NCBI GenBank assembly: GCA_965217775.1
Contig: CBDCJH010000002.1
Location: 3,318,686-3,382,685 of the forward strand
DNA: 64,000 nucleotides
Source of the DNA: Acidobacteriota bacterium
GTDB taxonomy: Bacteria > Acidobacteriota > UBA6911 > RPQK01 > JAJDTT01
Reading direction: 5' to 3'
Shown here piece by piece: positions 1 through 64,000 of the stretch. Positions within the stretch are counted from its first letter, which is position 1, and the number at the start of each line of letters is the position of its first letter. The notes beneath the pieces were generated by a model. The model saw only the letters and a list, made by a program, of their open reading frames with translations. It did no database searches and was not told the DNA's origin. The position numbers were made by a program, and so were the translations under genes.

Positions 1-1
1 G

Positions 2-1042
2 GACGCCCTTTTCTTCACCGGCCAGGGCAGGACCCTGCTGGAAGAGGCTGGCTTGGAGACCCGGGCTGGCCGGCTGCGTGCCAGGGACGTCATGAGACCG
101 GTGGGGCTCGACGGCGATTCCGTACATCTGAAGAATCCCTTCGATCTGGTCCGGCAATATTTTCAGCTGACCCACCGTCGCTACCAGATCAAGAATCCCG
201 AGCTGGAGGAGCTGGTCCGGCTGAAGGTCGCGTACGAAACCCTGCCTTTCAGCCATGGTGTCCACGTCAGTTGGATCTCGGAGGACCTTCACCTCGCTTC
301 GGTGACCCTCTCCATCCCCAACCGGGAACTGGACTTCCAGCCCTTCGGCCAAGATCTGGTCCGGGCCCGCCTTGCTCTCTACGGTCAGGTCGACGACCTA
401 ACGGGACTCACGGTCTTCTCCTTCGAAGACGAGATCACGACCGACATCAGTCGCCAGCGGGCCGCGCGAGAACTGGACCGGCACTCGGTCTACCAGAAAA
501 AGATCCCCCTCAAGTCGGGTCGCTACAAGCTGACCCTGGTGCTGAAGGACACAACCAGTGAGCGCGTCGGCGTGGCCAGCCGCGGACTGGTGGCAGCGGC
601 GAAGAAGGACAAGCTGGGTGCCAGCAGTTTGATTCTGTGTGAGCATCTGCGGTTCACGGGCGAACAGGGCGATCTGACCCAGCCCTTTGTCTACTTTGGA
701 GGGGTCAAGCTCTATCCCAGTACGAACAATGTCTTTCGAGCGGTGGACGCCCTGAACGCCTACCTGGAAATCTATAATCCGGCACTCGACCAGAGCACCG
801 GAAAGCCCAATGTGACTCTGGAGTATGCCGTCGTCGAGGACGGTGCCCCGGCTTCGCAGTTCATCGACATCACGGGCCGGGCGGGCGCCGTCTACGGCAA
901 TCGGATCGTGATCCTGCACCAAGTGCCCCTCGACACCCTGGGTGCGGGCAGATACGCGATGCAGATACGTTACACCGATCGGATCAGCGGTCAGATGCTG
1001 TCTCGCAGTGCACGGTTTCAGCTCCGGGACAAGGCCCTTTGA
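2..1042 (+). CDS. GWxTD-domain protein, C-terminal part (5' end outside window)
   Basis: The frame is open from the window edge. It aligns by eye with the C-terminal two thirds of the full-length GWxTD protein at 44957-46549 (DALFFTGQG vs DALFVAGGG, SGRYKLTLVLKD vs SGRYKLTLILKD, DRISGQ near the C-terminus of both). Confidence 0.7.
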   Translation, partial: DALFFTGQGRTLLEEAGLETRAGRLRARDVMRPVGLDGDSVHLKNPFDLVRQYFQLTHRRYQIKNPELEELVRLKVAYETLPFSHGVHVSWISEDLHLASVTLSIPNRELDFQPFGQDLVRARLALYGQVDDLTGLTVFSFEDEITTDISRQRAARELDRHSVYQKKIPLKSGRYKLTLVLKDTTSERVGVASRGLVAAAKKDKLGASSLILCEHLRFTGEQGDLTQPFVYFGGVKLYPSTNNVFRAVDALNAYLEIYNPALDQSTGKPNVTLEYAVVEDGAPASQFIDITGRAGAVYGNRIVILHQVPLDTLGAGRYAMQIRYTDRISGQMLSRSARFQLRDKAL

Positions 1043-1065
1043 ACGAAGTTGCAAAAGGAAGCGCG

Positions 1066-2541
1066 ATGACGGAGGGATGGGGCCGCTGTCACCACCTGTT
1101 CATTCTCACACTTCTGTTCTGCCAAGCTGGCGCAAAGGATCTCCGGGAGCCTCTTGTCATCGGCTCCCGGCTGGAGCTGTTCGTGGACGACTACCTCATC
1201 GAGTCCACCCACGGAGTCGACCTTCGGCTGCATAGTCCGCGGCTTGCCGAGAAGGCCATCTCGTTCGACCGGCCCTGGGAGGGGGTGACCAGCGGCGTGG
1301 TCACGGTCTTCAAGGATGGCGACCTCTATCGGATGTACTACCGGGGGGACAGTAGCGAGCCCGATCACTATGTGGTCCCGTCTCTTCTGCGGAAGGGGGA
1401 ACAGGTGATTCCGGCCCACGATGAGGTGACCTGCTACGCCGAGAGCAGGGACGGAATCACCTGGACCAAACCGAATCTGGGGTTTTTCGAGTTCCAGGGC
1501 TCCAAGCAGAACAACATCGTCTGGACGGAACATTCTCACGCCTTTGCCCCCTTCAAGGACGCGAACCCGGCAGCACCATCATCCCAGCGCTACAAGGCCT
1601 TCGGAATCGAGCGCCGGGACGGCAAGAGCACCCTGGCCGGGTTCGTCTCCTCCGACGGTATTCACTGGAGCAAGATCCGCGAAGAGCCTCTCCTCACCGA
1701 CGGGGCCTTCGACAGTCTCAACTTGGCGTTCTGGGATCCGGTGAGGGAACACTACGTGGCCATCTACCGCGACTTCTGGTACGGAGTCCGGACCATCAAA
1801 CACGCTACCTCCAACGATTTCATCCACTGGACTCGCGGCGAGTGGGCCAGCTTCGGCGACAGGCCGCCCGAGCACCTCTACACCAACGCGGCCCAGCCCT
1901 ATTTTCGGGCGCCCCACATCTATCTTTCCTTCCCCATGCGCTTTCATCCCTGGCGAACCTTTCATGCCGACGCTCCCACGCCAGGCCTGTCCGACGGCGT
2001 CTTCATGACCAGTCGAGACGGCGTCCATTGGGATCGGCGTTTTTTGGAGGCCTTTATCCGTCCCGGCCGGGATCAGAGGAACTGGATCCAACGGACCAAT
2101 GTGACGGCTCCCAGCGTGGTGCCCACCGGGCCGGACGAGATCTCCCTCTACGCCCATCGCAACTACACCTCACCCAGCCACTACTACCAGCGCCTAGTCC
2201 TGCGTACCGATGGGTTCGTTTCTGCTCACGCCGACTACAACGAGGGAGACATAGTTACCAAACCTCTGGTGTTCGAAGGCGAGAACCTGGTCCTCAACTA
2301 CGCCACTTCGGCCCTGGGAAGCATCCGGATCGAGATCCAGGACCAGGCAGGCCATCCCCTGCCCGGCTTTTCGCTGCAGGAATCACCCGTCATCTTCGGC
2401 GACCAGATCGAGCGGGAAGTCGACTGGAAGCGTCCTGCCAGCCGGACCGATCGAGGACCTTTGAGCCGGCTCGCCGGCCGCCCGGTTCGCCTGCGTTTCG
2501 TCATGAAGGACGCCGACCTTTATTCGTTGCAGTTCCGTTAG
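1066..2541 (+). CDS. putative secreted glycoside hydrolase-like protein, unassigned beta-propeller + beta-sandwich family (type A, LELFVD-type)
   Basis: Signal peptide present. Conserved blocks shared with 5 paralogs: LELFVDDYLIE, PWEG, YRMYYRG, CYAESRDGITWTKP, NNIV, SSDGIHW, AFWD, TNAAQPYFRAPHIY, SRDGVHW, LRTDGFVS, GSIRIEIQD, RLRFVMKDADLYS. ATG 1066 follows AAGGAAG; the ORF-track start at 1039 is a TTG overlapping the upstream stop. Confidence 0.8.
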   Translation: MTEGWGRCHHLFILTLLFCQAGAKDLREPLVIGSRLELFVDDYLIESTHGVDLRLHSPRLAEKAISFDRPWEGVTSGVVTVFKDGDLYRMYYRGDSSEPDHYVVPSLLRKGEQVIPAHDEVTCYAESRDGITWTKPNLGFFEFQGSKQNNIVWTEHSHAFAPFKDANPAAPSSQRYKAFGIERRDGKSTLAGFVSSDGIHWSKIREEPLLTDGAFDSLNLAFWDPVREHYVAIYRDFWYGVRTIKHATSNDFIHWTRGEWASFGDRPPEHLYTNAAQPYFRAPHIYLSFPMRFHPWRTFHADAPTPGLSDGVFMTSRDGVHWDRRFLEAFIRPGRDQRNWIQRTNVTAPSVVPTGPDEISLYAHRNYTSPSHYYQRLVLRTDGFVSAHADYNEGDIVTKPLVFEGENLVLNYATSALGSIRIEIQDQAGHPLPGFSLQESPVIFGDQIEREVDWKRPASRTDRGPLSRLAGRPVRLRFVMKDADLYSLQFR

Positions 2542-2594
2542 TCGGCCGGTATGGCGACGAGCCAAAGGGCAAGCGCGAACCGGAGGAAGACACC

Positions 2595-2860
2595 ATGACA
2601 TTGACCACGGCTCAACTGAAACAGTACGAGCAGGAGGGCTTCGCCGTCGGCGGGTGCATACTGTGTGTGAATGAGCTGACCCGACTCCGTGCGGAGATCG
2701 ACAGTCTGATCGAGACTCTTTCTCCGAGGGAGACATCCCGAGAACATGCCCTCGGTTCACTATGGCCGGCCCTACTTCCTGGATTTGCTTCTGGACCAGC
2801 GGCTGTTGGACGTGGCGGAGAAGATCCTGGGGCCCGACATTACGCACTTTACCTCGGGGA
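2595..2860 (+). pseudogene. phytanoyl-CoA dioxygenase (PhyH)-like gene fragment, frameshifted and 3'-truncated
   Basis: A GGAGGAAG RBS precedes the ATG. The N-terminus MTLTTAQLKQYEQEGF..ELTRLRAEIDSLIE resembles a PhyH N-terminus. Similarity continues in another frame (YFLDLLLDQRLLDVAEKILGPDI, ORF 2746-3009) and is then lost. There are only about 90 codons before the next gene. Confidence 0.45.
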
Positions 2861-3031
2861 TGTCGTCACCCGTGGAGCCCGGACCCGAAGCGGTGACGGA
2901 CATCGAGGTCTTCATCGACCATCACCTCATGGATCGTCTGGTTGGAGTGTCGCTGCGTGGCTACACTTTCTGCTGCGCGACATCGAACTGCACGCTCTGC
3001 AATTCGTGAAGGGCTGAGGAGAACCCGCACC

Positions 3032-4483
3032 ATGCACCTGAGAACCAGTGCCATTTTCGCCGCTCTGGCGACGATCATCGCCGAGGGGGTCGCTCCTGCG
3101 GCCGATCCCGTCGACATCGGAACACGGCGAGAGCTGTTTGTGGATCATTTCCTGATCGACAAGGTCGCCGGCGCCCGTCTTCAACTCCACCATCCCCGCC
3201 GGGAAGGTCCAGCCGTGCATTTCGTGGACAAACCCTGGGAGGGCCACCTCAGCGGCTACGTGACCGTGCTCAAGGACGGTCCCCTGTACCGAATGTACTA
3301 TCGGGGCCGTTCCGAATTGGGACGAGGGGACCGAAACGTCGTCGAGGTGACCTGTGTGGCTGAGTCGGAGGACGGCATTCGCTGGACGAAGCCGGCGCTG
3401 GGCTTTTATGAAATCCATGGGACCAGGGAAAACAACGTGGTACTGGCGGGCAAGCCTCCCTACTCGCACAACTTCTCTCCCTGGATCGACACGCGGCCCG
3501 GGGTGCCCGCCAAGGAACGGTACAAGTCCCTTTCCGGCCTGTATCCGGAGGGGTTGGCCCTCTTCGTCTCGGCCGACGGCCTGCGCTGGACGCTGGATAA
3601 GGAGCCAGCCGTCACCTACCCGGGCAAGGCCTTCGACAGCCAGGCGTGTGCCTTCTGGTCAGACAATGAGGGGCAGTACGTCTGTTATTTCCGGACCTTC
3701 AAGAACGGGATGCGCTGGATCTCTCGGACCACCAGCCGGGACTGCCGGAGTTGGACGACACCAGTCGAGATGCACTATGGAGACACCCCACCCGAGCAGT
3801 TCTACACCAATATGACCCAGCCCTATTACCGCGCCCCGCACATCTACATCGCTCTGGCACAGCGCTTTTTCCCCCGCCGCTCGGCGCTGCCGGAAGCGGA
3901 GTCCGCTCGCTTGGTGTCCGACGCGGCACTGAGGGGCTTCAGCAGCGACGTGGCCCTCATGAGCACCCGGGGGGGCAGGGTCTATCATCGAACTTTTCTC
4001 GAATCCTTCATCCGACCCGGACGCACCGCCCGTGACTGGGCAAGCCGCAACAACACCGCCGCCTGGGGCATCGTTCCGGCCGCAGCCGATCCCCGAACTC
4101 TCTACATTTACCGCCAAGCGGACGTGGCTCAGCCCACGAACCACGCGATTCGGTACTCGCTTCGAGTGGATGGCTTTGCCTCGGTGTGGGCTCCTTTTGC
4201 GGGCGGCGAGCTGATCACAAAACCGCTCATCTTTCGGGGAAGCCGACTGGAGATCAATTTCGATACGTCCGCAGCGGGCTCCATCCGTGTCGAGCTCCAG
4301 GATCCATCAGGCCGCCCACTGCCCGGGTTTGTACTCGAAGACTGCGAAGAGATACTCGGAAATGAGATCAGCAGAGTCGTCCGCTGGCGCAACCGAGAGG
4401 ACCTCGGCGCCTTGGCCGGCAAGCCGATCCGCCTCCGATTCGTCATGAAGGACGCCGACCTCTACTCTCTCCGATTCCAGTAG
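3032..4483 (+). CDS. putative glycoside hydrolase-like protein, type A propeller/sandwich family
   Basis: GAGGAG RBS and signal peptide MHLRTSAIFAALATIIAEG. Same conserved blocks as 1066-2541 (RELFVDHFLID, YRMYYRG, CVAESEDGIRWTKP, PYYRAPHIY, LRVDGFAS, GSIRVELQD, RLRFVMKDADLYS). Confidence 0.85.
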   Translation: MHLRTSAIFAALATIIAEGVAPAADPVDIGTRRELFVDHFLIDKVAGARLQLHHPRREGPAVHFVDKPWEGHLSGYVTVLKDGPLYRMYYRGRSELGRGDRNVVEVTCVAESEDGIRWTKPALGFYEIHGTRENNVVLAGKPPYSHNFSPWIDTRPGVPAKERYKSLSGLYPEGLALFVSADGLRWTLDKEPAVTYPGKAFDSQACAFWSDNEGQYVCYFRTFKNGMRWISRTTSRDCRSWTTPVEMHYGDTPPEQFYTNMTQPYYRAPHIYIALAQRFFPRRSALPEAESARLVSDAALRGFSSDVALMSTRGGRVYHRTFLESFIRPGRTARDWASRNNTAAWGIVPAAADPRTLYIYRQADVAQPTNHAIRYSLRVDGFASVWAPFAGGELITKPLIFRGSRLEINFDTSAAGSIRVELQDPSGRPLPGFVLEDCEEILGNEISRVVRWRNREDLGALAGKPIRLRFVMKDADLYSLRFQ

Positions 4484-4758
4484 GACTTGGCACGCACTTA
4501 TCATCGGAGGGTGCGCAACGGCGTTCGAGGGACCGAAGAATCTGGACAGGATTAAGAGCAACGATACCGGGTTCGCCGTGGCCAAGATGGCGGAAATGAC
4601 TCGTCTTGAGAGTATGCTTGGTGCTTGACCCTGGTCCTTGCCTTCCCGTGACCCCCGGCGCAGAGCCCGACGGCGTGCGTCAAGGTGCCGTCTGGAATTC
4701 AGCCACCACTCCGGTGATCGACTTGACACGATCGCCGAGGATCTGCGAGTTCTTGCGC

Positions 4759-6108
4759 GTGCACGCCAGGCACCTGATCCTCCTTGCCACCATGACCGCC
4801 GCGTCGGTCCCTGCCTGTACGGTGGAAACCGATTCCCGGCGGAACCGCCCCAACATCGTCCTGATCATGGCGGACGATCTGGGCTACGAGGCCCTGGGCG
4901 CCTACGGAGGCAGCTCGTACTCGACACCTATGCTGGACCGATTGGCCCGCCAGGGGATTCGCTTTGACCACGCCTACTCACAGCCGCTTTGCACCAACAC
5001 CCGGGTACAGCTGATGACAGGCCGCTACCAGCACCGCTACTGGCAGGCCTTCGGCATCCTGCCGAACCGGGAGCGAACCATTGGCCATCTGATGCAGGCG
5101 GCGGGCTACCGGACGCTGATTGCCGGGAAATGGCAGTTGCACAGCTATGACCCAGTGGACTATCCCGGCGCGGAGGAGAGACGGGGAACGGGAATGCGGG
5201 GGGCCGAATCGGGATTCGACGAGTATCTACTCTGGCACGCCTGGCATGCCGAGGACAAAGGATCACGGTATGCGGATCCCACCTTCGACCTCAACGGGGA
5301 GCTGATCAAGGAGAAAATGGGAGTTTACGGATCCGACATCTTCGTGGACTACATCAACGATTTCGTAGAACGAAACCGCGGCGTTCCGTTCTTTGTCTAC
5401 TACCCGATGGTGCTTACACACGACCCCTTCGTACCCACTCCGGACAGTCCCCGATGGCACGATGAATCCCGGCGTCACCTGCAGGATCCGGCCTATTTCG
5501 CCGACATGGTCGCCTACATGGACAAGCTGGTTGGAAAGATTGTGGCCATCCTCGACCGGCTGGATCTGCGCCAAAAGACTCTCGTCTTGTTCTACGCCGA
5601 CAACGGCACCCACAGGTCGATTTCATCGCGGCTCGGCAGCCGGATGATCCAGGGTGGAAAGGGAAAGACGACCGATGCCGGTACCCGAGTGCCGATGATC
5701 ATCAGCTGGCCCGGAACCGTGCCGGCCGGCGTGGTGTCAGAGGATCTCATCGACTCGGTCGATATCTACCCGACGCTCGCAGAGCTGGCGGGCACCCGGC
5801 TCCCAGACCAACCCCTGATCGACGGCATCAGTTTTGCGGATCGGCTATTGGGCCGGGACGGCGATCCCCGCAACTGGATCTTCGTAAACTTCGAGCCGAG
5901 ACCGGGATGGGACAAGGACAAGTACTCGGAACTCACCTTCGTCCGCGACCATAAATACAAGCTGTACGATAACGGAGAGCTCTATGACGTCGAATCCGAT
6001 GTGCTCGAAGCCAACCCCATTCAGGCGTCCGTGCGCACCAAGATGCAACGGCGGATCACCGAGAAGTTTCAGAGCGTCATGGAGAGACTCCAGGGCCGCA
6101 AGGAATGA
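4759..6108 (+). CDS. S1 sulfatase (lipoprotein), copy 1 of a duplicated pair, non-canonical C-T-N-T-R active-site motif
   Basis: Sulfatase blocks NIVLIMADDLGYE, PLCTNTRVQLMTGRY, GKWQLH, YADNGTH, GKGKTTDAGTRVP, DIYPTLAEL, ELYD. Lipobox ..SVPAC. The start is set at a GTG conserved in the paralog at 11249; the ORF-track start at 4606 would add an implausible leader. Confidence 0.9.
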   Translation: MHARHLILLATMTAASVPACTVETDSRRNRPNIVLIMADDLGYEALGAYGGSSYSTPMLDRLARQGIRFDHAYSQPLCTNTRVQLMTGRYQHRYWQAFGILPNRERTIGHLMQAAGYRTLIAGKWQLHSYDPVDYPGAEERRGTGMRGAESGFDEYLLWHAWHAEDKGSRYADPTFDLNGELIKEKMGVYGSDIFVDYINDFVERNRGVPFFVYYPMVLTHDPFVPTPDSPRWHDESRRHLQDPAYFADMVAYMDKLVGKIVAILDRLDLRQKTLVLFYADNGTHRSISSRLGSRMIQGGKGKTTDAGTRVPMIISWPGTVPAGVVSEDLIDSVDIYPTLAELAGTRLPDQPLIDGISFADRLLGRDGDPRNWIFVNFEPRPGWDKDKYSELTFVRDHKYKLYDNGELYDVESDVLEANPIQASVRTKMQRRITEKFQSVMERLQGRKE

Positions 6109-6259
6109 CCGGCGGGCGCCGACCCGACTGCGCCTGCGGCCTCCCTCCATCGCCCGCCGTCGATTCGTAGCCAATCCGGGTGCCATTTTCGGGAGGTGAA
6201 ACTGGCGCGAACCCTCATTAGCGACGCTCCATCCGCACCTCATGCAGGAGCCTCCGCTG

Positions 6260-6375
6260 CTACTGCACGGTCGCGGCATGAGAGGGGTCATCGGCAAGAT
6301 TCACCAGTTTCTGAGGATCCTCCCGATGATCGTAGAGTTCCCGGCCCCTCATGCCTTCCTCCCAGTCGCTGAAAC
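6260..6375 (-). pseudogene. sulfatase C-terminal fragment
   Basis: The minus-strand frame reads ..[38 protein letters not shown]. This matches the ELYD-x-x-x-DP-x-x-x-x-NLA signature found near sulfatase C-termini. There is no upstream catalytic part. Confidence 0.45.
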
Positions 6376-7385
6376 GGCAGGGCGCGATCTTCATCTTCAC
6401 GACCGACAACGGCTCGTCGGCCGGAGACCTCGTGTTCAACGCAGGCATGCGGGGCAGGAAGGGGAGCGAATACGATGGGGGCCATCGGGTGCCGTTCTTC
6501 ATCCACTGGCCGGAAGGTGGCCTCATCGGCGGAAGGGACGTCGACCCCATCACAGCTCACGTCGACGTGCTGCCGACTCTGGCTGACCTATGTGGGATCC
6601 GGGCGCCGAAGGGCGTGAAGCTGGATGGGCGGAGCGTCCGCCCCCTGTTGTTCGGTGAGGCGGCCCCGGAGGATGGCAGTTGGCCCGACCGGATCCTGGT
6701 CACGGACTCGCAGCGGGTCAAGGATCCACTCAAGTGGCGCAAGAGTTCGGTCATGACGAGCCGCTGGCGGCTGGTCAATGGAGAAGAGCTCTACGACATC
6801 AAGTCCGACCCTGGCCAACGGCAGGACGTCGCCCCGTCGCATCCGCAGGTGGTGGCACGCCTGAGGGACTTCTACGAATCCTGGTGGGCCGAGTTGGAGC
6901 CGACCTTTCGGCAGGACGCCCGGATCTATCTGGGACACGAAGCGGACAATCCGACGACTCTGACCAGTCACGACTGGATCGCCACGGACTATACCCCCTG
7001 GAACCATTCCCACATCCGCGATGCCCTGACCGGTGCCGGCCACATCGGTCACTGGAACGTCCACGTGGCCCAAAAGGGCGACTATGAGTTCCGCCTGCGT
7101 CGCTGGCCGGCAGCAGCGGACACGCCGATCACGACCGGCCTCGACCCCGGCGAACCGGTCCCGGGCGAGCCGGCCTTCCGGACCACGCCGGGGAAGGCTC
7201 TGGCGATCGTGAAGGCTACCTTGGAGATCGCTGACCGGGAAGTGGAGAAACCCGTCGCCCCCGGTGCCAACGACGTCGTCTTCAACCTGAATCTGAGCCC
7301 CGGCCCCGCCACGCTGACGGCCCGCTTGATCGCCAGGGAAGGCCAAGCCTACGGGGCATACTATGTGTCGGTGAAGAGACGGTGA
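6351..7385 (+). pseudogene. 5'-truncated sulfatase (central and C-terminal part only)
   Basis: It starts inside the conserved block [11 protein letters not shown], followed by [28 protein letters not shown] and ELYDIKSDPGQ, plus a long C-terminal extension. The N-terminal roughly 230 aa carrying the metal ligands and the formylglycine motif are absent. Confidence 0.65.
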
Positions 7386-7481
7386 AGCCGGTCCCACCCC
7401 GACGCGCGCAGTGAGAAGCTCAGTGGAGAACGTCATCGGCACCCGCAACGGATGCCGGGTTCGTGCCAGCCTTCCTATCAA

Positions 7482-7640
7482 CAGTCCGCGGCAAAAGTAC
7501 CGCGTCGCACCGCCCCCGGGGCTACGCTCGACGACAAGGCGCGACGAGGAAGCAGACTCGACCGGATGTGCCCGGGGAGCAACGCATTCCGCCGGAATGC
7601 AGACCCGGTCGAATGCCGTGACGACGTTGGCCCCGGGCTG
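7482..7640 (+). repeat. MITE-like repeat, family A, copy A1
   Basis: About 159 bp, alignable with 9220-9379, 12669-12826 and (reverse) 24594-24750. Imperfect terminal inverted repeats CAGTCCGCGGCAAAAGT.. / ..CCCCGGGCTG. Flanks are TCAA/TCAT. Confidence 0.75.
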
Positions 7641-7691
7641 TCATCCCGCTTACCCGACGAGTTGGAGCGGACGGCAGACTTTCAGTCGAGA

Positions 7692-9167
7692 TCACAACGT
7701 CCAACCGGGACGATATTCCCGCCTGAGCAGCGCGTTGGCCGCCGGAGAGTCGGTGACCTGCAAATTGGCGGCGTCCCAGTCGAGTTTGGCGCCGGTGCGG
7801 TAGGCGAGGCTACCCAGCATGACCGCCTCCGAGATGGGGCCGGAAGCGCCGAAGTTGCAGCTCGTCGCGCTCCCGGTCTTACAGGCGGCAATCCACTCGG
7901 CGCGATGGCCGACTTCAGCCGTACGACGCCAGTCCGGGTGAGCCTTGTAGGCGGCCACCCATGGAGCGCGAAGACCGATTTCCGCACCGATCGACGGCGG
8001 GAGGTTCGGCTCGGGCGGCTTGAAGTCCGCGAACTTTTCGGCGGGCCAGAGCATCCGCTGCCCGTAGCTTGCCAGCAGCATTCCCTCGGTGCCCACGAAG
8101 ACGCCCCAGGGCCAGTCGGGAAACTCGTTCTCCGCAAAAACTGCCGGTGGTTGAGTTCCATGTGTCCAGGTCAGCGTGACCGGCGGCATCTCTCCGCGGG
8201 CCGGGAAACGGTAGCGGACGTGAAGCTGGCCGGGTGTCGTCTCGGGGTGAGGTGGCTGCCCCTCGGCCTCCACTGAGACCGGATAGCGAAGATTCAGAGC
8301 CCGGAAGGCCAACGTCAGGTAGTGGCAGCCCATGTTGCCGAGATTTCCGGAGCCGAAATCCCACCACCGATGCCAGTTGCCGCCGCAACCGCGGGAATAG
8401 GTGGGATGATAGGGGCGGTAAGGCGCCGGCCCCAGGAAAAGATCCCAGTGAAGCCCTTTGGGGATGGGCGGCGTCTCCGTCGGGCGGTCACTTGGGCCGC
8501 GTCCCGAGCGGAGCCAGATATGGCATTCCTCCACCTCGCCGATGGCTCCGGTACGGATCAGTTCGACGACGCGGCGGTGGTTGTCCGAGGCGTGCATCTG
8601 GGTTCCCAATTGTGTCGCCACCTGCTGCTCGGCAGCCACCTTGGCCATCATGCGGGCCTCGAAGACCGAATTGGCTCCCGGCTTCTCGCAGTAAACGTGC
8701 TTGCCGAGCCGCATCGCCGCGACACTCGCCGGAGCGTGGTTGTGGTTTGGAGTACTCACCACCACGGCGTCGATCTGGCGGCCGAATTCGTCGAGCATCC
8801 TCCGGTAATCGTTGAATTTCTTTGCTCCTCCATAGCGGGCGAAGGCGTGGCTCGGAGGATTCCGGCGTCCTGGAGTCAATTCGGCCGCCGCCCGTTCGTC
8901 CACGTCGCAGAGAGCCACGATGTTCTCCCCGGTCATTTCCGGCTGCGAGGACGGCTTGACTCTCATGCCCGACTGGAATTCCACGTTTTCCCCCGCGATG
9001 TGGGCGAGGTTCCATCCCCCCATTCCGCCGGCGCCGACAACGGCGACATCAAGCTTCTCATTGGCCGGGTAGCCCCAAACCGAACCGCTGTTCCGGAGAA
9101 TCACCAACCCCGCCGCTGCACGGCCCGCAGTGCTGAGAAAATGTCGGCGCTTCCACTGGTTCGTCAT
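7692..9167 (-). CDS. Gfo/Idh/MocA-family NAD(P)-dependent oxidoreductase, TAT-exported
   Basis: TAT signal KRRHFLSTAGRAAAG, Rossmann motif VAVVGAGGMGG, and family blocks IVALCDVD, VVVSTPNHNHA, GKHVYCEKP. Confidence 0.85.
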   Translation of the reverse strand: MTNQWKRRHFLSTAGRAAAGLVILRNSGSVWGYPANEKLDVAVVGAGGMGGWNLAHIAGENVEFQSGMRVKPSSQPEMTGENIVALCDVDERAAAELTPGRRNPPSHAFARYGGAKKFNDYRRMLDEFGRQIDAVVVSTPNHNHAPASVAAMRLGKHVYCEKPGANSVFEARMMAKVAAEQQVATQLGTQMHASDNHRRVVELIRTGAIGEVEECHIWLRSGRGPSDRPTETPPIPKGLHWDLFLGPAPYRPYHPTYSRGCGGNWHRWWDFGSGNLGNMGCHYLTLAFRALNLRYPVSVEAEGQPPHPETTPGQLHVRYRFPARGEMPPVTLTWTHGTQPPAVFAENEFPDWPWGVFVGTEGMLLASYGQRMLWPAEKFADFKPPEPNLPPSIGAEIGLRAPWVAAYKAHPDWRRTAEVGHRAEWIAACKTGSATSCNFGASGPISEAVMLGSLAYRTGAKLDWDAANLQVTDSPAANALLRREYRPGWTL

Positions 9168-9219
9168 TGTTACTTCTCCATCATTATCTGGCCATTCCGT
9201 GAGAATTGACTCGGATTAA

Positions 9220-9379
9220 CAGTCCGTGGTGACAGTTCCGCGAGCACCGAGACCGTTCCTGCGCCCGCCGGACAAGGCGCAACGGAGGGAGCATATCGGG
9301 CGTATTTGACCGAATCGCAACGCAGTCCGCGCACGATGCAGGGACGGTCGAATGCCGCGACGACTTTTGCCACGGGCTG
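9220..9379 (+). repeat. MITE-like repeat, family A, copy A2
   Basis: 160 bp. Terminal inverted repeats CAGTCCGTGGTGACAGTTCC / GACTTTTGCCACGGGCTG. Flanked by a perfect 4-bp direct repeat TTAA. Confidence 0.8.
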
Positions 9380-9472
9380 TTAAGGGTGAGTATTGGAAAT
9401 CCGTCATAGAGGTGGCATGGATTTTGGACAACTCAGCAATATTGCTCCAACGCCCGAACCTGGGTCAATCGC

Positions 9473-9499
9473 GGAAGCAAAAGACTGTCCCCTTTTCGG
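9473..9499 (+). promoter_or_regulatory. copy (a) of conserved intergenic motif GGAAG-N-GACTGTCCCCTTTTCGG
   Basis: GGAAGCAAAAGACTGTCCCCTTTTCGG. It lies in the intergenic region upstream of the oxidoreductase start at 9167. Confidence 0.5.
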
Positions 9500-9505
9500 G
9501 TGAGC

Positions 9506-10588
9506 TCACTCAGGTAAACACCTCTCGAAAAAGCGCTGCCAGTTGGCGTACATCACGTTGGCGATGTCCTCGGGTTTCCAGTTGCGCCTTACCAGAGTCT
9601 CGGCGATCTTCGGGTAATCGGCTACGGTGTCGATCCCGCCGGGCGCCCCGGCCAGACCTCCCTGCCCGTCAGTGTCGCCGCCGATAGCGGCGTGGAGGGT
9701 GCTGCCGGCCAATTCGCAGATGTGCTCGATGTGATCGGCGGCGTCCTCCAGCGTCACCTCCTCCCTTGCGAAGGGGCGAGCGCGGCCCATTCCGGGTGTG
9801 GCCCAATCCAGCCTCTGGGTGCGGTGGAGCATCCAGGTGTCCAGCGAGACCCCGATCACTCCTCCCCGCTCGATGACCGCTCGTAGCTGCCGGTCCGAAA
9901 ACTGCCGTTCCCCCGGGACCAGAGCGCGGCAATTCTGGTGGCTGGCCAGGACCGGCCCCTGGAACAGTTCCAGGGACTGCCAGAATCCCTCGTCGGAGAT
10001 GTGGGTCAGGTCCAGGATCATTCCGGTCCGCTCCATTTCCGCCAGCAACGGCCGCGCCGGTGGAAACAACCCTCCGGGACAGCCCGTCCCGTGCGCGTAA
10101 CTGCTGGGGCCGTAGTGGGTCAGGCTCACGACTCGGAGTCCCCAGTCCCACCACAGGGACAACTGCTCGGGCCAGAGAATGGGATCGGCCCCCTCCATCC
10201 CCAGGACCACGCCCACGGCTCGTCCGGCCGTTTCGGCCGCATCTGTCCATTCCTCCATGTGGCGGCTGAATTCGGACCGGGTCTCGAGAATCCGGATTTC
10301 TCCACGGGCCGCCAGGACCTGATAGAAGGCGAGGTGACCGCGGGCGGCGGCATGGGCCAAGTCCCCACTACGGTAGCCCCGGAGGGGACTGCCTTCTCTT
10401 TCGATCCGAGCTACCACCTTGACCAGCGCGCCCGCAATCCCACCCCGTCTCATCTCGGGCAGGGTGGCCAGGACCAGATTGCCCGAGTCCGGGTCGGCCC
10501 GGCGCACCGCCTCGACGGGCAGGGTCAGATCCCGGTTCAACTCCAGGGCACTGTAAGCCATCGGGTAGTCGCCATCGAAAATGAGCAT
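9506..10588 (-). CDS. membrane dipeptidase (peptidase M19)-like protein
   Basis: Family blocks VVSLTHYGPSSYAHG, ILDLTHISDEGFWQSLELFQGPVLASHQNCRAL and GGVIGVS. The usual N-terminal DGHND zinc motif reads FDGDYP, so it may be a divergent member. Confidence 0.7.
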   Translation of the reverse strand: MLIFDGDYPMAYSALELNRDLTLPVEAVRRADPDSGNLVLATLPEMRRGGIAGALVKVVARIEREGSPLRGYRSGDLAHAAARGHLAFYQVLAARGEIRILETRSEFSRHMEEWTDAAETAGRAVGVVLGMEGADPILWPEQLSLWWDWGLRVVSLTHYGPSSYAHGTGCPGGLFPPARPLLAEMERTGMILDLTHISDEGFWQSLELFQGPVLASHQNCRALVPGERQFSDRQLRAVIERGGVIGVSLDTWMLHRTQRLDWATPGMGRARPFAREEVTLEDAADHIEHICELAGSTLHAAIGGDTDGQGGLAGAPGGIDTVADYPKIAETLVRRNWKPEDIANVMYANWQRFFERCLPE

Positions 10589-10593
10589 CCCCT

Positions 10594-10761
10594 TCAGCCT
10601 CCCTTCCCTGGGATCCTGGCTATCCTCAGGGCCGTCGTCTGTCCGGCATCGATCGACTGGTCCTTGTCCAAAACCACTCCGTAGACCTTCCGTGCCGTCG
10701 CCGCCGAGGAGATCCCTTCCCCGAAAACCTCACGGACGCCTTCTCGGGAAAGATCACCAGG
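10594..10761 (-). pseudogene. hydantoinase B/oxoprolinase-family C-terminal fragment
   Basis: ..PGDLSREGVREVFGEGISSAATARKVYGVVLDKDQSIDAGQTTALR.. resembles the extreme C-terminus of the HyuB/oxoprolinase family. Only about 55 codons remain. The stop lies 5 bp before the dipeptidase ATG. Confidence 0.45.
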
Positions 10762-10792
10762 AACGCTCCCATGGCTGCGTCGAGGACCGCCC

Positions 10793-10832
10793 GGAAGAAA
10801 CACGGAAGAAACAGACTGTCCCCTTTTCGGTC
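10793..10832 (+). promoter_or_regulatory. copy (b) of conserved intergenic motif
   Basis: GGAAGAAACACGGAAGAAACAGACTGTCCCCTTTTCGGTC. It is upstream of the dipeptidase (minus strand) and of the sulfatase at 11249 (plus strand). Confidence 0.5.
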
Positions 10833-10935
10833 TCTCTCCAGGTTCGGCGATGATCTCTTGACTTTCAAGCAAACCACGCAGAACCGATGTCGGTTCAAGG
10901 TTCCAGAAACCACAGATCTTTGGGGACGAACGCCG

Positions 10936-11066
10936 ATGATGCTCCGGACGATTGTCCCTCTGCCGGCGCTCCTCGCCGTTATGCCTGCTGTCCCTGGGCA
11001 GGCAAGCCGATCCGTCTCCGGTTCGTCATGAAGGACGCCGACCTCTACCCTCTCCGGTTGCGGTAG
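10936..11066 (+). pseudogene. chimeric scar: sulfatase signal-peptide fragment joined out of frame to the last 21 codons of a type A propeller gene
   Basis: 10936-10998 encodes MMLRTIVPLPALLAVMPAVPGQ, close to the N-terminus of the sulfatase at 27952 (MMLRTIVPLLALLAVMPAVAQ). 11001-11066 encodes GKPIRLRFVMKDADLYPLRLR*, close to 4418-4483. The two parts are offset by 65 nt, which is not a multiple of 3. Confidence 0.7.
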
Positions 11067-11248
11067 GACCTGGCATCCACTTCCCATCCGAGGGAGCGCA
11101 ACGGCACCCGGGAGACGGGAGCATCCGGACAAAGTCGAGAGAAACGACACCGGGCACGCAATGACCAAGATGGCGGAAATGACTCGTCTCCTGACCCCGT
11201 TCGCTGTTTGACTTGACAGGATCGTCGAGGATCTGCCAGTTCTCCTGC

Positions 11249-12598
11249 GTGCCTACCCGGCTCCTGACCCTCCTCGTCATCATGACCGCCGCGTCGGTCG
11301 TTGCCTGCACGGTGGAGACCGGCTCCCGGCGGGACCGCCCCAACATCGTCCTGATCCTGGCGGACGATCTGGGCTACGAAACCCTGGGCGCCTACGGAGG
11401 GCGCTCCTACTCGACGCCGATGCTGGACCGCCTGGCCCGTCAGGGGATTCGTTTCGACCACGCCTATTCCCAGCCGCTCTGCACGAACACCCGCGTGCAG
11501 TTGATGACGGGCCGCTACCAGCACCGCTACTGGCAGGGCTTCGGAATCCTGCCGAAAGGGGAGAGGACCTTCAGCCATCTCATGCAGGAGGCGGGCTACC
11601 GGACGCTGATCTCCGGGAAATGGCAGCTGCACAGCTATGATCCCGCGGACTATCCCGGTGCGGCGGAGAGACGGGGAACGGGTATGCGGGGCGCCGAGTC
11701 GGGATTTGACGAGTATCTGCTCTGGCACGCCTGGCATACCGAGGACAAGGGATCACGGTATGCGGATCCCACCTATGACCTCAATGGAAAGCTGGTTCGG
11801 GCGCAGACGGGGGCTTACGGGCCGGATCTCTTCGTGGACTACATCAACGATTTCGCAGAGCGGAACCGCGACCTTCCGTTCTTTGTCTACTACCCCATGG
11901 CGCTCCCGCACGGCCCCTTCGTACCCACTCCGGACAGCCCCCAATGGCAGCAGGAATCCCGGCGCCACGAATCGGACCCGGCCTACTTTGCCGACATGGT
12001 CGCCTACATGGACAAGCTGGTCGGAAGGATCGTGGCCCACCTGGACCGGCTGGGTCTGCGCCGACAGACTCTGGTCCTGTTCTATGCCGACAACGGCACC
12101 CACAGGATGATTTCTTCGCAGCTTGGAAACCGGACGATCCAGGGCGGAAAGGGAAAGACGACCGATGCCGGAACTCGAGTGCCGATGATCGCCAGTTGGC
12201 CCGGCACGGTTCCGGCCGGCGTGGTCTCACAGGATCTCATCGACTCGGTCGATATCTACCCGACGCTGGCGGAGCTGGCGGGCATCCGGCTCCCAGGCCA
12301 GTCCCTGGTCGACGGCGTCAGTTTTGCGGATCGGCTATGGGGACGGGACGGGGATCGCCGCGACTGGATCTTCATGCACTTCGAACCGAGGCCGGGATGG
12401 GACAAGGACAAGTACGCGCAACTCACGTTCGTCCGCGATCGGAAATACAAGCTGTACGGCAACGGAGAGCTCTACGACATCGAATCCGACGGCCTGGAAG
12501 CCAGCCCCATCCAGGTGTCCCAACGCACCGAGGAGCAACGGCGGATCTCCGAGAGGTTTCGGACCATCCTGGAAAGGCTTGAGGGCCGGAAGAAATGA
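11249..12598 (+). CDS. S1 sulfatase (lipoprotein), copy 2 of duplicated pair, C-T-N-T-R motif
   Basis: Collinear with 4759-6108 and nearly identical over long stretches (NIVLILADDLGYE, PLCTNTRVQLMTGRYQHRYWQ, GKGKTTDAGTRVPMI). Lipobox ..SVVAC. Confidence 0.9.
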   Translation: MPTRLLTLLVIMTAASVVACTVETGSRRDRPNIVLILADDLGYETLGAYGGRSYSTPMLDRLARQGIRFDHAYSQPLCTNTRVQLMTGRYQHRYWQGFGILPKGERTFSHLMQEAGYRTLISGKWQLHSYDPADYPGAAERRGTGMRGAESGFDEYLLWHAWHTEDKGSRYADPTYDLNGKLVRAQTGAYGPDLFVDYINDFAERNRDLPFFVYYPMALPHGPFVPTPDSPQWQQESRRHESDPAYFADMVAYMDKLVGRIVAHLDRLGLRRQTLVLFYADNGTHRMISSQLGNRTIQGGKGKTTDAGTRVPMIASWPGTVPAGVVSQDLIDSVDIYPTLAELAGIRLPGQSLVDGVSFADRLWGRDGDRRDWIFMHFEPRPGWDKDKYAQLTFVRDRKYKLYGNGELYDIESDGLEASPIQVSQRTEEQRRISERFRTILERLEGRKK

Positions 12599-12668
12599 CC
12601 GCGGGACGCCGATCTGGCTGCGCCTGCGGCCTCGATCCATCGGCATTACCCAGCTTCTCCAATACTAT

Positions 12669-12826
12669 CAGTCCGTGGTGAAAGTCCCGCGAGCACCGAG
12701 ACCGTTCCTGCGCCCGCCGGACAAGGCGCGATTCGGGTGCATACCGGGAGTATGTGCCCGAATCGCAACGCAGTCCGCCGGGATGCAGGGACGGTCGAAT
12801 GCCGTGGCGACTTTTGCCACGGGCTG
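12669..12826 (+). repeat. MITE-like repeat, family A, copy A3
   Basis: 158 bp. Terminal inverted repeats CAGTCCGTGGTGAAAGTC / GACTTTTGCCACGGGCTG. Flanked by the 4-bp direct repeat CTAT. Confidence 0.8.
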
Positions 12827-13386
12827 CTATGGGCCTCTCCGCCACCCCGGCGGCCCAGGCTGGCCCTCGCGGGTTCCCGGTTGACGCGTGCCACGCCACC
12901 GGCGGGGCTTCCCGTGTTGCTACCCTCTCCCTCTTGTCCACATGCCACCGCCACTACCCCGGCGGAACCGGCCGGTGCTTACGTCGCTCGCTTCCCGGCC
13001 GCTGCCAGCCTTCGTGCGTATCTCAGGCGGGTCGGCTTCCGCATTGCCCGTTTCGAGGCCTGCGCAGCGTTCGCTCAAGCTACGGCCTGCGGACTCGCTG
13101 AGTCGCCCGAGGCGACCCTTTGGCATCGGAGTGCTTCAGTCCAATTCGTTACCTCCTTGAACCGCTCCGACTGCTACCGGCTGGAGCGACAGTTGCCGGG
13201 CGAGTTTCGCACCCGCTAGGAGAAAGCGCCTTTCCATGGCGTACTGAGAAATGCGGGCCAGGGCCGCTGCCCGTCTTCGCCACCCAGGCTTGACTCCCCG
13301 CAGGGTTCCGATGAAGACTTGTCTTCAAACGCGAGCGGTCCTCTTAACCCGGTCCCTGGCTGGCGCGGCGCTGCAGATAAGGCTCG

Positions 13387-14088
13387 ATGAAGCGGCTCTT
13401 GTCATTTTCTGCGATTGCATTCCACATCTTGGCCGCCTCTTGTCCGTCCGTGAGGATGGCAAGGGCGGCAACTCCGTTCGCCACCGATCTGTTTGTCGGC
13501 GGGCAGGGCGGCTACCACGCTTATCGAATCCCGGCGATGATCGTCTCGCCGCAGGGCTCGCTGATCGTCTTCTGCGAGGCTCGCAAGTCGAGCCTGTCGG
13601 ACCACGGGGATATCGACCTGCTCCTGCGGCGTAGCGAAGACGGCGGCAGGACTTGGCTGGCGCCGCGGCTGGTGATCGAGGAAGGCGGAGACGCCCCGAT
13701 CAAGTACGGCAATCCCACGGCAGTCGTCGATCGGGAAACGGGCTCCATCTGGTTGGCAGTCAATCGCGATTACCTCGACCCACGTGGCCGGCGTCAGGGA
13801 GGAAGACCCCTTCTCCTTCGCAGCGACGACGACGGAAACAGTTGGTTGAACCCGATAGACATATACGGCGCAGACGAAAAAACCGGTTGGAAGCATTACG
13901 CATTCGGCCCCGGCATCCGCATTCAACTGCAGCACGGCCGGCACCAAGGCCGGCTCATCCTGCCGGCCAACTATCGAGAGTCATTCGACAAACGGCAACC
14001 AAGTCGGTCCCACGTCATCTTCAGCGACGATCACGGCAGATCATTGAATGCCGTTGCGGCATTGGGAGAAAGACCGGACAGGTACTGA
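13387..14088 (+). CDS. GH33 sialidase, C-terminally truncated (probably non-functional)
   Basis: Signal peptide, YRIP motif, and Asp-boxes SEDGGRTW and SDDDGNSW. The third Asp-box is broken (SDDHGRS then unrelated residues and a stop). It has 233 aa versus 384 aa for the intact paralog at 32711-33865. Confidence 0.7.
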   Translation: MKRLLSFSAIAFHILAASCPSVRMARAATPFATDLFVGGQGGYHAYRIPAMIVSPQGSLIVFCEARKSSLSDHGDIDLLLRRSEDGGRTWLAPRLVIEEGGDAPIKYGNPTAVVDRETGSIWLAVNRDYLDPRGRRQGGRPLLLRSDDDGNSWLNPIDIYGADEKTGWKHYAFGPGIRIQLQHGRHQGRLILPANYRESFDKRQPSRSHVIFSDDHGRSLNAVAALGERPDRY

Positions 14089-14103
14089 AGAAAGGAGACG
14101 CCC

Positions 14104-16413
14104 ATGTTCAGACACCTGCAACGAGTGTTGGCGGCGGCGGCCGTGGTGCTGCCTGCGCTAGCCTCGACGCCTCTGGACCGTCCGCCCCGGCAGGATGAGC
14201 AGACGTTCCTGCTGCTGCATCTGGACGAGCCGGACGAAGGAATAGCGGTCGCCGACAAGGTGCTGGTGGATCCCGTCTACGTGCGGATGGAGGCCCGGCA
14301 CCAGCAGGGACGTTTCGGTGGAGCTCTGAAGTTCGTAGGTCGGCCAGGTCTCCGCCAGTGTCTGTTGGTTTCTCTGCCCCAGCCGCAATATCTGACCCGT
14401 CACACCCGCAAGCGTCCACCCATCCGCTTCGCGGATGTCGAAGTGCCGGTGGTCCTCATGGACAACCAGAGGGGCTACACCATCGAGTTCTGGATGCTTC
14501 CCCAGGCCCGGCAGGCGCAGGTCATGCTGGCGGGGGTCAACTCGGCGACCTGGGTCCCCACATCCTCCTGGAAGGTGGAAATCACCGGGCAAGGGCGGTT
14601 GCGTTTCGCCAGCGGAGCCGGCCTCCACCGTTTTTACATGGAGAGCGAGAAGCCAGTCGCCATCGGCCGCTGGACCCACGTGGCCGTGGTCTGCGACAGG
14701 GGCAACGTGGGCATTTATCTCAACGGCCGCCGGTCCGGTCCGTTTCGGCGGATGGAACTGGCAGAGCGCCAGGGGGTGGGCGAGCCCGGAAGCGACGGCT
14801 CCATCCTGTGTGTCGGCGGTCCCGGGCCGGACGCCCAAACCGGCTTCTTCGACGGCCTGATCGATGAGGTCCGCCTTTCCACGGCGCCGCGCCGTTTCGA
14901 GCCCGATCCCGCCATCCTGATCGGCAACGGCAAGGAGCTGTTCCTGGATGATTTTCTGCTGGCTCGAATGGAGGGGATCGAACGGGTCGTGAACCAACCT
15001 GAGCGCTACCCGGGCAACCCGCTGCTGACGGCCAAGGGCGACTGGGAAGCCGGCTCCATGCAACAGTTCGGAACCCTCTATGATCCCCGGCTGCAATTGT
15101 TCCGAACCTGGTACCGGGCCAACAACAGCGAGGACAACCAGATGAGCATGTGCTACGCCGTGAGCCGCGACGGCCTTCGGTGGGAGCAGCCGGTGCTGGG
15201 TCTGGCGGAATATCGAGGCTCGACGCGGAACAACATCGTCACGCCGAAGCGGTCCTTCTTCGTGTTCCTGGACCCTCTGGCCCGGCCAGGCGAGGGGAAC
15301 ATCTGCGCCAGCGCGAAGATGCTTTACGGGTCCGACCGGGGGACCTTCAAGCAGATCCTCCTGCGCTCCCCCGACGGACTCCACTGGCCCTGGGGGCCGG
15401 TGCGGAACATGAGCGGCTACCAGGGTTGGCCCTACAGCCGCATCCGCCGCCAGGAAGCCGTCATGGCCACCGACCGGCCGCTCATGCAGAATCCAGTCTA
15501 CTTCGCCCGCCTCGACAAGATGACGGTGATCGCCAACGAGGGCGAGGGGTTGAAGGACCGGGTCTATGCCCGCATCGGGTGGGACCTGACCCACTGGCAG
15601 GACCCGGTCTTGACGGACCTGAAGCGGAGCGAAAAAAACAATCTGGGCTGGTACGGCATCCGGACCAAGGACGAGTCCAGCGTCCTGGTGGGATTCACCG
15701 ACGCCTACCACAATGAGCAGAATCCGGATCCCCGCTGGAGGAGCCTGGGGCCCGAGGCCTACCAGGACAAGCCCAGCGCCTGGCTCGACATTCAGCTCAT
15801 CAGTTCGCGCGACGGCTACCGTTGGCAGCACGTGGCGGACCAGGATGTGTTCCTGCCGGTGGGTCCGGAGGGCGCCTGGGACGAGGGGATGGTGCTGTAC
15901 GCACAGGCCGTCGAGCCTCCGGGATCGGACCGGATCTACCTCTACTACCAGGGCTCGCCCGTCCGCCACGACATGACCGATGCCGGATGGCTCCAGTGGC
16001 ACGCCCGTTCCCAACGACCCTCAAACAACATGGGCGTCGCGTTTCTGAGGAAGGAGGGCTACGTCAGCCTGGAGGTGAAGCCGGATGCGGCCGAAGGCGT
16101 GGTCGAAACCCGGCCGCTCCGATACCGGGGACGGCACCTCTTCGTCAATGCCGACGCCTCGAAGGGCGCGGTCCAGGTGGAACTCTGCGACGAGACGGGG
16201 AATCCCCTGTCCGGGTTCGGACGGAAGCGGGCCCTGCCGTTGACGACGGACGTGACGAACCATCTCATTCGCTGGGGCCAAGAGAGCGACGTCTCGCGGT
16301 TTGCGGGCCAGGCTGTGGTCCTTCGTTTCCACCTGACACCGGGCGCAAAATTGTACGCGTATCGCTTTGGTGGGCCCGACCCCCACCTGGATCTCGAGCG
16401 CCGGGAGCCGTAG
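14104..16413 (+). CDS. LamG/ConA-like lectin domain fused to type B propeller/sandwich glycoside hydrolase-like module
   Basis: The N-terminal roughly 270 aa (RFGGALKF.., FTIEFWM, WTHVAVVCD, IYLNG, FDGLIDEVRLS) has the LamG-type jelly-roll pattern. The remainder aligns with 38086-39717 and 46621-48165 (ELFLDDFLL, GNPLL, YDP..QLFRTWY, AVSRDGLRWEQP, NNIV, SRDGYRW, VVLRFHL..AKLYAYRF). It is a paralog of 35681-38011. Confidence 0.85.
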   Translation: MFRHLQRVLAAAAVVLPALASTPLDRPPRQDEQTFLLLHLDEPDEGIAVADKVLVDPVYVRMEARHQQGRFGGALKFVGRPGLRQCLLVSLPQPQYLTRHTRKRPPIRFADVEVPVVLMDNQRGYTIEFWMLPQARQAQVMLAGVNSATWVPTSSWKVEITGQGRLRFASGAGLHRFYMESEKPVAIGRWTHVAVVCDRGNVGIYLNGRRSGPFRRMELAERQGVGEPGSDGSILCVGGPGPDAQTGFFDGLIDEVRLSTAPRRFEPDPAILIGNGKELFLDDFLLARMEGIERVVNQPERYPGNPLLTAKGDWEAGSMQQFGTLYDPRLQLFRTWYRANNSEDNQMSMCYAVSRDGLRWEQPVLGLAEYRGSTRNNIVTPKRSFFVFLDPLARPGEGNICASAKMLYGSDRGTFKQILLRSPDGLHWPWGPVRNMSGYQGWPYSRIRRQEAVMATDRPLMQNPVYFARLDKMTVIANEGEGLKDRVYARIGWDLTHWQDPVLTDLKRSEKNNLGWYGIRTKDESSVLVGFTDAYHNEQNPDPRWRSLGPEAYQDKPSAWLDIQLISSRDGYRWQHVADQDVFLPVGPEGAWDEGMVLYAQAVEPPGSDRIYLYYQGSPVRHDMTDAGWLQWHARSQRPSNNMGVAFLRKEGYVSLEVKPDAAEGVVETRPLRYRGRHLFVNADASKGAVQVELCDETGNPLSGFGRKRALPLTTDVTNHLIRWGQESDVSRFAGQAVVLRFHLTPGAKLYAYRFGGPDPHLDLERREP

Positions 16414-16414
16414 C

Positions 16415-17908
16415 ATGTTCAGGGTCCCTGGTAACCGCACCAGTGGACGGCTGTATTCCGCGGCTCTACGCCGGGCACGAACGTTTCCTCTTCTCCTGCT
16501 CTCGGCTTTCCTGGCCGGATTCTCCTCCGGATGCACCCGGCAGCTCGAGCGGCCGAACATCGTTTTGATCCTGGCCGATGACCTGGGCTGGAACCAGTTG
16601 GGCTGCTACGGAAGCAGTTTCTACGAGACTCCCAACCTCGACGGCATGGCTCGAGAGGGGATGCGTCTCACCGACGCCTACGCGGCCAGCCCCGTCTGCT
16701 CCCCGACTCGAGCCAGCATCATGACGGGCAAGTACCCGGCGCGACTCCACGTCACCAAGTTCATCTCGCCGCAGGACTACGTCCCCAACCCGAACGCCAA
16801 GCTGTTGGATCCCGACTGGACACCCTATCTGCGCTTGGAGGAGGAGACGATCGCCGAAGCCTTGAAGAAGCTGGGGTACGTGACGGCCGGCTTCGGAAAA
16901 TGGCACCTCAGCCGCGTCAAGACGCCTCCCGAGAGCCTGCCCTTCAATCCGGACAAGCAAGGTTTCGACCAGCACTTCGTAACCTACAAGCCGGTCCCAT
17001 CCATGGCCAGGAAGTGGCAGACGCCGGAGGACGATGCCCACAACGTGGGAATCATCACCGAGAAGTCCCTGGAGTTCATGGAGAAGAACCGTGAGAGGCC
17101 CTTCTTCCTCTTCGTTTCGCACAACAGCATTCACACCCCCCTGGTGGAGAAGAAGGCTCTGATCTCCAAGTACCGGAGGAAGCCGGACGTCGACTCTCCC
17201 ACCAACCACCCGGTTATCGGAGCCATGATCGAGACCCTGGATCGCAGTGTCGGCCGGCTGCTGGCCAAAATCGACGAGATGAAGCTGACCGAGAGGACCC
17301 TCGTGCTTTTCTATTCCGACAACGGAGGATTGGATTGGACCGCGACCGAGGGGCAGATCGCCGCCAACGATCCGTTGCGGGCCGGAAAGGCCGACCTCTA
17401 CGAAGGGGGAATCCGGGTGCCCTTGATCGTCCGCTGGCCGGGCCGAATCCCCCCCGGCCGCGTCTCCGGGGAACCTGTCAACAGCGTGGATCTCTTTCCC
17501 ACGCTGCTGGAGGCAGCCGGAGGCACCGAGACGGGCAAGGACACCGACGGCGTGAGCCTGCTGCCGCTTCTCACGGGGCCCGTGGTCCCCGGCCGGGACG
17601 CGCTCTTCTGGCACTACCCCCACTACCACAAGTTCGGAGCCTTCCCTTCGAGCGCCATCCGGAAGGGTGAGTACAAACTGATCGAGTGGCACGAGGCCGG
17701 GATCTACGGATCGGACAATCGGTACGAACTCTACGACTTGGTGGACGATCTGGGGGAGTCTCGAAATCTGGCCTCCGTCCTGCCGGAGAAGACCCGGGAA
17801 CTGGCAGCCGACCTGGAGAACTGGCGGCGCTCGGTGGGAGCCCAGATGCCGAAGCGCAACCCCGACTATCGGCCGGAAGGCCAGCCGCGGGCGCGTGACC
17901 GGGAGTAG
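16415..17908 (+). CDS. S1 sulfatase (lipoprotein), canonical CSPTR motif
   Basis: Lipobox FSSGC. Blocks NIVLILADDLGWN, SPVCSPTRASIMTGKYP, GKWHL, SDNGG, GKADLYEGGIRVP, DLFPTLLE. The ATG lies 2 nt after the upstream stop. It is a close paralog of 53555-55000. Confidence 0.92.
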   Translation: MFRVPGNRTSGRLYSAALRRARTFPLLLLSAFLAGFSSGCTRQLERPNIVLILADDLGWNQLGCYGSSFYETPNLDGMAREGMRLTDAYAASPVCSPTRASIMTGKYPARLHVTKFISPQDYVPNPNAKLLDPDWTPYLRLEEETIAEALKKLGYVTAGFGKWHLSRVKTPPESLPFNPDKQGFDQHFVTYKPVPSMARKWQTPEDDAHNVGIITEKSLEFMEKNRERPFFLFVSHNSIHTPLVEKKALISKYRRKPDVDSPTNHPVIGAMIETLDRSVGRLLAKIDEMKLTERTLVLFYSDNGGLDWTATEGQIAANDPLRAGKADLYEGGIRVPLIVRWPGRIPPGRVSGEPVNSVDLFPTLLEAAGGTETGKDTDGVSLLPLLTGPVVPGRDALFWHYPHYHKFGAFPSSAIRKGEYKLIEWHEAGIYGSDNRYELYDLVDDLGESRNLASVLPEKTRELAADLENWRRSVGAQMPKRNPDYRPEGQPRARDRE

Positions 17909-19741
17909 ATCGATGCCGGGAACCGGAAGAGACTCGGGGCGGCTCCGATTTCAGCCATGGGCGGGACCGCGAGGAAAGGTGGCTATCCATCTCGCCCTGG
18001 TTCTCGGCGTGGCCTTTTCCGCCGGCTGGCCGGACATCGTGGTGGCCAACTATGGCGAGGAGAGCGGGCATCGCCAAGGTTATCGCCTGCACCGGGAGTC
18101 GTATGTCTACTGGGGGGCTCCCGACGGGTACTCAGCCGAGCGGCGCACGTCCATCCCCACCTTGAGCGCCATCAGCTGTGCCGTCGGGGACTTCGACGGC
18201 GACGGATGGGCAGATCTCGCGTTTGCCAACAACAACCTCGAGCACCAGAGCCTGAGTCTCCATTGGGGCTCGAGCGCGGGATTCGACGGCGCCAGGCAGC
18301 TGGATCTGGAGGCGGGCAACCCGCGGCTGGTCCGAGCCGCCGATCTCGATCTCGACGGGACAGACGAACTGGTCGTGTTCTCGGGGAAGACGAGATCGGC
18401 CTTCTTCGATGCCGATCGAACCGAGAGATCCAACCTGGATTCGGGATCCGCGGGCCTTCTGCTCTTCCAAATCTCTGAAAGGCCCAGCTTGGGCCGGCCC
18501 CGGCGCCTGCCCGCCGAGGAGGTCCGGGAGGTGATCGCCCGGGACCTCAACGGAGACGGTCACGTCGACCTGACTCTGGCCGGCCAAGTCGCCGATCAAG
18601 GGTCGGAAGTCACGGGTTCGGCACTCTACTGGGGATCGGGCGCCGGATTCGATCCCGGGCGGCGGACCGTTCTGCCGACTCTTTCCCCGGGATCGGTGGC
18701 GTCTGCGGATCTCAACCGGGACGGCCATATCGACCTGGTCTTCGCCAACGCGGAAACCTCCAAGACCCACGACCCTCCCTCCCACATCTACTGGGGGTCG
18801 GAGAAGGGCTTCCACCCGGCCCGGCGCTCCCACCTGCAGGGGTTCGGAGCCGTCGGCGTGACGGCCGCGGACCTGAACCGGGACGGCCATCCCGAGATCG
18901 TGCTCATGAACCGGCTCAGCGGCAGGAAAGCGGGCGAAATTCCTTCGCTCATCTTCTGGGGGAACTCGGCCCATCACTACTCGGAGGCGAAAGCGGTAGA
19001 ATCGGTCCATATTTCCCCGATTTGTCGGCGAATAGAACAACTATGCACCTCCAAATCGAGAAAATCTGGCCTCGATTCCCCACTTTCTCGCTACGATCAT
19101 TTCTACCGCGCAGACTCCTGGTTTCCAGCAACTACAAGGCGGAGCAGACCCGGAGCCTTCCCGTCTTCATCTATTGGGGCAGCGCCGGGGCCGGCTACGA
19201 AAACCGCCGCAGGACCGAACTTCCGGCGGAATCATCCTGCGGCATCCAGTTGCTGGACCTGAATCAGGACCGGTACCCGGAGATCGTCGTCAAAAACCAC
19301 ATCAAGGATGGCGACCACAACTTCGGCGCCTACCTCTACTGGGGAGGCGAGGAGGGCTATTCCGTACAGCGCCGGACCCACCTTCCAACGGCGGGAACGC
19401 ATTTCGCTCATGGGATCGCTCCCGGCAACATCTATGACCGGGGTCCTGAGTACGACTATCTGTCGCCGGTGCTCCCGATCCCGGACAAACGGTGCTTCCT
19501 GGTTCCTGAATGGAGGGGTGAGACACCCCACAACACCTCGATCCGCATGCAGCTTCGCTTCGGATCTGACCAGTCACCATTGACTGGCGCCGCCTGGAGG
19601 GAGACCGGCCGCGGGGAGTGCCACTCCCTGAATGAGGATTCCGCGGCCCTGCAATACCGTGCCGTCCTGGTATCGCCGGATGGGGGCAACAGTCCCGTCC
19701 TGGAGGAAGTCATCCTGCGTTTCGTGGACTCATGTCCCTGA
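17895..19741 (+). pseudogene. FG-GAP/VCBS-repeat protein gene interrupted by a MITE-like element (two overlapping ORFs in different frames)
   Basis: Seven repeats of the type DLN-DG-x-D..(I/V)YWG-x-x-x-GF/Y-x-x-x-RR. The repeat series breaks at ..IFWGNSAHHYSEAKA (about 18986). It resumes in another frame at ..SSNYKAEQTRSLPVFIYWGSAGAGY (about 19119), with roughly one third of a repeat missing. Confidence 0.7.
18987..19118 (+). mobile_element. MITE-like repeat, family B, copy B1 (left end truncated), inserted in the FG-GAP gene
   Basis: 132 bp, nearly identical to 21424-21555 with 2 mismatches seen. More AT-rich than its surroundings. Internal inverted repeat GCGGTAGAA..TTCTACCGC. Confidence 0.8.
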
Positions 19742-19894
19742 CAATCCCGGGCTCACAGCCACGTTCAGGAGCGATCCCAAGGCCAGCCGGTACTGGGATG
19801 GCCGCCAAGTGTCGCTGGGCAGGATGACGAGGGGCTCCTTGCCTTGTCGCGCTGTTGCTTCCGCCGTCATATAGTATTGGCCAGGAACCTGCAG

Positions 19895-21361
19895 ATGTTT
19901 TCTTCCTTCCTCCTTCGAACCTTCCGGATCGCAGCCGGTTTCCCGCTGCTGGCGTCGTGTCATCCCACGCCTGAACCAGCGGATGCGTCGGAATCCTTGG
20001 CGATCGGCACGAGACTGGAACTGCTCCTGGACGACTATCTGATCGAGTCCCGCAGGAACCTGGAATTCGATGTCCATCAGCCTCGGCCTGCAGAGAAAGT
20101 GATGACCTTCGAAGCTCTCTGGGAGGGCCCCTTCTGCGATTACTTCACCGTCTTCGAGGACAAGGGTGTCTTCCGAATGTACTACGCGACTCACCCACAA
20201 GCAGGCTTCGCCTCGGACACGGATCAGTTCACCTGCTATGCGGAGAGCACGGACGGAATCCACTGGACGAAACCATGGCTCGGAATCGTCCAGTTCCAGG
20301 GATCCGGGAACAACAACATCATCAATCGAGGCTGGACCGCTCACAATTTCAGCCCCTTCATCGACACCAAACCGGGGACGCCTGCCGACCAACGATACAA
20401 AGCGGTCGGAGGTCATGCCCGGATCGGCGGGCTGAAGGTCTTCGCCTCGCGCGATGGCCTTCACTGGCGCCTTTTGGCCGAAGAGGCCCGGATCACCAAG
20501 GGCAGCTATCCGGAACCCGTGGGTTTCGATTCGCAGAACATCGCCTTCTGGGATCCGCGCCGAGAATCCTACTTCGCCTATTTCCGAGTCAAACACAACG
20601 GCAAGCGGGCCATCGGCATCAGCTCCTCGAAAGACTTTCTCCACTGGTCGGATCCCGAACTGGTACGGGTGGAAGCTCCTTCTCAGGAACACATCTATAC
20701 GAATGCGACGCTCCCCTATTTCCGAGCGCCTCACCTCTACCTGGCCTTTCCCATGCGTTATGCTCCCGGCCACCCCTCTTCGATCCCAGACACCAAGAGC
20801 GCCTGCGACGCTGTCTTGATGTCCAGCCGGGACGGCAGAAACTTCAAGCAGCATTCCAGCGAGCCTTTTCTCTGGCCCGGTCCCGAGAAGGAGAACTGGA
20901 CCAAGCACAGCAACATGCCGGCCTGGGGGTTGCTGGCCACATCGGAAACCGAGTTGTCGGTGTACTACACCCAGCATTTCTATCTCCCCACCGCCCACTT
21001 GAGGCGAGGAACAATGGGTATCGACCGCTTCGTCTCCCTGCACGCTCCCCTCTCAGGAGGGGAGTGGACCAGCAAACCGCTGCAATTCTCCGGCGATGAC
21101 CTGGTCCTGAATTACCGGACGAGCGCCGTCGGCAGCATCCGCGTGTCGATCCTGGACCGCGACGGGCAACCGCTGGACGGCTTCCAACTGGAGCAGTGCC
21201 CCGAGATTTACGGCGACGAGATCGCGCGCACTGTATCCTGGGAAGACGGCGGGGCGAAGCTGGCGAAACTGAAGGGTCAAATCGTCCGTCTGCGTTTCGT
21301 GATGGAGGATGCGGATCTCTTCTCGATCCAGTTCCGGGAGGCTCAGGCGGCCGGCAGCTGA
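19895..21361 (+). CDS. putative glycoside hydrolase-like protein, type A propeller/sandwich family (lipoprotein)
   Basis: Lipobox LLASC. Blocks LELLLDDYLIE, FRMYY, CYAESTDGIHWTKP, NNII, SRDGLHW, AFWD, PYFRAPHLY, SRDGRNF, GSIRVSILD, RLRFVMEDADLFS. Confidence 0.85.
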   Translation: MFSSFLLRTFRIAAGFPLLASCHPTPEPADASESLAIGTRLELLLDDYLIESRRNLEFDVHQPRPAEKVMTFEALWEGPFCDYFTVFEDKGVFRMYYATHPQAGFASDTDQFTCYAESTDGIHWTKPWLGIVQFQGSGNNNIINRGWTAHNFSPFIDTKPGTPADQRYKAVGGHARIGGLKVFASRDGLHWRLLAEEARITKGSYPEPVGFDSQNIAFWDPRRESYFAYFRVKHNGKRAIGISSSKDFLHWSDPELVRVEAPSQEHIYTNATLPYFRAPHLYLAFPMRYAPGHPSSIPDTKSACDAVLMSSRDGRNFKQHSSEPFLWPGPEKENWTKHSNMPAWGLLATSETELSVYYTQHFYLPTAHLRRGTMGIDRFVSLHAPLSGGEWTSKPLQFSGDDLVLNYRTSAVGSIRVSILDRDGQPLDGFQLEQCPEIYGDEIARTVSWEDGGAKLAKLKGQIVRLRFVMEDADLFSIQFREAQAAGS

Positions 21362-21394
21362 CGAGGTCGAACGGGATAGTCGATTCTCGGCCCA

Positions 21395-21555
21395 GGAGCC
21401 TGCGCGGCAGAAATTGATCTACTGCGAAAGCGGTAGAATCGGTCCATATTCCCCCGATTTCTCGGCGAATAGAACAACTATGCACCTCCAAATCGAGAAA
21501 ATCTGGCCTCGATTCCCCACTTTCTCGCTACGATCATTTCTACCGCGCAGACTCC
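21395..21555 (+). repeat. MITE-like repeat, family B, copy B2 (full length)
   Basis: 161 bp with about 38-bp imperfect terminal inverted repeats: GGAGCCTGCGCGGCAGAAATTGATCTACTGCGAAAGCGG versus the reverse complement of the right end GGAGTCTGCGCGGTAGAAATGATCGTAGCGAGAAAGTGG. The termini resemble family A termini. Confidence 0.75.
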
Positions 21556-21583
21556 CCGGTCCCTTCAACCTGGAGGACGGACG

Positions 21584-23107
21584 ATGAGAATGAGACTTTC
21601 GGCTCTCACGGCGGCCTTCCTGGCGCTCCCTCTGGGTGCGGCGCCCCCTGCAGAGCAGGCCGAATCCGGGAAGCCTATCGACATCGGCTCCCGACTGGAA
21701 CTTTTCGTCGATCACCACCTGATCGATCGGCTGGACGGAGCGCGCCTGATGATGGGACACCCCCGGCCGGCGGGAACAGTCCTGAAGGCGGATCGGCCGT
21801 GGGAGGGTCCCCACAACTGGGGTTTCCAGGTGATCCACGACGGCGGCGTCTATCGCATGTTCTACCGGGGATGGTCCGAAGACGGATCCGTCGTCCTCTG
21901 CTACGCCGAGAGCCGCGACGGTGTCCGCTGGGAGAAACCCAGTCTGGGGCTGCTGGAGGTGAATGGCACCCGGGAGAACAACGCGGTGGCCGTGGTCGAC
22001 GAGACCGGTCGCCGCCCGGTCCACTACCTTTTCCCTTTCATCGACGCCCGTCCCGGCGTGCCGGCCGCCGAGCGTGTGAAGGGAATCCGCGCCATCCTCC
22101 AGTCCAAGGAACCATTCCTCATGCACGTCTACCTGTACGGTTCCAAAGACTGGTTCCAGTGGCGGCGGCTACGCGAGGAACCCATCATCGCAACCGGAAT
22201 CCGCAACGCCTTCGATGCCTCCAACTACGTCTTCTGGTCGCAGACGGAGGGACTCTACGTCTGCTATTTCCGCTACATGGTAAAGCGCCCAAACAGCTCT
22301 TCTCCGTCAGGACTCCGATCCATTCAGCGTGCCACCTCCCGGGATCTGATTCACTGGTCCGAGCCGAAGGGGATGACCTACAGCGATACCGGGACCGTCG
22401 TACCCTCCGACCACTTGTACACCAACAACACGGAGCCCTATTTTCGAGCCCCCCATCTCTACGTGGCTCTGGCTGCCCGTTTCATGAAGGGCCGACGCGT
22501 CGTCACCGACGCCCAACTGGACCGGATGCGAGTGGCTTCACAAGGAGGCCACGCCTACTACGAGGACTGCTCCGACGGGGTGCTTCTGACGACCCGGCCC
22601 GGGACCACCCGGATCGACCGGACCTTCCTGGAGGCCCTGGTGCGGCCGGGGCGGGGACCGGAGAACTGGGTCTCCCGGACCAACTATCCCCTGAGGGGAG
22701 TGGTGCAGACCGGACCCGCGGAGATGTCGTTCTTCGTGAGCCGGCACTACGCCCAACCTTCCTGGCACATCGAGCGCATGACCCTGCGCCTGGATGGATT
22801 CAGCTCCGTTCGGGCTCCCTACCAGGGAGGCGAGATGCTCACCAGACCCCTGATCTTCTCGGGAAACCGGCTGGTGATCAACTACGCCACCAGCGCGGCC
22901 GGAAGTCTTCGAGTGGAGGTCCAGGACATGGGAGGCCAGCCTTTCCCCGGATTCTCTCTCTCCGATTGCCGGGAGATCATCGGGGACGAGATCGAACGTC
23001 TGGTCACGTGGGAAGGTCGCCAGGATCTGAGTCGTCTCTCAGGGAAGCCGGTTCGGCTGCGCTTCGTCATGAAGGATGCGGATCTCTACTCCATGAGATT
23101 CCGATAG
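21584..23107 (+). CDS. putative glycoside hydrolase-like protein, type A propeller/sandwich family
   Basis: Signal peptide. Blocks LELFVDHHLID, YRMFYRG, CYAESRDGVRWEKP, NNAV, PYFRAPHLY, LRLDGFSS, GSLRVEVQD, RLRFVMKDADLYS. Confidence 0.85.
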   Translation: MRMRLSALTAAFLALPLGAAPPAEQAESGKPIDIGSRLELFVDHHLIDRLDGARLMMGHPRPAGTVLKADRPWEGPHNWGFQVIHDGGVYRMFYRGWSEDGSVVLCYAESRDGVRWEKPSLGLLEVNGTRENNAVAVVDETGRRPVHYLFPFIDARPGVPAAERVKGIRAILQSKEPFLMHVYLYGSKDWFQWRRLREEPIIATGIRNAFDASNYVFWSQTEGLYVCYFRYMVKRPNSSSPSGLRSIQRATSRDLIHWSEPKGMTYSDTGTVVPSDHLYTNNTEPYFRAPHLYVALAARFMKGRRVVTDAQLDRMRVASQGGHAYYEDCSDGVLLTTRPGTTRIDRTFLEALVRPGRGPENWVSRTNYPLRGVVQTGPAEMSFFVSRHYAQPSWHIERMTLRLDGFSSVRAPYQGGEMLTRPLIFSGNRLVINYATSAAGSLRVEVQDMGGQPFPGFSLSDCREIIGDEIERLVTWEGRQDLSRLSGKPVRLRFVMKDADLYSMRFR

Positions 23108-23173
23108 AAGCAGAATCCACGGAACCTCCGGGAGGTGCGTCCTGCCGGGATCGGGCGCGCCGCTGCTTCCGGC

Positions 23174-24544
23174 TCAGTACGCTTCCGTAACCCCGAACAA
23201 AGGCGGGTTGCTCATCCACTTGCCCTGGGTGAAATCCGGGAAGTCCACCGGTGCGCTCGAGCGCCGGATCGATTGTTCGGAGAGGGGTGAGATCGCCATC
23301 CAGGCCGCCATGTCGTAGACGTCGATGGGAGGGTCGATCTTCCGCTTGATGCACTCCTTGAAGGCCCGGAGTTCCAGAAAGTCGGTTCCGCCATGTCCTT
23401 TGCGGATTCCCTCGGCCAAGTATCTCTTCCACAGCGGATGCTCGAACCGTTCCTGAAATCGATCGAAGGACTGCCACCGGTGCCGTGGCTCCATGCCGTC
23501 CAGGTAGATCATGGACTTGTCCTTCGAACGGCTGTCCGCATCCTGCATCCAGATGCCTTTCGTACCCTGGACCACGTACAGGAAGGAGTTGGGTCGGGGC
23601 AGGCGGGTGTCGAACTTGATGACCACCGTTTCCTCATTCGAACACTTGATGGTCGTGGTGACGAGATCACCCTGCTTCCAGGCGATGTTTCGACGCGGGT
23701 GACCGGCCGGAAGATTCTCCTCGGACCATTTGCCCAAGCCTCGTGACTTGGTGGCCATCGAGGTCAGGTATTCGAAACGGTTCCCTCGTTGAATGTTCAG
23801 GCAGTGGGCTACGGGACCGATGCTGTGGGTCGGATAGAGCTCTCCGTTGCGGTACTGGTTGTGCATGGAGCGGTAGTCCCCTTCCCCCTTGGGAGTGGGA
23901 CCCGTGCCCTTTCCCAGGACCAGGCGTTCGCGCAGATCATGGGCATAACCGCACTGGCAGTGGATCAGTTCCCCGAATACGCTCTCGCGGACCATTCTGA
24001 GGATCGCCATGTTGTATCGGGCATAGCAGTTATTCTCCAGGAGCATGCAGGGAACCCGGGTTTCCTCGTAGGTCTCCACCAGTTCCCAGCACTCTTCGAT
24101 GGAGTTGGCCGGGCCGACTTCGACTCCCGCATAGATTCCGGCCTTCATGGAATCGACGGCCATGGGGATGTGCAGCTCCCAGGGAGTGGCGATGACGACA
24201 CCGTCGAGGTCATCGCGTTGCAGCAATTCGAGGTAGGAGCGCTCATCCTTGCCGTACCCCTCGGGACGTGAGCGGCCCGACTCCTCGACCGCGTCCTGAG
24301 CTCGACGCAGGTTGTCGGGGGCGATGTCGCAAACCGCTGGTATGCTCACGTCGGAAAACCCCAGACACAACCTCAGGAGCTTCGATCCCCGGCCTCCTAT
24401 GCCAATCAAGCCGAGGCTGACCTTCTGGTCATCGGCGCCCTTCAGGATGGCGGGCGTCAGACCGAGTCCAAGGCCGGCAGCGGACACCTGCTTGAGGAAA
24501 CCTCGGCGGTCGGATTGCGAAACGCTCATGTTCTGTCGGTTCAT
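23174..24544 (-). CDS. GH109-like NAD-dependent glycosidase (Gfo/Idh/MocA fold), TAT-exported
   Basis: TAT signal DRRGFLKQVSAAGLG and Rossmann motif LGLIGIGGRGS. Blocks typical of the GH109 alpha-N-acetylgalactosaminidase family: ATPWELH, EVGPANSIEECWELVETYEETRVPCMLLENNCY, GELIHCQCGYAHDLR, NGELYPTHSIGP. The ORF-track start at 24625 lies inside repeat A4, so ATG 24544 was chosen. Confidence 0.8.
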   Translation of the reverse strand: MNRQNMSVSQSDRRGFLKQVSAAGLGLGLTPAILKGADDQKVSLGLIGIGGRGSKLLRLCLGFSDVSIPAVCDIAPDNLRRAQDAVEESGRSRPEGYGKDERSYLELLQRDDLDGVVIATPWELHIPMAVDSMKAGIYAGVEVGPANSIEECWELVETYEETRVPCMLLENNCYARYNMAILRMVRESVFGELIHCQCGYAHDLRERLVLGKGTGPTPKGEGDYRSMHNQYRNGELYPTHSIGPVAHCLNIQRGNRFEYLTSMATKSRGLGKWSEENLPAGHPRRNIAWKQGDLVTTTIKCSNEETVVIKFDTRLPRPNSFLYVVQGTKGIWMQDADSRSKDKSMIYLDGMEPRHRWQSFDRFQERFEHPLWKRYLAEGIRKGHGGTDFLELRAFKECIKRKIDPPIDVYDMAAWMAISPLSEQSIRRSSAPVDFPDFTQGKWMSNPPLFGVTEAY

Positions 24545-24593
24545 CCTGTTCCTCCTGGCCCGACCGAGCCGTCTTCCCGGCGGCAGGTTCGGT

Positions 24594-24750
24594 AGTCTGT
24601 GGCGAAAGTCGTCACGCCATTCCACTGGGTCTGCATTCCGGCAGACCGGGTTGCTTCTCGATCACATAGGGTCGAATAGGTTCCCTCGTCGCGCCTTGTC
24701 CGGCGGACGCAGCCCCCGTCTCGGCGCTACGCAGGATTTCTACCACGGGA
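24594..24750 (-). repeat. MITE-like repeat, family A, copy A4 (inverted orientation)
   Basis: The reverse complement aligns with A1-A3 (..CCGCCGGACAAGGCGCGACGAGG.., ..GCCGGAATGCAGACCC..). It sits 50 bp upstream of the GH109-like start and directly abuts motif copy (c). Confidence 0.7.
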
Positions 24751-24804
24751 GGGAGAAATAGACTGTCCCCTTTTCGCCCTTTCCCCTTTTCGCCCTTTTC
24801 GGTC
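24751..24804 (+). promoter_or_regulatory. copy (c) of conserved intergenic motif, with internally triplicated CCCCTTTTCGCC tail
   Basis: GGGAGAAATAGACTGTCCCCTTTTCGCCCTTTCCCCTTTTCGCCCTTTTCGGTC. It lies in the divergent region between the GH109-like gene and the sulfatase at 24884. Confidence 0.5.
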
Positions 24805-24883
24805 GTCCCGTGCCAAGGCGGCTCAACGCGCCTGAACTGTTTCATTGACCGGACGTTGTCGACATACTACTCGTCAAGGACCG

Positions 24884-26413
24884 ATGTCGCGTCATCGTAT
24901 CTTCCAACAGCTCATCATCCTCGGCTGTAGTCTTCTTGCGGCCTTCAGCCCAGGCTGCTCCCTGCAGCGCAAGCCCAACATCGTCTTCATCCTCGCCGAC
25001 GACCTGGGCTACCGCGAGCTGGGCTGCTTCGGCCAGGAGCTGATCCGCACCCCCAACCTGGACCGCCTGGCCCGGCAGGGGATGCGGCTGACGCAGCACT
25101 ACTCGGGCAGCCCGGTCTGTGCTCCCTCCCGTTGCGTCCTGATGACCGGGAAGCACCCGGGCCATGCCTACATCCGCAGCAACAAGGCCACGCCACCCGA
25201 GGGTCAGGAGCCCATCCCCTCCGCGGAAATCACCCTGGCGGAATTGCTGCGGACACAGGGGTACGTCACCGGGGCCTTCGGCAAGTGGGGACTGGGTGGA
25301 CCCGGATCCAGCGGAGAGCCGCTGCGGCAGGGAATGGACCGATTCTTCGGATACAATTGCCAGAGCCACGCCCACAGCTACTATCCCTCGTACCTTTGGA
25401 GCGACCATCAACGCATCCCGCTGCGGAACGATCCACCGGTTCCCGGGCACGCCGGCCTCGCCCCGGGAGACGATCCTTTCGATCCACGCAGCTACGATCG
25501 CTTCAAGGGGCCGGGCTATGCTCCCGATCGGATCAACGGCCAGGCGTTGGAGTTCATCCGGGCCAACCGGAACCGGCCGTTCTTCCTCGACTACCCGACC
25601 ATCATTCCGCACCTGGCGCTTCACGTACCCGACGAGGAGCTCGAGCCCTATCTCGACCTGGGGTGGGAGGACCCACCCTTCACGCGGTCCGAGGGCCGTG
25701 GCTACACGCCGCATTTCACGCCGCGAGCCGCCTACGCGGCCATGATTACGCGGATGGATCGCTTTGTGGGCAGGGTCTTGAGGCTGCTGGACGAGCTCGG
25801 CCTGGCGGAAGACACCATCGTCGTGTTCAGCTCCGACAACGGGACCACGCACCTGGATCAGGAAGTGGACCACGAGTTCTTCAAGAGTGTGGGCGAGCTG
25901 AGGGGATTGAAGGGCTCGCTGTACGAGGGAGGGATCCGGGTGCCGGCGTTGGTCCGCTGGCCGGGCCGCGTGGAGTCGGGCTCCGAGAGCGGCCGGATCA
26001 GCGGCTTCGAGGACTGGATGCCCACCCTTCTGGAACTGGTCGGCGCCCCCCAGGCCAAGCCGAAGAAGATCGATGGAATCAGCCTGGCACCCACACTGCT
26101 CGGGCAAAGACAGGATCCGCGACCATTCCTGTACCGTGAGTTCCCCAGCTACGGAGGGCAGCAGGCGGTGCGCGTAGGAGACTGGAAGGCCGTCCGGCAG
26201 AACATGAACGATGGAAATCTCGAGGTCGAGTTGTACCATCTCGCTCAGGACATCGGTGAGCGGAACAACATCGCCGACCGGTATCCGGAGGTGGTGTCGG
26301 AGTTCACCGCACTGATGGAGAGAGAGCACACGCCATCCAGGTTGTTCCCACTGAAACCGCTGGACTCGCCACATAGAAACTCGGAGGCAGCGAAAGGAGT
26401 CCACCTTCGATGA
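24884..26413 (+). CDS. S1 sulfatase (lipoprotein), canonical CAPSR motif
   Basis: Lipobox FSPGC. Blocks NIVFILADDLGYRELG, SPVCAPSRCVLMTGKHP, GKWGLG, SSDNGT, GSLYEGGIRVP. Confidence 0.92.
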   Translation: MSRHRIFQQLIILGCSLLAAFSPGCSLQRKPNIVFILADDLGYRELGCFGQELIRTPNLDRLARQGMRLTQHYSGSPVCAPSRCVLMTGKHPGHAYIRSNKATPPEGQEPIPSAEITLAELLRTQGYVTGAFGKWGLGGPGSSGEPLRQGMDRFFGYNCQSHAHSYYPSYLWSDHQRIPLRNDPPVPGHAGLAPGDDPFDPRSYDRFKGPGYAPDRINGQALEFIRANRNRPFFLDYPTIIPHLALHVPDEELEPYLDLGWEDPPFTRSEGRGYTPHFTPRAAYAAMITRMDRFVGRVLRLLDELGLAEDTIVVFSSDNGTTHLDQEVDHEFFKSVGELRGLKGSLYEGGIRVPALVRWPGRVESGSESGRISGFEDWMPTLLELVGAPQAKPKKIDGISLAPTLLGQRQDPRPFLYREFPSYGGQQAVRVGDWKAVRQNMNDGNLEVELYHLAQDIGERNNIADRYPEVVSEFTALMEREHTPSRLFPLKPLDSPHRNSEAAKGVHLR

Positions 26414-27873
26414 GCCTCCTGCGAATTCTGATCCCTCGTCTGGTGCTTCTCTTCCTTCTGACGGACCCTGGCGCAGCCGCGGCCCGGCCCAACGTCGTCT
26501 TCATCCTGACCGACAACCACGGCGCCTGGACCCTCGGCTGCTACGGCAACCAGGACATCCGGACTCCGAATATCGATCGGTTGGCTTCCGAGGGAATGCG
26601 CTTCACCCGGGCAATGAGCAGCAATCCCGTCTGCTCCCCGACCCGCGCCACCTTCCTCACCGGCCTGATCCCGTCGCAGCACGGACTCCATTCCTTCCTC
26701 GACAACAAGTACATGGTCGGCCCCGAGGCCTACTACACCCTGAAGGAGTTCGAGACGCTGCCCCGGATCCTGAACTCGGAAGGGTACGTCTGCGGTCTCA
26801 GTGGCAAGTGGCACCTGGGGGCCAACATGACGCCGCAGGACGGGTTCTCCTACTGGATCACGATGGCGCGGGGAAGTACGAGAAGCTTCTACGAAGACCT
26901 CATCATCCAGGACGGCAAGGTCAGGAAGACCCCCAAGTACATGACCGATCTCTGGACAGAGCATGCGATCCGCTTCATCGAGCAGAACCAGGGTGGTGAG
27001 AAGCCGTTCTTCCTCTACCTAGCCTACAACGGACCCTACGGCCTCGGGCCGCTGCTGCTGGAGCCGGCTCGCAATCGACACGCGGCGTATTACGCGGACA
27101 AGTATCTGCCGTCCTTTCCCAGAGACGCGGTTCACCCCTGGCAGTACAACAACAAGGCCTACCACAACAACATCGTGAGCATCCGGCGGGTCGCCGCCGA
27201 GGTGAGCGCCGTCGATGACGGCGTGGGCGAGATCATGGCAGCTCTGAAGCAGCTGGGGCTGGAGGAGAACACGATCGTGATCTTTGCCGGCGACCAGGGC
27301 TGGATGGGCGGTCAAAACGGATTCTGGGGAATGGGGGATCACACCCGCCCCATCGCGGCGCATGATCTGATGATGCAGATCCCCCTGATCTTCCGCCATC
27401 CACGAGGAATCAAGCCGGGGAAGACCGACATCATGGTCAGCAACTACGACTTCCTTCCCAGTCTTCTGGAGTATCTGGGCCTGAAGCATCGGATTCCCCG
27501 GAAGCCGAAGCTCCCGGGACGCAGCTTCGCCGCCGCCCTGCGAGGCCGGAAGATCGATTGGGAGACGCGGATGTTCTACGAGATGGAGGGCTGCCGCTCG
27601 GTGCGCACCGAGGACTGGAAGTACGTGGCGCGCCGGCAGCCGGACGGGCCGGCCGAGCTCTACGACATGGTCAACGATCCGCAGGAGAGGTTCAATCTCT
27701 ACGGCCAGCCGCAGCACGCGAGCATTCAGCAGGAGATGGCCGAGGAGCTCCGCCGCTTCTTCGAGGAATACGCCGACCCTCAATACGACATCTGGAAGGG
27801 AGGCCGTTCCAAGGCGCGAAGGCTCCTGGCCCCGGTCGGCCACCCGGACTACCGTCCGCTCCGGAAACAATAG
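26410..27873 (+). CDS. S1 sulfatase, canonical CSPTR motif
   Basis: Its ATG overlaps the upstream TGA (ATGA). Blocks NVVFILTDNHGAW, NPVCSPTRATFLTGLIP, GKWHLG, GDQGW, ELYDMVNDPQE. Confidence 0.92.
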   Translation: MSLLRILIPRLVLLFLLTDPGAAAARPNVVFILTDNHGAWTLGCYGNQDIRTPNIDRLASEGMRFTRAMSSNPVCSPTRATFLTGLIPSQHGLHSFLDNKYMVGPEAYYTLKEFETLPRILNSEGYVCGLSGKWHLGANMTPQDGFSYWITMARGSTRSFYEDLIIQDGKVRKTPKYMTDLWTEHAIRFIEQNQGGEKPFFLYLAYNGPYGLGPLLLEPARNRHAAYYADKYLPSFPRDAVHPWQYNNKAYHNNIVSIRRVAAEVSAVDDGVGEIMAALKQLGLEENTIVIFAGDQGWMGGQNGFWGMGDHTRPIAAHDLMMQIPLIFRHPRGIKPGKTDIMVSNYDFLPSLLEYLGLKHRIPRKPKLPGRSFAAALRGRKIDWETRMFYEMEGCRSVRTEDWKYVARRQPDGPAELYDMVNDPQERFNLYGQPQHASIQQEMAEELRRFFEEYADPQYDIWKGGRSKARRLLAPVGHPDYRPLRKQ

Positions 27874-27951
27874 AGGGGAAGAGAGGTGATCCCGATGAGA
27901 GGTCGTCCACGGGGGACCCGTTCCACGGTGCCGGGGATCTTCCTGCTGCGG

Positions 27952-29418
27952 ATGATGCTCCGCACGATTGTTCCTTTGCTGGCGCTCCTCGCCGTTATGC
28001 CTGCTGTTGCGCAAGAGAACGCGCGGCCGAACTTCCTGGTCGTGCTGGCGGACGATCTGGGCTATGGCGACCTGGCTGGTTACGGTCATCCCAGAATCAA
28101 GACACCGAACCTGGATCAGTTGGCGCGCGAAGGACTGCGGTTAACGAGCTGTTACGCGGCGGCGCCGAATTGCTCCCCGGCGCGGACTGGCTTCATGACG
28201 GGGCGGACACCCTATCGGGCCGGCGTGCACAACTGGATTCCCATGTTCTCGCCGGTGCACCTCCGGAGGGAAGAGATCACGGTCGCGACGCTGCTGCGGG
28301 ACGCTGGATACGACACGTGTCACGTCGGCAAATGGCATCTCAACGGTGACTTCAATCTGCCGACTCAGCCGCAACCCCGGGACCATGGCTTCAACTACTG
28401 GTTTTCCACGCAGAACAATGCCCTGCCGAACCACCGCAATCCCGACAACTTCGTCCGCAACGGCAGACCGGCTGGCCAACTCAGGGGCTATGCCGCCCCA
28501 CTGGTGACCGACGAGGCCATTCACTGGCTGAAGCACGTCCGGGACAAGACGAAGCCGTTCTTCATCTACGTCTGCTACCACGAGCCACACGAGCCGATCG
28601 CGAGCGACGAGCGTTTCACCGATCTCTATGCTTCCGACGACCCCAGTTATCGAGCTCATCACGGCAACATCACGCAACTCGACGATTCCTTTGGAAGGCT
28701 GGCCCAGACCATCGACGAGCTTGGTTTGCGCGACAACACCTTCGTCTTCTTCACCAGCGACAACGGGCCGGCGATCACGGGAATTCACCCGCATGGATCG
28801 GCGGGCCCCTTGCGCGACAAGAAGGGATATCTCTACGAGGGCGGCATCCGCGTCCCGGGCATCATCCGGTGGCCGGGGCAGGTAGAGGCGGGATCCGAGT
28901 CGGACGTTGCCGTCAGCGGCGTCGATCTACTGCCGACGCTCTGCGATCTCGCCGGCGTGGCCGTTCCCGGCAACCGTGCCTTCGACGGCATCAGCATTCG
29001 ACCTCTGCTGGCGGGAGAATCGCTGGAGCGGACGACACCACTCTATTGGCACTTCCTGCGCGCCCGCGGAAAGCCCAAAGTCGCCATGCGCTCAGGGGAC
29101 TGGAAGATCCTCGCGCATCTGGACCAGCCCGACCTGCGGGTCACTGCCGACATCGTGCCCGATGAGATGCGGATGCTGAAGACTGCGAGCCTGGCGCGGT
29201 TCGAACTGTACAATCTTCGCGACGACCTTGGTGAAACCAGGGACTTGGCGGAACGAGAGCCGCAGCAGCTTGCCAGACTTGCTGATCAGTTGCGGTCGAT
29301 GTATGCGGAGGTCCAGGCGGAGAGCCCGGTGTGGCCCGCCTGGAAGTGGCCCCGATACGAGGCGCAACGGATCGAGTGGCCACCGTACCGCAATCGGCCC
29401 AAGCCCGGGAACAAGTGA
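27952..29418 (+). CDS. S1 sulfatase, canonical CSPAR motif
   Basis: Signal peptide MMLRTIVPLLALLAVMPAVAQ. Blocks NFLVVLADDLGYGD, APNCSPARTGFMTGRTP, GKWHL, TSDNGP, KGYLYEGGIRVP. An upstream ATG at 27886 is also possible. Confidence 0.9.
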   Translation: MMLRTIVPLLALLAVMPAVAQENARPNFLVVLADDLGYGDLAGYGHPRIKTPNLDQLAREGLRLTSCYAAAPNCSPARTGFMTGRTPYRAGVHNWIPMFSPVHLRREEITVATLLRDAGYDTCHVGKWHLNGDFNLPTQPQPRDHGFNYWFSTQNNALPNHRNPDNFVRNGRPAGQLRGYAAPLVTDEAIHWLKHVRDKTKPFFIYVCYHEPHEPIASDERFTDLYASDDPSYRAHHGNITQLDDSFGRLAQTIDELGLRDNTFVFFTSDNGPAITGIHPHGSAGPLRDKKGYLYEGGIRVPGIIRWPGQVEAGSESDVAVSGVDLLPTLCDLAGVAVPGNRAFDGISIRPLLAGESLERTTPLYWHFLRARGKPKVAMRSGDWKILAHLDQPDLRVTADIVPDEMRMLKTASLARFELYNLRDDLGETRDLAEREPQQLARLADQLRSMYAEVQAESPVWPAWKWPRYEAQRIEWPPYRNRPKPGNK

Positions 29419-29501
29419 GGCCTTCCGGTCGCCACCTGGTTCCACATAGTGGTCTCGGGTTCGGATCCGTACCAAACTTGCGCATCGAGAGCTCGACCGG
29501 A

Positions 29502-31007
29502 CTACCACTCCAGGCGGGTGTCGTCAGGACCGAGCTCCCCGGGGCCCCGAATTTCTCGACCTTCCCGTTCGGTGAGTTTGTCCCCCAGCTCGTCCCGGAC
29601 CTGGGCCGCGAATCGCTCCAGCCGCTCCACCACCTCGGGATGCTGAGAAGCGAGATCGGAGGTCTCTCTCAGGTCCTGCTTCAGGTCGAAGAGCTCCAGT
29701 CCGGTCGCGGCCTGATCGTAGGGGACCGGGTGGCCGCCGGTCCCTCCGGCTCGACCCGACAGGGTTCGGTATTCGTGGGGAAAGTGAAGCTTCCAGCGGC
29801 GGTCCCGCACGGCCTGCAATTGACCGTTCCGATAATAGGAATAGAAGACCTCGTGAGGCGAGCGAGCCCCAGGTTCCGCGAACATCAGGGATCGGATGTC
29901 CCTGCCATCGATCTTGTGTCCGGGCAGCACCGCACCGATCAGAGCGGCGACCGTGGGAAAGACATCGATCGTCGCGGCCAGTTCGTTGCACTCCGCACCC
30001 GCCGGGATCCGTCCCGGCCAGCGCATCAGGGTGGGGACCCGGATTCCCCCTTCGAACGACGTGCCCTTGCCCTCCCGCAGGGGAGCCGCGGACCCGGCGT
30101 GATCCCCGTAGCTGAGCCAGGGCCCGTTGTCGGAAGTGAAGATCATCAGAGTGTGCCGGTCCAGATCGGTGCGTTTCAGGGCATCGAGAATCTGTCCCAC
30201 GGACCAGTCGATCTCCATTACGACGTCGCCAAACAGACCTCGCTCGCTACGTCCCTTGAACTTGTCGGATACGTAGAGTGGGACATGGACCATGCTGTGA
30301 GGCAGGTACAGCAGGAAGGGCCGATCCCGGTTCCGCTCGATGAAATCCAGGGCACGCTCGGTGTACTGGGTCGTGAGCAGTCTCTGGTCTTCCCCCGTGA
30401 CCTTGGGATTGACGACCTGGTTGCCCTCGATCAGGGGCAGATCGGGAAACCGATCCCCGGAGGTGGGGTGTTCGGGCCACATGTCATTGGAATAGGGGAG
30501 GCCGTAATACTCGTCGAAGCCATTCTGCAGCGGCAGGAACTTGGGATGGTGGCCCAGGTGCCATTTCCCGAAGCACGCCGTGGCATAACCCTGGCTTCGA
30601 CACAGTTCACCGAGGGTAACTTCCTGCTCGTGGATGCCGATGTCGGCGCTGGGCCCCAGAGCACCCGACAAGCCAAGTCGGCGATGATAGCAGCCGGTCA
30701 TCAAGGCCGCCCGGGATGCCGTGCACACCGCAGACGAAACCTGGAAGTCCGTGAATCGGATGCCCTCCGCCGCCATGCGGTCCAGATTGGGTGTCGGGTA
30801 ACCCTGGGCGCCGAAGGGGCCGATGTCGGCGTAGCCCATGTCGTCGATGAATACCAGAACGATGTTGGGCGGGCGGGCTTCCAAAGTGTCGGGTGGGCGG
30901 GTTTGCGAACACCCGGAGAATAAGAGAACAGCTACCATCAACAAACCCCAAAGCACACTGGAATGAGATCTCAACGCGATTCCTCCTTTGCCCTTCAAGG
31001 CGAGCAT
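29502..31007 (-). CDS. S1 sulfatase (lipoprotein), C-T-A-S-R motif variant
   Basis: Lipobox LFSGC. Blocks [56 protein letters not shown]. The ORF-track start at 31133 runs through motif copies (d), so ATG 31007 was chosen. Confidence 0.9.
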
Positions 31008-31059
31008 AATCCGTCCCAAGAGATTGAAGCACGGAGACCCGGCACTGCCCCCCCTGCCC

Positions 31060-31116
31060 GGAAGAAACAGACCGTCCCCTTTTCGGTCGGAAAAACAGAC
31101 TGTCCCCTTTTCGGTC
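31060..31116 (+). promoter_or_regulatory. copies (d1, d2) of conserved intergenic motif, direct tandem
   Basis: GGAAGAAACAGACCGTCCCCTTTTCGGTC followed directly by GGAAAAACAGACTGTCCCCTTTTCGGTC. They lie in the divergent region between the sulfatase (minus strand) and the MFS gene (plus strand). Confidence 0.55.
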
Positions 31117-31170
31117 CTTTCGAGTCCAGACATCGGATTGAAGGGTTTTTAGCGGCGACCCCGGGCCGCC

Positions 31171-32463
31171 GTGAGAGCCGAAATTCAAAAGAAAGCATAC
31201 TTTGGTCTAAAGTCCAGGGCGACGACTGATACCATTCGAGCAGTTGTGAACTTTCTCCTTCCAACTACCGTTGCCTGTTTACTGGTCACCGGCATGGGTC
31301 TTGCCCTGCTGGGCAGCGTGAAACTGGCGCTCGCGCAGAAGCTCCGGATCGACGAGGCCCAGGTCGGCGGGTTGGTGTCGCTTTTCGGGTTCACCATGAT
31401 TCCGGTGATCCTCACAACCGGCTTTCTGACCGATCTGATGGGGCGGCAGGTGATCCTGATCGGCGGGACCATCCTGATGGCTCTCGGCCTGCTGGTGCTG
31501 GCAGCCTCGCGCCGCTACGCCACAGCCCTGGTTTCGGTGCTCCTGCTCAGTGCCGCCTGGGCGGCGCAGATCAACGTGATCAATGTGCTGGTGCCTCACG
31601 TGCTGCAGCCTCCCGCCTTTCTCTCCGGGGATATTCCGGCGATCTCGTTTGCCACGAACCTGGGGAACGTGTTCTTCGGCCTGGGTGCATTCCTGACTCC
31701 GCTGACGGTTTCCTGGGCGTCTAGCCGCCTCGGACTCGCTTCGGGCCTGCGGCTGCTGGCCGGACTGCTGGTCCTCCAGGCGGTGATGGCAGGGTTGTCC
31801 GAGTTTCCCGCGGCGATGTCGGCGGGAGAGGGAGGCAGCGTCATGAGCTCGGAGACCTGGTCGCTGCTGGGCGATCCGATCATGTGGCTCTGCGCCATGG
31901 CGTTGTTCTTTCATGGTCCGCTGGAGGCGGCGATGGGTGCCTGGACCACCACCTTCCTGGGCAACAGAGGGGTTCCCGAGGCCAGGGCGGCGACCCTGCT
32001 GTCGGCCTTCTGGCTGGCCTTCATGGCGTCGCGCCTGTTCACCGCATTCGTGCTGGGTCCGTCTACCGCGCGAGTCGTCTCCGGACTGGGACTGGAAACC
32101 CGGAGCGAAGCGGTGCTGATCCTGGTCCTGGCATTGGGCTGTGTGGGGGTCACCTCGGGCGTGGTCTGGTGTCGGACCCAGCGGACGGCGATCGCTCTCG
32201 TCATCGCGGCGGGCCTGGTCTTCGGTCCGATCTTTCCCTCGATCATGGCGATTCTGCTAGGTCATTTCCCGGGGCCGGTGCAGGGACGCGCGGTCGGATT
32301 GTTGTTCGCCATCGGCGGCCTGGGCTGGACCTTTATTCCCATGTCGATCGGTACCTATGCACAGCGGACGAACGTGCAGAGGGGTTTCCTGATCGCGGTC
32401 GGGTCGGCGGTCGCCCTGTTCCTGGTGGCTGGGCTCCTGACCCTGACGGCCACCACGGGCTGA
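31171..32463 (+). CDS. MFS transporter
   Basis: About 12 hydrophobic segments and the typical MFS loop TGFLTDLMGRQ after TM2. The start is uncertain (GTG 31171 or GTG 31246). Confidence 0.8.
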   Translation: MRAEIQKKAYFGLKSRATTDTIRAVVNFLLPTTVACLLVTGMGLALLGSVKLALAQKLRIDEAQVGGLVSLFGFTMIPVILTTGFLTDLMGRQVILIGGTILMALGLLVLAASRRYATALVSVLLLSAAWAAQINVINVLVPHVLQPPAFLSGDIPAISFATNLGNVFFGLGAFLTPLTVSWASSRLGLASGLRLLAGLLVLQAVMAGLSEFPAAMSAGEGGSVMSSETWSLLGDPIMWLCAMALFFHGPLEAAMGAWTTTFLGNRGVPEARAATLLSAFWLAFMASRLFTAFVLGPSTARVVSGLGLETRSEAVLILVLALGCVGVTSGVVWCRTQRTAIALVIAAGLVFGPIFPSIMAILLGHFPGPVQGRAVGLLFAIGGLGWTFIPMSIGTYAQRTNVQRGFLIAVGSAVALFLVAGLLTLTATTG

Positions 32464-32710
32464 GTACGAAGCTCGATCCCGCCCGATCTGATCCCAGCTT
32501 TACCTATGAAGGATCGCAAGCGATTGACGGGCGTCCGTTACGGTGCGAAGCTGCGGAATAGGCGAGGGCTCTCGGATGCCTACCCTCCGAGGCGGAGAGG
32601 ATTGTGCGGTTGTCCGACTCCATCCAGCACGCACGGATTCAATAACGGTCCGACTCTCTTGCCGGAACCTACGGACCGGATCACTTCGGGGTGAAGTGGA
32701 GAATTCCACT

Positions 32711-33865
32711 ATGAGACCCACAACCCATTTTTTCTGGACCGCCGCGGTGCTTCTAGCCTCTCTTTCGGCGTCGAGCGCCCAACCCTTGATCGACCATGTC
32801 GATGTCTTCGCCTCCGGGAGCGAGGGCTATCACACCTTCCGGATTCCAGCGATCGTGCGAGCGCCGGACGGTTCGCTACTGGCCTTCGCGGAGGGTCGCA
32901 AGGAGAATCGCCGCGACCCCGGAGGAGGCGACATCGATCTGGTCTACAAGCGAAGCAAGGATCGCGGCGCCAGTTGGTCCCCGCTAAAGATCGTGGACGA
33001 CCCCGGCGTGGGGTGGAGCGCTTCCAACCCGACCCCCGTCATCGAGCGGAACAGCAGCCGTATTCTGATTGTCTACAACCGTTGGGAGCCGGGCTTCGGA
33101 ACCGCCCTTTCCCGGCCCGGGACCGACAACAACCAGGCGTGGTTCCGGTACAGCGACGACCACGGCGGCAACTGGTCGGAACCTCGGGAGATCACCCGGG
33201 AGGCGAGGGATCATGAGGACTGGGGAGCCATGTTCCTGGGTCCCGGAGGGGCGATCCAGACGCGCAGCGGTCGGCTGCTGGTTCCCGCCGCGGCCAAGAT
33301 CGGAACGGCCTTCTCGATCCTGGTGTCCGCCGACCAGGAACCTCGGACCGCCACCTACATGCGCGCCTACGTCCTGTTCAGCGACGACCGGGGCGAAACC
33401 TGGAGCCGAGGAGAATTGGTCGACGCTCTCACGGACGAGAATCAATTGGTCGAACTGGCCGACGGGACCATCTTGATGGACGCCCGGCAGAGCCGCGGCG
33501 GCCGGCGCTGGGTTGCGATCAGCGGCGACGGAGGAAGCACCTGGTCCCGGCCGCGACCTGGACAAGAAGTCACCAGGGTCGCCACGGCCATCGAACGCTA
33601 CAGCCTGCACTCCGCGGGCGCCGGACGGAATCGAATCCTGTGGACGGGCCCCAAGGGACCCGGCCGCCTCAACCTCGTTCTACGGGTCAGCGACGATGAA
33701 GGGCAGACCTTCGGCCGGGAGAAACTCCTCTACGGAGGATTCTCAGCCTACTCCGACCTGGAGATGTTGGATGACGGGTCGGTCGGGGTATTGTGGGAGA
33801 GAGGGCTCAGTGCGAGCTACCAATTCATCACCTTCACCCGATTCCGCCTGGAAGCCCTGGAGTGA
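32711..33865 (+). CDS. GH33 exo-alpha-sialidase
   Basis: Signal peptide, FRIP motif, and Asp-boxes SKDRGASW, SDDHGGNW, SDDRGETW, SGDGGSTW, SDDEGQTF. Confidence 0.88.
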   Translation: MRPTTHFFWTAAVLLASLSASSAQPLIDHVDVFASGSEGYHTFRIPAIVRAPDGSLLAFAEGRKENRRDPGGGDIDLVYKRSKDRGASWSPLKIVDDPGVGWSASNPTPVIERNSSRILIVYNRWEPGFGTALSRPGTDNNQAWFRYSDDHGGNWSEPREITREARDHEDWGAMFLGPGGAIQTRSGRLLVPAAAKIGTAFSILVSADQEPRTATYMRAYVLFSDDRGETWSRGELVDALTDENQLVELADGTILMDARQSRGGRRWVAISGDGGSTWSRPRPGQEVTRVATAIERYSLHSAGAGRNRILWTGPKGPGRLNLVLRVSDDEGQTFGREKLLYGGFSAYSDLEMLDDGSVGVLWERGLSASYQFITFTRFRLEALE

Positions 33866-33886
33866 GGACGGACCTCACGGGGCCAC

Positions 33887-35533
33887 ATGACTCTCCCCCT
33901 CCGTGAGGACGCCGCCCCGGCGGCGCGGGCCGTAAAAACCGCTGCCCCGAGTTGGCATGCCATGAAGCCGATGGATCTGAAAGGCTCTATGGAACTGGCC
34001 GGCCGAAACTTGGTGGCGAACCTCTGTCCTACGCGCAACTACCTCCCCTATTGGGCGATCGAAATCGACTCCGGTTATGGAGCCTGGGCGCGCTTCACCT
34101 GGCCCCAGCACAACGTCGGCCGATGGTGGGATGCGATGCTGCGGCTGGAGGCCGCGACCGGATTCCGGATTCCGCCCGATCGGGAAGCCGCCATGTTGGG
34201 CAATCTGCACTCCTTTTTCGACAACCCCGATCACTTCTGCCTCGCTCCTCGCCATTTCGAGGGGCCCGGACTGGAGCTCCACTCCCTGAGAGAGGGTCTG
34301 CAGGCCCTGGTCGCGCTGGCGCGCCACCGGAACAGCCGTTGGGCGGAGCGGAAGGGCCGGCTGATGATCGAATCCCTCCTGCGGGTATCCGACGGGAAGG
34401 GAGGTTGGAAGCTCCAGGAGATCGACTCTGCCCGGCATTTCGACAAAGGGTATTACCAGAAGGTCAAGCCGGTGAGCAGTAGCACGGACGGACGGTTGAT
34501 CGAGGCCCTGGTCTGGTTCTATCAGTCCACGCACGATCCCCTGGCGCTGGCTGCGGCCCGGCGCTTTGCCAAGTACCACCTTCCGCACACGACCCATCCT
34601 GACGGCCGCCTGAACCTCGCTTCGGGATCGAATCACACCCATTCGTATTTCGGGACGCTCCGGGGTTTGCTTCTCTACGGCGAACTCACGGATCAGCACG
34701 GGTACGTCGATGCGGTAGAGTCGACATATCGGAGGACGGTTCGCACGATGGTCAAGAGATCGGGATTCATCTCCCACGACCTGGGAATGGACAACCGGGG
34801 AGAGACGGCTTCCCCTGGCGACGCCGCTCAACTGGCTCTGTGGCTGGCAACCCGGCACGGCTTCACGGAGTACCTCGACGATGTGGAGCGGATCGTCCGA
34901 GCACGGATCCTCCCTTCACAGGTCACAGAGACGCCGCCACTCCATCCCTCATCGGACGGGGACGGGGACGGGGACGGCGACGAATACCGGAATCTCCGGG
35001 CCCGTGTCCTGGGAGCCTACGGGGGCATGCACCTGGAACCCCATTCCGGCACCAAACCCACCACCGATGTCACGGCAGCCTGCCTCCACACTCTTGCGGA
35101 CATCTATCACCACGTCCTCTTGAGGGGCGATTCCGGACTGAAGATCCTGCTGCACCTGGACTACGAAGATTCGAGAGCCCGAATCCGATCCCGGAGAGGA
35201 GAGAGAACGGGCCGCCTGACGGTGCTGCCCCGAATCCGGGAGAATGTCCTGATCCGTATCCCTCGATGGACGCCCCTGAGTTCGGTCCGTCTCAGGGTAC
35301 GCGGCGCTCCGCTCGACCCGAAAATCTATGGAGACTTCGTCCTCATCGCCGGGAATCTCATGCCGGCGGAAATCACCCTCGAATACGGCCTGCCCGTGAC
35401 CCGGGAGGTCGAACGGACGACCGGTGTGGATTACCATTTGATGTGGCGGGGCGACGAAGTCATCGGGATCACGCCCAACAACCGCTTCTATCCCTTCTAC
35501 CCGGACTATCCTGGTGAGACGGAAACAGAATGA
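33887..35533 (+). CDS. hypothetical protein, possibly an alpha/alpha-toroid glycoside hydrolase/lyase-like fold
   Basis: Long ORF with codon usage like its neighbours and no motif I can assign. The helix-rich repeats (..WWDAMLRLEAATG.., ..LIEALVWFYQSTHDPLALAAARRFAKY.., ..AAQLALWLATRHG..) suggest an (alpha/alpha)6-type fold. Contains a DGDGDGDGDE stretch. Confidence 0.5.
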   Translation: MTLPLREDAAPAARAVKTAAPSWHAMKPMDLKGSMELAGRNLVANLCPTRNYLPYWAIEIDSGYGAWARFTWPQHNVGRWWDAMLRLEAATGFRIPPDREAAMLGNLHSFFDNPDHFCLAPRHFEGPGLELHSLREGLQALVALARHRNSRWAERKGRLMIESLLRVSDGKGGWKLQEIDSARHFDKGYYQKVKPVSSSTDGRLIEALVWFYQSTHDPLALAAARRFAKYHLPHTTHPDGRLNLASGSNHTHSYFGTLRGLLLYGELTDQHGYVDAVESTYRRTVRTMVKRSGFISHDLGMDNRGETASPGDAAQLALWLATRHGFTEYLDDVERIVRARILPSQVTETPPLHPSSDGDGDGDGDEYRNLRARVLGAYGGMHLEPHSGTKPTTDVTAACLHTLADIYHHVLLRGDSGLKILLHLDYEDSRARIRSRRGERTGRLTVLPRIRENVLIRIPRWTPLSSVRLRVRGAPLDPKIYGDFVLIAGNLMPAEITLEYGLPVTREVERTTGVDYHLMWRGDEVIGITPNNRFYPFYPDYPGETETE

Positions 35534-35680
35534 ATCGATCCGCGGTGCCCTAAGCCGACGGGGCTCACCCGCGGCTCCGTCTGGAACCGGAAAGACCCCG
35601 CTCCGCTTGCTGAGCGAAGCTGGCCGTCCGGTTTCCATGAGGCGACCTGGATCCAACCTGCCTGGAAAGGAGGAGTAGCC

Positions 35681-38011
35681 GTGCGACTCTGGACCTGTTT
35701 CGTTATTGCCCTGATGGGAGTGAGTCATCCGGCCGTCGCGGCGGTCTCGCTGGAGCGAGCGCCGCAGCGCGACGAGGAAACCTTGCTGTACCTACCTTTG
35801 GACGAGCCGGACGAAGCGATCCTCATCGGCGACCGGCTCGCCATCGATCCCGTGTACCTGAGGATGGAGGCCAAGTACAAACGGGGCCGTTTCGGCGGGG
35901 CTCTGAAGTTCACGGGCCGGCCGGGGCTGCGCCAGTGCATGCTGGTATCGCTGCCCCAACGGTTCCACAGTGAGCGCCACGGCAGCCGTAAGCCCACGGT
36001 CATCGCCCGGATGGGCGACCGGGCTCAGGTGGTGGTCGACGTGCCCGAAGTGCTCACGGACATGGAACGAAGTTTCACCATCGAGTTTTGGGTGTTCCCG
36101 CAAGTGCTTCAGAATCAGACCATCGTTTCAGGGGTGAACACCGCCACCTGGGTTCCGGAGGCCTCCTGGCAGGTGGACCTGGCCGCCGACGGGAGGCTGC
36201 GCTATGCCTGCGGCTCGGGACTGCATCGCTTCGAGATGTTCAGCGACCGCCCGGTCCACATCGGCCAGTGGACGCACGTCGCGGTGGTCTGCGACACGGG
36301 CGTCTTCAGGATCTATCTCAACGGAAGCCCGGAGAGTGGCATGCAACGGATGAAGACGGCCAGAACCCAGGGCGTCACGCAACCGGGCAGTGACGGGACG
36401 ATCCTCTGCGTGGGCGGACCGGGTCCCGATGCCCTGGCCGGTTTCTTCGACGGTCTGGTCGACGAGCTGCGTTTCTCCACGGTTCCCCGGTCCTTCGATC
36501 CGGATCCGGCCGTTCTGATCCGAAACCGAAAGGAACTCTTCCTGGACGACGATCTGATCGCGGGCATGAGGGGCGTCCGTCGAGTCGTCAACCAGCCGGA
36601 ACGATACGAGGGCAATCCGCTGCTGGAGCCGAGAGGGGAATGGGAGGGGCGTTCCCTTCAGGAGCTGGGGCTCATCTACGACCATCGGCTGGGGCTGTTT
36701 CGCACCTGGTATCGCGCCATGGACAGCGCGGATACCGAGGCCAGCATGTGCTATGCCTTCAGCCGCGACGGCCTGCACTGGGAACAGCCGGAACTGGGTC
36801 TGGAAGAATATGGCGGCTCCACCCGTAACAACATCGTGGCTCGGAAGCGGTTTTTCTTCGTGTTCCTCGACCCGCTGGCCCGTCCTGGCGAGGGCAGAAT
36901 CTGCGCCACGCACAAATTGAAATACGGGGGGAACCGAGGTCCCTTCAAACAGATACTGATGCGCTCCCCCGACGGTTTGCAGTGGCCCAGTGACGAGGTG
37001 ACCAACATGAGCGGCTACTACAGTTGGGGCGCCAGGCGCTACCGCCGGATGGAAACGATCATGGGGGTGGACAGACCGATTCCCTACGCTCCCGTCTATT
37101 TCGGCAAGATCGACAAGTTGACCATCATTGAAAAGGAGGGGGAGGGGCTGAAGTCCCTGCAGTTCGCGCGCATCGGCTGGGATCTGACCCATTGGCAGAA
37201 CCCGTATCTGACCGACTTGGCGCAGACCGAAAAGAACAATCGAGGCTGGTACGGGATCAAGACCCGCGATGAGGAGAGCGTCCTGGTGGGAATTGCCGAC
37301 GCCTACCATGCCGAGGACTTGGGCCCCGAGGGCAGGAAACGCTGGCGAACCATGGGACCCGACTGCTACAAGCGGGAGGAGAGCCGATGGGTGGATTTTC
37401 AACTGATCAGCTCGCGTGACGGCTACCACTGGCGGCACGTTGCCGATCAGGCCACCTTTATGCCGGTGGGAACCGAGGGAACCTGGGACGAAGGGTCGCT
37501 CTACTACGCGCAGGTGGTGGAACCGCCCGGCTCCGACAAGCTCTACATCTATTACGAGGGCTACAAGGTCCGCCACGACTTCTCCGATCAGGGTGGCCAG
37601 GAATGGTTCGCGGAGCACAGGCATCCCGTCTGCAATCTCGGCGTCGCCTTCCTGCGCAAAGACGGCTACGTCAGTCTGGAAGCCGACGGTTCCGGAACCG
37701 TGGGGATCGTCGAAACCAAGCCGATCCGATTTTCCGGCCGGCACCTGTTCGTGAACGCGGATGCCTCGGGAGGCGCAATCCAGGTGGAGCTGTGTAATGC
37801 GGCGGGCGAGCCCCTGCGCGGCTTCAGCCGCGAAGAGGTCACGCCGCTGACCACGGACGATCTGCGGCATCGGGTCGAATGGGGCGCAACCGCGGACCTG
37901 TCGGGCCTGGCCGGCAAGGCGGTGGTGTTGAGGTTCCACCTGGAGGGGAATGCCCGCCTCTACTCCTATCGTTTCGGAGATCCCGACCCCCATTCTCGCG
38001 GGTCCGACTGA
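35681..38011 (+). CDS. LamG/ConA-like lectin domain fused to type B propeller/sandwich glycoside hydrolase-like module (paralog of 14104-16413)
   Basis: GGAGGAG RBS with a GTG start, and a signal peptide. Collinear with 14104-16413 over its full length (RFGGALKFTGRPGLRQC, FTIEFWVFPQ, WTHVAVVCD, FDGLVDELRFS, ELFLDDDLI, AFSRDGLHWEQP, SRDGYHW, VVLRFHLEGNARLYSYRF). Confidence 0.85.
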   Translation: MRLWTCFVIALMGVSHPAVAAVSLERAPQRDEETLLYLPLDEPDEAILIGDRLAIDPVYLRMEAKYKRGRFGGALKFTGRPGLRQCMLVSLPQRFHSERHGSRKPTVIARMGDRAQVVVDVPEVLTDMERSFTIEFWVFPQVLQNQTIVSGVNTATWVPEASWQVDLAADGRLRYACGSGLHRFEMFSDRPVHIGQWTHVAVVCDTGVFRIYLNGSPESGMQRMKTARTQGVTQPGSDGTILCVGGPGPDALAGFFDGLVDELRFSTVPRSFDPDPAVLIRNRKELFLDDDLIAGMRGVRRVVNQPERYEGNPLLEPRGEWEGRSLQELGLIYDHRLGLFRTWYRAMDSADTEASMCYAFSRDGLHWEQPELGLEEYGGSTRNNIVARKRFFFVFLDPLARPGEGRICATHKLKYGGNRGPFKQILMRSPDGLQWPSDEVTNMSGYYSWGARRYRRMETIMGVDRPIPYAPVYFGKIDKLTIIEKEGEGLKSLQFARIGWDLTHWQNPYLTDLAQTEKNNRGWYGIKTRDEESVLVGIADAYHAEDLGPEGRKRWRTMGPDCYKREESRWVDFQLISSRDGYHWRHVADQATFMPVGTEGTWDEGSLYYAQVVEPPGSDKLYIYYEGYKVRHDFSDQGGQEWFAEHRHPVCNLGVAFLRKDGYVSLEADGSGTVGIVETKPIRFSGRHLFVNADASGGAIQVELCNAAGEPLRGFSREEVTPLTTDDLRHRVEWGATADLSGLAGKAVVLRFHLEGNARLYSYRFGDPDPHSRGSD

Positions 38012-38085
38012 GAGGGGGGAGGGGCCTGAGTCGCGCCAGACGGGAGGCCAGGAGGCGGGCCACCGCCCACAATGGGGGATCGGCG

Positions 38086-39717
38086 CTACTCCTCCAGGAA
38101 TCGGAAGGCGAAAAGACGGGAGTTCTTCAGGTAGAACTTGAGCTTGATGACTTGACCCTCCAATCCGCTCAGTTCGCTACGGCCGTTCCAAGCGGCGATC
38201 CCGGTTCGCGTCAGGGGATCCGAGTCCTGAAACGTGTGTCCCCGGACCCGGAAGTAATCTCCAGCCAGGATCTCCACCCGGACCTCCCCGGAGCCGGTCT
38301 TCGGCCCCTTCGCCAGGTTGACCTCGAGACGCTTGCCGGAGAAGGAAAAGGCCCGCGTGATCACCTGCGCGTAGCCCTCGGCGCCATCCGTCCGGGCGGC
38401 GTCTTCGATCGAGCCCAACGCCTTGGCGTTGAAGCCGGCTCCCGCTTCGGTCGCTCCCGGCTCCAGGGAGACGAAACCGTCCATCGGAATCGTGGCCACT
38501 CCCATGGCGCCCATGGGTCCGGGGCCGCCGACCTCGCGAAAGAGACGATCCCGGAAGTTGGTGCCGTGGTAGAAGATGAAGAAACGATCCCCATGGAGAA
38601 TGGGTTGCTGGGCGTAGATGGTCACGGAATCCCAGGCCGGCTCCTCTCCCAGCCGAATGAAGGGCTCCCGGTAGCGCCTGTCCCAGTGAATCCCGTCACG
38701 GCTGAAGACGAACTGGGGCCATATGTAGAGCGGGTCCTCGGGAGTCCTCCGGCCGGGACGATAGTTCCAGAGCATCCCCAGGTAGAGGCCTTCATGGGTG
38801 GTGGCCCACATGCTGTAGAAATGCAGCCCTGCCGGGTCCCGGTCGTCGGGGACGATAATGGTCTGGGGATCGGACCAGTGAATCAGGTCCCGGCTTTCGG
38901 CTCTCCCGATCAGCCGCATCCGCAGCCCGCAGCGCTTATGCTGGCAGTTCTCCATGTGCATGGCATAGACCTGACGGATCGGATCCCAACCGACGGTGGC
39001 CGTCGGTCCCCACAGATAGCTCTGGTACCCTCTCCGCCTGGCCCAGGGTTCGCCTTCGGGATTAACCTTGGCAGGTCCCGAGGGACGAATTACGGGGTTG
39101 CCCGGGTGGGGCACCCAGTTGAAGGCGTCGGCCGAGTAGTAGAGGTTCCAAACCCGGGTCCTCTTGACCTCCAACTGTCCGGGGACGGTCCCTTCGGCTG
39201 CCACCTGGGCCAGCGCCTTGTAGCGGCGTGAGGGGTCCTGCTCGCGGGGATCGACGAAGATGCCGCCTTTGATGGAAGGCCAGTTCGCGGGCGCCAGGAT
39301 GTTGTTGTCCCGGGAACCCCGGAACTCCACGAAACCCAGCGAGGGCTTTTCCCACCGGTAACCGTCCCGGGATTCGGCGTACAGGAATTTCCGGTCCTTG
39401 CCGTTGGGTTTTCCATCTTCGTCGGCGTACAGGACACTCGAGGTGTACCACATGCGAAACCGTTGGCGGGCGTCATCGTAGAAAACGGTCCCGTAGTGCA
39501 GAGACTGCCCCTCCCAGGGACGGTCCTGGCGGATGACCGGGTTTCCTTCATGCTTCCGGGCGGTATGGAATACGCGACGGGCGCCCACCAGAGCCTCGAC
39601 CAGGTATTCGTCCAGAAACATCTGCTTCTGGGAACCGATGTGGATGAGCCCGGGAGGACCGGCCTGCACCGCACCGCCCAGCCAGACGTAGAGCGCCAAT
39701 AAGAATCGACCCTGCAT
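38086..39717 (-). CDS. putative glycoside hydrolase-like protein, type B propeller/sandwich family
   Basis: Signal peptide. Blocks QMFLDEYLVE, GNPVI, PWEG, FRMWY, YAESRDGYRWEKP, NNIL, SADAFNW, SRDGIHW, VIKLKFYLKNSRLFAFRF. It is a paralog of 46621-48165. Confidence 0.85.
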   Translation of the reverse strand: MQGRFLLALYVWLGGAVQAGPPGLIHIGSQKQMFLDEYLVEALVGARRVFHTARKHEGNPVIRQDRPWEGQSLHYGTVFYDDARQRFRMWYTSSVLYADEDGKPNGKDRKFLYAESRDGYRWEKPSLGFVEFRGSRDNNILAPANWPSIKGGIFVDPREQDPSRRYKALAQVAAEGTVPGQLEVKRTRVWNLYYSADAFNWVPHPGNPVIRPSGPAKVNPEGEPWARRRGYQSYLWGPTATVGWDPIRQVYAMHMENCQHKRCGLRMRLIGRAESRDLIHWSDPQTIIVPDDRDPAGLHFYSMWATTHEGLYLGMLWNYRPGRRTPEDPLYIWPQFVFSRDGIHWDRRYREPFIRLGEEPAWDSVTIYAQQPILHGDRFFIFYHGTNFRDRLFREVGGPGPMGAMGVATIPMDGFVSLEPGATEAGAGFNAKALGSIEDAARTDGAEGYAQVITRAFSFSGKRLEVNLAKGPKTGSGEVRVEILAGDYFRVRGHTFQDSDPLTRTGIAAWNGRSELSGLEGQVIKLKFYLKNSRLFAFRFLEE

Positions 39718-39904
39718 TGTTGGCTCCTTTCGAGTCTGGTTGCAGTGTCCGGATGCGGACTTCAGGAGGTTGGTGTTCCCACCCGTAATGGTAGGATAGC
39801 AGGAACCAGAGCCTCTGACACCCGGGATGAAGGACCCTCTACTGCCGCTCTCGCCTTGACGCCGAACGCGTCAGGACTGGGGTATGGACAGCCCCGGCAA
39901 GACG

Positions 39905-40020
39905 GACGAGCCCATCGTCATAGCCGATAACCGGACCATTGACCCGGCTTACGTCCGTATGGAGGCCAAGTACAAGCAGGGGAGATTCGGCGGAGCGCTG
40001 AAACACGTTGTTCGTCCGGG
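39905..40020 (+). pseudogene. fragment of a LamG-fusion gene N-terminus
   Basis: It encodes DEPIVIADNRTIDPAYVRMEAKYKQGRFGGALKHVVRPG, matching residues about 43-80 of 35681-38011 (DEPDEAILIGDRLAIDPVYLRMEAKYKRGRFGGALKFTGRPG). No homologous sequence lies on either side. Confidence 0.65.
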
Positions 40021-40036
40021 TAGGAGAGGAGGCATT

Positions 40037-40867
40037 ATGAAGCCCGCAAGTGTGGTTCTGATCGCGGTTCTGGTCGTCCTTCCTGCGCCGGCGTGGGGCG
40101 AGGGCGGCGATATGAGGATCGAAGACCTGCTCGAGAAACATCTGGGCTTTCTCACCGATGGCAAGGCCCCGTCGTCCGTCAACAATCGGCTGTTGTTGGG
40201 AACCTGTTCCTTCCGGGTGTTGATCGGCCGAAGTGCAAGCCTCTCGGGACCGGTCAACTTCCTCTCCCAAGGGAACAAGGTCAGACTGCTGGTCCGATTC
40301 AATGATTCCGGCTACCGCGGCGAGAACATCATCCATGACGGCAAGAGTGTCCGTGTCGACCAGATCAGTCCCGGTGCCCGATCCCAGCTCGGCGATTTCT
40401 TCTATCGCTTCGAGGAGGTGGTCCGGGAAGGACTGGTTGGAGGGGTGCTCTCCACCGCTTGGCCTCTACTCGACCTCAAGCGGCGCCAGGCGAAGCTGGA
40501 GTACGAAGGACTCAAGAAGATCGAGGGCCAGGAGCTGCATGGGGTAACGTACCACGCGAAACGGCCGGGGGAGGCTCGGGTCCATCTCTATTTCGACCCC
40601 GAGTCGTACGGTCACATGTTGACGATCTACCGGGTGATGGTGTCGCGGTCCGGGAGCGTGGCCATCCGCACCACGCGAGACCGGTTCACTTTGGAGGAGC
40701 GGTTCGGGGACTTCCGCGCTCTGGATGGGTGGGCTCTGCCCAGCCAATGGAGCCTGAAGCTCACCCTTCAAACCGATCGCGGCAACTCGGTTTCGGAGTG
40801 GAGCATGGCGATTGACAATGCCTCCCACAACCAACAGATGAACCCCCAGTATTTCAAGCTGAAATGA
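40037..40867 (+). CDS. hypothetical secreted protein
   Basis: GGAGG RBS and signal peptide MKPASVVLIAVLVVLPAPAWG. No recognisable motif. The ORF-track start at 39884 merely fuses it to the upstream LamG fragment. Confidence 0.6.
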   Translation: MKPASVVLIAVLVVLPAPAWGEGGDMRIEDLLEKHLGFLTDGKAPSSVNNRLLLGTCSFRVLIGRSASLSGPVNFLSQGNKVRLLVRFNDSGYRGENIIHDGKSVRVDQISPGARSQLGDFFYRFEEVVREGLVGGVLSTAWPLLDLKRRQAKLEYEGLKKIEGQELHGVTYHAKRPGEARVHLYFDPESYGHMLTIYRVMVSRSGSVAIRTTRDRFTLEERFGDFRALDGWALPSQWSLKLTLQTDRGNSVSEWSMAIDNASHNQQMNPQYFKLK

Positions 40868-40983
40868 GGGATGCCGGCCGGCCGGGAGGTTCGAGCCGCC
40901 GGCCGCAGCGGGACCTGACGGCCCTCGACAGCCGAAGGTATCCCGTCCTGAAATCCGGTCTACGGCCGGGATGCAGCAAGACA

Positions 40984-41027
40984 GAAAGGGGTGGCGCCGA
41001 ACCAGGTCGTTCAGCGCCACCCCTTTC
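40984..41027. terminator. bidirectional hairpin between convergent genes
   Basis: Perfect 14-bp stem GAAAGGGGTGGCGC / GCGCCACCCCTTTC with a 16-nt loop. It lies between the stop at 40867 (plus strand) and the stop at 41059 (minus strand). There is no clear U-tract. Confidence 0.55.
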
Positions 41028-41058
41028 TAATCGTCTCCCTCTGTTGAGGCCAGGAGAT

Positions 41059-44000
41059 CTAGAAATCGATTCGCAAGGCGAACTGGATCTGACGGGCCAT
41101 CCCTGCGGTCGTGACGACGCCGAAGCTTCCGGACGAAACGTTGCCACGGGGCGGGCCGAAATTCACGTTGTTGAAGACGTTGAAGAATTCCGTGCGAAAC
41201 TCGACGAAGCGCGTTTCTCCCAAGGCGAAGCGCTTCATCAATCCGATGTCGAAATTGATGATGCCGTCGGTGCGAATGGGAAACGCGACCGAGTTGCCAT
41301 AGGTGGTCGGGTTGACGGAGAAGCACCTGGTGTCAAAGAACTTGGTGACCGATCGGTTACCTTCGGATATGTTCCCGTCACAGGTGCGATCCGGAAGTAC
41401 GACTCGACGCCTTCCGATGTTCAGGACATCGCTCCCCGCATCGATTTCCATCTGCGGCTGCCCGCTCTGGAGGGTCACCAGAGTGGTCAGCTCCCAGCCA
41501 TAGAGGAGCTGCCGCCCCAGTCCCTGAAGACCTCGTCCAAAAGGCAACTCATAGATTCCCGTCGTATAGAAGGCGCTGGCGGCATGCCAGGGAGCTATGG
41601 TCCGAGACGCCGAGCGATCGTATTCGTTCTGGGCCGTGCGCTGGTGATTGGTCAGCAGATTCTTCGACCAGGTATAACCGGCTACCAGACTCAGGCCGTC
41701 GCTGAAGCGCCTTTCGAAGCGGGTCTGAAACGAGTTGTAGGAGGTGTTCATGTCGGAAATGATGTAGCGGTTGGGGCGAATCGGAGGATAGGGCCGGCGG
41801 TCGAGCTGGGCGCCCGTCGCCGTCAGCGTAGCGCCGTCGTTGGGAAGCTGAAACCGCACCCCCTCCGGCAGCGCCACGTTGAAGTTGCGGGCTCCGAACT
41901 GATGGCTCCCCTTGTTCCCCACGTAGGCCACCTCCACGCGTGTCTCCGGCATCAGTTCGTGTTGGAGCGAAAGACTCCAATTCTGCACGTCGCCGGGTGT
42001 CCAGTGGGGATCCGCCATATAGTTCGACGGCCACTCCGAAAGTGACGAACCGGCGACGATGGATGGGGCGACCCCGTACATGACGGTCGGCACCTGGCCC
42101 CGCGGATTTCTTCCGTCCGACGCCCCGGTCAACTGGGGAAGATTCCCGGCGCTCCGGAAGTAAACGAAGGTGGAATCGTCGAACGATCTGCCGTAACCGA
42201 CTCTCAGCGCCGTGCGATTCCCTCCGAAGGGTCTCCAGGCGATCCCGATTCGGGGAGCGAAGTCCCGATAGTCCGGCTCGGTCACCCGCCGGGTATCGAG
42301 CAGGACGGCCGGAATAGGCGAACGATTGGGGCCCTCCAGCGGTCCGCCCAGGATCGGCTGGACGGGGGCGTCCTTGAGGAGGCGGGCCACCGGATTGTAG
42401 CGGTCGGAGCCCAGTTCGAAGAAGGCCAGACCTCGTCCGTCGGACATGAGGACAGGCAGGCTGATTTCGTGCCGGATCCCCAGCGTCAAGGTCAGATTGG
42501 GGGTCACCCTCCAACTGTCCCCAAGGAACCAGTTGTAGAAGCTCTTGGTCGGATAATTGTTGATGAAGTCATGCTGCAACGTGTAGCTGACGGAGGAGGG
42601 GTATCCCAGCAGAAAATCGGCGATGACCTGCCCCTGGGAGCCGCCGATCTGGGCGGTGGCGTAGCCGTCGAAGCCCATGCCGCCGCCCCCGGTGCGCGCT
42701 CCTCCCGCGATGAGCTTGTAGCGTTGGGTGGAGATGCCGAACTTGATGATGTGGTCGCCCGTGTTCCAACTGATCACTTCCTTAGCTCCACCGTCGGTGC
42801 CGAAATCGTATTCATTGTCCATGCTCCGAATATCGGGATAGGGCCGAATCCGTGTCCTGGGAACTCCCCACCCCGCCTCCGGGACGGTATCTGCGTGGTC
42901 GAACCCGAAGACCTCGGCCCAATTCTGGTGCAGCTCATCGGGAGGGGAGTTCTTGGAGTGCTTGCGGCCCAGGTAGAGGCTCAATTCATTGTTGACGTTC
43001 GGTCCGAAGTTCTTGATGTAGCCGGCGGCGACCTGAAAGCCCCGCTGCCGATCCTGGATGAAGGTCACGTTCGGCGTGTAGTGGAAACCCGTCGTCTTGG
43101 GAGATCTCTGCCAGGTCCAGCGGCCCCAGAGCTGGTCTCCCCCCTCGAAGTTCTGGTCGATCCGGATGTTCCACTTGTCCACATCCGTGTTGTCGACGGC
43201 GTTCCAGAAATAATTGGGGTTGGAGCCGGGGGGTTGGTTGGGAGGCGGAGGCAGGAAGGTTCCGTCCTGAACGATGGCCCGCGCCACCGGATTCATCCGG
43301 TCCGACGGGACCCGGTTGCCGGGAAACGGCATCCGTTGGCCGTCGACCACGTTCATCGGATCGTAGATGATCCGACCGGGCCAGTGGCCATCGAGACCGA
43401 AGACTCCGTTACGTTCGTTTTCCGTTGGTGAGATCTGCGAGCGCACGAAATTGCTGCGCTGTCTCAGCCCCTCGTAGGAGAAGAAGAAGAAGGTGCTGTC
43501 CTTGAAGATGGGTCCGCCCAACGTCGCCCCAAACTGGTGCCGCTTGTAGGGGACCGTACCGGTCCCCACCCGGTTGGCCATGAAGTTGTTGGCGTCCAAG
43601 GCGTCGTTTCGCGCATAGTCCCAAATGGAACCGTGAAACTCGTTGGTTCCCGACTTCGAGACCATGGTGATCACGGCGCCCGAGACTCGTCCGTATTCGG
43701 CCGAGTAGTTGTTCGTGACCACCTTGAATTCCTGGATGGCGTCCGGCGAGGGCCGTGTGGTCGGCATGTTCTGATACAGATCCTGGTTCGGGGTCCCGTC
43801 CAGCAGCAGTAGATTCTGGCTGTACTGCTGACCATTGAACCCGGGCAGCCGGGGCTGCGCCGCCGGTATGTCCCTCAGCGGCGCCACCACCGCTCCCGTC
43901 ATGTAACGCGCCAACTGAAAGATATCCCGTTCATTCAAGGGGAGATCCTTGATCTGGCGTTCGGTCGTGACCGCGCCCAGATCGGCCGTCTCCGTCTCCA

Positions 44001-44385
44001 CCACCGGTGATCCTCCTATGACGGTGATCGTCTCGGCGATTTCGCCGACGGTCATGGAGAAGTCAAGGCGCGCCCGCTGCCGAACTTCGAGCCGCACTCC
44101 TTCTCTCACCTGCGTCTTGAATGCCGGGAGTGAAACGCGAACGGTGTAGATGCCCGGAGGCAGGTTCTCGACGACGTAGTCCCCACGCTCGTTTGTGATC
44201 CCACCTCGGGTCACGTTCGTGGCGACGTTGGTGATGTCGACGCTCACACCCGGAAGCGCCCCTTCGCTGATGTCGCTGACCGTCCCCACCAGGGCAGCGT
44301 CTTCGCCTTGAGCCATTCCCGGAATACTCAAGAGCAGAACGGCCAGCCCAAACACACTCAAACGGATAGCGGTTGTAGTCCTCAT
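41059..44385 (-). CDS. TonB-dependent outer-membrane receptor with N-terminal carboxypeptidase-regulatory-like domain
   Basis: Signal peptide, then the CarboxypepD_reg pattern GTVSD..GALPGVSVDITNV..T..GGITNERGDYVVENLPPGIYTVRVSLPAFKT. Plug-like region follows. The long beta-barrel ends in ..RQIQFALRIDF with a terminal aromatic residue. Confidence 0.88.
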   Translation of the reverse strand: MRTTTAIRLSVFGLAVLLLSIPGMAQGEDAALVGTVSDISEGALPGVSVDITNVATNVTRGGITNERGDYVVENLPPGIYTVRVSLPAFKTQVREGVRLEVRQRARLDFSMTVGEIAETITVIGGSPVVETETADLGAVTTERQIKDLPLNERDIFQLARYMTGAVVAPLRDIPAAQPRLPGFNGQQYSQNLLLLDGTPNQDLYQNMPTTRPSPDAIQEFKVVTNNYSAEYGRVSGAVITMVSKSGTNEFHGSIWDYARNDALDANNFMANRVGTGTVPYKRHQFGATLGGPIFKDSTFFFFSYEGLRQRSNFVRSQISPTENERNGVFGLDGHWPGRIIYDPMNVVDGQRMPFPGNRVPSDRMNPVARAIVQDGTFLPPPPNQPPGSNPNYFWNAVDNTDVDKWNIRIDQNFEGGDQLWGRWTWQRSPKTTGFHYTPNVTFIQDRQRGFQVAAGYIKNFGPNVNNELSLYLGRKHSKNSPPDELHQNWAEVFGFDHADTVPEAGWGVPRTRIRPYPDIRSMDNEYDFGTDGGAKEVISWNTGDHIIKFGISTQRYKLIAGGARTGGGGMGFDGYATAQIGGSQGQVIADFLLGYPSSVSYTLQHDFINNYPTKSFYNWFLGDSWRVTPNLTLTLGIRHEISLPVLMSDGRGLAFFELGSDRYNPVARLLKDAPVQPILGGPLEGPNRSPIPAVLLDTRRVTEPDYRDFAPRIGIAWRPFGGNRTALRVGYGRSFDDSTFVYFRSAGNLPQLTGASDGRNPRGQVPTVMYGVAPSIVAGSSLSEWPSNYMADPHWTPGDVQNWSLSLQHELMPETRVEVAYVGNKGSHQFGARNFNVALPEGVRFQLPNDGATLTATGAQLDRRPYPPIRPNRYIISDMNTSYNSFQTRFERRFSDGLSLVAGYTWSKNLLTNHQRTAQNEYDRSASRTIAPWHAASAFYTTGIYELPFGRGLQGLGRQLLYGWELTTLVTLQSGQPQMEIDAGSDVLNIGRRRVVLPDRTCDGNISEGNRSVTKFFDTRCFSVNPTTYGNSVAFPIRTDGIINFDIGLMKRFALGETRFVEFRTEFFNVFNNVNFGPPRGNVSSGSFGVVTTAGMARQIQFALRIDF

Positions 44386-44500
44386 GTCACCTCCATCGGC
44401 GAGAACCGTTGCGTTATGCCAGGCCAGGATCAGGTTCGGCTCGCGCGCCGGAAGAAGCGCTCAGTGGATAGCCAGTGGGAACTCACCCGACAGGGCGGGC

Positions 44501-44515
44501 GATGTCCTGGACATC
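44501..44515. promoter_or_regulatory. perfect 15-bp palindrome GATGTCC-T-GGACATC upstream of the TonB-dependent receptor gene
   Basis: Seen directly. It lies 116-130 nt upstream of the receptor ATG, inside a 570-bp divergent intergenic region that is more AT-rich than the rest of the window. Confidence 0.35.
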
Positions 44516-44956
44516 CGGAGCAGGTACGATGTGCCGGCGGTGGAGCCTTCCTGGGCTACCAGCATGACGAATAACCCAACGGACGGTCTAAATAGCAAAG
44601 TTGTATGATCTGGAGCTAGCTTGGCACTTAAGGCAAGATCATCCAGCCTCATTGCGTTCACAGGCAGCAATTCCAGTGCCAGGGCGCATCGCACCTCTCT
44701 AATAACTGCTTTAAATTGAATACGTTAGCCCATTAACTGCCCATCAAGCCAATTGGCTGACGCTCTCGGACCGGGAGCGGATTCAAAAAATTGGACAATT
44801 CCCGGCGACATGGTTCAAGAATGTGGATCGCAAGGGTGGCAAAGGGCCCGTATGGCGATGGAATTGGACAGATGTTACCATCGGAGAATCGAGTTGGGAC
44901 AGGCCGGAAAGGCAGGTCCATTCCATGTTATCCACAGTGACCGCGGAGAAGCTTTC

Positions 44957-46549
44957 ATGAAGACGCTTTTCGCGGTTATTCTGTTTCTGACCCACCTCCC
45001 ATCTCTTCCCGGTCTTCCCCAGAACCAGAAGCCTCCGGAGGAAGAGATCGATTACTACAAGAAATGGCTGCAGGAAGACGTCCGCTACATCATTGTCGAT
45101 GAAGAACGGGCTGTCTTCGAGAAACTCAACACGGACGACGAGCGAGACGCCTTCATAGAACAGTTCTGGCGCCGGCGAGATACCGACCCGGCGACGGCCA
45201 TCAATGAGTTCCAGGAGGAACATTATCGTAGGATCGCCTACGCCAACGACCGATTCCGGTCCGGCGTCGAGGGCTGGGCCACCGACCGCGGCCGGATCTA
45301 CATCACTTTCGGTCCTCCCGACAATATCGACGACCATCCCGGCGGATACTACGCCCGCCGGCCGGAAGAGGGGGGCGGCATGACCAGCACCTATGCGTTT
45401 CAGCGCTGGTTCTACCGGTTCATCCCTGGAATAGGACCCGGTGTCGAGATCGAGTTCGTCGACCCCACCAATACGGGGGAATACCGGATCGCGCTGCGGC
45501 CGACCGAGAAGGATGCCCTCTTTGTGGCCGGGGGAGGAATGACGGACGGGGAATTCCGCGGTGAGGTGGATCGGGCCGGGCGCGTGCGCTCCGCCCTCTT
45601 GATGAGGAACCTGGGTCTGGAGGGCGATCCCTACTACATGACGGGGGCTCAGCCGCTGCAGCGCGTGCGCAACTATTTCTACGCCAAGCGCCCTCCCAAG
45701 CTCCAGTTTGGAGAACTGCAGAATCTGGTGGACACCCAGCTCTACTACGATTCCATACCGGTTCAGATCGGAGTCAATCAATTCCGGGTGGGACCGGACC
45801 AGGTGCTGGCTCCCGTCACCCTCAGGATTGGACGGGAGCAGCTGACCTATGGGGAAACGGAAGGGGGCCGGCGGGCCGTCCTGAACATCTATGGCAGGGT
45901 GACCGACCTGGGAAATCGGATCGCGTACGAGTTCGAGGATACCGTTCTGGCGGATCAGCCCGCCGACCTGCAGCCGGAGGAAATCGGGGGCGTGGCCACC
46001 TACCAGAGGAGCATTCCCCTGCGATCCGGCCGATACAAACTGACTCTGATCCTGAAGGACGGGAACAGTGGGAAGGTCTCGGTCACCGCGACTCCGATCC
46101 GCGTCGTCCCCTTCGAGTCCAAGACCCTGACGACGAGCAGCATCATCCTTGCCGACAAGGTCCTGTCTTCGGAACCCGGAACCCTTCTGAGCGAGCCCTT
46201 CGTGGTCCCCGGCGGTTTCAAGATCTTCCCCAACGTGACTCAGGAGTTCACGAACCGGGACCGCTGTTTCTTCTATGTGGAGGCCTATGAGGTGGCCATC
46301 GATCAGTCGACGCTTCAACCCCTGCTGGGAGCCGAGATCTATCTGGTCCACGATGGCCGTATCGTGCAGCAGGAACAGCCCAAGGCCGTGACCCTGGGCG
46401 ATCGGGTCGCCCTTTTCCACGACGTGGATCTGAGCCGGCTCCTTTCAGGAAAGCATCGCATCGAGTTGCACGTGGACGACCGCATCAGCGGTCAGCGAGT
46501 CATCCGCCGCGCAGAGATCACGATTCTGGACGACTCCCGCGGTTCCTGA
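44957..46549 (+). CDS. GWxTD-domain protein
   Basis: Signal peptide MKTLFAVILFL.. N-terminal block FIEQFWRRRD..EHYRRIAYANDRF....GWATDRGRIYITFGPPD carries the GWxTD signature. The C-terminal part is paralogous to 2-1042. Confidence 0.85.
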   Translation: MKTLFAVILFLTHLPSLPGLPQNQKPPEEEIDYYKKWLQEDVRYIIVDEERAVFEKLNTDDERDAFIEQFWRRRDTDPATAINEFQEEHYRRIAYANDRFRSGVEGWATDRGRIYITFGPPDNIDDHPGGYYARRPEEGGGMTSTYAFQRWFYRFIPGIGPGVEIEFVDPTNTGEYRIALRPTEKDALFVAGGGMTDGEFRGEVDRAGRVRSALLMRNLGLEGDPYYMTGAQPLQRVRNYFYAKRPPKLQFGELQNLVDTQLYYDSIPVQIGVNQFRVGPDQVLAPVTLRIGREQLTYGETEGGRRAVLNIYGRVTDLGNRIAYEFEDTVLADQPADLQPEEIGGVATYQRSIPLRSGRYKLTLILKDGNSGKVSVTATPIRVVPFESKTLTTSSIILADKVLSSEPGTLLSEPFVVPGGFKIFPNVTQEFTNRDRCFFYVEAYEVAIDQSTLQPLLGAEIYLVHDGRIVQQEQPKAVTLGDRVALFHDVDLSRLLSGKHRIELHVDDRISGQRVIRRAEITILDDSRGS

Positions 46550-46620
46550 CCGGATCGAGACGGGCGAGCAGGCGCTGAAGACGAAAATCCCCCGCGATCA
46601 TCACGCCGCCCGGGTCAGGA

Positions 46621-48165
46621 TTATTTCTGGGCGGTGACCGGGTTTCCCGGTACGAACTGGAAAGCGAACAGCTTCGCGTTCTTGAAGTGGAATCGGAGCT
46701 TGACCGGCTTTCCGGCAAGTCCCGCCACGTCGGAACTTCCCCTCCAGGTGACCAGCCGTCCCATGCCGGTCTCACTGAGAGGATCACAGTCGTCGAAACC
46801 GTAACCGGAAATCGGTTTGTAGTCGGTTCCCAGAATCTCGACCCGGACCTCTGCGGGATGAGCTCCCCAACGCTGGAAGGCCGCCCGCAGATTGAGCCGC
46901 AGCTCGCTGCCGGAAAAGGTGAAGGTCCGGGTAACGGCCTTGCTGAAGGCCAGTTTTGAACCGTCCAGAGAAACGAAGCCATCCAAGGGCAGAATCGCCA
47001 ATCCGATGGCTCCGTAGGCCCGCTCTTCCCCCAGCATCTCCAGTTGTTCCGGGGACCTCCAGTTCACCCCGCCGTAGTAGAAGAAGATCTTCTCCCCTTG
47101 GATGGCCGGTCTGAGGCCGTAGATCGCCACCGAGTCGAAGGCGTCCCCCGCTCCGGCCGGTATGAACGGACTGCGGTAGCGGCGGTCATAGTGGATGCCA
47201 TCCCGGCTGAAGACGAATTGGGGCAGGATCGTGGTGTTCGTGGTCCTGAAGTTCCAGAGCATTCCGATGGTGAATCCTTCGTAGGCAGTGGCGTGAAGCG
47301 AGTAGAACTCGGTGTCGGGATAATCATGGCCGTCGGGAAGGATGACCGGGACGGCTTCGCTCCAACGGATCATGTCGGGGCTCTCCGCTCGCCCGATGAA
47401 ACGTTTGCCCAGGGGGCATCTCTGATGACCGCAGATCTCCATGTGGGCGACGTAGACTTGGTGCACGGGATCCCAACCCATCACCGATGTCGGTCCCCAG
47501 CGGCCCTTGCGCTCTCCCCAGTCGATGACCGGATTGCCGGGATGGGCCGACCAGTTGAAGGCGTCTCCGGAATGGTAGAGATGGAACTGCATCCCGGTCC
47601 TTCCCGTCTCGTTGGAAAGCTTTCCCCCCACGGTCTGCACCATGGCTTTGTAGCGTTTCGACGGATCCGGCTCCCGGGCATCGAAGACGATGCCACCCTT
47701 GAATCCGAGCCAGTTGTCCTCACCGACGATGTTGTTGTCCCGGGAGCCGGCGAACTCCACCAGCCCCAGTGAAGGTTTATCCCAACGGTAGCCGTCGGAG
47801 GAAGTGGCGTAGCAGATTCGACGGCCCGCGCTTTCGGGTTCTCCTCCGGCAACGGGAGTCCAATTGCTGGTCGAGTACCACATCCGGAATTTCCGTTGAT
47901 CCGGGTCATAGAAAACCGTTCCGTAGTGGATGTAGTTGCCTTCCCAGGGGCGGTCCCGAGGGATGACGGGATTGTCGACCGCCTTGCGGGGATGATTCAG
48001 GACCAGCGCCGTGTCCTCCAGGGACTCCAGCAGAAACTCGTCCAGGAAAAGTTGTTTGCTGCTCCCAATGGGGATGATGCTGCCGTTGCGAGGGGCAGCG
48101 GCCGTCTGGATCTGCATCAGCACCAGACTCGATACCAGCAACGTCAGGACTCTTACCATCCGCAT
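46621..48165 (-). CDS. putative glycoside hydrolase-like protein, type B propeller/sandwich family
   Basis: Signal peptide. Blocks QLFLDEFLLE, DNPVI, PWEG, FRMWY, YATSSDGYRWDKP, NNIV, SGDAFNW, SRDGIHY, VKLRFHFKNAKLFAFQF. Confidence 0.85.
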   Translation of the reverse strand: MRMVRVLTLLVSSLVLMQIQTAAAPRNGSIIPIGSSKQLFLDEFLLESLEDTALVLNHPRKAVDNPVIPRDRPWEGNYIHYGTVFYDPDQRKFRMWYSTSNWTPVAGGEPESAGRRICYATSSDGYRWDKPSLGLVEFAGSRDNNIVGEDNWLGFKGGIVFDAREPDPSKRYKAMVQTVGGKLSNETGRTGMQFHLYHSGDAFNWSAHPGNPVIDWGERKGRWGPTSVMGWDPVHQVYVAHMEICGHQRCPLGKRFIGRAESPDMIRWSEAVPVILPDGHDYPDTEFYSLHATAYEGFTIGMLWNFRTTNTTILPQFVFSRDGIHYDRRYRSPFIPAGAGDAFDSVAIYGLRPAIQGEKIFFYYGGVNWRSPEQLEMLGEERAYGAIGLAILPLDGFVSLDGSKLAFSKAVTRTFTFSGSELRLNLRAAFQRWGAHPAEVRVEILGTDYKPISGYGFDDCDPLSETGMGRLVTWRGSSDVAGLAGKPVKLRFHFKNAKLFAFQFVPGNPVTAQK

Positions 48166-48189
48166 CTCAAACCTCCTTTGTGGCCCCGA

Positions 48190-49836
48190 TCAAGACTCGG
48201 GCCGGGCAAACCGAATCGAGAAGAGGTCCGCATCCTTCATCACGATACGGAGCCGAACGACCCGGCCTTCCAGGCGGCTCAAGTCGGAGCCCTCCGCCCA
48301 GCGTACGACCTGCTCGATCTTGTCTCCGATGATCTCGGGACAATCGGCCAGCCGGAACCCCGGGATCGGTTCGCCTTCCGCGTCCTGGATTTCCACGCGG
48401 AGGCTGCCGGCCGCCGAGGTCGAGAAGTTCAGGACGAGTTTCGTCCCCTGGAATTTCAAGGGACGGGTCACCATCTCGCCGCCATCGTAATTCGCGTGCA
48501 GGGAGGCAAAGCCGTCGCTGCGCAGAATGTAGCGCCTCACGTGACCCGAAGGCAGCTCGTAGTGACGCGTCACGTAGAAGGACACCTCATCCCCGGCGGT
48601 GGGGACGATCCCGATTCCGGGAAAGTTGGTCCGAGTGCCCCAGTTCTCGAGTCCGGGACCCGGCCGCAGAAAGGCCTCGGGGAAGGTCCGCTCATAACTG
48701 TCCCCTCCGCGGCTGGTCAGGAGGATGGCGTCCGAGCAGTTCTTCCAGGTCCACCAGGGCATCCCATCCGGCTGGAGGGACCGGCCCTCCTCTTCGCTCA
48801 AGGCCTGCTGGCCGGGCAGGAAGCGTGCGGCCAGACCGATGTAGAGATGGGGCGCTCGAAAGTAGGGTTGGGTCGCGCTGGTATAGAGCTGTTCGTTCAC
48901 GGTGGGAGGGTACTGGCTGAATTTCATCGTCTGCCAGTCACTCCAGTGGACCAGATCCTGAGAGACGGCCCGCTGGATGGTCCGGATCACCCCGGTTCTC
49001 TTCCAGGTCCGGCCGCCGTCCGCAGAGTAGCGGAAAGCGTCGTCGCCGGCCCGGTCCCCGCCGAGAATGGAGAACTCCCCCTTTCTGGTGAGCAAGGATC
49101 GGAACGAGGCGGGATCGTCACCCAAACGCCTGATTTTCAATCCCAGTTCGACGTTGGAACGGCCGAACGCCACATAACAATTTTCCGTTTCACTCCAGAA
49201 AAGACTCGCGCCTTCGATGGAAGGCCGGTCGTGGAGCTTCCTCCAATGGATGCCGTCAGCCGAGACCAGGATCCGGGAGCCAGTCTCGGGTGTCGATCTC
49301 GGCGGGGCCTTCACCGCCTTGAAGCGCTCTGAGGGAGGCACCCCGGGACGGGTATCCAGGAAGGGAGTGAATCCGCTGGAATCGAACAGAACGTTGTTGT
49401 TCCGCGTTCCCCTGATCTCCACCAGACCGAGGTTCGGCTTGGACCACTGGATCCCGTCGGAACTCGACGCGTAGCAGGTGGACTCGGTCAGTGCCTCCGT
49501 CTGGGGGTTCCAGACCATGCCCCGGTAGTACATGTGGTAGCTCTCCCCGTCCTTCACGACGTTGGGAAAGGCGGAGCCCAGACCTTCCCAGGGCCGGTCG
49601 AATTGGATGGCCACCTCCGCCGGCCGGGGATGATGCAACTGGAGACGGACCCCCTCCATCCGCTGGATCAGGTAATGGTCCACGAACAGCTCCAGTCGAG
49701 ATCCGATGTCTGGAATCGGCTCGCTTCCTGCCGCGGCGAAACCATTCCCCAAAAGGAGAGCTACACCCGTGGCCAATGCCAGCACTCGTCCAGGCCTCCA
49801 GTTGAAGCACCGTTTCGCGGGTGGATTCTTGCTCAT
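48190..49836 (-). CDS. putative glycoside hydrolase-like protein, type A propeller/sandwich family
   Basis: Signal peptide. Blocks LELFVDHYLIQ, PWEG, YHMYYRG, CYASSSDGIQWSKP, NNVL, SADGIHW, PYFRAPHLY, LRSDGFAS, GSLRVEIQD, RLRIVMKDADLFS. It carries an extra insert relative to its paralogs. Confidence 0.85.
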   Translation of the reverse strand: MSKNPPAKRCFNWRPGRVLALATGVALLLGNGFAAAGSEPIPDIGSRLELFVDHYLIQRMEGVRLQLHHPRPAEVAIQFDRPWEGLGSAFPNVVKDGESYHMYYRGMVWNPQTEALTESTCYASSSDGIQWSKPNLGLVEIRGTRNNNVLFDSSGFTPFLDTRPGVPPSERFKAVKAPPRSTPETGSRILVSADGIHWRKLHDRPSIEGASLFWSETENCYVAFGRSNVELGLKIRRLGDDPASFRSLLTRKGEFSILGGDRAGDDAFRYSADGGRTWKRTGVIRTIQRAVSQDLVHWSDWQTMKFSQYPPTVNEQLYTSATQPYFRAPHLYIGLAARFLPGQQALSEEEGRSLQPDGMPWWTWKNCSDAILLTSRGGDSYERTFPEAFLRPGPGLENWGTRTNFPGIGIVPTAGDEVSFYVTRHYELPSGHVRRYILRSDGFASLHANYDGGEMVTRPLKFQGTKLVLNFSTSAAGSLRVEIQDAEGEPIPGFRLADCPEIIGDKIEQVVRWAEGSDLSRLEGRVVRLRIVMKDADLFSIRFARPES

Positions 49837-50397
49837 TTCGACCTCCTTGCAGTCCCTGACAAAAGCCTGATATCACGCCTTCAGGCTCGATTCGCAAGTT
49901 GACGTTCATCTCGCGTCATGCCGGATTGGGGGCGCGCCTACCAGCGGATCGGGCCAAAGAGCCTCCTGAGGCTTAGAACGGGCTCACGGGGAGAACGCCG
50001 AACATCGGACGAAATTGCTCTCGATCGTGTTTCCATCCTGGACCAGTGGTGGCAGGTAAAAAAAGCGATCGGGTTCCGCTGCGTCAAACCGGATATGGTT
50101 TCATTGTCAACGGCTCTCCCCTTAATTCTCACAACAACCGATGCAGAGGCATTCAGTACGGTTGGTCCCTACCCCGGGCGATCGGGCCACCAAACGAGAG
50201 GAGTCTCTATGAATCGATCCCTGATTGTGACCTCTCTGTTGTCCGCCAGTCAATCATGGGCGGTCTCGGGCCGGGGAGGGAACGAGCATTATTTGTCGGG
50301 CCATCTGCTACGACGATCGGCTCCAGGAGTTTCGATTGTGATGCTGCACCGCCGCCCCAAACGACGACACCGGCAGGGAGCCGGATGAAGTCTCGGT

Positions 50398-51417
50398 TCA
50401 GCCTTCGTACGAGGGCCGTCCCGCGTCCCGATGCCAGGTTCTCACCAAGTGCCGTTTGTTGAGCGCGTCGGGAGGATCCCGAAACGCACTGCGGTAGTGC
50501 GCGATGTCGTTATTGTTGACGTACTGCTGCTGTCCCCGTTCGATAGGCAGCTCGAACCAGAACTCCGGGTCTGCCGCCAGTTGTTGAAACGCTCCCAGCG
50601 CCGCGCCCAGCGTGTCGTCCATTTCCCGCTCCGCGACCTCGTATCCCTTGCGGACCAGGCTGGGATTGGCCCGTGCGGTCAGGCACCCATCCTCCCAGCG
50701 GAACATGGGAGCGACGGCGACCTTGGGAGCGACGGCGGCGTGCTCGGCCTGCCGGTCCCAGAGCATGGGACGGTAGAGCCGTGAGAGGAGGCGCGGCCGC
50801 GTTTCCAGCAGTTGATCGTGAACGGCTGCCAGGCTGCAAAACCGGCTGACGCCACCCTCCAGGGCCGGATGGATGCACAGCAGGCCGACATACGTTGGCG
50901 GAGCAATGCCGAAAGCGTTGTCGGTGTGAAAGACCAGCTCGACCCGGGTATAGGATGCACGCACGCCGTACCCGTACTCCAGGCCCTTGTCGGTGACATC
51001 GTAGAGCATGGTCCCGTCCCATTTCTGGGCGACGTTGCGGCCGATGAGAGTTCCCAGACTCCAGGACACGGAGAGGGCCGTCTCGTGATCGATGTCATCC
51101 AGGGGAAATCGGTCCAGCACCACGACGCCGATGCCGTCCTCCAGTGCACGCTTGACCTTCGCCATCAGGCGCCGCAACCGCGGAATGTCGAAGTGGTCTG
51201 CGTGCCTCAACAGGACCGGCAGGGGCGTCATTCGAATCTGTTCGCACATGGCCGCCAGTTCGTTGCGCTCTCTTGCGTCGAACTCGAAGACGCAGCCTGC
51301 CGGGTCGATCTGGTGCGACCGCCAGCTCCGGACCCGCGCACCGAGCGGACTCGCCGGAGCTGCGGTGGGTTCCCCACCCACCGGAATGCATCCTGGTACG
51401 GCCATGTCATTCCCCAT
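50398..51417 (-). CDS. TauD/TfdA-family Fe(II)/2-oxoglutarate dioxygenase
   Basis: HxD iron motif in VFHTDNAF, distal His in NNNDIAHYRSAF, and an overall TauD-like pattern. Confidence 0.7.
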   Translation of the reverse strand: MGNDMAVPGCIPVGGEPTAAPASPLGARVRSWRSHQIDPAGCVFEFDARERNELAAMCEQIRMTPLPVLLRHADHFDIPRLRRLMAKVKRALEDGIGVVVLDRFPLDDIDHETALSVSWSLGTLIGRNVAQKWDGTMLYDVTDKGLEYGYGVRASYTRVELVFHTDNAFGIAPPTYVGLLCIHPALEGGVSRFCSLAAVHDQLLETRPRLLSRLYRPMLWDRQAEHAAVAPKVAVAPMFRWEDGCLTARANPSLVRKGYEVAEREMDDTLGAALGAFQQLAADPEFWFELPIERGQQQYVNNNDIAHYRSAFRDPPDALNKRHLVRTWHRDAGRPSYEG

Positions 51418-51563
51418 AGGTCCTCACTCACTGCCGCAGCCGACCGGCGCCGTCATATCCAGGGTAGGTGTCAACGGTCGGAATGTGAACTCCGGACGGT
51501 TTCGCGAGAACCTGGCAAGACGGAAGAAGGCGGTTACCATAAGTCAAGGAGAAGGAGGTCCAA

Positions 51564-52433
51564 ATGAGAATCATCGCTATCGTATCCCTGGCCCTGGCCG
51601 TCCTGGCTCCTCTTCCCGGCCAGAACCGAACGGAGGTGGAGAGGCCCGGGAGAGTCAAGATATTGGAGTCCCCTTCCGGGGTCCGTTTCGCTCTGCTGGG
51701 GGAGGCGGGTGAGCGGCCGGCTCCGACAGTTCTTGTCTTCGGAGGGGGGATGCGTGCGGGCCTGGAGGGCAGGTCCGGCACCCTATGTTGGATCCTGGCT
51801 CGGCACGGCTTCCTTTCGGTCGCGCTGGACAGTCCCAGCCACGGAGATGATCAGAGGTCCGGCGAGCCGTTCGGCCTCGCAGGGTGGCGGGACCGTCTGG
51901 AGAAGGGCGAGGACTTCCTCGCTGACTTCCTGAAAAGAACCTCCTCCGTGCTGAATTACCTGATCCGGCAGCGAGTCACGGATCCGGAGTGGATCGTCGC
52001 TTACGGCTCGTCCCGGGGCGGTTTCCTGGCCCTGCATTTCGCCGCGGTCGAGCCTCGAATCGGCTCCGCGGTCGCGTTCGCTCCTGTCACGGATCTGCTG
52101 GCCTTGCAGGAATTCCAGGGAATAAGAGACAAAGCTGCGGCCCGTTCTTTGGACGTCATGGAGCTGGCGCCGAAGCTGGCCGGGCGTCGCCTCTTCATCC
52201 AGATGGGACACAACGACGAGCGGGTGGGCGGCCGCCACGCCATCGACTTCGCTCTGAGGGTCATGGAGCTGTCGCCCTTCCACATGAAGCCCTTGCGGGG
52301 CATCTGGTCAGGGGACGTGTTGAAGCTGGTGATCACCCCGTCGGAAAGTCAAAACGGCCACACGACCTACGACAGAGCCCACCACGATGCCGCGGAATGG
52401 ATCCTTCGAGGAACCGGAGAGGGAGGGAGCTGA
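51564..52433 (+). CDS. alpha/beta hydrolase (dienelactone hydrolase / S9 / carbohydrate-esterase-like)
   Basis: Signal peptide, nucleophile elbow YGSSRGG, and later HNDERV and NGHT as candidate Asp and His of the triad. Confidence 0.7.
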   Translation: MRIIAIVSLALAVLAPLPGQNRTEVERPGRVKILESPSGVRFALLGEAGERPAPTVLVFGGGMRAGLEGRSGTLCWILARHGFLSVALDSPSHGDDQRSGEPFGLAGWRDRLEKGEDFLADFLKRTSSVLNYLIRQRVTDPEWIVAYGSSRGGFLALHFAAVEPRIGSAVAFAPVTDLLALQEFQGIRDKAAARSLDVMELAPKLAGRRLFIQMGHNDERVGGRHAIDFALRVMELSPFHMKPLRGIWSGDVLKLVITPSESQNGHTTYDRAHHDAAEWILRGTGEGGS

Positions 52434-52482
52434 GCCACGTCACCGGAGGGACCAGGAGCCCGGGGGAAACAACCCGGAGAAT

Positions 52483-52515
52483 CAGACTGTCCCTATCTCT
52501 GAGAAGGGGACAGTC
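52483..52515 (+). promoter_or_regulatory. copy (e) of conserved motif, here as a complete hairpin
   Basis: CAGACTGTCCC-TATCTCTGAGAAG-GGGACAGTC: a 9-bp stem with a 13-nt loop. It lies 115 nt upstream of the racemase GTG. Confidence 0.45.
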
Positions 52516-52629
52516 ACTGATGGCAACTGTACTCCGGGCGTTTCGGCAGGACTTGGCTCGCATGTATCATCGAGGCGTACCCAGGAGACCCTGGTGGGAC
52601 ACCTGCACGGACCTGAAAGAGGAGGAGTC

Positions 52630-53400
52630 GTGCGAATCAGAGTGATCAATCCCTTCGGCGGAACCGAGTTCAGGGGACGGGAGAACCTGGAGCGCATCAG
52701 GCGAAGCGGCACCGAGTTCGACATGGTCAACATCGCCGACGCCTATCCGCTGAAGAACAACCAGTTCCTGTACTTCCGGCACAAGTGCACCGATGCGACG
52801 CTGGAACAGGTGACACAGGCCGAGAAGGACGGATGCGACGCCGCCTTCATTTCCTGCAACCTGGACATTGGACTCTACGAAGCCCGTTCTCTGGTGGACA
52901 TCCCGGTTACGGCCACGCTGGAGTCGGCGGCACTGATAGCGTACGCCATGTGTGAACGTTTCTCCCTGATCTCCGTGGACGACCAGAATGGACGCATCCA
53001 ACGCATGATCCTGAGGCAGTACGGCCTGGACGGCAAAGTGGCGTCACACCGATCCATCGGCATCGATGCCAATGACCTCTACCCGGAGAAGACGCCGGAA
53101 GACGAGGTCTACCGGCGCGCAGTCGAGGTGTCCCGGCAGTGTGTCCGGGAGGACGGTGCTGAAATGCTGATCTCGGGATGCACCCTCATGGGTTCCGTTC
53201 TCACCCACCGCGGCGCCCAGGCCATCGACGAAATCGGCGCCCCGGTGATCGACGGCATGGTCACCGGCTTCAAGATGGCGGAAATGATGTACGACATCTG
53301 CCGTCTGACGGGCCTGCCTCCCGTGAGCCGAACGGGCTTCTTCCAGTTCCCTCCCGCCGACGACGTGAAACGGCTGAGGGACTTCTACGGGCGGAGATGA
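52630..53400 (+). CDS. Asp/Glu/hydantoin racemase-family protein
   Basis: GGAGGAG RBS with a GTG start. Two catalytic-cysteine contexts typical of the family (AAFISCNLD and MLISGCTLMG). Overall pattern resembles HyuE-like racemases. Confidence 0.7.
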   Translation: MRIRVINPFGGTEFRGRENLERIRRSGTEFDMVNIADAYPLKNNQFLYFRHKCTDATLEQVTQAEKDGCDAAFISCNLDIGLYEARSLVDIPVTATLESAALIAYAMCERFSLISVDDQNGRIQRMILRQYGLDGKVASHRSIGIDANDLYPEKTPEDEVYRRAVEVSRQCVREDGAEMLISGCTLMGSVLTHRGAQAIDEIGAPVIDGMVTGFKMAEMMYDICRLTGLPPVSRTGFFQFPPADDVKRLRDFYGRR

Positions 53401-53554
53401 AGATCAGGTCATACCTGGGGGCTTGAGGGAGATCGTGCCGGTAACCGAGACCTGGCTGTCGCGGCGGCGCCAAGGCAAAAATCCCGGTCGACCTCCGCGT
53501 CCTTCGCGGAAGCATTGCCGGCCGATTGCCCCGCGTTGGGGAGGATTACCACCT

Positions 53555-55000
53555 ATGAGCCGACCTGGACTACGGACCGTGCCATGGCTGATTCTTTCGA
53601 TCGCCTTGGGGGGACTCTCTTCCGCCTGCACCCGAATCCCTGAGGGGCCGAACATCGTCCTGATCCTGGCCGACGATCTGGCCTGGAACCAGTTGGGTTG
53701 CTACGGAAGCAGCTTCTACGAGACTCCTCATCTCGACGCTCTGGCCCGCCAGGGGATGCGTTTCACCGACGCCTACGCCGCCAGTCCGATCTGTTCCCCG
53801 ACCCGTGCCAGCATCATGACGGGAACGTACCCGGCACGACTCCGCGTCACCCAGTTCATCTCTCCTGGAGACTACGCCGGGGATGCCATCAGGCTGCTGG
53901 AGCCGGACTGTACCCGCCGGCTACCCCTGGAGGAGGAGACGATCGCCGAGGCCCTGAAGGATATGGGCTACGTCACGGCTGCATTCGGCAAGTGGCACCT
54001 CAGCCAAGCCAAGACCCCTCCCGGGAGCCTGCCCTTCAATCCGGACAAGCAGGGTTTCGACCAGCACTTCGTGACCTACAAGCCGGTCCCCCGCATGGCC
54101 AGGGAGTGGCAGACGCCGGAGAACGATGCCCACAACGTCCGCATCATCACCGAGAAATCCCTGGAGTTCATGGAGAAGAACCGGGAAAGGCCCTTCTTCC
54201 TCTTCGTTTCTCACAACAGCGTTCACACCCCCCTGGTGGAGAAGGAGGCGCTGATCTCCAAGTACCGGGCCAAGCCGGACGTCGACGCCCCCACCAACCA
54301 CCCGGTCATCGGAGCCATGATCGAGACCCTGGACCTCAGCGTCGGCCGACTGCTGGCCAAGCTGGACGAGCTGGGCATGTCGGAGAGGACCCTGGTGCTC
54401 TTCTTCTCCGACAATGGAGGCTTGGAATGGAGCGGAGATGACGGACCGGTCCCGGCCAATCATCCGCTTCGCGCCGGCAAGGGGGACCTCTACGAAGGAG
54501 GGATCCGAGTACCCTTGATCGCCCGCTGGCCGAACGTGATCGCCTCCGGCAGCATAGTTGAGGAGCTAGTCAGCAGCATCGATCTCTTCCCTACCCTGGT
54601 GCAAGTCGCGGGAGGAGTCGAGAAGCGGGGCGAAATCGACGGCGTGAGCCTGCTGCCGCTCCTGCGAGGGGCCGCCACACTGGACCGCGACGCCCTCTTC
54701 TGGCACTACCCCCACTACCACGGCTCCGGCGCCCTGCCCTCGAGCGCCGTTCGCAAAGGGCGTTACAAGCTGCTGGAGTGGCACGAAGAAAGGATCTACG
54801 GGCTGGAGAATCGGTACGAGCTCTACGACCTGACGCGCGACCTGGGAGAATCCAACGATTTGGCATCCAGCAGGCCCGAAAAGACCCGCGAGCTGGCCAC
54901 GGATCTGGAGAACTGGAGAACTTCGGTGGGAGCCCAGATGCCGCAGCGTAATCCGGCTTACCGGTCCGCCGGAGGTCCCGGCGCGCCTCGAAAGGATTGA
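53555..55000 (+). CDS. S1 sulfatase (lipoprotein), canonical CSPTR motif, close paralog of 16415-17908
   Basis: Lipobox LSSAC. Blocks NIVLILADDLAWN, SPICSPTRASIMTGTYP, GKWHL, SDNGG, GKGDLYEGGIRVP. Long stretches are identical to 16415-17908. Confidence 0.92.
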   Translation: MSRPGLRTVPWLILSIALGGLSSACTRIPEGPNIVLILADDLAWNQLGCYGSSFYETPHLDALARQGMRFTDAYAASPICSPTRASIMTGTYPARLRVTQFISPGDYAGDAIRLLEPDCTRRLPLEEETIAEALKDMGYVTAAFGKWHLSQAKTPPGSLPFNPDKQGFDQHFVTYKPVPRMAREWQTPENDAHNVRIITEKSLEFMEKNRERPFFLFVSHNSVHTPLVEKEALISKYRAKPDVDAPTNHPVIGAMIETLDLSVGRLLAKLDELGMSERTLVLFFSDNGGLEWSGDDGPVPANHPLRAGKGDLYEGGIRVPLIARWPNVIASGSIVEELVSSIDLFPTLVQVAGGVEKRGEIDGVSLLPLLRGAATLDRDALFWHYPHYHGSGALPSSAVRKGRYKLLEWHEERIYGLENRYELYDLTRDLGESNDLASSRPEKTRELATDLENWRTSVGAQMPQRNPAYRSAGGPGAPRKD

Positions 55001-55090
55001 TACCGTTCGACGGAGCAGACGGGACCGGGTTGGCGGAATGCGCCGGAACTCAGCCCGTTCGGCTCGACCGACTCGCTATGGCGTCGTCGC

Positions 55091-55813
55091 CTAAGGCGCC
55101 CCGCCGTCCAACTCGCGAACGTAGATGTTACGAAACCAGAGCCGGTTGCCATGGTTCTGCAGCTCGATCTGGCCCCCAGGATAGATCCGTTGGGACCGGT
55201 CCCAAATATTTTCCATCACCACCTGGTCGGTCACCAACTTGCCGTTGAGCTTCACCGTGACCCGCTCGCCGACCATCTTGATGTAGAAGGTATTCCACTG
55301 ACCCACAGGCAGGTCCGCCTTCACCAGGGGAAAACGGGGATGGACCTTGTTGTTCCACAGGGCCCCCGAGCCCTTGTCGTTACCGTGCCTGCGATACTTC
55401 TCGGACTCCGTGTCCCAGATCTGAACCTGGGGGCTGCCGCGCAGATAGATGCCGCTGTCTCCGTCTTCCAGGATCTTCCAGTCGACATACAGTTCGAAAT
55501 CACCGTAGTCCCTGGCGGTGCACAGGCTGTCGCCCTTGCCGTCGAACTCCAGAACACCGTCGACCACTCTCCAGTGGGCCCGCATGCGCTCGTCGGCCTT
55601 CTTCTGAGCCTCCGCCAGTTCCGCCGGCGACATCGCGGCACGCTTGATCGGGTGTTCCACCAACCCCTTCCAACCAGCCAGGGTCTTGCCGTCGAAGAGT
55701 GCGGTAAAGCCTTCGGGTGGCTGCGGACCGGGTGCTGCCGAAAGCGGAGCCAGCATCGTGACCAGGCAGGCGACGAATCCGGGGATCCAGGTGTTGCGGC
55801 GGTGGTCTCGCAT
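55091..55813 (-). CDS. DUF1080 (3-keto-disaccharide hydrolase-like, ConA-fold) protein
   Basis: Signal peptide. Blocks FDGKTLAGWKG, WRVVDGVLEF, DFELYVDWKI..GDSGIYLRG, EVQIWD-like segment, GQIELQNHGNRLWFRNIYVREL. Confidence 0.8.
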   Translation of the reverse strand: MRDHRRNTWIPGFVACLVTMLAPLSAAPGPQPPEGFTALFDGKTLAGWKGLVEHPIKRAAMSPAELAEAQKKADERMRAHWRVVDGVLEFDGKGDSLCTARDYGDFELYVDWKILEDGDSGIYLRGSPQVQIWDTESEKYRRHGNDKGSGALWNNKVHPRFPLVKADLPVGQWNTFYIKMVGERVTVKLNGKLVTDQVVMENIWDRSQRIYPGGQIELQNHGNRLWFRNIYVRELDGGAP

Positions 55814-55970
55814 CGGTTTCAACTCCTGCAGGATGGGTGCCACACGAAGCGACACAATTGTCTGGTGGCCGAAGTATAGCACCCGTCCCCCCGGCGATCA
55901 TGCTCCGGGAGCCTCACTGGAGCCGGCAAATCGCGGTGGAGGGATTGGAACGATCCGGCCTGTAGATCGT

Positions 55971-55993
55971 GAAAAATGGACTGTCCCCTTTTT
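55971..55993 (+). promoter_or_regulatory. copy (f) of conserved intergenic motif (degenerate 5' part)
   Basis: GAAAAATGGACTGTCCCCTTTTT. It lies 158-180 nt upstream of the DUF1080 start at 55813. Confidence 0.4.
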
Positions 55994-55997
55994 ACAT

Positions 55998-57086
55998 CTA
56001 TTCCAGCCCGAACAGTCGTGCTGCATTCCCGCCGAAGAAGAGTGACCTGTCTTCCCCGGACATGAACTCGGCGTGCAGCCGAACATAGTCCATTGCCTGC
56101 CGGTAGGTAACACTGCGTTCGGCCGCCGGCATGTCCGAACCCCAGATCAGCTTTTCCGGTCCCAGCTCGTCGTACAACCGTTTGAGGATGTCTTGCGCCC
56201 ACGAAAATGGATACTCGGTGTCCGGCGCCATCAGATGCAGCATGACTTCCAGGCTCAGGTTCGGGTTCTTGAGGCAGGTCAGGACTTCAACCGGGATTTC
56301 GAATCGCTCTTCGGGGGGACGCATGACGATGGTCTCGATGCCGTGGGTGTAGACGCAGGGAATATCCGGGTGCGACTTGGCCCAGCGGTCCAGACGGACG
56401 ACCTGCTCCAGGTAGCTGCCGAGCCGATCCCGGTGACTCGTGTAGAGGTACCAGAACACCGGAATCTCCAGCCGGCGGACCGTTTCCCACAGGGGTTCGA
56501 ACTTGGCGTCGTCCAGGTGATCGACCCAGCCGGTGAAGGCCAACGATTCAACCGAAAAATAGAGTCCCCTCAACCCCAGGGTTTCGACGGCGTACTCCAA
56601 TCGGGACCATTGGAGTTCCTGATCCGCCTCCCACTCCCGGATCTGAGCCAGCGGAAGGAACCGTCCCGGATACCGGCTCATGCAGTCGCTCAGGATCTCG
56701 TTGAGGCTGCCGTAGATATGGTCGTGTTGCAGGACCGCCATATCCACACCCAGATAGTCCATGTAGGCGATCATGAGTTCGGGAGGAGCCGCCATGTCCT
56801 GAAACCAACAGGGATACCACTGCAGATAGTAGTCTTCGCCATCCACGGTGCATTCCAACTGGCCATGCCCCGCAACGCGGAAATTGACGTCCGGCATATC
56901 CGCTATGCCATCGCCGGCCGGCATCAGCAGTGAGATATCGGCAGGCAAACCGTCGCGGCGCCGGCGCCAGCCTTGGGAGTGGAACTGCACGTGATGCTGG
57001 ATGATTTGCAACTGGGTCTCCGCCGCCTGATCGCCCGAGTCGGTGCCCAAGCGCGGAAACACATGAGCATGGGCATCGATAATCAT
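55998..57086 (-). CDS. amidohydrolase_2-family metal-dependent hydrolase (TIM barrel)
   Basis: N-terminal MIIDAHAHVFP (HxH metal motif), C-terminal LIWGSDMP and FFGGNAARLF. An alternative GTG start exists at 57116. Confidence 0.75.
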   Translation of the reverse strand: MIIDAHAHVFPRLGTDSGDQAAETQLQIIQHHVQFHSQGWRRRRDGLPADISLLMPAGDGIADMPDVNFRVAGHGQLECTVDGEDYYLQWYPCWFQDMAAPPELMIAYMDYLGVDMAVLQHDHIYGSLNEILSDCMSRYPGRFLPLAQIREWEADQELQWSRLEYAVETLGLRGLYFSVESLAFTGWVDHLDDAKFEPLWETVRRLEIPVFWYLYTSHRDRLGSYLEQVVRLDRWAKSHPDIPCVYTHGIETIVMRPPEERFEIPVEVLTCLKNPNLSLEVMLHLMAPDTEYPFSWAQDILKRLYDELGPEKLIWGSDMPAAERSVTYRQAMDYVRLHAEFMSGEDRSLFFGGNAARLFGLE

Positions 57087-57119
57087 CTGATGGAGATTAT
57101 AAAGAGTGGTTGACACGCT

Positions 57120-57740
57120 CTACAGTTCTGGTGACACGCTCGGCCTATCGGCCCACGTTCCGCCACCGGCGGCAGAAACCCCAGCCGCCAAGATGTTGAT
57201 CGCAGCGTTATGGTCCCTGTCCATCCGGAGTCCGCAGGTGCGGCACCTGTAGGTCTCACTGCGTCCCGGATCGTGACGACTGCCGCACCTGTGACAGTCC
57301 TGCGACGTGTATTTCGGGTCCACTTCTACGAACTCCCGACCGGCCCACTCTGCCTTGTACTGGAGTTGATTGCGTAGAAGTCCCCAGGATTGGGTGAGGA
57401 TCTCCCGATTCAGGCCCTTCTTGTGCAGGCCCTTGGTGGACATCCCCGTGATGTTCAGCTTCTCGACGGCGATGAGTCCGTGAGAACGCACGATCCGAGT
57501 CGTGGCCCGGTGGCACGTATTCCGGTTCCTGACCTTCTCGCGGTAGCGTAGCCGTGCCAATTGCCGGACCCGCTTCTTGCGGCGGTTCGATCCCCGCTTG
57601 CAACGGGCAACTCTTCTCTGCTGACGCTTGATCTCCGCCCAATTGCGGCGGTGGCGTTCGATCCGTTCTCCGGTGGACAAGACGGCCCGTTTACGGACTC
57701 CAAGGTCGATCCCCACCGCAGCGTCACAACGGGGGAAATC
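57120..57740 (-). mobile_element. tnpB: IS200/IS605-family tnpB (RNA-guided nuclease) remnant, 5'-truncated
   Basis: RuvC-I AVGIDLGV, RuvC-II IAVEKLN, zinc finger CHRCG..CRTCG and RuvC-III DRDHNAAINI are all present. Homology starts only about 3 residues before RuvC-I, so the N-terminal WED/REC half is missing. No tnpA was seen. The residual ORF overlaps the sulfatase start at 57745 in antisense. Confidence 0.8.
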
Positions 57741-57744
57741 CGAG

Positions 57745-59175
57745 ATGTTCCGATCTTTCGCCGCAGTGAACTCAGTGCTGTTCTCCGGACTTCTTGCGAT
57801 TCCGGGAATGGCGTCCGAGAGGGTGAACCTGATCTCCATCGTCACCGACGACCAGGCTCAATGGGCGGTCGGAGCCTACGGCAACCGGGACATTCTCACC
57901 CCGAACATGGATCGGTTGGCGGAGGAGGGGGCCCTCTTCCACAACGCCTTCGTGGCCACTCCGGTGTGCTCTCCCGGCCGGGCGTCGTTTCTGACCGGGC
58001 TCTACCCCACCCAGGTGGGGATCTCCGATTGGATAGCGCCGGTGGGTTCCGACGTGGGAGTGGGGATCGCCTCGAAGTGGACCACTTGGCCCGAGACATT
58101 GCAGGCCAACGGCTACGAGACGGCTCTGGTGGGGAAATGGCATCTCGGCCTCGAACCCCAATTTCACCCGACGCGGCACGGCTTCGATACTTTCTACGGT
58201 TTTCGAGCCGGAGCGGCGCGGCCTCAGAATCCGGAGCTGGAGGTCGAGGGCAAGACCCAGGAGGTGGAGGGATACATTGCCGACCTCCTGGTCGATCGCG
58301 CGATCCGTTTCCTGGAAGACAACCGGAGTCGACCCTTCGCCCTGCTCCTCCATTTCCGGGCTCCCCACCGCCCCTATCTTCCGGTTCCTGAGGAGGACTG
58401 GACTCCCTTCCGACTGATGGATCCCGAAGTGCCGGATGTGCCCGGCCTGTCCGCCGGCCACATCAAGCAGCTGACCCGGGAATACTACGCCAGTGTCCAC
58501 TCCGTGGACCGGAATCTGGGGCGTCTGATGTGGAAAATGCGGCAGTTGGGCCTGGACTCGAACACCATCGTCCTGTTCACCAGTGACCACGGTTACATGA
58601 TTGGGCATCATGGGCTTCACTCCAAAGGAAACGCATATTGGGTCGCCGCCGGCGTTCGGAATACCGGCAGGACCTACGGCTGGTATCCCATGATCCCCAA
58701 CATGTACGAGGAATCCATCCGGGTCCCGCTGCTGATTCGGTGGCCGGGTCGGATCCGGCCCGGGACGAGGATCGATGAACCTGTCTCCAACGTCGACATC
58801 TTCCCCACCCTCCTTAAGCTGCTGGGAATACCCGCCCCGTCTCGAGTCAAACTGGAGGGACGGGATTTCTCGCCTCTGCTGCGGGGCGAGAAGATCCCGT
58901 GGCGAGAGGAGATCTTCGGTCAGTACGACGTGCACAACAACGGACTGGCGTTCATGCGGATGATCCGGACCGATCGTTGGAAGCTGGTCCGGTACCATCT
59001 GAGCAACTACCTCGACCGTCTCTACGATCTGAAGCAGGACCCTGGAGAGATGAGGAACCTGTACCGGGATCCCGGGCACCAGGAGGTTCGCCAGGATCTG
59101 ACCAGACGGCTGGAGTCCTGGCAGCGTTCCATCGACGATCCGGTCCTGCGTTGGGAGAAAGCCATGGGGCGCTGA
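57745..59175 (+). CDS. S1 sulfatase, canonical CSPGR motif
   Basis: Signal peptide MFRSFAAVNSVLFSGLLAIPGMA. Blocks NLISIVTDDQAQW, TPVCSPGRASFLTGLYP, GKWHLG, TSDHGY. It resembles 26410-27873. Confidence 0.9.
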   Translation: MFRSFAAVNSVLFSGLLAIPGMASERVNLISIVTDDQAQWAVGAYGNRDILTPNMDRLAEEGALFHNAFVATPVCSPGRASFLTGLYPTQVGISDWIAPVGSDVGVGIASKWTTWPETLQANGYETALVGKWHLGLEPQFHPTRHGFDTFYGFRAGAARPQNPELEVEGKTQEVEGYIADLLVDRAIRFLEDNRSRPFALLLHFRAPHRPYLPVPEEDWTPFRLMDPEVPDVPGLSAGHIKQLTREYYASVHSVDRNLGRLMWKMRQLGLDSNTIVLFTSDHGYMIGHHGLHSKGNAYWVAAGVRNTGRTYGWYPMIPNMYEESIRVPLLIRWPGRIRPGTRIDEPVSNVDIFPTLLKLLGIPAPSRVKLEGRDFSPLLRGEKIPWREEIFGQYDVHNNGLAFMRMIRTDRWKLVRYHLSNYLDRLYDLKQDPGEMRNLYRDPGHQEVRQDLTRRLESWQRSIDDPVLRWEKAMGR

Positions 59176-59236
59176 TCCGTCCGGGCCGGGCACTTCCCCG
59201 CCCCCGCGGCGCGGAGGAGGACGCGGGGAAGTCGAA

Positions 59237-59605
59237 GTGGAATCGCTGCTGGAGGGGACCCGTGTGGAGCCGGGACCGATCCGTCCCCTCCGGCCGGTCG
59301 GGTACTACCACCGTGAGCCGGAAGTGGGGGCTCCGGAACGGGAGTCGCGGCACGTGCTGCCGGCGCAGGAACACGGACGGTGGTCCTATCCTTCGGTTTT
59401 TGTCATGGCAGACCGCGTGTTCATCGCCCACACCTACAGCATTTACGAAGACCACCCCACCAAGGCCCGACTCGTGCTTTCCAGCCGCCGGGAAGACGGG
59501 TTCAACCAGAAGCTCAAGGTCTTTCCCCTGACTTGGTTCTACGGGGAAAAGGAGCCGGCCGACAACCCCTTCCTGCCGCGAGTCCGGAGGCCGGCGCGTC
59601 CCTGA
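59237..59605 (+). pseudogene. probable C-terminal fragment of a BNR/sialidase-like propeller protein
   Basis: ..WSYPSVFVMADRVFIAHTYSIYED....QKLKVFPLTWFYG resembles the last blade and closing strand of sialidase-like propellers. It has 122 codons, a GTG start, and no N-terminal domain or signal peptide. Confidence 0.35.
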
Positions 59606-59613
59606 GGCGAAGC

Positions 59614-59868
59614 AATGGAAAACTGAACTTGGAGACGGGCGCCGGGGGATCGGTCCAAGTGGAAATTCAGGACGAGAAAGGCGTTCCCATCCCCGGTTTC
59701 ACGGCGGCGGAAGCGGACGAGATCAACGGCAACCACGTGCGGATCATAGCCTCCTGGCAGGGCTCCCGGGACCTGCGCTCCCTGGAGGGCCGGACCGTCC
59801 GGTTGCGTTTCGTGATGCGGGACGCGAACCTCTACTCATTCCAGTCCGTCGCCCGGAAAGAGCCCTGA
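59614..59868 (+). pseudogene. isolated C-terminal beta-sandwich fragment of the propeller/sandwich family
   Basis: NGKLNLETGAGGSVQVEIQDEKGVPIPGFTAAEADEINGNHVRIIASWQGSRDLRSLEGRTVRLRFVMRDANLYSFQ aligns with the last roughly 85 aa of type A proteins. There is no propeller part and no in-frame start nearby. Confidence 0.6.
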
Positions 59869-59894
59869 ACCCAGGGCCCCGCGGCCGCCCCGGC

Positions 59895-62774
59895 TCAGGG
59901 GCGGTAGTCGACCCAGACCGGCGACCCCCAGGCCATCTCTCCGTCTTCCTGGATCACGCGAAGATAGTAGTAGCTCTCCCCCGGCTCGGAGGCTCCGTCC
60001 GCGTACTGGAATTCGACTTCCCTCTTGTCCGGCGCCGCAGAGTAGACGATCCGGTTGTCCTTGATGACGTCCACGCGGCGGATGGGCTTTGTGCCCAGCA
60101 GATTGGCCTGGATTCGGATCGGCGTCGCGCTCTTGAATGCCTCCCCCATCAGGTGCTCTCCGTCCGATCCGAGGAATCGGACATCCAGGATGATGTTGTC
60201 GGTGGCGGCGTAGGCCCGCCGGGCTCGGATAGCCTCCAGGAGCCCCTCCGGCGTCAGCTCCTCGGCCAGGAGGCAGGCGTAGCTGATGTGGGTGGAGAGG
60301 TGATCCGAGGAGGCGATGAAGCCCAGCTTGTAGCCCTTCTCCAGCGCGCTCCAGGCCGTGCCCAGCCGCCGAAAGGGTCGATTGTCCTGCTCCAGAGTGG
60401 AACTGGGCTGAACCGTCATGGGCTGGGGGGCACCCGGATACTCGTAGGTCTCCCGCATTCCCTGGAAGATCTCCAGCAGGTGCTCGACCTTGGGATCGTT
60501 GTCGCGCCAGTCGGTACCGGACCCGGTCGCCATGGTGTGGGGGATGGAGGTCCCGTTCTTCCGGCGGAGGTGCCAAAAGAGCCGCTCAGCCCCCTCCAGC
60601 CCCAGGTGCTCGGCGGTCTCGATGGGGAGGATCGAGGTTCCGCGGCGAATGAAGAAGACGTTGCGGTGGCCGTTGGGGAATTCGAGGCTCCGCTCGTAAC
60701 CGTAGAAAGCGGCGAAGTTCTCCAGTTGGAAGAGGTCGGCGACCTTCTGGTTCCGCCACCAGTTGTAAGGTTCAACGATCTCGTGGTTGTGGTCCGTGAC
60801 CCCCAGGAAGTCCATCCCCGCCGCATCCCGGGCGTATCGATAGGCGTCGACGAGGGAGCCGTCCCCCCCGCCGTCCAGGGAGATGTCCGTATGGCGGTGC
60901 AGGTCTCCCCTGTAGATGGCGTAGGTCCGCCCTCGGGAATGGATGCGGTAGGACCGGATTCGCTCCAGATCCCCGGGCTCGTCCGGATGGGCCGGTTCGA
61001 AGGGTTCGACCGCTGGAAGCTGGAGGGGAGACAACTCGATCGGGGCGGATTCTCCCTGGCCCAACACCCCCACCATGACCTGACCATGGTTTGCCAGATA
61101 AGACTTGGTGGTCCGATTGTCGGTGGGCCATGCGGCCCAGACGCGCCCGTCGGGGTCCAGGGCGGACACCGGCATCATGTCGTTCCGGCCAGCGCTTTTG
61201 AAGAGTGTGGCAGGACGAGTCCACCGGGACCCGTCGTATCGCAGGCAGGCGATCACCCAGGCGGCGAAGTAGCGCCCCCGGCCCTCGGCCTGGCGCATCG
61301 TCAGGCGCCGGACCAGCAGCCAGGGATGACCCGACGCATCCAACTGGAGATGGGGCATCTCCCATTTCCCCTCCCCCAGGTGAACGGCGGGATCCTGAAG
61401 GGTGGTCATCCACTTGCCGTCGGCCAGACACGCGATCCGCAGCGTCCGGGTCTCATAGAGCTCCGTTCCCTTGGACTGGCCGCTTTGATCGACGAGCCGC
61501 CCCGTATCCTTGCCCCACTGAGGACCCGACTCGTGCCAGGCGATCCAGACCCGCCCCCGGCCGTCCATGGCCACCGTGGCGCCGGCCTCGAAGCGAGGCG
61601 TTGCGGCCACCCTCCGGACTTCCTGCCACCGGCCCGACCGCCGCAGCCTGAGATAGACGTCGTAGTTGCCGGAAGCGTAGCCATCCCAGGCCACGGCCAA
61701 ATCACCACCGGGACCCGCGGCCACCGAAGGCCACCAGTTGTTTCCCCCAGCGGCCGGACCCTCACTGATGCGGACCTCCCGGCCCCAGCGTCGGCCGTCG
61801 AAGTCCTGGGCCACGATCTGGGTCACGCCGTCAATGGTCCTCTGCCAGACCAGCCAGAGCCTGCCCTCCGAATCCGTGACGGCGCGGTGGTAAACGTCGG
61901 GACTCGGATGATCGGTGAGCCGCTGGCGGGCCGACCATCGCCGCCCATCGAAATTCTTCGCGTACAGGTCCCAATTCCCCTCCACCTGTACGGACCAGAC
62001 GACCCAAACCCGGCCTCTCGAATCTTCGGCCAGCGCCGTTCGGAAGGCGTCAACGCCGGCATCCAAGAGATGGACCGGGCCCCAGCCCGACTCGCCCCGG
62101 GACCGGGCCAGCACCAGGTCCGCCTCCCCCTCGACGTATTCCTGCCACGCGGCCCAGAGCGTGCCTGATCGGGTCGCCGTCAATGACGGGTAGTCCTGGA
62201 TGTCGAAGCGCTCTGAGGCCAGAGGGGACGAAGGCGGGACCGCTTCCACCAGGACGGCTCCCTCCAAAAACGTCTCGGATTGAAATAGCCGGATGCCCCC
62301 CGGCCGAAAACTGAACGCTCCCTTCTCCGTCTCGATCCGGATGGGCGGGTCTCCCGGATTCTGCAGGACGTTGACGATGACGCTGGGATGGCGCAGCGTG
62401 CTTTCGCCTCTTCGCATCCAGCTCATGCGGGTGGCCGCCACCCAGCCCAGCTTCCCCTTGATCTGATCGTTGGGGAGTTGCGGATCGGCGTCGACCGAGT
62501 GGATGCTGTCGAGGAAGCTGTGGCGGTAGATGTTGGCCCGGAACTCGTCCGATTTCAGCTCGAGCTTCTGTCCCGGGACCGGGACCAGCCTGCCGCTCCA
62601 GATTCCGGGTTCTTCGTCGAGGAGCCCCAGCCGGACCCGGAAGGAGGATTCGGGGAGCAGAACCTCAGTCGACTGGGGCGGCGGAGTGCCGGCGGGCCGG
62701 CATTGGGACAACCCGATGGCCAATACCAGCACTCCGAGGCCCGATAACGAGAACGACACGCGTCCGACTGCCAT
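59895..62774 (-). CDS. large lipoprotein: repeated beta-propeller-like blades + C-terminal PHP-type (CehA/McbA-like) metallohydrolase domain
   Basis: Lipobox IGLSQC. The central region has about 8 repeats of the type G-R/T-(L/V)W(V/A/L)(V/A)W....W(D/G)(L/I)Y. The C-terminal part has GDLHRHTDISLDGG, FLGVTDHNH, SIPHT and FIASSDHLS, consistent with a PHP-fold His/Asp metal centre. Confidence 0.7.
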   Translation of the reverse strand: MAVGRVSFSLSGLGVLVLAIGLSQCRPAGTPPPQSTEVLLPESSFRVRLGLLDEEPGIWSGRLVPVPGQKLELKSDEFRANIYRHSFLDSIHSVDADPQLPNDQIKGKLGWVAATRMSWMRRGESTLRHPSVIVNVLQNPGDPPIRIETEKGAFSFRPGGIRLFQSETFLEGAVLVEAVPPSSPLASERFDIQDYPSLTATRSGTLWAAWQEYVEGEADLVLARSRGESGWGPVHLLDAGVDAFRTALAEDSRGRVWVVWSVQVEGNWDLYAKNFDGRRWSARQRLTDHPSPDVYHRAVTDSEGRLWLVWQRTIDGVTQIVAQDFDGRRWGREVRISEGPAAGGNNWWPSVAAGPGGDLAVAWDGYASGNYDVYLRLRRSGRWQEVRRVAATPRFEAGATVAMDGRGRVWIAWHESGPQWGKDTGRLVDQSGQSKGTELYETRTLRIACLADGKWMTTLQDPAVHLGEGKWEMPHLQLDASGHPWLLVRRLTMRQAEGRGRYFAAWVIACLRYDGSRWTRPATLFKSAGRNDMMPVSALDPDGRVWAAWPTDNRTTKSYLANHGQVMVGVLGQGESAPIELSPLQLPAVEPFEPAHPDEPGDLERIRSYRIHSRGRTYAIYRGDLHRHTDISLDGGGDGSLVDAYRYARDAAGMDFLGVTDHNHEIVEPYNWWRNQKVADLFQLENFAAFYGYERSLEFPNGHRNVFFIRRGTSILPIETAEHLGLEGAERLFWHLRRKNGTSIPHTMATGSGTDWRDNDPKVEHLLEIFQGMRETYEYPGAPQPMTVQPSSTLEQDNRPFRRLGTAWSALEKGYKLGFIASSDHLSTHISYACLLAEELTPEGLLEAIRARRAYAATDNIILDVRFLGSDGEHLMGEAFKSATPIRIQANLLGTKPIRRVDVIKDNRIVYSAAPDKREVEFQYADGASEPGESYYYLRVIQEDGEMAWGSPVWVDYRP

Positions 62775-62904
62775 GCAGGATCCTCCGAAAAAGGTGGTGA
62801 TCTGGCCAGTCTCAACAATAACAGCCGAGTGGGACTGTCCAGTGGATCGGAGATCGAGCGGATGTTCGGCAGGCTTTCTTGTGCCGGCACCCGGTACGCC
62901 GGAA

Positions 62905-64000
62905 TCAATGAAACCGGAATGCGTACAGATGAGCGTCGCGGAGGCGCACTCGCAAACGAACCGGACGGACGGCCCAAGGGGACAGGTCGGCCTGGGGGTC
63001 CCAGCGGACGTCCCCTCCGGTTCGATCCCCGACGATTCTGGGACAGTCGTTCATGCCCGCGCCTGGTAGCGGGGCTCGGGTTTCGTCCTGGAGCTCGACC
63101 CGCAGGCCGCCACCGCCACTCGTGCGGTAGTTCAACTCCAACCGGCTGCCCGTGAAGACGATGGGCCGGGTCGTGAACTCACCCCATCCTTCATAGGGGC
63201 CTTCCACCGAAACGAAGCCGTCGCTCCGCAGCGAGCACCGCCGGAGCCGGCATTCCGGCGAGCGGTACAGCTCCGTGTAGTACATGGAGATCTCGTTCCG
63301 CCCGGTGGGCACGACCCCCTGCCCCATGATGGGATTCCGGTCCACCCAATTGCGTTCGTCGAGACCGGGGCTCAGGAAAGACTTCCGGAGCGGCCGCCGC
63401 CAATGCACTCCGTCCCGGCTGGTGGCCAATTGAACGTCGGAGAGTCCGGTCTGATAAGGCAGGCTCTTGTCGTCCCTGACGTAGAACACCATGGGGAACA
63501 TGAGAAAACTGCGGGCCGCCCGGAAATAATTGACGGCGGCGTTGGTGTAGTGATGGAGGTTGGCGGGATCCTTCAGGTCCCGGGCCAACACCAACTCCGG
63601 CTCTGACCAGTGGAGGAAATCCCGGGACTCGCAGCGCCGAATCGCCCGGCGGCCACCTTTGAAACGGGACTTGTCCACTTCGGGCCGGTTGTGGACATAG
63701 CGCCGTCCTGCGGGATCCCACATTACGGGACCTCCAGTCGAGGTGTCGACGCCGCGCATATGGATCACGTAGCGCCCGTGCTCATCGTCCCACAACAGGG
63801 TGTTGTGGCTGTCGAAGGGTCCCGAGGTGACCAGGGGAGTCTCCCGCACCGGCTTCCAGCGGATACCGTCCGAAGAGACATAACCGGGAAGCCCGCCGGA
63901 AGAGGCGATCATCTTGTAGCGTTCGGGACTTCCCGGCGGCTCGTTGGGGTCCAGGATCTGGCTGGCGTTGTGCAGCTCGGCGCCGCCCAGGATGTTGTTG
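62905..64000 (-). CDS. putative glycoside hydrolase-like protein, type A propeller/sandwich family (5' end outside window)
   Basis: The frame stays open to the window edge (..NNILGGAELHNASQILDPNEPPGSPERYKMIAS..). Blocks SSDGIRW, LLWDD, TNAAVNYFRAARSF, SRDGVHW, LRSDGFVS, GGLRVELQD, RLRVRLRDAHLYAFRF. Confidence 0.8.
   Translation of the reverse strand, partial: NNILGGAELHNASQILDPNEPPGSPERYKMIASSGGLPGYVSSDGIRWKPVRETPLVTSGPFDSHNTLLWDDEHGRYVIHMRGVDTSTGGPVMWDPAGRRYVHNRPEVDKSRFKGGRRAIRRCESRDFLHWSEPELVLARDLKDPANLHHYTNAAVNYFRAARSFLMFPMVFYVRDDKSLPYQTGLSDVQLATSRDGVHWRRPLRKSFLSPGLDERNWVDRNPIMGQGVVPTGRNEISMYYTELYRSPECRLRRCSLRSDGFVSVEGPYEGWGEFTTRPIVFTGSRLELNYRTSGGGGLRVELQDETRAPLPGAGMNDCPRIVGDRTGGDVRWDPQADLSPWAVRPVRLRVRLRDAHLYAFRFH

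Follow-up and report, generated by a model that had tools for sequence, protein, structure and literature searches.

The window, by which we mean the whole 64-kb stretch of DNA analysed, has a G+C content of 62% and contains approximately 39 genes, which were picked by third-codon-position G+C and all scanned against Pfam and NCBIfam (Table 1). Nine encode S1 sulfatases and ten encode paralogs of one unclassified family, here called UF, a content far above any genomic background. Syntenic blocks of the window are 86–92% identical to the Acidobacteriota MAG chromosome OY764083.1, and other metagenome contigs match it at 98–99% nucleotide identity. This identity of 86–99% to Acidobacteriota MAG contigs identifies the host as a member of that phylum, in line with a first-pass annotation of the sequence which had proposed a non-Bacteroidota organism. 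The closest relatives have names typical of sponge-derived MAGs, and a sponge is the likely origin, judging from these names and not from metadata of the window.

By our own reading of the N-termini, nearly every enzyme starts with a signal, lipoprotein or TAT peptide, as the first-pass annotation had described. Domain hits recovered the GH109, DUF1080 and TAT Gfo/Idh/MocA proteins, the MFS transporter and the CarboxypepD_reg receptor that it had listed. It had also noted the lack of SusD, of a regulator and of a sulfatase-maturating enzyme, and our domain scans, which covered all genes and the ten longer ORFs left over, likewise detected none for SusD, a regulator, FGE or anSME.

Table 1 Genes, gene fragments and mobile elements of the window.
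Gene	Feature	Position	Strand	Support
g01	GWxTD-like, C-terminal part, cut by left window end	2-1042	+	35% identity to g27
g02	UF subfamily A, signal peptide	1066-2541	+	42-44% identity to g03, g13, g14, g29
g03	UF subfamily A, likely start ATG at 3032	2942-4483	+	UF homology
g04	S1 sulfatase, lipoprotein	4606-6108	+	PF00884 6e-54
g05	C-terminal sulfatase fragment, pseudogene	6351-7385	+	PF00884 profile positions 233-301 only
	MITE copy, diverged, 74% identical to 12672 copy	7485-7640	+	
g06	TAT Gfo/Idh/MocA oxidoreductase, BT2158-like (glycoside 3-dehydrogenase-like)	7692-9167	-	PF01408, PF19051
	MITE copy, TTAA at both flanks	9221-9382	+	
g07	M19 membrane-dipeptidase family, no signal peptide seen	9506-10588	-	PF01244 4e-51
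	Copy of g18 signal-peptide coding part, sulfatase fragment	10932-10991	+	Repeat families D3, D9, D18
	UF gene 3' end, C-terminal fragment	10998-11063	+	Repeat families D3, D9, D18
g08	S1 sulfatase, lipoprotein, C-T-N-T-R	11213-12598	+	PF00884 2e-54
	MITE, 155 bp, 10-bp terminal inverted repeats, CTAT target-site duplication	12672-12826	+	
	Group II intron fragment, domains D1-D4	13075-13218	-	Rfam RF02003, 85 bits, E 3e-17
g09	Truncated GH33/BNR_2, 233 aa	13387-14088	+	PF13088 profile positions 3-149 of 277
g10	Laminin_G_3 lectin-like domain, then UF domain, subfamily C	14104-16413	+	PF13385 9e-17, UF homology
g11	S1 sulfatase, lipoprotein, S1_16-like, CSPTR	16367-17908	+	PF00884 9e-58
g12	FG-GAP repeat protein	17895-19262	+	PF13517 6.5e-29
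g13	UF subfamily A, lipoprotein	19844-21361	+	UF homology
	FG-GAP gene fragment, 95% nucleotide identity to 18987-19132	21418-21576	+	Repeat family D13
g14	UF subfamily A, reference protein for structure model	21584-23107	+	AlphaFold2, Foldseek, homologs
g15	GH109-like NAD-dependent glycosidase, TAT signal	23174-24625	-	PF21252 1.9e-65, TIGR01409
	MITE copy, inverted, diverged, between g15 and g16	24599-24748	-	
g16	S1 sulfatase, lipoprotein, CAPSR	24845-26413	+	PF00884 4e-53
g17	S1 sulfatase, CSPTR	26410-27873	+	PF00884 3e-45
g18	S1 sulfatase, CSPAR	27886-29418	+	PF00884 6e-61
g19	S1 sulfatase, lipoprotein, CTASR, Sulfatase_C	29502-31133	-	PF00884 4e-57, PF14707
g20	MFS transporter	31171-32463	+	PF07690 5e-14
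g21	GH33 exo-sialidase, signal peptide, FRIP motif	32543-33865	+	PF13088 7e-28
g22	GH127/GH146-like (alpha/alpha)6 barrel + beta-sandwich, no signal peptide	33887-35533	+	AlphaFold2 pLDDT 90.8
g23	Laminin_G_3 + UF domain, subfamily C	35681-38011	+	61% identical to g10
g24	UF subfamily B	38086-39717	-	46% to g28, 25-27% to subfamily A
g25	Exported protein, no family	39884-40867	+	Repeat family D12
g26	TonB-dependent receptor, CarboxypepD_reg + Plug + OMP_b-brl_4	41059-44385	-	PF25183 6e-183, PF13620 7e-18
g27	GWxTD domain protein	44753-46549	+	TIGR04514 2e-34, PF20094
g28	UF subfamily B	46621-48165	-	UF homology
g29	UF subfamily A	48190-49836	-	UF homology
g30	TauD/TfdA 2-oxoglutarate dioxygenase, cytoplasmic	50398-51417	-	PF02668 1e-29; NCBIfam hits only weak
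g31	Exported alpha/beta hydrolase, esterase-like	51564-52433	+	Weak Peptidase_S9, Esterase, AXE1 matches
g32	Asp/Glu/hydantoin racemase family	52387-53400	+	PF01177 4e-28
g33	S1 sulfatase, lipoprotein, S1_16-like	53423-55000	+	PF00884 2e-60
g34	DUF1080 / 3-keto-disaccharide hydrolase family, exported	55091-55882	-	PF06439 6e-44
g35	Amidohydro_2, lactonase-like, cytoplasmic	55998-57116	-	PF04909 4e-21; weak L-fucono-1,5-lactonase hit
	TnpB-like (IS605 OrfB), truncated, mobile-element remnant	57120-57845	-	PF07282 7e-27, PF01385 4e-15
g36	S1 sulfatase, CSPGR; start probably near 57745	57628-59175	+	PF00884 1e-62, SGSH_C 4e-34
	UF C-terminal fragment, ~80 aa	59602-59862	+	tblastn 44-51% to g03, g14, g29
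g38	959-aa lipoprotein, C-terminal CehA/McbA-like (PHP-type) metallohydrolase	59895-62774	-	NF038032 2e-19, below cut-off
g39	UF subfamily A, N-terminus past right window end	62905-63999	-	UF homology

Sulfatases, sialidases and other enzymes

The previously counted nine intact and two fragmentary S1 sulfatases are all present, with a PF00884 domain in each of the nine. All nine carry an FGly-type motif, canonical in seven (g04 has C-T-N-T-R where CxPxR is expected), and they represent at least seven lineages with a mutual identity of just 26–35%. A subfamily could be tied to a single pair only, the S1_16-like g11 and g33 (75% identical), g11 matching PDB 9fo1 (S1_16) with an E-value of 1.7e-126. 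The top PDB matches of g18 and g19 were 3ed4 (2.8e-85) and human arylsulfatase A (1.7e-76), respectively. g04 and g08 are 81% identical with a dN/dS of 0.27, and values of 0.21–0.27 across paralog pairs show that these are under purifying selection. The pseudogene g05 retains only the C-terminal third of a sulfatase that is 599 aa long and intact in a 98–99% identical strain (L088).

GH33 sialidases had also been reported, and there is one intact and one truncated copy. g21 aligns over its full length with the sialidase PDB 1eur (4e-37) and is predicted to be a genuine sialidase, while g09, 33% identical to it, retains a YRIP motif and is missing the C-terminal half. g06, with the TAT motif RRHFL, matched NF058561 (E 7e-93) at 312 bits, under the 750-bit equivalog cut-off. 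The pairing of this TAT protein, nearest to the BT_2158 model, with the DUF1080 protein g34 recalls the oxidative route encoded by BT2156-2160 in Bacteroides thetaiotaomicron, but the score of g06 is well below that cut-off, g06 and g34 lie 46 kb apart, and the window yielded neither a BT2157-type lyase nor a BT2159-type partner.

The Acidobacteria-type receptor g26 is the sole outer-membrane transporter of the window. The ORF of g25 opens with a piece of the g10/g23 N-terminus, and the partial protein g01 had no Pfam match. The N-terminal region of g38 belongs to no known family; in other Acidobacteriota, the neighbours of g38 orthologs include UF, DUF1080 and sulfatase genes. g22, which had no sequence match in Pfam, NCBIfam or PDB, represents a second unclassified family and is cytoplasmic. 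Its model appears to share the barrel and sandwich of GH127/GH146 (HypBA1, BT_0349; TM 0.5–0.6), the best Foldseek match being HypBA1 (E 1e-13), but it differs from these enzymes in its identity of only 13–16% and in the absence of a Pfam hit. Its family has invariant histidines and no invariant Cys, and therefore the Cys nucleophile and Zn-Cys3 site of GH127 are absent.

The UF family

Homology among the window proteins recovered the ten propeller/sandwich paralogs of the first-pass annotation, which make up approximately one quarter of the genes. No Pfam or NCBIfam model matched them (scans with g02 also gave no match), and no member reached a Pfam gathering score. With approximately 3,650 clusters at 50% identity (E<=1e-30), UF is a very large unnamed family, and it is the dominant glycosidase-like component here. 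The subfamily A members tested (g02, g03, g13 and g29) have nearer kin in other genomes than within the window, g02 being 61% identical to an outside relative against 44% within the window, which indicates that the panel consists of old, distinct lineages and did not arise by recent amplification.

UF domains also occur fused to BNR_2, in both orders, and to esterases, and 18 of 80 loci, from at least six phyla, have a BNR_2-like gene no more than 10 kb from UF. A sulfatase is found near UF in just 11 of the 80 loci across phyla, so the link between UF and sulfatases may be lineage-specific here. In Mariniphaga sediminis, two UF genes lie within a SusC/SusD locus that also contains a pair of BNR_2 genes and genes for sugar-acid catabolism. 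The HpcH aldolase, aldo-keto reductase, SDR and Amidohydro_2 genes of this locus resemble non-phosphorylative 6-deoxyhexose catabolism.

The folds nearest to the AlphaFold2 model of g14 (pLDDT 92.8) were GH130, GH137, GH32 and GH43, all distant and all glycosidases or glycoside phosphorylases. Among the 50 Foldseek matches listed, identity was 10–15% and query-normalised TM 0.27–0.45, the best GH130 and GH137 matches reaching about 0.41–0.45. UF belongs to the same fold class as GH130, GH137 (BT_0996), GH32-GH68 and GH43-GH62, its propeller preceding a beta-sandwich, as is also the case in GH32, and profile alignments show that it shares with GH130 a blade-1 'W-E' and an Asp-box-like 'A-x-S-x-D-G-x-x-W'. 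Besides its low identity, it differs from these families in that the position of the GH32 nucleophile showed no conservation in the UF profile alignment and in that subfamily A has a conserved arginine cluster of its own, which would suit anionic sugars. The residues kept across the three UF subfamilies include W73-E74, N132-N133, D154, Y279 and R338, along with three Asp-boxes.

Mosaic structure of the region

The genes are arranged in at least 16 strand-defined blocks, and comparison with a sister genome revealed three insertions, of 12.3, 2.9 and 19 kb. The sister genome has a compact core of dehydrogenase, UF, GH109, sulfatases, MFS, esterase, racemase and sulfatase. UF, GH109, sulfatases, MFS and sialidase are also grouped in L082, and UF, sulfatase, a g38-like protein and DUF1080 in L083 and L085. 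A mobile MITE of 155 bp is present in four copies, MITE copies lie at or beside synteny breakpoints, and the site of the copy at 12672 is empty in a 99% identical strain. The group II intron fragment has no intron-encoded protein, and the fragments at 10932–11063 mark a segmental duplication of the 3' end of g03 plus g04. The number of blocks, the lack of a regulator and this mosaic history speak against a single, jointly regulated system. The reading given in the first-pass annotation stands in part: the non-Bacteroidota organism, the export signals, the absence of SusD and the presence of GH33 and GH109 agree with it, whereas the blocks, the insertions, the fragments and mobile remains and the diversity of sulfatase lineages do not support a single coherent machinery for one glycan.

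Discussion

We consider it reasonably probable that this Acidobacteriota chromosomal region has gathered, piecemeal, exported enzymes that dismantle sulfated, sialylated host-type glycans. Lipoprotein and periplasmic S1 sulfatases of the various lineages would strip sulfate esters, after which the GH33 sialidase would take off terminal sialic acid and GH109 would take off GalNAc. The BT2158-like TAT dehydrogenase and the DUF1080 3-keto-glycoside hydrolase may provide an oxidative route for linkages that resist ordinary glycosidases, and the ten UF proteins, each with a predicted five-bladed beta-propeller and beta-sandwich, would serve as a set of glycosidase-like enzymes, exo-acting and differing in specificity. 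Fragments would then be imported over the outer membrane by the single TonB-dependent receptor and over the inner membrane by the MFS transporter, with cytoplasmic finishing by the GH127-like protein, Amidohydro_2, the racemase, the TauD-type dioxygenase and the M19 dipeptidase. The island is not a single operon and appears to have grown from the compact core through insertions and duplications, the joints being marked by mobile elements. Given the presence of a GH33 sialidase and GH109, the sialic acid and GalNAc named in the first-pass annotation are reasonable components of the target, although the sequence does not choose between the mucin, glycosaminoglycan and algal types that it had listed.

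The same mosaic could mean that the region is a recombination-prone 'parking lot' of independent small modules for different substrates, with no single target glycan, a possible but doubtful reading. The insertions, the strand-defined blocks, the gene fragments at the joints, the MITEs at or beside breakpoints (one copy differing in presence between strains that are 99% identical), the TnpB remnant, the intron fragment and the many sulfatase lineages all fit it, as do an M19 dipeptidase, a TauD-type dioxygenase and a racemase with no obvious role in glycan use. Nevertheless, the same families recur jointly in related genomes (L082; L083 and L085), the paralogs are under purifying selection, and the insertions brought in almost exclusively further sulfatases, UF proteins, sialidases or transporters, a pattern suggestive of selection for a single broad task. 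An algal target, whether a sulfated galactan or another marine polysaccharide (carrageenan-, ulvan- or fucoidan-like), seems improbable in place of a host or animal sialoglycan. The match of g11 and g33 to a kappa-carrageenan S1_16 sulfatase (E 1.7e-126) would suit an algal substrate no less than a host one. S1_16 also holds Gal/GalNAc-4-sulfatases acting on animal glycans. The fold of g22 (GH127 includes 3,6-anhydro-D-galactosidases of carrageenan catabolism) and the 6-deoxyhexose-type genes of the Mariniphaga locus would likewise fit such a target, but none of the Pfam and NCBIfam families matched in the window is named for a carrageenase, agarase, fucosidase, fucanase or polysaccharide lyase, the window has both GH109 and a true GH33 sialidase, and the relatives are named like sponge-derived MAGs.

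The UF proteins had been called hydrolase-like, which their fold and context support as a prediction, no curated family having matched. That they are instead non-catalytic glycan-binding or scaffold proteins, or lyases, phosphorylases or transglycosidases, is in our judgement unlikely. The failure of curated families, the GH130 phosphorylases among the top structural neighbours, the unconserved GH32 catalytic motif and the numerous conserved arginines, which could bind phosphate or sulfate, are consistent with such roles. However, the signal peptides imply a non-cytoplasmic location, which would be odd for phosphorylases, and E74, D154, N132-N133 and Y279, outside the Asp-boxes, are kept in divergent subfamilies in a manner typical of an active site. 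Furthermore, every close fold is catalytic and so are the fusion partners (BNR_2, esterases).

Comparison with known glycan-degradation loci

Viewed as a piecemeal assembly for sulfated, sialylated host-type glycans, the window resembles the Bacteroides PULs for mucin O-glycans and glycosaminoglycans, where exported S1 sulfatases, GH33, exo-glycosidases and a TonB-dependent transporter are clustered, and it would have a 'desulfate, then trim' sequence in common with Bacteroides host-glycan PULs. It differs from Bacteroidota PULs in its Acidobacteriota host, in being without SusD and a hybrid two-component or ECF/anti-sigma regulator, in its many transcription units and in its CarboxypepD_reg/OMP_b-brl_4 receptor, which lies apart from the enzymes that it would serve. 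Sulfatase-rich regions of Planctomycetota and Verrucomicrobiota (such as those of fucoidan degraders, PMC11685898) likewise cluster many sulfatases with glycosidases without a SusC/SusD pair, as does the 'sulfated polysaccharide guild' of sponge symbionts, all of them non-Bacteroidota. Arylsulfatases and GH33 are enriched in sponge symbionts, and sponge-associated MAGs have been reported to be rich in arylsulfatase A and GH33 (PMC5649159, PMC8163846). The names of related MAGs suggest that the organism studied here may belong to this guild. Unlike the Planctomycetota, Verrucomicrobiota and sponge cases, however, the window comes from Acidobacteriota and is dominated by the unclassified UF family, not by GH29, GH95, GH107 or GH168.

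Gene content and organism

Genes were selected by third-position G+C, because DNA of such composition (59–66% G+C across the whole window) is full of spurious ORFs, and the resulting ~39 genes were scanned against Pfam and NCBIfam, with 10 longer leftover ORFs scanned separately. We recovered every item of the inventory in the first-pass annotation, which had described a glycan-degradation island without SusC/SusD logic: S1 sulfatases (nine intact, two fragmentary), a set of ten paralogs that match no Pfam or NCBIfam family (here UF), GH33 enzymes (one intact, one truncated), a GH109 enzyme, a DUF1080 protein, a TAT-exported Gfo/Idh/MocA oxidoreductase, an MFS transporter and a single CarboxypepD_reg/OMP_b-brl_4 TonB-dependent receptor (g26), the neighbours of which are g25 and a GWxTD protein. 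Genes beyond that list encode an M19 dipeptidase, an FG-GAP protein, two GWxTD proteins, a TauD-type dioxygenase, an exported alpha/beta hydrolase, an Asp/Glu/hydantoin racemase, an Amidohydro_2 protein, a 959-aa lipoprotein with a PHP-type metallohydrolase domain (g38) and a 548-aa protein without a match (g22). The N-terminal 600 aa of g38 have no assigned domain. Elsewhere in the Acidobacteriota (L083 16364–19246; L085 18607–21464), g38-like genes again have UF, DUF1080 and sulfatase neighbours. No tRNA genes were found in the window.

Nearly all enzymes appear to be exported, judging from signal peptides, lipoboxes or twin-arginine motifs in N-termini read by eye, in agreement with the export logic proposed earlier. 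Neither the genes nor the leftover ORFs gave a SusD_RagB or SusD-like Pfam match, so the island does not contain the SusC-SusD pair of a Bacteroidota-type PUL. The same Pfam and NCBIfam scans found no FGE or anSME domain and no domain of a PUL-type regulator (HTCS, ECF sigma/anti-sigma, SusR) above threshold, the sole regulator-like trace being a sub-threshold Reg_prop match in g38.

The closest relatives of g14, the UF member used as structural reference, are 98% (an ENA contig) and 92% identical (OY764083.1, an 'Acidobacteriota bacterium' MAG chromosome), followed by one at 82% from 'Candidatus Aminicenantes bacterium COS4_bin_49'. The window shares 86–92% nucleotide identity with OY764083.1 across syntenic blocks, and its positions 7688–22745 are 98–99% identical to a 1.65-Mb ENA contig. 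These matches place the organism in the Acidobacteriota, and so outside the Bacteroidota as assumed earlier; the receptor type and GWxTD proteins fit this placement. Judging from the names of related MAGs, a sponge origin is likely, because the same accession series includes Poribacteria MAGs and one relative has a sponge-style bin name. Arylsulfatase A and GH33 are enriched in sponge symbionts (PMC5649159, PMC8163846).

A large family with a predicted propeller fold

The ten UF proteins fall into subfamily A (g02, g03, g13, g14, g29 and g39; 34–46% identity), subfamily B (g24 and g28) and subfamily C (g10 and g23, each with an N-terminal Laminin_G_3 domain). None of the ten had a Pfam or NCBIfam match, a PDB sequence search gave marginal GH32 and GH130 matches only, and a literature search found no description of the family. 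A word-indexed search returned more than 7,800 matches, a lower bound, nearly all unnamed or annotated 'hypothetical protein', and a profile search of 1.84 billion representatives found 3,649, 13,488 and 23,429 clusters (50% identity clustering) at E≤1e-30, 1e-10 and 1e-3, respectively. The phylogenetic range of the family covers, among others, Acidobacteriota, Planctomycetota, Verrucomicrobiota, Bacteroidota, Poribacteria, Chloroflexota, Dehalococcoidia, Hydrogenedentota and Latescibacteria, and among the strains in culture it is found in Mariniphaga sediminis, Stieleria mannarensis and Novipirellula sp. SH528.

The structure predicted for g14 by AlphaFold2 from a 51-sequence alignment is confident (pLDDT 92.8, pTM 0.89). 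The 50 Foldseek matches listed were almost all GH130, GH137, GH32, GH43 or GH93 enzymes (probability 1.00), with query-normalised TM-scores of 0.27–0.45; the nearest solved folds were GH130 (1vkd, 4udg), GH137 (BT_0996), GH32 and GH43, at 8–16% identity. By these structural neighbours, the modelled UF fold belongs to the beta-propeller glycosidase superfold, presumably the five-bladed type. Because they are distant in both identity and TM-score, the predicted architecture, a propeller followed by a C-terminal beta-sandwich, seems to have no close solved relative.

Membership of an existing family was considered in three cases. For GH32 (clan GH-J), 13 of the 51 UF members gave weak Pfam matches to GH32N (best 2.6e-7); weak matches to BNR_2 came from six of the 51. 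However, GH32 enzymes have the WMNDPNG/RDP/EC triad, whereas the UF profile alignment has no conserved nucleophile column, no UF score reached the gathering threshold and g14 itself had no match. GH130 is among the nearest folds (query-normalised TM 0.33–0.43), but the match between the UF profile and PDB is local, covering blade 1 only (E 1e-6), and UF had no Glyco_hydro_130 Pfam match. GH181, the family of the Akkermansia sialidase Amuc_1547, was raised by one Akkermansia-labelled match and rejected: it is described as six-bladed (PMC12018670), and no GH181 or Amuc_1547 structure occurred among the 50 Foldseek matches listed or the PDB profile matches of UF.

Conserved in all three subfamilies are three Asp-boxes, D43, W73-E74, Y94, N132-N133, D154, K166, Y279, R338 and W362, and we propose E74 and D154 as catalytic candidates. 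Subfamily A has nine additional, nearly invariant arginines, which may be a sign of an anionic substrate. For the subfamily A copies that were tested (g02, g03, g13 and g29), the closest relatives come from other genomes and not from the window itself, which argues against recent tandem amplification and indicates that the ten copies are old, distinct lineages, most simply read as having different specificities.

UF neighbourhoods in other genomes

Among 80 reference-genome loci (raw counts), a BNR_2 sialidase-like gene lay within 10 kb of UF in 18, from at least six phyla and often directly adjacent, and a Gfo/Idh/MocA gene in 19, directly adjacent in five. Sulfatases were found within the same distance at 11 loci only, and a link between UF and sulfatases across all phyla was dropped as a general rule. 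UF and BNR_2 domains are also fused, in both orders; other fusions involve acetyl-esterase, CBM-like, fn3 and planctomycete cytochrome domains.

The locus of Mariniphaga sediminis, ordered ECF sigma, anti-sigma, SusC, SusD, UF, UF, BNR_2, BNR_2, SSF transporter, HpcH aldolase, aldo-keto reductase, Gfo/Idh/MocA, SDR and Amidohydro_2, has all the parts of a PUL and leads into a sugar-acid or deoxy-sugar route. The order BNR_2, UF, FG-GAP, SusD, SusC occurs in a single-cell genome of a marine Bacteroidota member, and in Draconibacterium UF lies among GH123, phosphodiesterase and g22-like genes. In two other Acidobacteriota genomes (L083 7472–9644; L085 7634–9806) the genes ahead of UF encode a Rieske/ring-hydroxylating oxygenase and a BD-FAE/Abhydrolase_3 esterase, a type of esterase that is fused to other UF members. 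The esterase neighbours and fusions hint at acylated substrates.

Sulfatases and accessory enzymes

The alkaline-phosphatase-like catalytic domain PF00884 gave nine full-length matches (E 3e-45 to 1e-62) and one C-terminal fragment. Seven sulfatases carry the formylglycine motif as CxPxR or CxAxR, while g04 (4606–6108) and g08 (11213–12598) have C-T-N-T-R in place of the expected CxPxR. Among the 120 closest homologs of these two, 70 share the Asn variant, 45 have Pro and 2 have Ser, and the g04-g08 pair is under purifying selection (dN/dS 0.27). The FGE or anSME acting on the window's sulfatases is presumably encoded elsewhere in the genome. PDB neighbours, tried as a route to sulfatase subfamilies, settled g11 and g33 only: g11 aligned over its full length with the kappa-carrageenan sulfatase 9fo1 (S1_16; E 1.7e-126) and g33 is 75% identical to g11, so that by nearest-neighbour assignment both are probably S1_16-like. 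The PDB search found no close solved relative for g08, g36, g18 or g19.

The intact GH33 protein g21 matched BNR_2 (7e-28) and aligned over its full length with the Micromonospora viridifaciens sialidase 1eur (E 4e-37), its 'FRIPAIV' aligning with 'YRIPAL'; by homology it is a genuine GH33 sialidase. The truncated g09 keeps YRIP and lacks the C-terminal half. Matches to PF21252 (1.9e-65) and PF01408 (7e-6) similarly point to g15 being a GH109 enzyme. The TAT-motif oxidoreductase g06 is the window's closest match to NF058561, the BT_2158 glycoside 3-dehydrogenase model (E 7e-93), yet its 312 bits lie below the cut-off of 750. Together with the DUF1080 protein, g06 suggests a possible oxidative cleavage route.

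The cytoplasmic protein g22 has at least 630 family members, of which nearly all lack a name or are annotated 'hypothetical'. The GH127/GH146 fold is seen in the g22 model (pLDDT 90.8), but whereas GH127/GH146 enzymes have a Cys nucleophile and a Cys3-Glu zinc site, the 44 aligned g22 homologs have no invariant Cys, their invariant residues being His, Glu, Asp and Arg. GH127 chemistry is therefore not conserved in g22, and the alignment suggests that the family may have put this scaffold to use with another catalytic mechanism. Fusions to F5/8-type C or Laminin_G_3 domains occur in some members.

Mosaic history and mobile elements

The sister chromosome OY764083.1 has a compact locus of ~13 kb, ordered dehydrogenase (-), UF (+), GH109 (-), two sulfatases, MFS, alpha/beta hydrolase, racemase and sulfatase, relative to which the window carries three extra segments (see table). 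Of the additions, the second extra segment and the sialidase are already present in L082, a 98% relative. Within the window, the 3' end of g03 and g04 were duplicated to give a fragment and g08 (79–85% nucleotide identity), and fragments of UF, FG-GAP and sulfatase genes are present. Paralog pairs are under purifying selection (dN/dS 0.21–0.27), with dS from 0.38 to above 2. There are at least 16 strand switches between genes, which, with the extra segments, fit stepwise accretion of modules; co-regulation does not follow.

Positions of extra segments, mobile elements and two further genes (window coordinates unless a locus is named)
Feature	Position	Strand	Description
Extra segment relative to sister chromosome	9220–21554		carries g07 to g13
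Extra segment relative to sister chromosome	24749–27651		carries g16 and g17
Extra segment relative to sister chromosome	32480–51551		carries g21 to g30
MITE copy	7485–7640	+	
MITE copy	9221–9382	+	
MITE copy	12672–12826	+	155 bp
MITE copy	24599–24748	-	
MITE copies outside the window	L008 2479–2638; L082 3649–3808; L088 7787–7948		
Group II intron D1-D4 fragment	13075–13218	-	Rfam RF02003, 85 bits (gathering score 49)
Truncated TnpB-like ORF	57120–57845	-	241 aa; Cas12f1-like TNB domain 7e-27, OrfB_IS605 4e-15
g22	33887–35533	+	548 aa, cytoplasmic, no signal peptide
g38	59895–62774	-	~960-aa lipoprotein; C-terminal CehA/McbA-like PHP metallohydrolase domain, below cut-off

Comparison with L088, a strain 98–99% identical over positions 7688–22745 of the window, revealed further changes. 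L088 has a tandem pair of TAT Gfo/Idh/MocA genes (4644–7733) where the window has one copy (7692–9167), and an intact 599-aa sulfatase (2750–4549) of which the window retains the 3' third only (6351–7385). On its left flank (WYL regulators, Cu/Zn superoxide dismutase, toxin-antitoxin), L088 agrees with the sister chromosome but differs from the window, so the leftmost 6.3 kb of the window came in through a rearrangement that truncated this sulfatase.

A 170-nt intergenic repeat was considered as a riboswitch, a promoter duplicate or a group II intron domain, looking by eye like the start of the D1-D4 model, and these were rejected as it had no Rfam match at E≤10. The repeat is instead a MITE, since in L088, 99% identical, the 12672 copy is absent with a precise, clean empty site, which also indicates recent movement. 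The element is short (155–162 bp), occurs in four copies in the window, folds into a long hairpin and has 10-bp terminal inverted repeats (CAGTCCGTGG...CCACGGGCTG) and 4-bp target-site duplications (CTAT, TTAA), a YTAR-like target that we take to resemble that of IS5-group elements. Synteny breakpoints of the island have copies at or next to them, and copies are also found immediately upstream of g06 and g16. The separate group II fragment, in the g08-g09 gap, has neither a neighbouring reverse-transcriptase ORF nor a detectable domain V/VI, and is presumably what is left of a decayed intron. The TnpB-like ORF, with the Amidohydro_2 gene on one side and sulfatase g36 on the other, overlaps the 5' extension of the g36 ORF.

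Discussion

Most likely, the island is a toolbox that an Acidobacteriota bacterium has assembled step by step for sulfated sialoglycans, the products of which would be taken up through the TonB-dependent receptor and then the MFS transporter. The interpretation in the first-pass annotation held for the type of organism, for the lack of SusC/SusD and for the export logic; a single coherent target glycan was not established.

We tentatively propose, as a reading that falls somewhat short of even chances, that UF is a large unclassified carbohydrate-active enzyme family whose substrates are anionic glycans, sialylated or sulfated, and whose partners are GH33/BNR_2 sialidase-like enzymes. If so, the island would be the densest known concentration of UF, with ten copies from three subfamilies in 64 kb, and the GH127-like family without catalytic cysteines and the CxNxR variant of the maturation motif would represent further new biochemistry. 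This very large, exported family is left as 'hypothetical protein' by current annotation and is repeatedly tied to sialidase-like enzymes by neighbourhood and fusion. The ten diverged copies beside sulfatases and a sialidase, and the orthologs in cultured strains, offer a practical starting set for finding its activity; were that activity new, it could give an annotation to many genes now called 'hypothetical' in genomes from the sea, soil and symbionts.

Animal and algal sulfated glycans make up a large, poorly degradable pool of carbon, and mechanistic knowledge of their breakdown comes mostly from Bacteroidota. The island is of value mainly for the informative context in which it presents two unclassified enzyme families, one of them very large, and it shows how the same task is arranged without SusC/SusD in an Acidobacteriota bacterium.

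Follow-up and report, generated by a model that had tools for sequence, protein, structure and literature searches.

The Correia/NEMIS elements of Neisseria, the ERIC elements of enterobacteria and the RUP elements of pneumococcus are palindromic MITEs of approximately 100-170 bp. They carry no ORF, are bounded by terminal inverted repeats, lie between genes next to short TA-containing duplications and can fold over their whole length as a hairpin in a transcript. The elements analyzed here, designated family A, have no sequence relationship to any of these. They duplicate 4 bp at YTAR rather than TA, span several phyla, have an interior that is better conserved than the termini and fold asymmetrically with respect to strand. 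MITEs are a known kind of element and all the testable features of a MITE are present in family A; the unexpected feature is the conserved, strand-asymmetric core.

Among insertion sequences (IS), IS5 duplicates a 4-bp target, 5′-YTAR-3′ (PMC5009759), with a preference for YTAR/CTAG (PMC5009759; PMC10379815), and in the IS701 family the duplication is likewise exactly 4 bp and highly conserved (PMC2266710). Family A and the autonomous IS that we propose as its partner resemble IS5 in the 4-bp duplication at YTAR/CTAG, present in both, and in the DDE_Tnp_1 fold and the IS5 NCBIfam hits of the partner's transposase. They differ from it in that the top NCBIfam match of the partner is IS1182, with all scores under the curated cut-offs, and in that the interior of the MITE is unrelated to the partner IS. 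The ends of the E. coli IS5, which we take to be GGAAGGTGCG, are likewise unlike the CAGYCCGTGG... termini found here. The likeness to IS1182 lies in the organization of the partner, approximately 1.5 kb in length with one ORF of 450-480 aa that contains DUF772 and DDE_Tnp_1(_6) and has NF033551 as its top match; the difference lies in a score under the 270-bit cut-off and in a duplication that here is strictly 4 bp. With IS701 the elements share the duplication of exactly 4 bp, but the partner's transposase has no NCBIfam hit to an IS701 model.

The analysis concerned a 64-kb stretch of DNA, referred to as the window, and was extended to other genomes and to metagenome contigs. As detailed below, the four repeats found in the window are very probably copies of a non-coding MITE of about 158 bp that depends for its mobilisation on a DDE transposase, of the IS5/IS1182 group, supplied in trans.

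Four copies of family A in the window

An initial inspection of the sequence alone had pointed to four copies of a repeat of about 158 bp. All four are there (Table 1), at coordinates that were exact or off by no more than 2 nt, and they align with a mean column identity of 81%. A 21-base core pattern, drawn from the blocks that are invariant among the copies, occurs in the window at these four sites only (0 expected, none in 100 shuffles), and a covariance model (CM) built from 31 diverse relatives gives exactly four hits over the 64 kb. The same inspection, hereafter the sequence-only reading, had described the ends of the element as imperfect terminal inverted repeats. The termini it proposed are correct for A1, A2 and A3; those of A4 are degenerate (CCTCCCGTGG...CCACAGACTA). 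The repeat is not limited to the termini, however, as the whole element constitutes one imperfect palindrome. The 4-mers flanking A1, A2 and A3 are those originally read, whereas no recognisable 4-bp duplication was found at the flanks of A4.

Table 1. Coordinates of the family A copies in the window and of their component features.
Feature	Position	Strand	Remarks
Copy A1	7482-7640	+	159 bp; CM 92 bits; decayed
Copy A2	9220-9379	+	160 bp; CM 137 bits
Copy A3	12669-12826	+	158 bp; most intact; CM 174 bits; near-perfect long hairpin
Copy A4	24593-24752	-	160 bp; CM 99 bits; decayed; termini mutated
A1 flanks	7478-7481, 7641-7644		TCAA (left), TCAT (right)
A2 flanks	9216-9219, 9380-9383		TTAA (left), TTAA (right)
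A3 left target-site duplication	12665-12668	.	CTAT; flank sequence and empty-site comparison
A3 right target-site duplication	12827-12830	.	CTAT; flank sequence and empty-site comparison
A3 left terminal inverted repeat	12669-12686	+	CAGTCCGTGGTGAAAGTC; identical to the left end of autonomous IS L189, L098, L163, L197
A3 right terminal inverted repeat	12809-12826	+	GACTTTTGCCACGGGCTG
A3 conserved inner core	12720-12788	+	GACAAGGCGC (12720-12729), variable apical stem-loop, GCAAC (12765-12769), ATGCAG (12783-12788)

The copies are all intergenic, as had been claimed, and the gene cluster around them encodes sulfatase, GH109/GFO, BNR and peptidase proteins. Two of them do lie just upstream of genes for Gfo/Idh/MocA-fold enzymes. 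A2 occupies the 5′ region of the GFO_IDH_MocA gene 7692-9167(-), 52 nt upstream of the gene and antisense to it, and A4 is found 45 nt upstream of the GH109/GFO_IDH_MocA gene 23174-24547(-), in sense orientation. Both are inserted between the start codon of the GFO-fold gene and a motif, GACTGTCCCCTTTTC (reverse complement GAAAAGGGGACAGTC), that is repeated in the window at 9483, 10814, 24761, 31070, 31098, 55979 (+) and 52501 (-). The motif is found upstream of minus-strand genes and may represent a shared promoter or operator; it was not found in the 88 genome loci described in the next section.

A separate feature lies at 13075-13218 (-), 250 nt from A3, and strongly matches RF02003, the D1-D4 model of group II introns (85 bits, E 3e-17). 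Because the 780-bp gap around this match contains neither a reverse-transcriptase ORF nor a domain V/VI hit, the feature resembles a fragment of an intron or an intron that lacks an ORF. A link between family A and the intron was rejected, no homologous region being found beside the other copies, and a 14-nt likeness of GGTGAAAGTCCCGC to the start of the RF02003 consensus was left as a coincidence.

Family A in other genomes

The sequence-only reading had made the existence of further copies outside the window a test of its proposal. A scan with the core pattern, which imposes three core motifs, over a sample holding one genome per species returned at least 88 stretches, mostly from Acidobacteriota. 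Approximately 16 of the listed stretches are chance matches inside genes; the remainder are full elements of 156-161 bp. Many copies from different species have a core identical to that of A3, and single genomes can harbor several, with at least 15 loci on chromosome OZ253580.1 and at least 12 in assembly CATOST01.

Among the matches listed, the Acidobacteriota MAGs with copies include Vicinamibacterales and Aminicenantes, and the other labels are Gammaproteobacteria, Longimicrobiales, Eisenbacteria, Actinomycetota and 'delta proteobacterium'. Since MAG labels can be wrong, this spread across phyla depends on the quality of the binning. The strongest cases for it are two complete gammaproteobacterial chromosomes, OY761822.1 and OY760226.1. 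BLASTN comparison of A3 with the PLSDB plasmids and the INPHARED phages yielded no match. Four pattern matches on viral contigs were discarded as chance matches, none being confirmed by the CM. No description of family A was found in open-access papers (ISfinder not included) on Acidobacteria MITEs or IS1182 MITEs.

Target-site duplications and empty sites

In an alignment of 71 copies, similarity starts and ends exactly at CAG...CTG and the flanks are unrelated. All of these copies are 156-161 bp long, with consensus termini CAGTCCGTGG ... CCACGGGCTG, and no ORF is needed to explain the element. The duplications proposed from the window recur in these copies from public genomes. Of the 71, 37 have the same 4-mer on both sides and another 18 have 4-mers that match at three positions out of four, against 0/71 identical when the next 4 nt outward are used as a control. 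The target consensus resembles YTAR, CTAG being the commonest sequence. Since a number of the duplicated 4-mers (CTAT, GTAA, TTAG, GTAG, TCAA, TTGA, TTAC) are non-palindromic and in direct orientation, they are true duplications and not extensions of the palindrome.

Empty sites were found both between species and between close relatives. L053 reads CTTG[element]CTTG where the orthologous site of L041 has a single CTTG; at another site, L041 reads CTAG[element]CTAG and L053 has a single CTAG. Three contigs found by exact protein match (L210, L211 and L212) represent close relatives of the window. A2 is present in all three. A3 is missing from L211: over this site the relative matches the window at 99.5% identity, and its sequence, ...ccaatactatgggcc..., contains CTAT only once. 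A1 is missing from L210, where both 4-mers are kept (TCAA+CCAT, versus TCAA[A1]TCAT in the window). The A1 loss looks like an excision footprint, that is, a product of rejoining after excision; the same sequence would result if the palindrome were lost precisely during replication.

The stop codon of a neighboring gene falls inside the duplicated 4-mer (xTAG or xTAA) in 17 of the 61 copies with callable neighbors, an overlap that is expected from a YTAR target in genomes of 65-70% GC. Insertion at a stop codon leaves the reading frame intact. With genes called by a crude GC3-based caller, 20 copies have the same orientation as tandem neighbors and 13 the opposite one, 17 lie between convergent and 11 between divergent genes; the bias in orientation is not significant. 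A cis-regulatory RNA is not indicated, as this 20/13/17/11 mix shows no constant orientation or position relative to a gene.

The region around A1 is structurally variable between near-identical strains. Where the window has A1 and a sulfatase fragment (6351-7385) limited to the C-terminal portion of the domain, L211 and L212 contain two GFO_IDH_MocA genes in tandem, the second being 84% identical (7395-7687 versus L211 6901-8600). In L210, a TnpB gene (OrfB_IS605 + Cas12f1-like_TNB) occupies 2485-3633, where BNR and sulfatase genes are found in the window. Of this TnpB element, the window has at 57091-57734 (-) only the 3′ 644 bp, 98.6% identical and apparently a truncated relic.

An autonomous IS with the same termini

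Metagenome contigs were scanned with the left terminus extended by one base that was meant to exclude intact MITE copies and their right ends; with this extra base only 2 matches were left in the 88 genome loci. The scan returned at least 120 stretches. Dozens of the matches listed consist of a YTAR sequence joined to CAGCCCGTGGTGAAAGTC, followed by 60-100 nt and then by an ORF starting MAMGKRK...LWI. Autonomous IS with the same 18-bp terminus, 1.45-1.56 kb in length, for which the sequence-only reading had suggested a search, do exist in metagenome contigs. Complete copies measure 1446-1559 bp and have the right end ...CTT(C/T)(C/T)(A/G)CCACGG(G/A)CTG. They are flanked by duplications of CTAG (L104, L115, L121, L144, L155, L165, L189) or TTAG (L124, L150). 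The left ends had to be identical, given how the pattern was built; the right end, the ORF and the duplications were found independently of it. The search covered this terminus; the subfamilies from other phyla have unrelated termini.

The transposase is encoded by a single ORF with DUF772 and DDE_Tnp_1 domains (Pfam). Its top NCBIfam model, NF033551 (IS1182), scores 156-182 bits, below the cut-off of 270, in a match covering only ~300/488 profile positions; the IS5 model NF033581 scores 79-86 bits, below the cut-off of 140. As the scores fall below the curated cut-offs of both models, the family assignment is approximate, and the protein may be placed in the IS5/IS1182 group without being a certified member of either family. 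Five transposases that were compared are 60-65% identical to each other, with nearly constant termini. Plasmid homologues are ~50% identical; the one on pDMC1 has related ends and a TGTA duplication. The IS group is abundant in soil metagenomes, where relatives of the transposase number at least 8000 candidates at E<=1e-50, and one transposase record, named from a Terriglobales MAG, indicates that it occurs in Acidobacteriota. Family A forms part of a pairing between a very abundant soil IS group and many short derivatives.

As had been claimed from the sequence, the window yielded no DDE transposase (20 of its ORFs were domain-scanned), and tblastn with the partner transposases gave no hits in the window or in the 88 loci (700 kb from MITE-bearing genomes). 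Because the IS is absent from those loci, its pairing with the MITE is based on matching ends and duplications and not on co-occurrence in the same genome. Among the 1980 ORFs of the 88 loci, no recurrent ORF that could be a hidden transposase was detected, only syntenic orthologues; orphan ends lying 0.6-3 kb apart in the same loci delimited only truncated relics and the mini-derivatives of 57 and 64 nt described in the last section.

On the whole, every test proposed in the sequence-only reading favors a non-autonomous element mobilised by a transposase. In the mechanism that we envisage, the transposase would bind the termini common to the IS and the MITE and would cut the target with a 4-bp stagger. 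Movement is probably of the cut-and-paste type, judging from the loss of A1 with both 4-mers kept in L210.

A peculiarity of the IS is seen in 4 of the 10 complete copies (L165, L155, L124 and L144). In these, the transposase frame continues across the right terminal repeat and is closed by a TAG that belongs to the duplicated CTAG or TTAG, so that the target provides the stop codon.

A conserved hairpin inside the element

A3 folds into a single hairpin with an MFE of -117 kcal/mol (z = -12.3); the folds of A1, A2 and A4 have decayed to between -60 and -78 kcal/mol. When this single-hairpin structure was applied to an alignment of 31 sequences, 82.5% of the cells were paired, versus 31-38% with the partners slid by 1-3 columns. 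Double changes, affecting both sides, are found in 49/66 pairs, 25/40 in the inner stems. Compensatory covariation, which the sequence-only reading had regarded as the mark of a conserved RNA rather than of a transposon relic, is therefore present and strong, yet it does not displace the transposon reading, because the duplications and the insertion polymorphism coexist with it. It shows that the hairpin is under selection besides transposon mobility. By itself, covariation does not show that a folded strand is involved, since the arms of an inverted repeat may bind the same protein as double-stranded DNA.

The part kept between subfamilies of different phyla is the inner ~110 nt with the CAAGGCG / CAACGC bulges. 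The subfamilies from other phyla have wholly different terminal stems (GGAACCGCGCAGC..., TGGTGTGTCC..., TGGCCTGTAAC...), the internal loops and the length being kept. The invariance of the core motifs in the first set is in part ascertainment, as three motifs were imposed by the first pattern; CAAGGCG ... CAACGC around the apical stem was also recovered by the CM and terminus searches, which were not core-selected. In a plain MITE the termini would be expected to be conserved and the interior to vary; family A shows the opposite, and in this respect speaks against the explanation that we favor. Beyond the ~18-bp termini, no similarity was found between the interior of the IS and the core of the MITE. 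The interior of the MITE is a separate hairpin module of ~110 nt and not a remnant of a deleted IS.

The two strands are not equivalent. In 19/21 clusters, the fold of the strand defined by the orientation of the core is more stable than that of the complement, with a mean difference of ~10 kcal/mol (p = 2e-4); only the decayed A1 and A4 deviate. The ratio of G.U to A.C appositions is 17:15 in the terminal stem and 26:5 and 15:3 in the inner stems, an asymmetry that stems partly from G.U at shared positions, in clusters that are not independent. Recent one-sided changes within the main subfamily (19 G.U versus 15 A.C) show no strand preference.

In our reading of these data, the termini behave as ordinary double-stranded transposase sites and the core is constrained on one folded strand, the constraint acting on the propagating lineage and not on each inserted copy; the inserted copies decay neutrally. 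We infer that the core is selected at the step of element propagation, folding as single-stranded DNA or RNA. It is apparently no host regulatory element, because copies decay symmetrically and the orientation bias is not significant.

Tentatively, the ~110-nt hairpin could be a structured module that acts as a single strand, and as one specific strand, serving either as a mobilisation fold or as a mobile non-coding RNA. In this reading, which we hold possible but doubtful, the features of the module are two symmetric CAA bulges around a GCG/CGC helix, a k-turn-like CCGAG/CGAAU loop and conserved G.U pairs. Two versions can be formulated. The module could be a protein-binding fold that transposases of the IS5/IS1182 type need, or exploit, for short elements; or it could be a mobile non-coding RNA carried between phyla on interchangeable transposon ends. 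Should the core be needed for mobilisation, single-strand structure would matter for a hardly studied family of DDE transposons. Family A provides a clean case of a MITE whose interior is more conserved than its ends and whose strand-specific hairpin is kept across phyla.

As an alternative, the element could be first and foremost a structured non-coding RNA, or a motif of single-stranded DNA, that has its own function. The functional unit would then be the ~110-nt inner hairpin with its two CAA bulges, for which the transposon ends serve only as a vehicle. Covariation of the inner stems across subfamilies would fit this explanation, although covariation of the arms can arise at the DNA level too. 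So would the persistence of the bulges and of at least one G.U pair despite unrelated termini and different phyla, as well as a length that stays at ~156-161 nt across diverged subfamilies. The better folding of the top strand and the G.U excess, confined to the inner stems, point in the same direction; part of this asymmetry, however, is inherited through common G.U positions. A functional RNA is harder to reconcile with the decay of copies without strand preference, A1 and A4 having lost much of the fold, with copies that appear or vanish between near-identical strains, and with an orientation relative to genes (20 versus 13) that does not differ significantly from chance. Furthermore, no copy matched any Rfam 15 model at gathering scores or even at E<=10. 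On balance, we consider this explanation unlikely.

It is extremely improbable that family A is a REP/REPIN-type palindrome propagated via single-stranded DNA by a transposase of the RAYT (Y1 HUH) type: such an origin would account for a long, multi-copy, intergenic hairpin with strand-asymmetric folding, but fixed 4-bp direct duplications and empty sites with one 4-mer are not made by REP/REPIN insertion, the GTAG...CTAC head arrangement is absent, no RAYT gene occurs among the ORFs given family assignments and a DDE IS with the same ends exists. An integron attC site, or another target of site-specific recombination, could also combine imperfect palindromes and conserved unpaired bases in a position between genes, but is scarcely conceivable here, given that the termini are CAG...CTG and not RYYYAAC...GTTRRRY (as judged from the alignment), that the neighboring genes have mixed orientations, that no integrase is found among the window ORFs scanned and that insertion duplicates 4 bp.

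Other short elements in the same genomes

Besides the MITE mobilised in trans proposed above, the window contains a second palindromic MITE family, unrelated to A, at 21395-21555. It is ~162 bp long, has the ends GGAGCCTGCGCGG...CCGCGCAGACTCC and folds with an MFE of -64 kcal/mol (z -6.7). The same Acidobacteriota genomes contain both families, the second at 96-99% identity, and in one instance the second is nested inside a family A copy (L049 3303-3465), flanked by TA. L211 and L212 carry the second family at the equivalent of window position ~11000, where the window is without the insertion. The two families represent recurrent and recently active insertions in Acidobacteriota genomes. Both occur at stop codons and in the 5′ regions of polysaccharide-degradation genes, break assemblies and may be mistaken for regulatory RNAs.

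Among the matches listed, the IS terminus found in family A also flanks other short families, namely minimal hairpins of 48-50 nt and a 'GGGCACGACTTTAGTCGTGCC' family. A mini-derivative of 57 nt has the left terminus CAGTCCG joined to an identical internal heptamer; one of 64 nt comprises only the outer stem, and the ~50-nt hairpins consist of the two termini alone. Such mini-derivatives are located at L049 5229-5286, L040 1891-1948, L009 1582-1645 and L127 932-981, several of them with CTAG-like flanks. A ~50-nt hairpin, GGCGGTGAAAGCCCCGCGACCGCACGCGGCTTTCACCACGC, lies at ~1690-1740 of L041 and is kept in L035 and L053 beside the family A insertion site; its arms resemble the outer stem GGTGAAAG..., and it may be an old mini-derivative.

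Follow-up and report, generated by a model that had tools for sequence, protein, structure and literature searches.

Two signal peptide-bearing fusions of a LamG/ConA-like domain to an unclassified β-propeller module in an Acidobacteriota genome

The window analyzed here, a stretch of 64,000 nucleotides from an Acidobacteriota bacterium, contains two genes whose products join an N-terminal LamG/ConA-like jelly-roll domain to a five-bladed β-propeller and β-sandwich module. This architecture and its folds are accompanied by purifying selection in both halves of the protein, a single clade origin, and a patchy distribution resembling that left by horizontal gene transfer. We propose that the fusions are probably Sec-exported, two-part glycan-processing enzymes, in which the propeller module would be the catalytic part and the LamG domain would serve in substrate binding or targeting.

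Copy 1 (14104..16413, + strand) was called as an open reading frame for a protein of 769 amino acids, with the Shine-Dalgarno sequence AAGGAG located 8 nt upstream. Copy 2 (35681..38011, + strand) specifies 776 amino acids, starts at GTG behind a GGAGG Shine-Dalgarno sequence, and also encodes a signal peptide. A sequence-only reading had described the two as collinear proteins of about 770 amino acids, and BLASTP bears this out, with 61% identity over 764 aligned residues and 10 gaps; at the DNA level they share 68% identity across 2.1 kb. Copy 1 consists of a Sec-type signal peptide (aa 1–22), the LamG jelly roll (aa ~33–264), a linker and the module (aa 271–757). In the fusions the LamG domain starts directly after the signal peptide and is separated from the module by an invariant linker of ~6 amino acids (EPDPAI), while the stand-alone paralogs align from their own residue ~21–40 onward with fusion residue ~267 onward. 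A scan for promoters and terminators around copy 1 revealed nothing exceeding chance. An assembly or ORF artefact was ruled out, the same fused frame being found in five genomes of the genus, two Planctomycetota MAGs and several metagenome contigs, with omega below 0.2 on both halves. Recent tandem duplication within the genome was also ruled out by the DNA divergence of the copies and a dS greater than 1, and is further contradicted by copy 2, which shares 70% identity with P0002, a fusion of another organism, compared with 61% for copy 1.

The jelly-roll domain of copy 1 (14200..14895, + strand) was recognized by Pfam, AF2, Foldseek and profile matches to PDB. Against a curated gathering threshold of 27.6 bits, Laminin_G_3 (PF13385) scored 62.1 bits (E-value=9e-17) in copy 1, where the core occupies aa 112–260 (14437–14883, + strand), 63.3 bits (E-value=4e-17) in copy 2, at aa 119–270 (36035–36490, + strand), and 67.4 bits in the Planctomycetales orthologue. 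The AF2 model of residues 1–279 of copy 1 is an all-β jelly roll (pLDDT 80, pTM 0.82), with a loop insert at aa ~90–120 modelled with less confidence. The N-terminal region thus scores and folds as the ConA-like jelly roll that had been read from the motifs FTIEFW, WTHVAVVCD, IYLNG and FDGL(I/V)DE(V/L)R(L/F)S, all of which were found; its proposed size of 270 amino acids was too large, since this figure counts the signal peptide of ~22 residues and the short linker. The best-fitting Foldseek match, and the second by E-value, is domain 4 of AbnA (5hon; TMt 0.69, E-value=1.6e-8). The lectin-like domains of the Trypanosoma cruzi trans-sialidase and T. rangeli sialidase are also among the top matches (E-value ~2e-8), and the 50 best matches listed include ConA-like domains such as these and the thrombospondin N-terminal domain, as well as clostridial neurotoxin and PAPP-A chains. 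Profile searches of PDB matched 4qvs and 5hon. Many residues of the domain are invariant among nine fusions which share 50–70% identity. When closer relatives of the LamG domain were sought beyond the fusions, only weak matches emerged (E-values of 2e-11 or higher, 24–33% identity), and the C-terminus of P0179, checked as a candidate relative, proved to be unrelated.

AbnA, an extracellular GH43 arabinanase of Geobacillus stearothermophilus (5ho0, 5ho2), resembles the fusions in combining a five-bladed propeller with a ConA/LamG-like β-sandwich domain, the structure of which was solved in complex with ligand. AbnA has this arabinan-binding domain at its C-terminus and a genuine GH43 catalytic domain, whereas in the fusions the LamG-like domain is N-terminal and the propeller falls in no classified family; domain 4 and the N-terminal domain share ~14% sequence identity. 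As a GH43 propeller enzyme that contains the best-fitting domain, AbnA provides a precedent for such an accessory domain. By analogy, the LamG domain most likely functions in glycan binding or substrate targeting, and carbohydrate binding can reasonably be inferred. Lying between the signal peptide and the point at which the mature module begins, it would then act as an accessory domain much as in AbnA.

It is also conceivable, if rather unlikely, that the LamG domain is a rigid structural partner which packs on the propeller, shapes or extends the active-site cleft or mediates oligomerisation, and binds no glycan of its own. The trans-sialidase and T. rangeli sialidase would be the models, since in them, too, a ConA-like lectin domain and a propeller glycosidase form one covalent unit; the lectin-like domain of trans-sialidase, which matches the N-terminal domain as well as AbnA does, is mainly a structural partner. 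That propeller, however, is a six-bladed GH33 unrelated by sequence to the five-bladed module, and the domain order is reversed. Recurrent joining of LamG_3 to BNR_2 propellers (P0029, L040 and a neighbour in L001) and the short invariant linker, suggestive of a fixed interface, are consistent with such a role; in the full-length AF2 model the N-terminal domain has a pLDDT below 50 and is uninformative on the interdomain interface. Against it, the ligand-complexed AbnA domain fits at least equally well, and the side of the module on which LamG_3 is found, N- or C-terminal, varies between clades, which better fits a portable binding module.

Other domain fusions in the module family point the same way. 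LamG_3 has been recruited at least three times independently, CBM9 and FG-GAP have each been joined once or twice, and such repeated recruitment is what accessory modules typically show. BNR_2 (sialidase-like) domains have been fused several times independently, and the four orders found, BNR_2-LamG-module, BNR_2-module, module-BNR_2 and module-LamG-BNR_2, hint that the module family may act in partnership with BNR_2. Attachment of LamG specifically to this enzyme type, as had been suggested, does not hold, since this genome and metagenomes also contain LamG_3 fused C-terminally to other module clades, as well as triple fusions with BNR_2. Descent of the fusions from an ancestor with the order BNR_2-LamG-module, as seen in P0029, is unsupported; the P0029 module is distant in the tree, and its LamG domain is only weakly similar to the N-terminal domain.

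The module of copy 1 (14914..16374, + strand) was defined by AF2, Foldseek and profile comparison with PDB as a five-bladed β-propeller (aa ~271–620) with Asp-box-like SxDGxxW motifs at 354, 422, 492 and 568, then a helix and a C-terminal β-sandwich (aa ~642–757); the pLDDT is mostly 85–98. In copy 2 it comprises aa 279–768 (36515–37984, + strand). These C-terminal ~490 amino acids are homologous to ten paralogs of ~500 amino acids in the window (24–28% identity, E-values of 1e-23 to 1e-36). The module was found in 145 ORFs of the 6.4-Mb genome, of which the two fusions are the only ones bearing an N-terminal LamG domain of this kind, and public data hold ~7,600 clusters at 50% identity (E-value ≤ 0.001, whole fusion as query). 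Searches of Pfam (at E ≤ 1) and NCBIfam with the fusion module were both empty, and it did not reach the threshold of the GH130 family HMM (PF04041); the paralogs gave sub-threshold matches to an NCBIfam GH130 equivalog (14.7 bits versus 450), and one scored 16 bits with Glyco_hydro_32N against a cut-off of 22.1. Nothing exceeded threshold on the fusions with the GH32 and GH43 family HMMs, the likeness to these being confined to fold. The module belongs to a very large family outside the existing classification, with a distant relationship to GH130, GH32 and GH43; to our knowledge, none of its members has a demonstrated activity.

Among classified enzymes, the GH130 β-mannoside phosphorylases and hydrolases (7fip, TM1225 1vkd and BT3780) provide the best profile match (7fip, E-value=2.9e-10) and the best TM-score (7fir/7fip, TMt 0.65–0.67, rmsd ~5 Å, also five-bladed). 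They have neither the C-terminal β-sandwich nor LamG, and measure ~300–390 amino acids compared with ~490 for the module. The layout of the GH32 fructosidases and invertases, a five-bladed propeller followed by a β-sandwich, is that of the module, and there are many Foldseek matches to them (E-value ~1e-9) as well as a profile match to 1uyp (E-value=3.8e-6); Glyco_hydro_32N/C did not rise above threshold on the fusions, and the WMNDPNG, RDP and EC motifs were not recognized. GH43 structures also appear among the Foldseek matches. The Flavonifractor plautii GalNAc deacetylase (6n1a/6n1b), by its PDB title a five-bladed glycan-acting propeller, carries an accessory CBM. At 16% identity, its likeness to the module is one of overall similarity. 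That a deacetylase heads the structural matches counts against viewing the module as a glycosidase.

A metal-dependent carbohydrate deacetylase of the F. plautii type, or a GH130-like phosphorylase, with LamG still in a targeting role, is accordingly an alternative identity for the module, albeit an improbable one. The deacetylase leads the Foldseek matches (6n1b, E-value=2e-10) and the single-sequence PDB search (E-value=0.0056), is second by profile (6n1a, E-value=1.4e-9), and a PIG-L deacetylase gene adjoins the fusion in the Planctomycetales locus; yet its TMt is only 0.52, below that of GH130. The phosphorylase option draws on the GH130 profile match, but GH130 hydrolases have signal peptides and GH130 phosphorylases do not (PMC7660257). 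The fusion proteins carry signal peptides, as the hydrolases do, and are exported.

The residues of the putative pocket bear on whether the module is an enzyme. The family-conserved acidic residues D282, E/D315, D457, D494, D570 and D593 are retained in the fusion clade. D390-P391 is invariant there, the aspartate being shared by 226 of the 294 other modules, and in a low-confidence profile alignment, at the level of sequence only, D390 is paired with D109, part of the EDPR motif in the GH130 enzyme 7fip. The catalytic proton donor of GH130 is the aspartate D104 in UhgbMP and D142 in BT3780 (PMC7660257). R399, R485 and R576, conserved in 81–94% of the remaining family, are lost in the fusion clade, and the pocket therefore departs from the family norm; new clade-specific arginines occur at R421, R446, R448, R458 and R490. 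Since the sister fusions P0046 and P0073 retain the family arginines, fusion is older than this remodelling. An entirely non-catalytic protein with a remodelled pocket, which senses glycan or captures and presents it to the TonB-dependent receptor encoded 3 kb from copy 2, would suit these arginine changes, but is very unlikely given the invariant acidic residues (including the aspartate aligned with the GH130 proton donor), a fusion that predates the remodelling, and strong purifying selection on the module.

Phylogenetic analysis of 303 modules groups all nine known fusion proteins in one clade (support 1.0), which shows a single origin. The expectation that the N-terminal domain precedes a type B module was upheld in that a propeller and β-sandwich module follows it; strictly, the module is not type B, since it constitutes its own clade. 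The fusions are nearer type B than type A, but are not nested within the type B genes of the window, two of which (38086–39717 and 46621–48165) join them only at a node of 223 tips, and their 17 nearest neighbours include none of the paralogs of this genome. Both domains are under purifying selection, with omega between orthologues of 0.11–0.19 for the N-terminal domain and 0.13–0.17 for the module. Five of the nine species in the genus possess the fusion, and 32 further relatives lack it; its patchy occurrence, together with the two Planctomycetota MAGs and an IS/plasmid-like context, suggests that it has spread horizontally.

The surroundings of the fusions are those of glycan degradation, with sulfatases (one of them at 16367–17908), BNR_2 sialidase-like proteins, GH109, a TonB receptor and an MFS transporter. 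Directly upstream of copy 1 is a truncated BNR_2 ORF (13387..14088, + strand) covering profile positions 3–149 of 277; the same truncation is seen in L027 and L035, and L028, a related genome, has no match to this fragment beside its copy 1. An intact BNR_2 sialidase-like gene (32543..33865, + strand) lies two genes upstream of copy 2, followed by a gene for a 548-aa protein (33887..35533, + strand) with no family match and no match in a PDB sequence search. Its position upstream of the fusion gene is conserved, and a homologue with 73% identity adjoins P0002 in L001/L002. A stand-alone type B module gene (38086..39717, − strand) adjoins copy 2, and in L001 and L024/L036, too, the fusion has type B homologues beside it. 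Duplication of a sialidase-X-fusion block with deletion at locus 1 finds no support in the sialidases, which share only 33% identity compared with 61% for the fusions, or in L028. The 116-bp piece of the same N-terminus which had been noted at 39905..40020 (+ strand) is indeed a relic of a third fusion. It corresponds to codons ~40–88 of both genes (72–75% nucleotide and 56–58% amino acid identity), matches an HMM built from the N-terminal domain (E-value=2.5e-14), sits in the divergent intergenic region between the adjoining type B gene and a gene most likely starting at ATG 40038, and is also found in related genomes.

If the fusions are two-part enzymes as we propose, both proteins would be secreted through their Sec signal peptides, and the propeller and β-sandwich together would form the catalytic unit, acting on a sulfated and/or nonulosonic acid-bearing glycan handled by the proteins of the surrounding locus. 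More speculatively, the fusions may have neofunctionalised into a horizontally mobile subfamily within a new glycan-active family that works alongside BNR_2; LamG and the remodelled pocket would then steer the enzyme toward a different glycan epitope, which might be less anionic or desulfated. If true, the fusions would offer a direct way to learn what substrate is handled by a family of ~7,600 clusters, with 145 copies in one genome. A propeller enzyme with a lectin-like accessory domain is in itself a textbook case of modularity among CAZymes, and the value of the present one lies in the uncharacterised partner module, for which the fusions to LamG, and the repeated ones to BNR_2, serve as Rosetta-stone clues. 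Being small and expressible, the LamG domain on its own can serve as a probe, and its ligand would indicate what the full enzyme acts on. The patchy occurrence of the fusion in the genus, in Planctomycetota and in an IS/plasmid-like context documents exchange of glycan degradation genes across phyla, and, since it is embedded in sulfatase islands, the module family probably has a major, so far overlooked part in sulfated-glycan turnover.

Two fusion genes are found on the plus strand of the window, copy 1 at 14104-16413 (769 aa) and copy 2 at 35681-38011 (776 aa), coordinates which agree exactly with those of the sequence-only reading. The collinearity claimed for them is borne out by 61% protein identity across 764 residues, and at the DNA level they share 68% identity across 2.1 kb. 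Both genes are preceded by a good Shine-Dalgarno sequence, and both proteins begin with a hydrophobic signal peptide that has no lipobox cysteine. Laminin_G_3 (PF13385) was located at aa 112-260 of copy 1 and aa 119-270 of copy 2, with Pfam scores of 62-63 bits (curated cut-off, 27.6 bits). The remaining ~490 aa of both proteins, here called the module, gave no match in Pfam or NCBIfam, and are homologous to ten ORFs of ~500 aa within the window. Set beside the observed architecture, folds, constraint and phylogeny of the fusion, our reading of its catalysis, substrate and LamG binding is that it is probably an exported modular enzyme, in which LamG would bind or target the substrate for a catalytic propeller module.

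In copy 1 the jelly roll begins immediately after the signal peptide, with the first strand and an acidic LDEPDE motif at aa ~34-45 and GRFGGALKF at 69-77, and ends with FDGLIDEVRLS at aa 249-259. This domain is poorly defined in the full-length AlphaFold model (pLDDT <50); when modelled by itself on a 14-sequence alignment it comes out all-beta, with a mean pLDDT of 80 and a pTM of 0.82. Foldseek comparison of the isolated model with the PDB revealed ConA-like lectin folds, among them domain 4 of AbnA (5hon, TMt 0.69; a GH43 arabinanase domain deposited in the PDB in complex with ligand), the lectin-like domain of trypanosomal (trans-)sialidases, receptor-binding region chains of clostridial neurotoxins (best E-value, 3r4u), PAPP-A and the N-terminal domain of thrombospondin. 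At the sequence level, a profile of nine fusions also matches 4qvs, 5hon/5ho0, pappalysin-2 (PAPP-A2) and pentraxin PTX3. Since the Pfam score and the isolated fold agree, the N-terminus both scores and folds as the ConA-like jelly roll first proposed for it. A mainly structural role for LamG, as in the trans-sialidases, is possible though clearly less probable than the substrate-binding role, for which the ligand-bound AbnA domain offers a precedent.

For the module, AlphaFold gives a high-confidence model (pLDDT mostly 85-98) in which a beta-propeller bearing SxDGxxW motifs of Asp-box type leads through a helix into a beta-sandwich. Foldseek finds structural similarity to F. plautii GalNAc deacetylase (6n1b, E 2e-10), to GH43, to GH32 enzymes, which combine a propeller with a sandwich, and to GH130 (7fir/7fip, TMt 0.65-0.67), while the family profile matches GH130 7fip (2.9e-10), 6n1a (1.4e-9), GH32 and GH117. 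By these matches the module is a distant, unclassified member of the "furanosidase/GH130" group of five-bladed folds. Its invariant D390-P391 pair is aligned, in the profile comparison, with D109-P110 in the 7fip EDPR motif. The GH130 EDPR motif carries the proton donor, D104 in UhgbMP and D142 in BT3780 (PMC7660257), and D390 as its counterpart is a lead only. With a deacetylase among the neighbours beside the glycoside hydrolase families, a deacetylase or phosphorylase chemistry in place of hydrolysis is conceivable but rather unlikely.

Comparison of orthologues from related species gave omega values of 0.11-0.19 (LamG part) and 0.13-0.17 (module), so both halves of the protein are functional; between copies 1 and 2, dS exceeds 1. 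The fusion clade keeps the conserved acidic residues of the family (D282, E/D315, D390, D457, D494, D570 and D593). Three arginines, conserved in 81-94% of other modules, have been replaced, R399 and R485 being now variable and R576 an invariant His, and clade-specific invariant arginines have been gained (R338, R421, R446, R448, R458 and R490). The family arginines are still present in the sister fusions P0046 and P0073, so that the fusion came before the remodelling of the pocket. A binding role without catalysis for the protein as a whole, for which the lost arginines might be cited, is improbable beside the retained acidic residues.

A module HMM identified 145 ORFs (>=200 aa) in the 6.43-Mb genome, most densely at 4.0-4.4 Mb of the contig holding the window (26 copies); an HMM of the N-domain matched only the two fusion genes and a relic. 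With the whole fusion protein as query, an exhaustive search of 1.84 billion cluster representatives gave 7,626 clusters at E <= 0.001, the weakest of which may match the LamG part alone, and 2,921 at E <= 1e-10. LamG-module fusions of this specific kind are rare, with 9 clusters in 5.8 billion proteins. All nine fall into one clade (support 1.0) in a FastTree phylogeny built from 303 modules, a clade whose sisters are the more distant LamG_3-module proteins P0046 and P0073, together with P0080; none of its 17 nearest neighbours is a paralog from this genome. The stand-alone type B genes of the window join the fusions only at a 223-tip node, and type A only at the root. The N-terminal LamG fusion thus arose once, in a lineage that belongs to neither local expansion, type A or type B, and the type B label given to its module does not hold.

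Nor is LamG attached specifically to one enzyme type, as had been suggested, since LamG_3 occurs on modules elsewhere in the tree. The same genome encodes a module-LamG_3-BNR_2 protein (L040, 1049222-1052566 of the same contig), where BNR_2 is a sialidase-like propeller, a module-LamG_3 protein (L041), a partial module followed by LamG_3 (L042) and a LamG_3 protein beside a module gene (L043). Metagenome proteins add BNR_2-LamG_3-module (P0029), BNR_2-module (P0032), module-BNR_2 (P0041) and CBM9-module (P0118). From the scatter of such fusions over different parts of the tree, LamG_3 was recruited at least three times. BNR_2 propellers likewise are recurrent partners, and module and BNR_2 are seen together in four orders (module-LamG_3-BNR_2, BNR_2-LamG_3-module, BNR_2-module and module-BNR_2); by Rosetta-stone reasoning this hints that both act on the same substrate. 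About 20 module copies of the genome carry N-terminal extensions of 150-540 aa. FG-GAP N-termini were found on two paralogs, and 18 of the 20 extended paralogs scanned had no Pfam match whatever, so further accessory domains of new kinds may exist.

Five of the nine species of the genus have the fusion, every time as both copies, and a search of 32 further relatives from the family and order found none. MAGs of Planctomycetales and Pirellulales also encode it, with 52-60% identity. Copy 2 is nearer to the metagenome fusion P0002 (70%) than to copy 1 (61%), which rules out a recent local duplication and points to old paralogs or separate acquisitions. Just upstream of copy 1 lies a truncated BNR_2 ORF (13387-14088) and just upstream of copy 2 an intact BNR_2 gene (32543-33865); at only 33% identity, they rule out simple block duplication of the two loci. 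The truncated shape is repeated in two related genomes (L027, L035), and the fragment has no match in a third (L028). Conserved neighbours of fusion genes include type B module genes and, upstream, a 548-aa protein (33887-35533) that contains the stretch DGDGDGDGDE and matches nothing in Pfam, NCBIfam or the PDB sequences; its homologues share 73% identity beside P0002 (IS-rich contigs L001/L002) and 88-92% in related genomes. At a Planctomycetales locus, a PIG-L deacetylase gene lies directly downstream of the fusion and GH5 farther downstream.

Transposase genes flank the fusion in metagenome contigs L001-L003, as do RepA/ParA plasmid-type genes in L003. The P0002 cassette on these ENA contigs comprises an HTH transposase-like gene, the fusion, a 317-aa ORF, DDE transposases, a PhyH dioxygenase and an SSF symporter. 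Its surroundings differ: in L001 and L002 it lies in a sulfatase/type B cluster, in L003 in a plasmid-like region with RepA_C, ParA and HicB, which suggests a composite mobile unit. Another ENA contig (L025, NODE_37239) carries two LamG-module fusions in tandem (2642-4927 and 6032-7081), ~1.1 kb apart with one called gene between (5054-5740), so the fusion has been duplicated independently elsewhere too.

As had been read, a true remnant of a fusion N-terminus survives at 39905-40020; its 116 bp cover codons ~40-88 and lie upstream of a gene most likely starting at ATG 40038. The surrounding intergenic region (39718-40037) is 99.7% identical to related genomes L026/L029, the flanking genes just 95-97% and genes farther upstream 91-92%; either mosaic recombination in the population or constraint on a divergent promoter region may be responsible. 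Part of the relic has been deleted in L031, which is more distantly related.

As a modular enzyme, the exported fusion would bind or target its substrate through the LamG jelly roll, the C-terminal propeller module would be the catalytic unit, and the whole would act in the surrounding glycan-utilisation island of sulfatase, BNR_2, GH109, TonB and MFS genes. Propeller glycan enzymes with an accessory ConA-like domain follow a well-known principle, seen also in AbnA, trans-sialidase and GH32. The new element is the family of the partner, unclassified and massively expanded, together with a fusion that is rare and patchy across phyla. The LamG fusion is a practical handle on the substrate of this unnamed module family.

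Follow-up and report, generated by a model that had tools for sequence, protein, structure and literature searches.

Does the short repeat that splits an FG-GAP/VCBS repeat gene at this locus merely disrupt the gene, or does it also provide a start from which the 3′ half is expressed? In the window (the whole 64,000-nt stretch of Acidobacteriota DNA that was analysed), the repeat is present as two copies, B1 and B2 (Table 1), and the initial annotation treated it as a 132-bp MITE-like element that interrupts the gene, carries an ATG in frame with the 3′ half, and might act as a portable entry point for translation or transcription. The window was compared with the corresponding alleles of close strains (L001, L002–L005, and L107), with the orthologous proteins P0001, P0003 (the L107 protein), P0019, and P0024, and with a set of 95 non-redundant full-length copies of the element (~96% mean identity). 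Overall, the comparisons make it very probable that an ordinary MITE insertion disrupted the FG-GAP gene and was followed by two microhomology deletions, with both the ATG inside B1 and the ATGA overlap beside B2 non-functional.

Table 1. Features of the two element copies and the interrupted gene (coordinates of the window).
Feature	Position	Strand	Details
5′ remnant of a different gene (start and signal-peptide-like N-terminus), fused to the FG-GAP remnant	17913–18022	+	40 codons to 18032, inside the microhomology
Deletion junction 1	18023–18033	+	11-nt microhomology CGGCTGGCCGG, common to the upstream gene and FG-GAP codon ~217
FG-GAP/VCBS repeat remnant (5′ remnant)	18034–18986	+	~Residues 217–534 of the L107 protein (P0003)
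Deletion junction 2	18987–18996	+	10-nt microhomology: gene GCGAACGCGG, element nt 30–39 GCGAAAGCGG
MITE copy B1, left-truncated	18987–19118	+	Element nt 30–161; right TIR 19095–19118; blastn and TIR match
ATG inside B1	19043–19045	+	Element nt 86–88; in frame with the FG-GAP 3′ remnant
Right 2-bp target duplication copy of B1 (TG)	19119–19120	+	
FG-GAP 3′ remnant	19121–19741	+	Last 206 codons and stop; frame differs from the 5′ remnant
Left flank dinucleotide of B2 (CA)	21393–21394	+	Non-canonical duplication copy; alignment with the empty L001 allele, flank table
MITE copy B2, complete	21395–21555	+	161 bp; left TIR 21395–21419, right TIR 21532–21555
Right flank dinucleotide of B2 (CC)	21556–21557	+	

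The two copies are identical at 130/132 positions (18987–19118 vs 21424–21555), a match seen in 0 shuffles, and the repeat has a GC content of 47–53% compared to ~60–70% in its surroundings. The element is a genuine MITE, though the 132 bp first recognized are only a part of it, the full element being 161 bp long and B1 truncated on its left side. The terminal inverted repeats (TIRs) are 24–25 bp (GGAGYCTGCGCSGYAGAAAT(T)GATC); GGAGCCTGCGCGGCAGAAAT agrees with GGAGTCTGCGCGGTAGAAAT, the reverse complement, at 0 mismatches to a degenerate 20-mer, and shuffles yielded 0 matches. The 161-bp sequence is an imperfect palindrome throughout that folds as a single full-length hairpin, and it lacks the coding capacity for a transposase (longest internal frames, 43–44 codons). 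Matches occurred on at least 100 stretches, most of them in one 6.2-Mb Acidobacteriota metagenome-assembled genome (MAG), and the copy number in related Acidobacteriota MAGs is at least 100. Of the 127 blast matches listed, before duplicate removal, 105 were full-length and 101 covered element nt 1–161 elsewhere; deletion derivatives of ~98 bp and 41 bp were present. Searches of a plasmid collection (distant mode) and of viral contigs returned no match. Family B is, in short, a non-autonomous DNA transposon of 161 bp; annotation of these Acidobacteriota genomes should mask it or label it as a mobile element.

Occupied and empty alleles were found for both sites. At site B1 the element is present in the window, L001 (complete element, 12017–12177), and L107 (complete element, 6813–6973) and absent from L002–L005; site B2 is occupied in the window, L002–L005, and L107 and empty in L001. 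The empty B1 allele of L002 is GACCTGGTT, where GACC-TG-GTT stands against GACC-TA-element-TG-GTT in the occupied alleles of L001 and L107. Comparison of occupied and empty alleles revealed a target duplication, with imperfect duplicates at both window sites. The TIRs, the TA duplication, the copy number, and the paired alleles bear out the interruption of the FG-GAP/VCBS gene by a MITE, and the TIRs, duplication, and empty sites together demonstrate that the element is mobile. Its abundance, recent activity, and variation among close strains make the family usable as a strain marker.

Insertion occurs at TA, with cTAg as the preferred context, and the TA is duplicated. Among the 95 copies, 46 are flanked by TA on both sides, and the preference extends over three positions to the left (−3 C, 90/95; −2 T, 80/95; −1 A, 85/95) and to the right (+1 T, 78/95; +2 A, 71/95; +3 G, 78/95), with AA/TT targets occasionally seen. 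An IS5-like 4-bp CTAG duplication was rejected, since the termini remain G...C in non-CTAG contexts (one exception), which indicates a duplication of 2 bp rather than 4 bp. An origin from IS605-related palindromic elements (PATEs), prompted by TnpB genes adjoining the locus in L001 and L002, was likewise rejected on the TIRs and TA duplication. PATEs are characterised by subterminal hairpins in place of TIRs, by the lack of a target duplication, and by ends akin to those of a TnpA/TnpB element; blastn found no similarity between the element and the adjoining TnpB elements in L001 and L002. The target and its duplication are the signature expected of an IS630/Tc1-mariner-type transposase, which would act in trans. 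IS630 and ISY100 also use and duplicate a TA target, IS630 preferring CTAG and ISY100 inserting on occasion at AA/TT (PMC2170065), though both are autonomous elements of 1.1–1.2 kb with a DDE transposase, which the window element does not encode. Two observations count against the assignment. The ~0.8 Mb of loci sampled for a partner contained no element that encodes a transposase and has matching TIRs: the TIR match retrieved only other small elements and the 41-bp mini-derivative, and the sole IS630-family IS, recovered by clustering multi-copy ORFs (DDE_3, 1.3e-24), has unrelated TIRs (GTACC..TAACA..TAA). Further, comparison with the empty alleles of the two sites shows an xA left duplicate in place of xG or xC (TA vs TG at B1, CA vs CC at B2), an anomaly that a simple 2-bp duplication does not explain. 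Few such elements have been described in this phylum, for which family B would exemplify the activity of IS630-type MITEs.

The damage to the FG-GAP gene is more extensive than the insertion itself. The family has a length of ~950 aa (1656 homologues at E ≤ 1e-5; orthologue P0001, 963 aa), and the 5′ remnant, aligned to P0001, P0003, and P0019, carries FG-GAP_3 (PF13517, 1.9e-29) and FG-GAP (PF01839, 1.8e-18) domains; the C-terminal ends of P0024 and P0001 run colinear with the 3′ remnant. The change of reading frame across the repeat (frame 0 before it, frame 2 after it) was correctly noted at first, but the estimate that part of one repeat is missing is refuted by P0001, P0003/L107, and L001: ~236 codons, roughly five repeats, are gone between NSAHHYSE and LVSSNYK. 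The first ~216 codons of the gene are also missing, and the remnants lie in different frames; the complete architecture, with the native N-terminus, every repeat, and the C-terminal domain in a single frame, is absent. At junction 2, L107, L001, and L002 read ...TCGGAGGCGAACGCGGCGCTC where the window reads ...TCGGAGGCGAAAGCGGTAGAA, and L001 retains both copies of the microhomology, 737 bp apart (11309 and 12046). Junction 1 was located by a three-way comparison of the window, L002, and L107 and L001. Window positions 17308–18033 are 99.7% identical to L002 2169–2893, and the first 40 residues of the fusion are the N-terminus of a 524-aa gene (L002 2773–4347).

These alleles suggest a sequence of events that begins with the element entering a ~970-aa FG-GAP/VCBS gene at codon Leu~770. 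With 163 nt added, the frame is shifted by +1, and the upstream frame meets a stop after 13 codons (GACAAEIDLLRKR*). The gene was inactivated, a state that strain L107 preserves. In the lineage of the window, a 737-bp microhomology-mediated deletion then took ~236 codons, the TA, and the first 29 nt of the element, and B1 lacks nt 1–29 because this deletion removed the left end. A second microhomology-mediated deletion, of ~3.8 kb, took the first ~216 codons and two upstream genes, joining a foreign signal-peptide start to the FG-GAP remnant. The order, insertion and then deletions, is what we infer from the alleles. Exact-protein look-ups found neither of the two window ORFs on record. For annotation, the ORFs at 17895–19262 and 19022–19741 are the remnants of one inactivated gene with a foreign 5′ end, not two genes.

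The reading that competes best with disruption and decay, though quite improbable, is that the element was exapted: it would provide a start and perhaps transcription, the 206-codon C-terminal part would still be made as a 232-aa product, and the ORF in B2 would be coupled to the next gene. The initial annotation was correct about the frames on which this reading rests. ATG 19043 does share its frame with the 3′ half (ORF 19022–19741). This ORF remains intact in each of the three alleles that carry the MITE (window, L001, and L107); in the window it is 239 aa long when counted from the TTG at 19022, upstream of the ATG, and in L001 and L107 gene callers begin a 232-aa ORF at the element ATG. 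At B2, the ORF 21309–21587 (with ATG 21480) does end in a TGA that overlaps the ATG at 21584. Other bacterial MITEs are known to have ORFs fused in frame with those of the host (PMC2229807), and the 3′ remnant has a dN/dS of 0.28 (window vs L001), close to the 0.29–0.31 of neighbouring genes.

Signals for expression, however, do not accompany the frame. The 20 nt before ATG 19043 (TCTCGGCGAATAGAACAACT) contain no Shine-Dalgarno-like motif, and a consensus scan of both strands of 18800–21800 found no sigma-70-like site. Across the 95 copies, orientation is unbiased relative to the downstream gene start (33 same vs 36 opposite) and to the upstream gene end (39 vs 42). The ATG frame is open up to the right end of the element in 78/95 copies; past that end it stays open (33/95 with at least 55 codons) at a frequency not above that of control frames (24–36/95). 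An insertion in + orientation has a 1 in 3 chance of placing the ATG in frame. Between the window and L001, identity is ~99% over the MITE and its flank, whereas the 3′ remnant shows 6.5% divergence and that of the window clusters with the L002 allele, which is free of the MITE; the low dN/dS therefore predates the insertion or is unlinked to it. With the strains being recombination mosaics, deep dN/dS is uninformative on selection after the insertion; the 5′ remnant has values of 0.34–0.37 (protein-guided), and the tip-specific substitutions in the 3′ remnant of MITE-bearing alleles are 0 synonymous and 5 nonsynonymous.

At B2, which sits in the spacer of two co-directional genes 28 nt upstream of ATG 21584, the GGAGGA Shine-Dalgarno that belongs to the downstream gene lies outside the element, and the start of this gene is identical in the MITE-free L001, where the spacer is 59 nt. 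B2 is an insertion that has stayed intact between the genes of a two-gene unit and is probably harmless there. Lacking a Shine-Dalgarno, a promoter-like site, an orientation bias, and a frame enrichment, the idea of a portable entry point is unsupported; the in-frame ATG and the ATGA overlap appear to be functionless by-products of where the copies landed, and expression from the element start is predicted to be lacking. It is very doubtful that the element ATG drives translation of the orphaned FG-GAP C-terminal domain and that the family seeds new starts or N-terminal extensions genome-wide; if true, a MITE insertion would have made a new, small stand-alone protein out of a single large secreted repeat protein.

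Disruption followed by deletion also has to be weighed against a mis-join of the assembly at 18023–18033 and 18987–18996 in a repeat-rich gene whose true locus would be L107-like, which is very unlikely. The FG-GAP repeats are mutually similar, related assemblies show differing repeat-to-repeat collapses (P0019, P0024), and the window-specific deletion junctions are on no independent contig, with two metagenome scans for the B1 junctions returning no match. Against this, the microhomology at the junctions is just 10–11 nt and lies between unrelated sequences (gene/MITE and gene/gene), outside long repeats, which makes an assembler collapse unlikely; the assembly is chromosome-scale (6.29 Mb), and the right B1 junction recurs in two other assemblies. 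Least tenable, and exceedingly unlikely, is a primary role of the repeat as a structured RNA or regulatory hairpin (small-RNA gene, mRNA stabiliser, or terminator) and not as a transposon: the consensus is one long hairpin, far stabler on the minus strand (−88.8 vs −57.7 kcal/mol; 7 vs 1 G-U pairs), and B1 has a z-score of −5.5, but window 17000–23000 has no Rfam match at E ≤ 1, orientation is unbiased relative to neighbouring gene transcription, a consensus scan found no U-tract or terminator-like site, and the TIRs, TA duplication, and empty sites are those of a mobile element.

Disruption by a family B MITE raises no new mechanistic question, the kind of element being already known and only the member new. 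Some Correia elements of Neisseria are reported to be functional promoter- or start-donating MITEs. The window element shares with the Correia/NEMIS elements the size (100–160 bp), TIRs of ~24–26 bp, TA duplication, full-length hairpin transcript, size variants by internal deletion, and occasional element-host ORF fusions (PMC2229807), though it has no sequence similarity to them, and the promoter-like sequences, IHF site, and RNase III processing documented for Correia elements are not detectable in it. The likeness to RUP, an IS630-Spn1-associated MITE of Streptococcus pneumoniae, lies in a small, non-autonomous element with ~100 copies, TIRs, and insertion at TA, often beside or into IS elements and in mostly intergenic locations (PMC2229807). 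RUP differs in being 107 bp long with TIRs that match a resident IS630, compared to 161 bp in an Acidobacteriota host in which the TIRs of the one IS630-family IS sampled bear no relation to those of the element. The Rickettsia palindromic elements (RPE) and other intragenic MITEs are similar as palindromic mobile elements that lie within a coding gene and have a frame of their own that runs on into host codons; RPE insert in frame and the host protein stays functional, whereas the window insertion causes a frameshift, with decay of the gene thereafter.

The repeat noted in the initial annotation is near-identical (18987-19118 compared to 21424-21555, 130/132 positions alike), with a GC content of 47-53% compared to 60-70% in the surroundings. 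Element limits were set from close relatives of the locus, identified by protein search and exact-protein look-ups. The copy of this element, family B, within the FG-GAP/VCBS gene of the related loci L001 and L107 is 161 bp, and the window copy in that gene (B1) lacks the first 29 nt compared to L001, L107 and the second window copy (B2). The element terminates in inverted repeats (GGAGCCTGCGCGGCAGAAATTGATC and GATCATTTCTACCGCGCAGACTCC), and its consensus forms one long hairpin over its entire length that, because of G-U pairs, is more stable on the minus strand than on the plus strand (-88.8 vs. -57.7 kcal/mol); the element had no match in Rfam. Both insertion sites are polymorphic between close strains, with occupied and empty alleles at each (Table), and family B is therefore a recently mobile MITE.

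A scan for an element-internal 22-mer, using one genome per species, matched at least 100 stretches. Of the matches listed, most came from OZ253580.1, a 6.2-Mb Acidobacteriota MAG, and others from further Acidobacteriota/Terriglobia MAGs. These listed matches held 95 non-redundant full-length copies (mean identity, ~96%). TA occurred at both flanks of 46 of the 95 listed copies, with C at position -3 in 90 and G at +3 in 78, the prevalence of which points to a c-TA-g target with duplication of the TA; a 4-bp duplication is argued against by the G...C termini retained at non-CTAG sites. Similar target behaviour has been described for IS630 and ISY100 (PMC2170065), and an IS630-type transposase is putatively assigned to family B by target signature alone. 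No transposase-encoding partner with the element's TIRs was found in the sampled loci. A 1.22-kb IS630-family IS (Pfam DDE_3, 1.3e-24; CTAG flanks), multi-copy in an Acidobacteriota genome that also holds family B, has TIRs (GTACC..TAACA..TAA) unrelated to those of the element. Family B copies adjoin an end of this IS at two loci (L012 and L028).

Mismatched, patterned duplications were common among the listed copies (TA/TG, 11; CA/TA, 9), both patterns fitting CTAGG to CCAGG, the outcome expected of very-short-patch repair; at both window sites, however, the left duplicate is xA compared to xG or xC in the empty allele. About 17 of the 95 listed copies (L006-L105) had landed exactly in an adjacent gene's TAG stop codon, which is regenerated because the element starts with G (TA-GGAG). 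Derivatives of ~98 bp (nt 1-70 joined to 117-161) and of 41 bp, the latter scarcely more than two TIRs with the TA flanks kept, were also present. In behaviour family B resembles RUP, Correia/NEMIS and other bacterial MITEs, which it joins as an additional member; MITE-host ORF fusion itself is not new, having been documented for such elements (PMC2229807).

Features of the window and of related or element-bearing loci
Feature	Location	Remark
B2, complete copy	window 21395-21555	from relatives' alleles
Site B1, occupied	window, L001, L107
Site B1, empty	L002-L005
Site B2, occupied	window, L002-L005, L107
Site B2, empty	L001
Mismatched duplication, left/right flanks	window 21393-21394, 21556-21557; L001 12015-12016, 12178-12179
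~98-bp derivatives	L025 4339-4436; L037 366-463; L042; L074; L085; L095
41-bp derivative	L017 7223-7263
IS630-family IS	L020 553-1777; L028 1324-2548; L012 2-895
IS3-family copies around P0001 gene	L106 3551-4710, 8980-10139	inverted
P0019	L001 10001-12058
P0024	L002 6001-7866
Family A, window	9219-9386; 12668-12833; 7533-7647; 24594-24728	third partial; fourth inverted, diverged
Family A, L001	1796-1959; 8183-8352; 17549-17729
TnpB elements	L002 914-2168; L001 5284-7725; L107 1095-2270	first vs. window 17308-17315
Paralogous pairs, window	16512-17097 vs. 53607-54189; 4410-5011 vs. 10993-11501; 14173-15710 vs. 35750-37308

The initial annotation had proposed the element as a portable translation or transcription entry point. 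The reading frames it described were as stated, with the ATG at 19043 in frame with the downstream FG-GAP part and, in B2, the TGA of the ATG frame overlapping the ATG at 21584. A match between ATG frame and downstream host frame has a 1/3 chance, since insertion adds 163 nt and the TA must fill codon positions 2-3. No Shine-Dalgarno-like motif lies in the 20 nt upstream of the ATG (TCTCGGCGAATAGAACAACT), and neither strand of 18800-21800 yielded a sigma-70-like site. Based on gene positions from a crude gene caller at all loci, ~76 of the 95 listed copies were intergenic and 'genic' copies were mostly at ORF edges. Orientation among the listed copies was even relative to both the downstream gene start (33 same, 36 opposite) and the upstream gene end (39 vs. 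42). The ATG frame remained open for at least 55 codons past the right end in 33/95 listed copies, on par with three control frames (24-36/95). The gene downstream of B2 has retained a GGAGGA of its own and shares its ATG with the MITE-free allele (spacer 59 nt there). Collectively, the motif searches, orientations and control frames suggest that the element is unlikely to provide an entry point.

The upstream (17895-19262) and downstream (19022-19741) FG-GAP ORFs differ in frame, as claimed. The orthologue P0001 (L106, 963 aa; usual family length ~950 aa by protein search) is uninterrupted, and the gene in L107 is split by the element. L107 is a simple insertion allele, consisting of the complete gene, the 161-bp element and TA after ...LNRDGSLDL, in which the upstream frame halts 13 codons inside the element (GACAAEIDLLRKR, then stop) and the element ATG starts a called 232-aa ORF. 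The P0001 gene, the sole uninterrupted 963-aa orthologue found, is flanked by a pair of IS3-family copies (HTH_Tnp_1 + rve) in inverted orientation, a layout resembling a composite transposon.

Relative to the L107 state, the window has a 737-bp deletion that takes out ~236 codons together with the left TA and nt 1-29 of the element, causing the frame change between the two FG-GAP parts. The 10-nt GCGAA[C/A]GCGG occurs in L001 at 11309 (gene) and 12046 (element), and the window keeps a single copy (18987-18996). A second deletion, of ~3.8 kb, has its junction at 18023-18033, where an 11-nt microhomology (CGGCTGGCCGG) marks the switch to FG-GAP codon ~217; these window-specific junctions are without independent assembly support. 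Window 17308-18033 shares 99.7% identity with L002 2169-2893, where the sulfatase gene ends and an unrelated gene of 524 aa contributes its first 40 codons, so that the apparent N-terminus of the 17895-19262 ORF comes from another gene. The earlier description of part of one repeat as missing was thus a large underestimate. In other strains, the same gene has independent, differing in-frame repeat-to-repeat deletions (P0019, 685-aa ORF; P0024, 621-aa ORF) that could be true recombination between repeats or assembly collapse.

Omega values from deep divergence (3' remnant, ~0.28; 5' remnant, 0.34-0.37; neighbouring genes, 0.24-0.36) are silent on the post-insertion period because the strains are mosaics. 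The 3' remnant of the window differs at 17 sites from the MITE-free L002 vs. 64 from the MITE-bearing L001, and over the element itself the window and L001 share ~99% identity. Tip-specific changes on alleles that bear the MITE were all nonsynonymous (5/5), a weak hint of relaxed constraint.

A second MITE-like family in the window, family A (~166 bp), has Tc1-like termini (CAGTCCGTGGTGAAAGTC...GACTTTTGCCACGGGCTG) and TA or T(T)A flanks, and its ends are directly adjoined by several family B copies elsewhere (e.g., L023, L041 and L086). The sulfatase gene beside the locus is split in related strains by IS605-type TnpB elements (OrfB_IS605 / Cas12f1-like_TNB) that are absent in the window. The window itself is a cluster of glycan-degradation type, rich in sulfatases, in which several gene pairs are paralogous (69-86% DNA identity).
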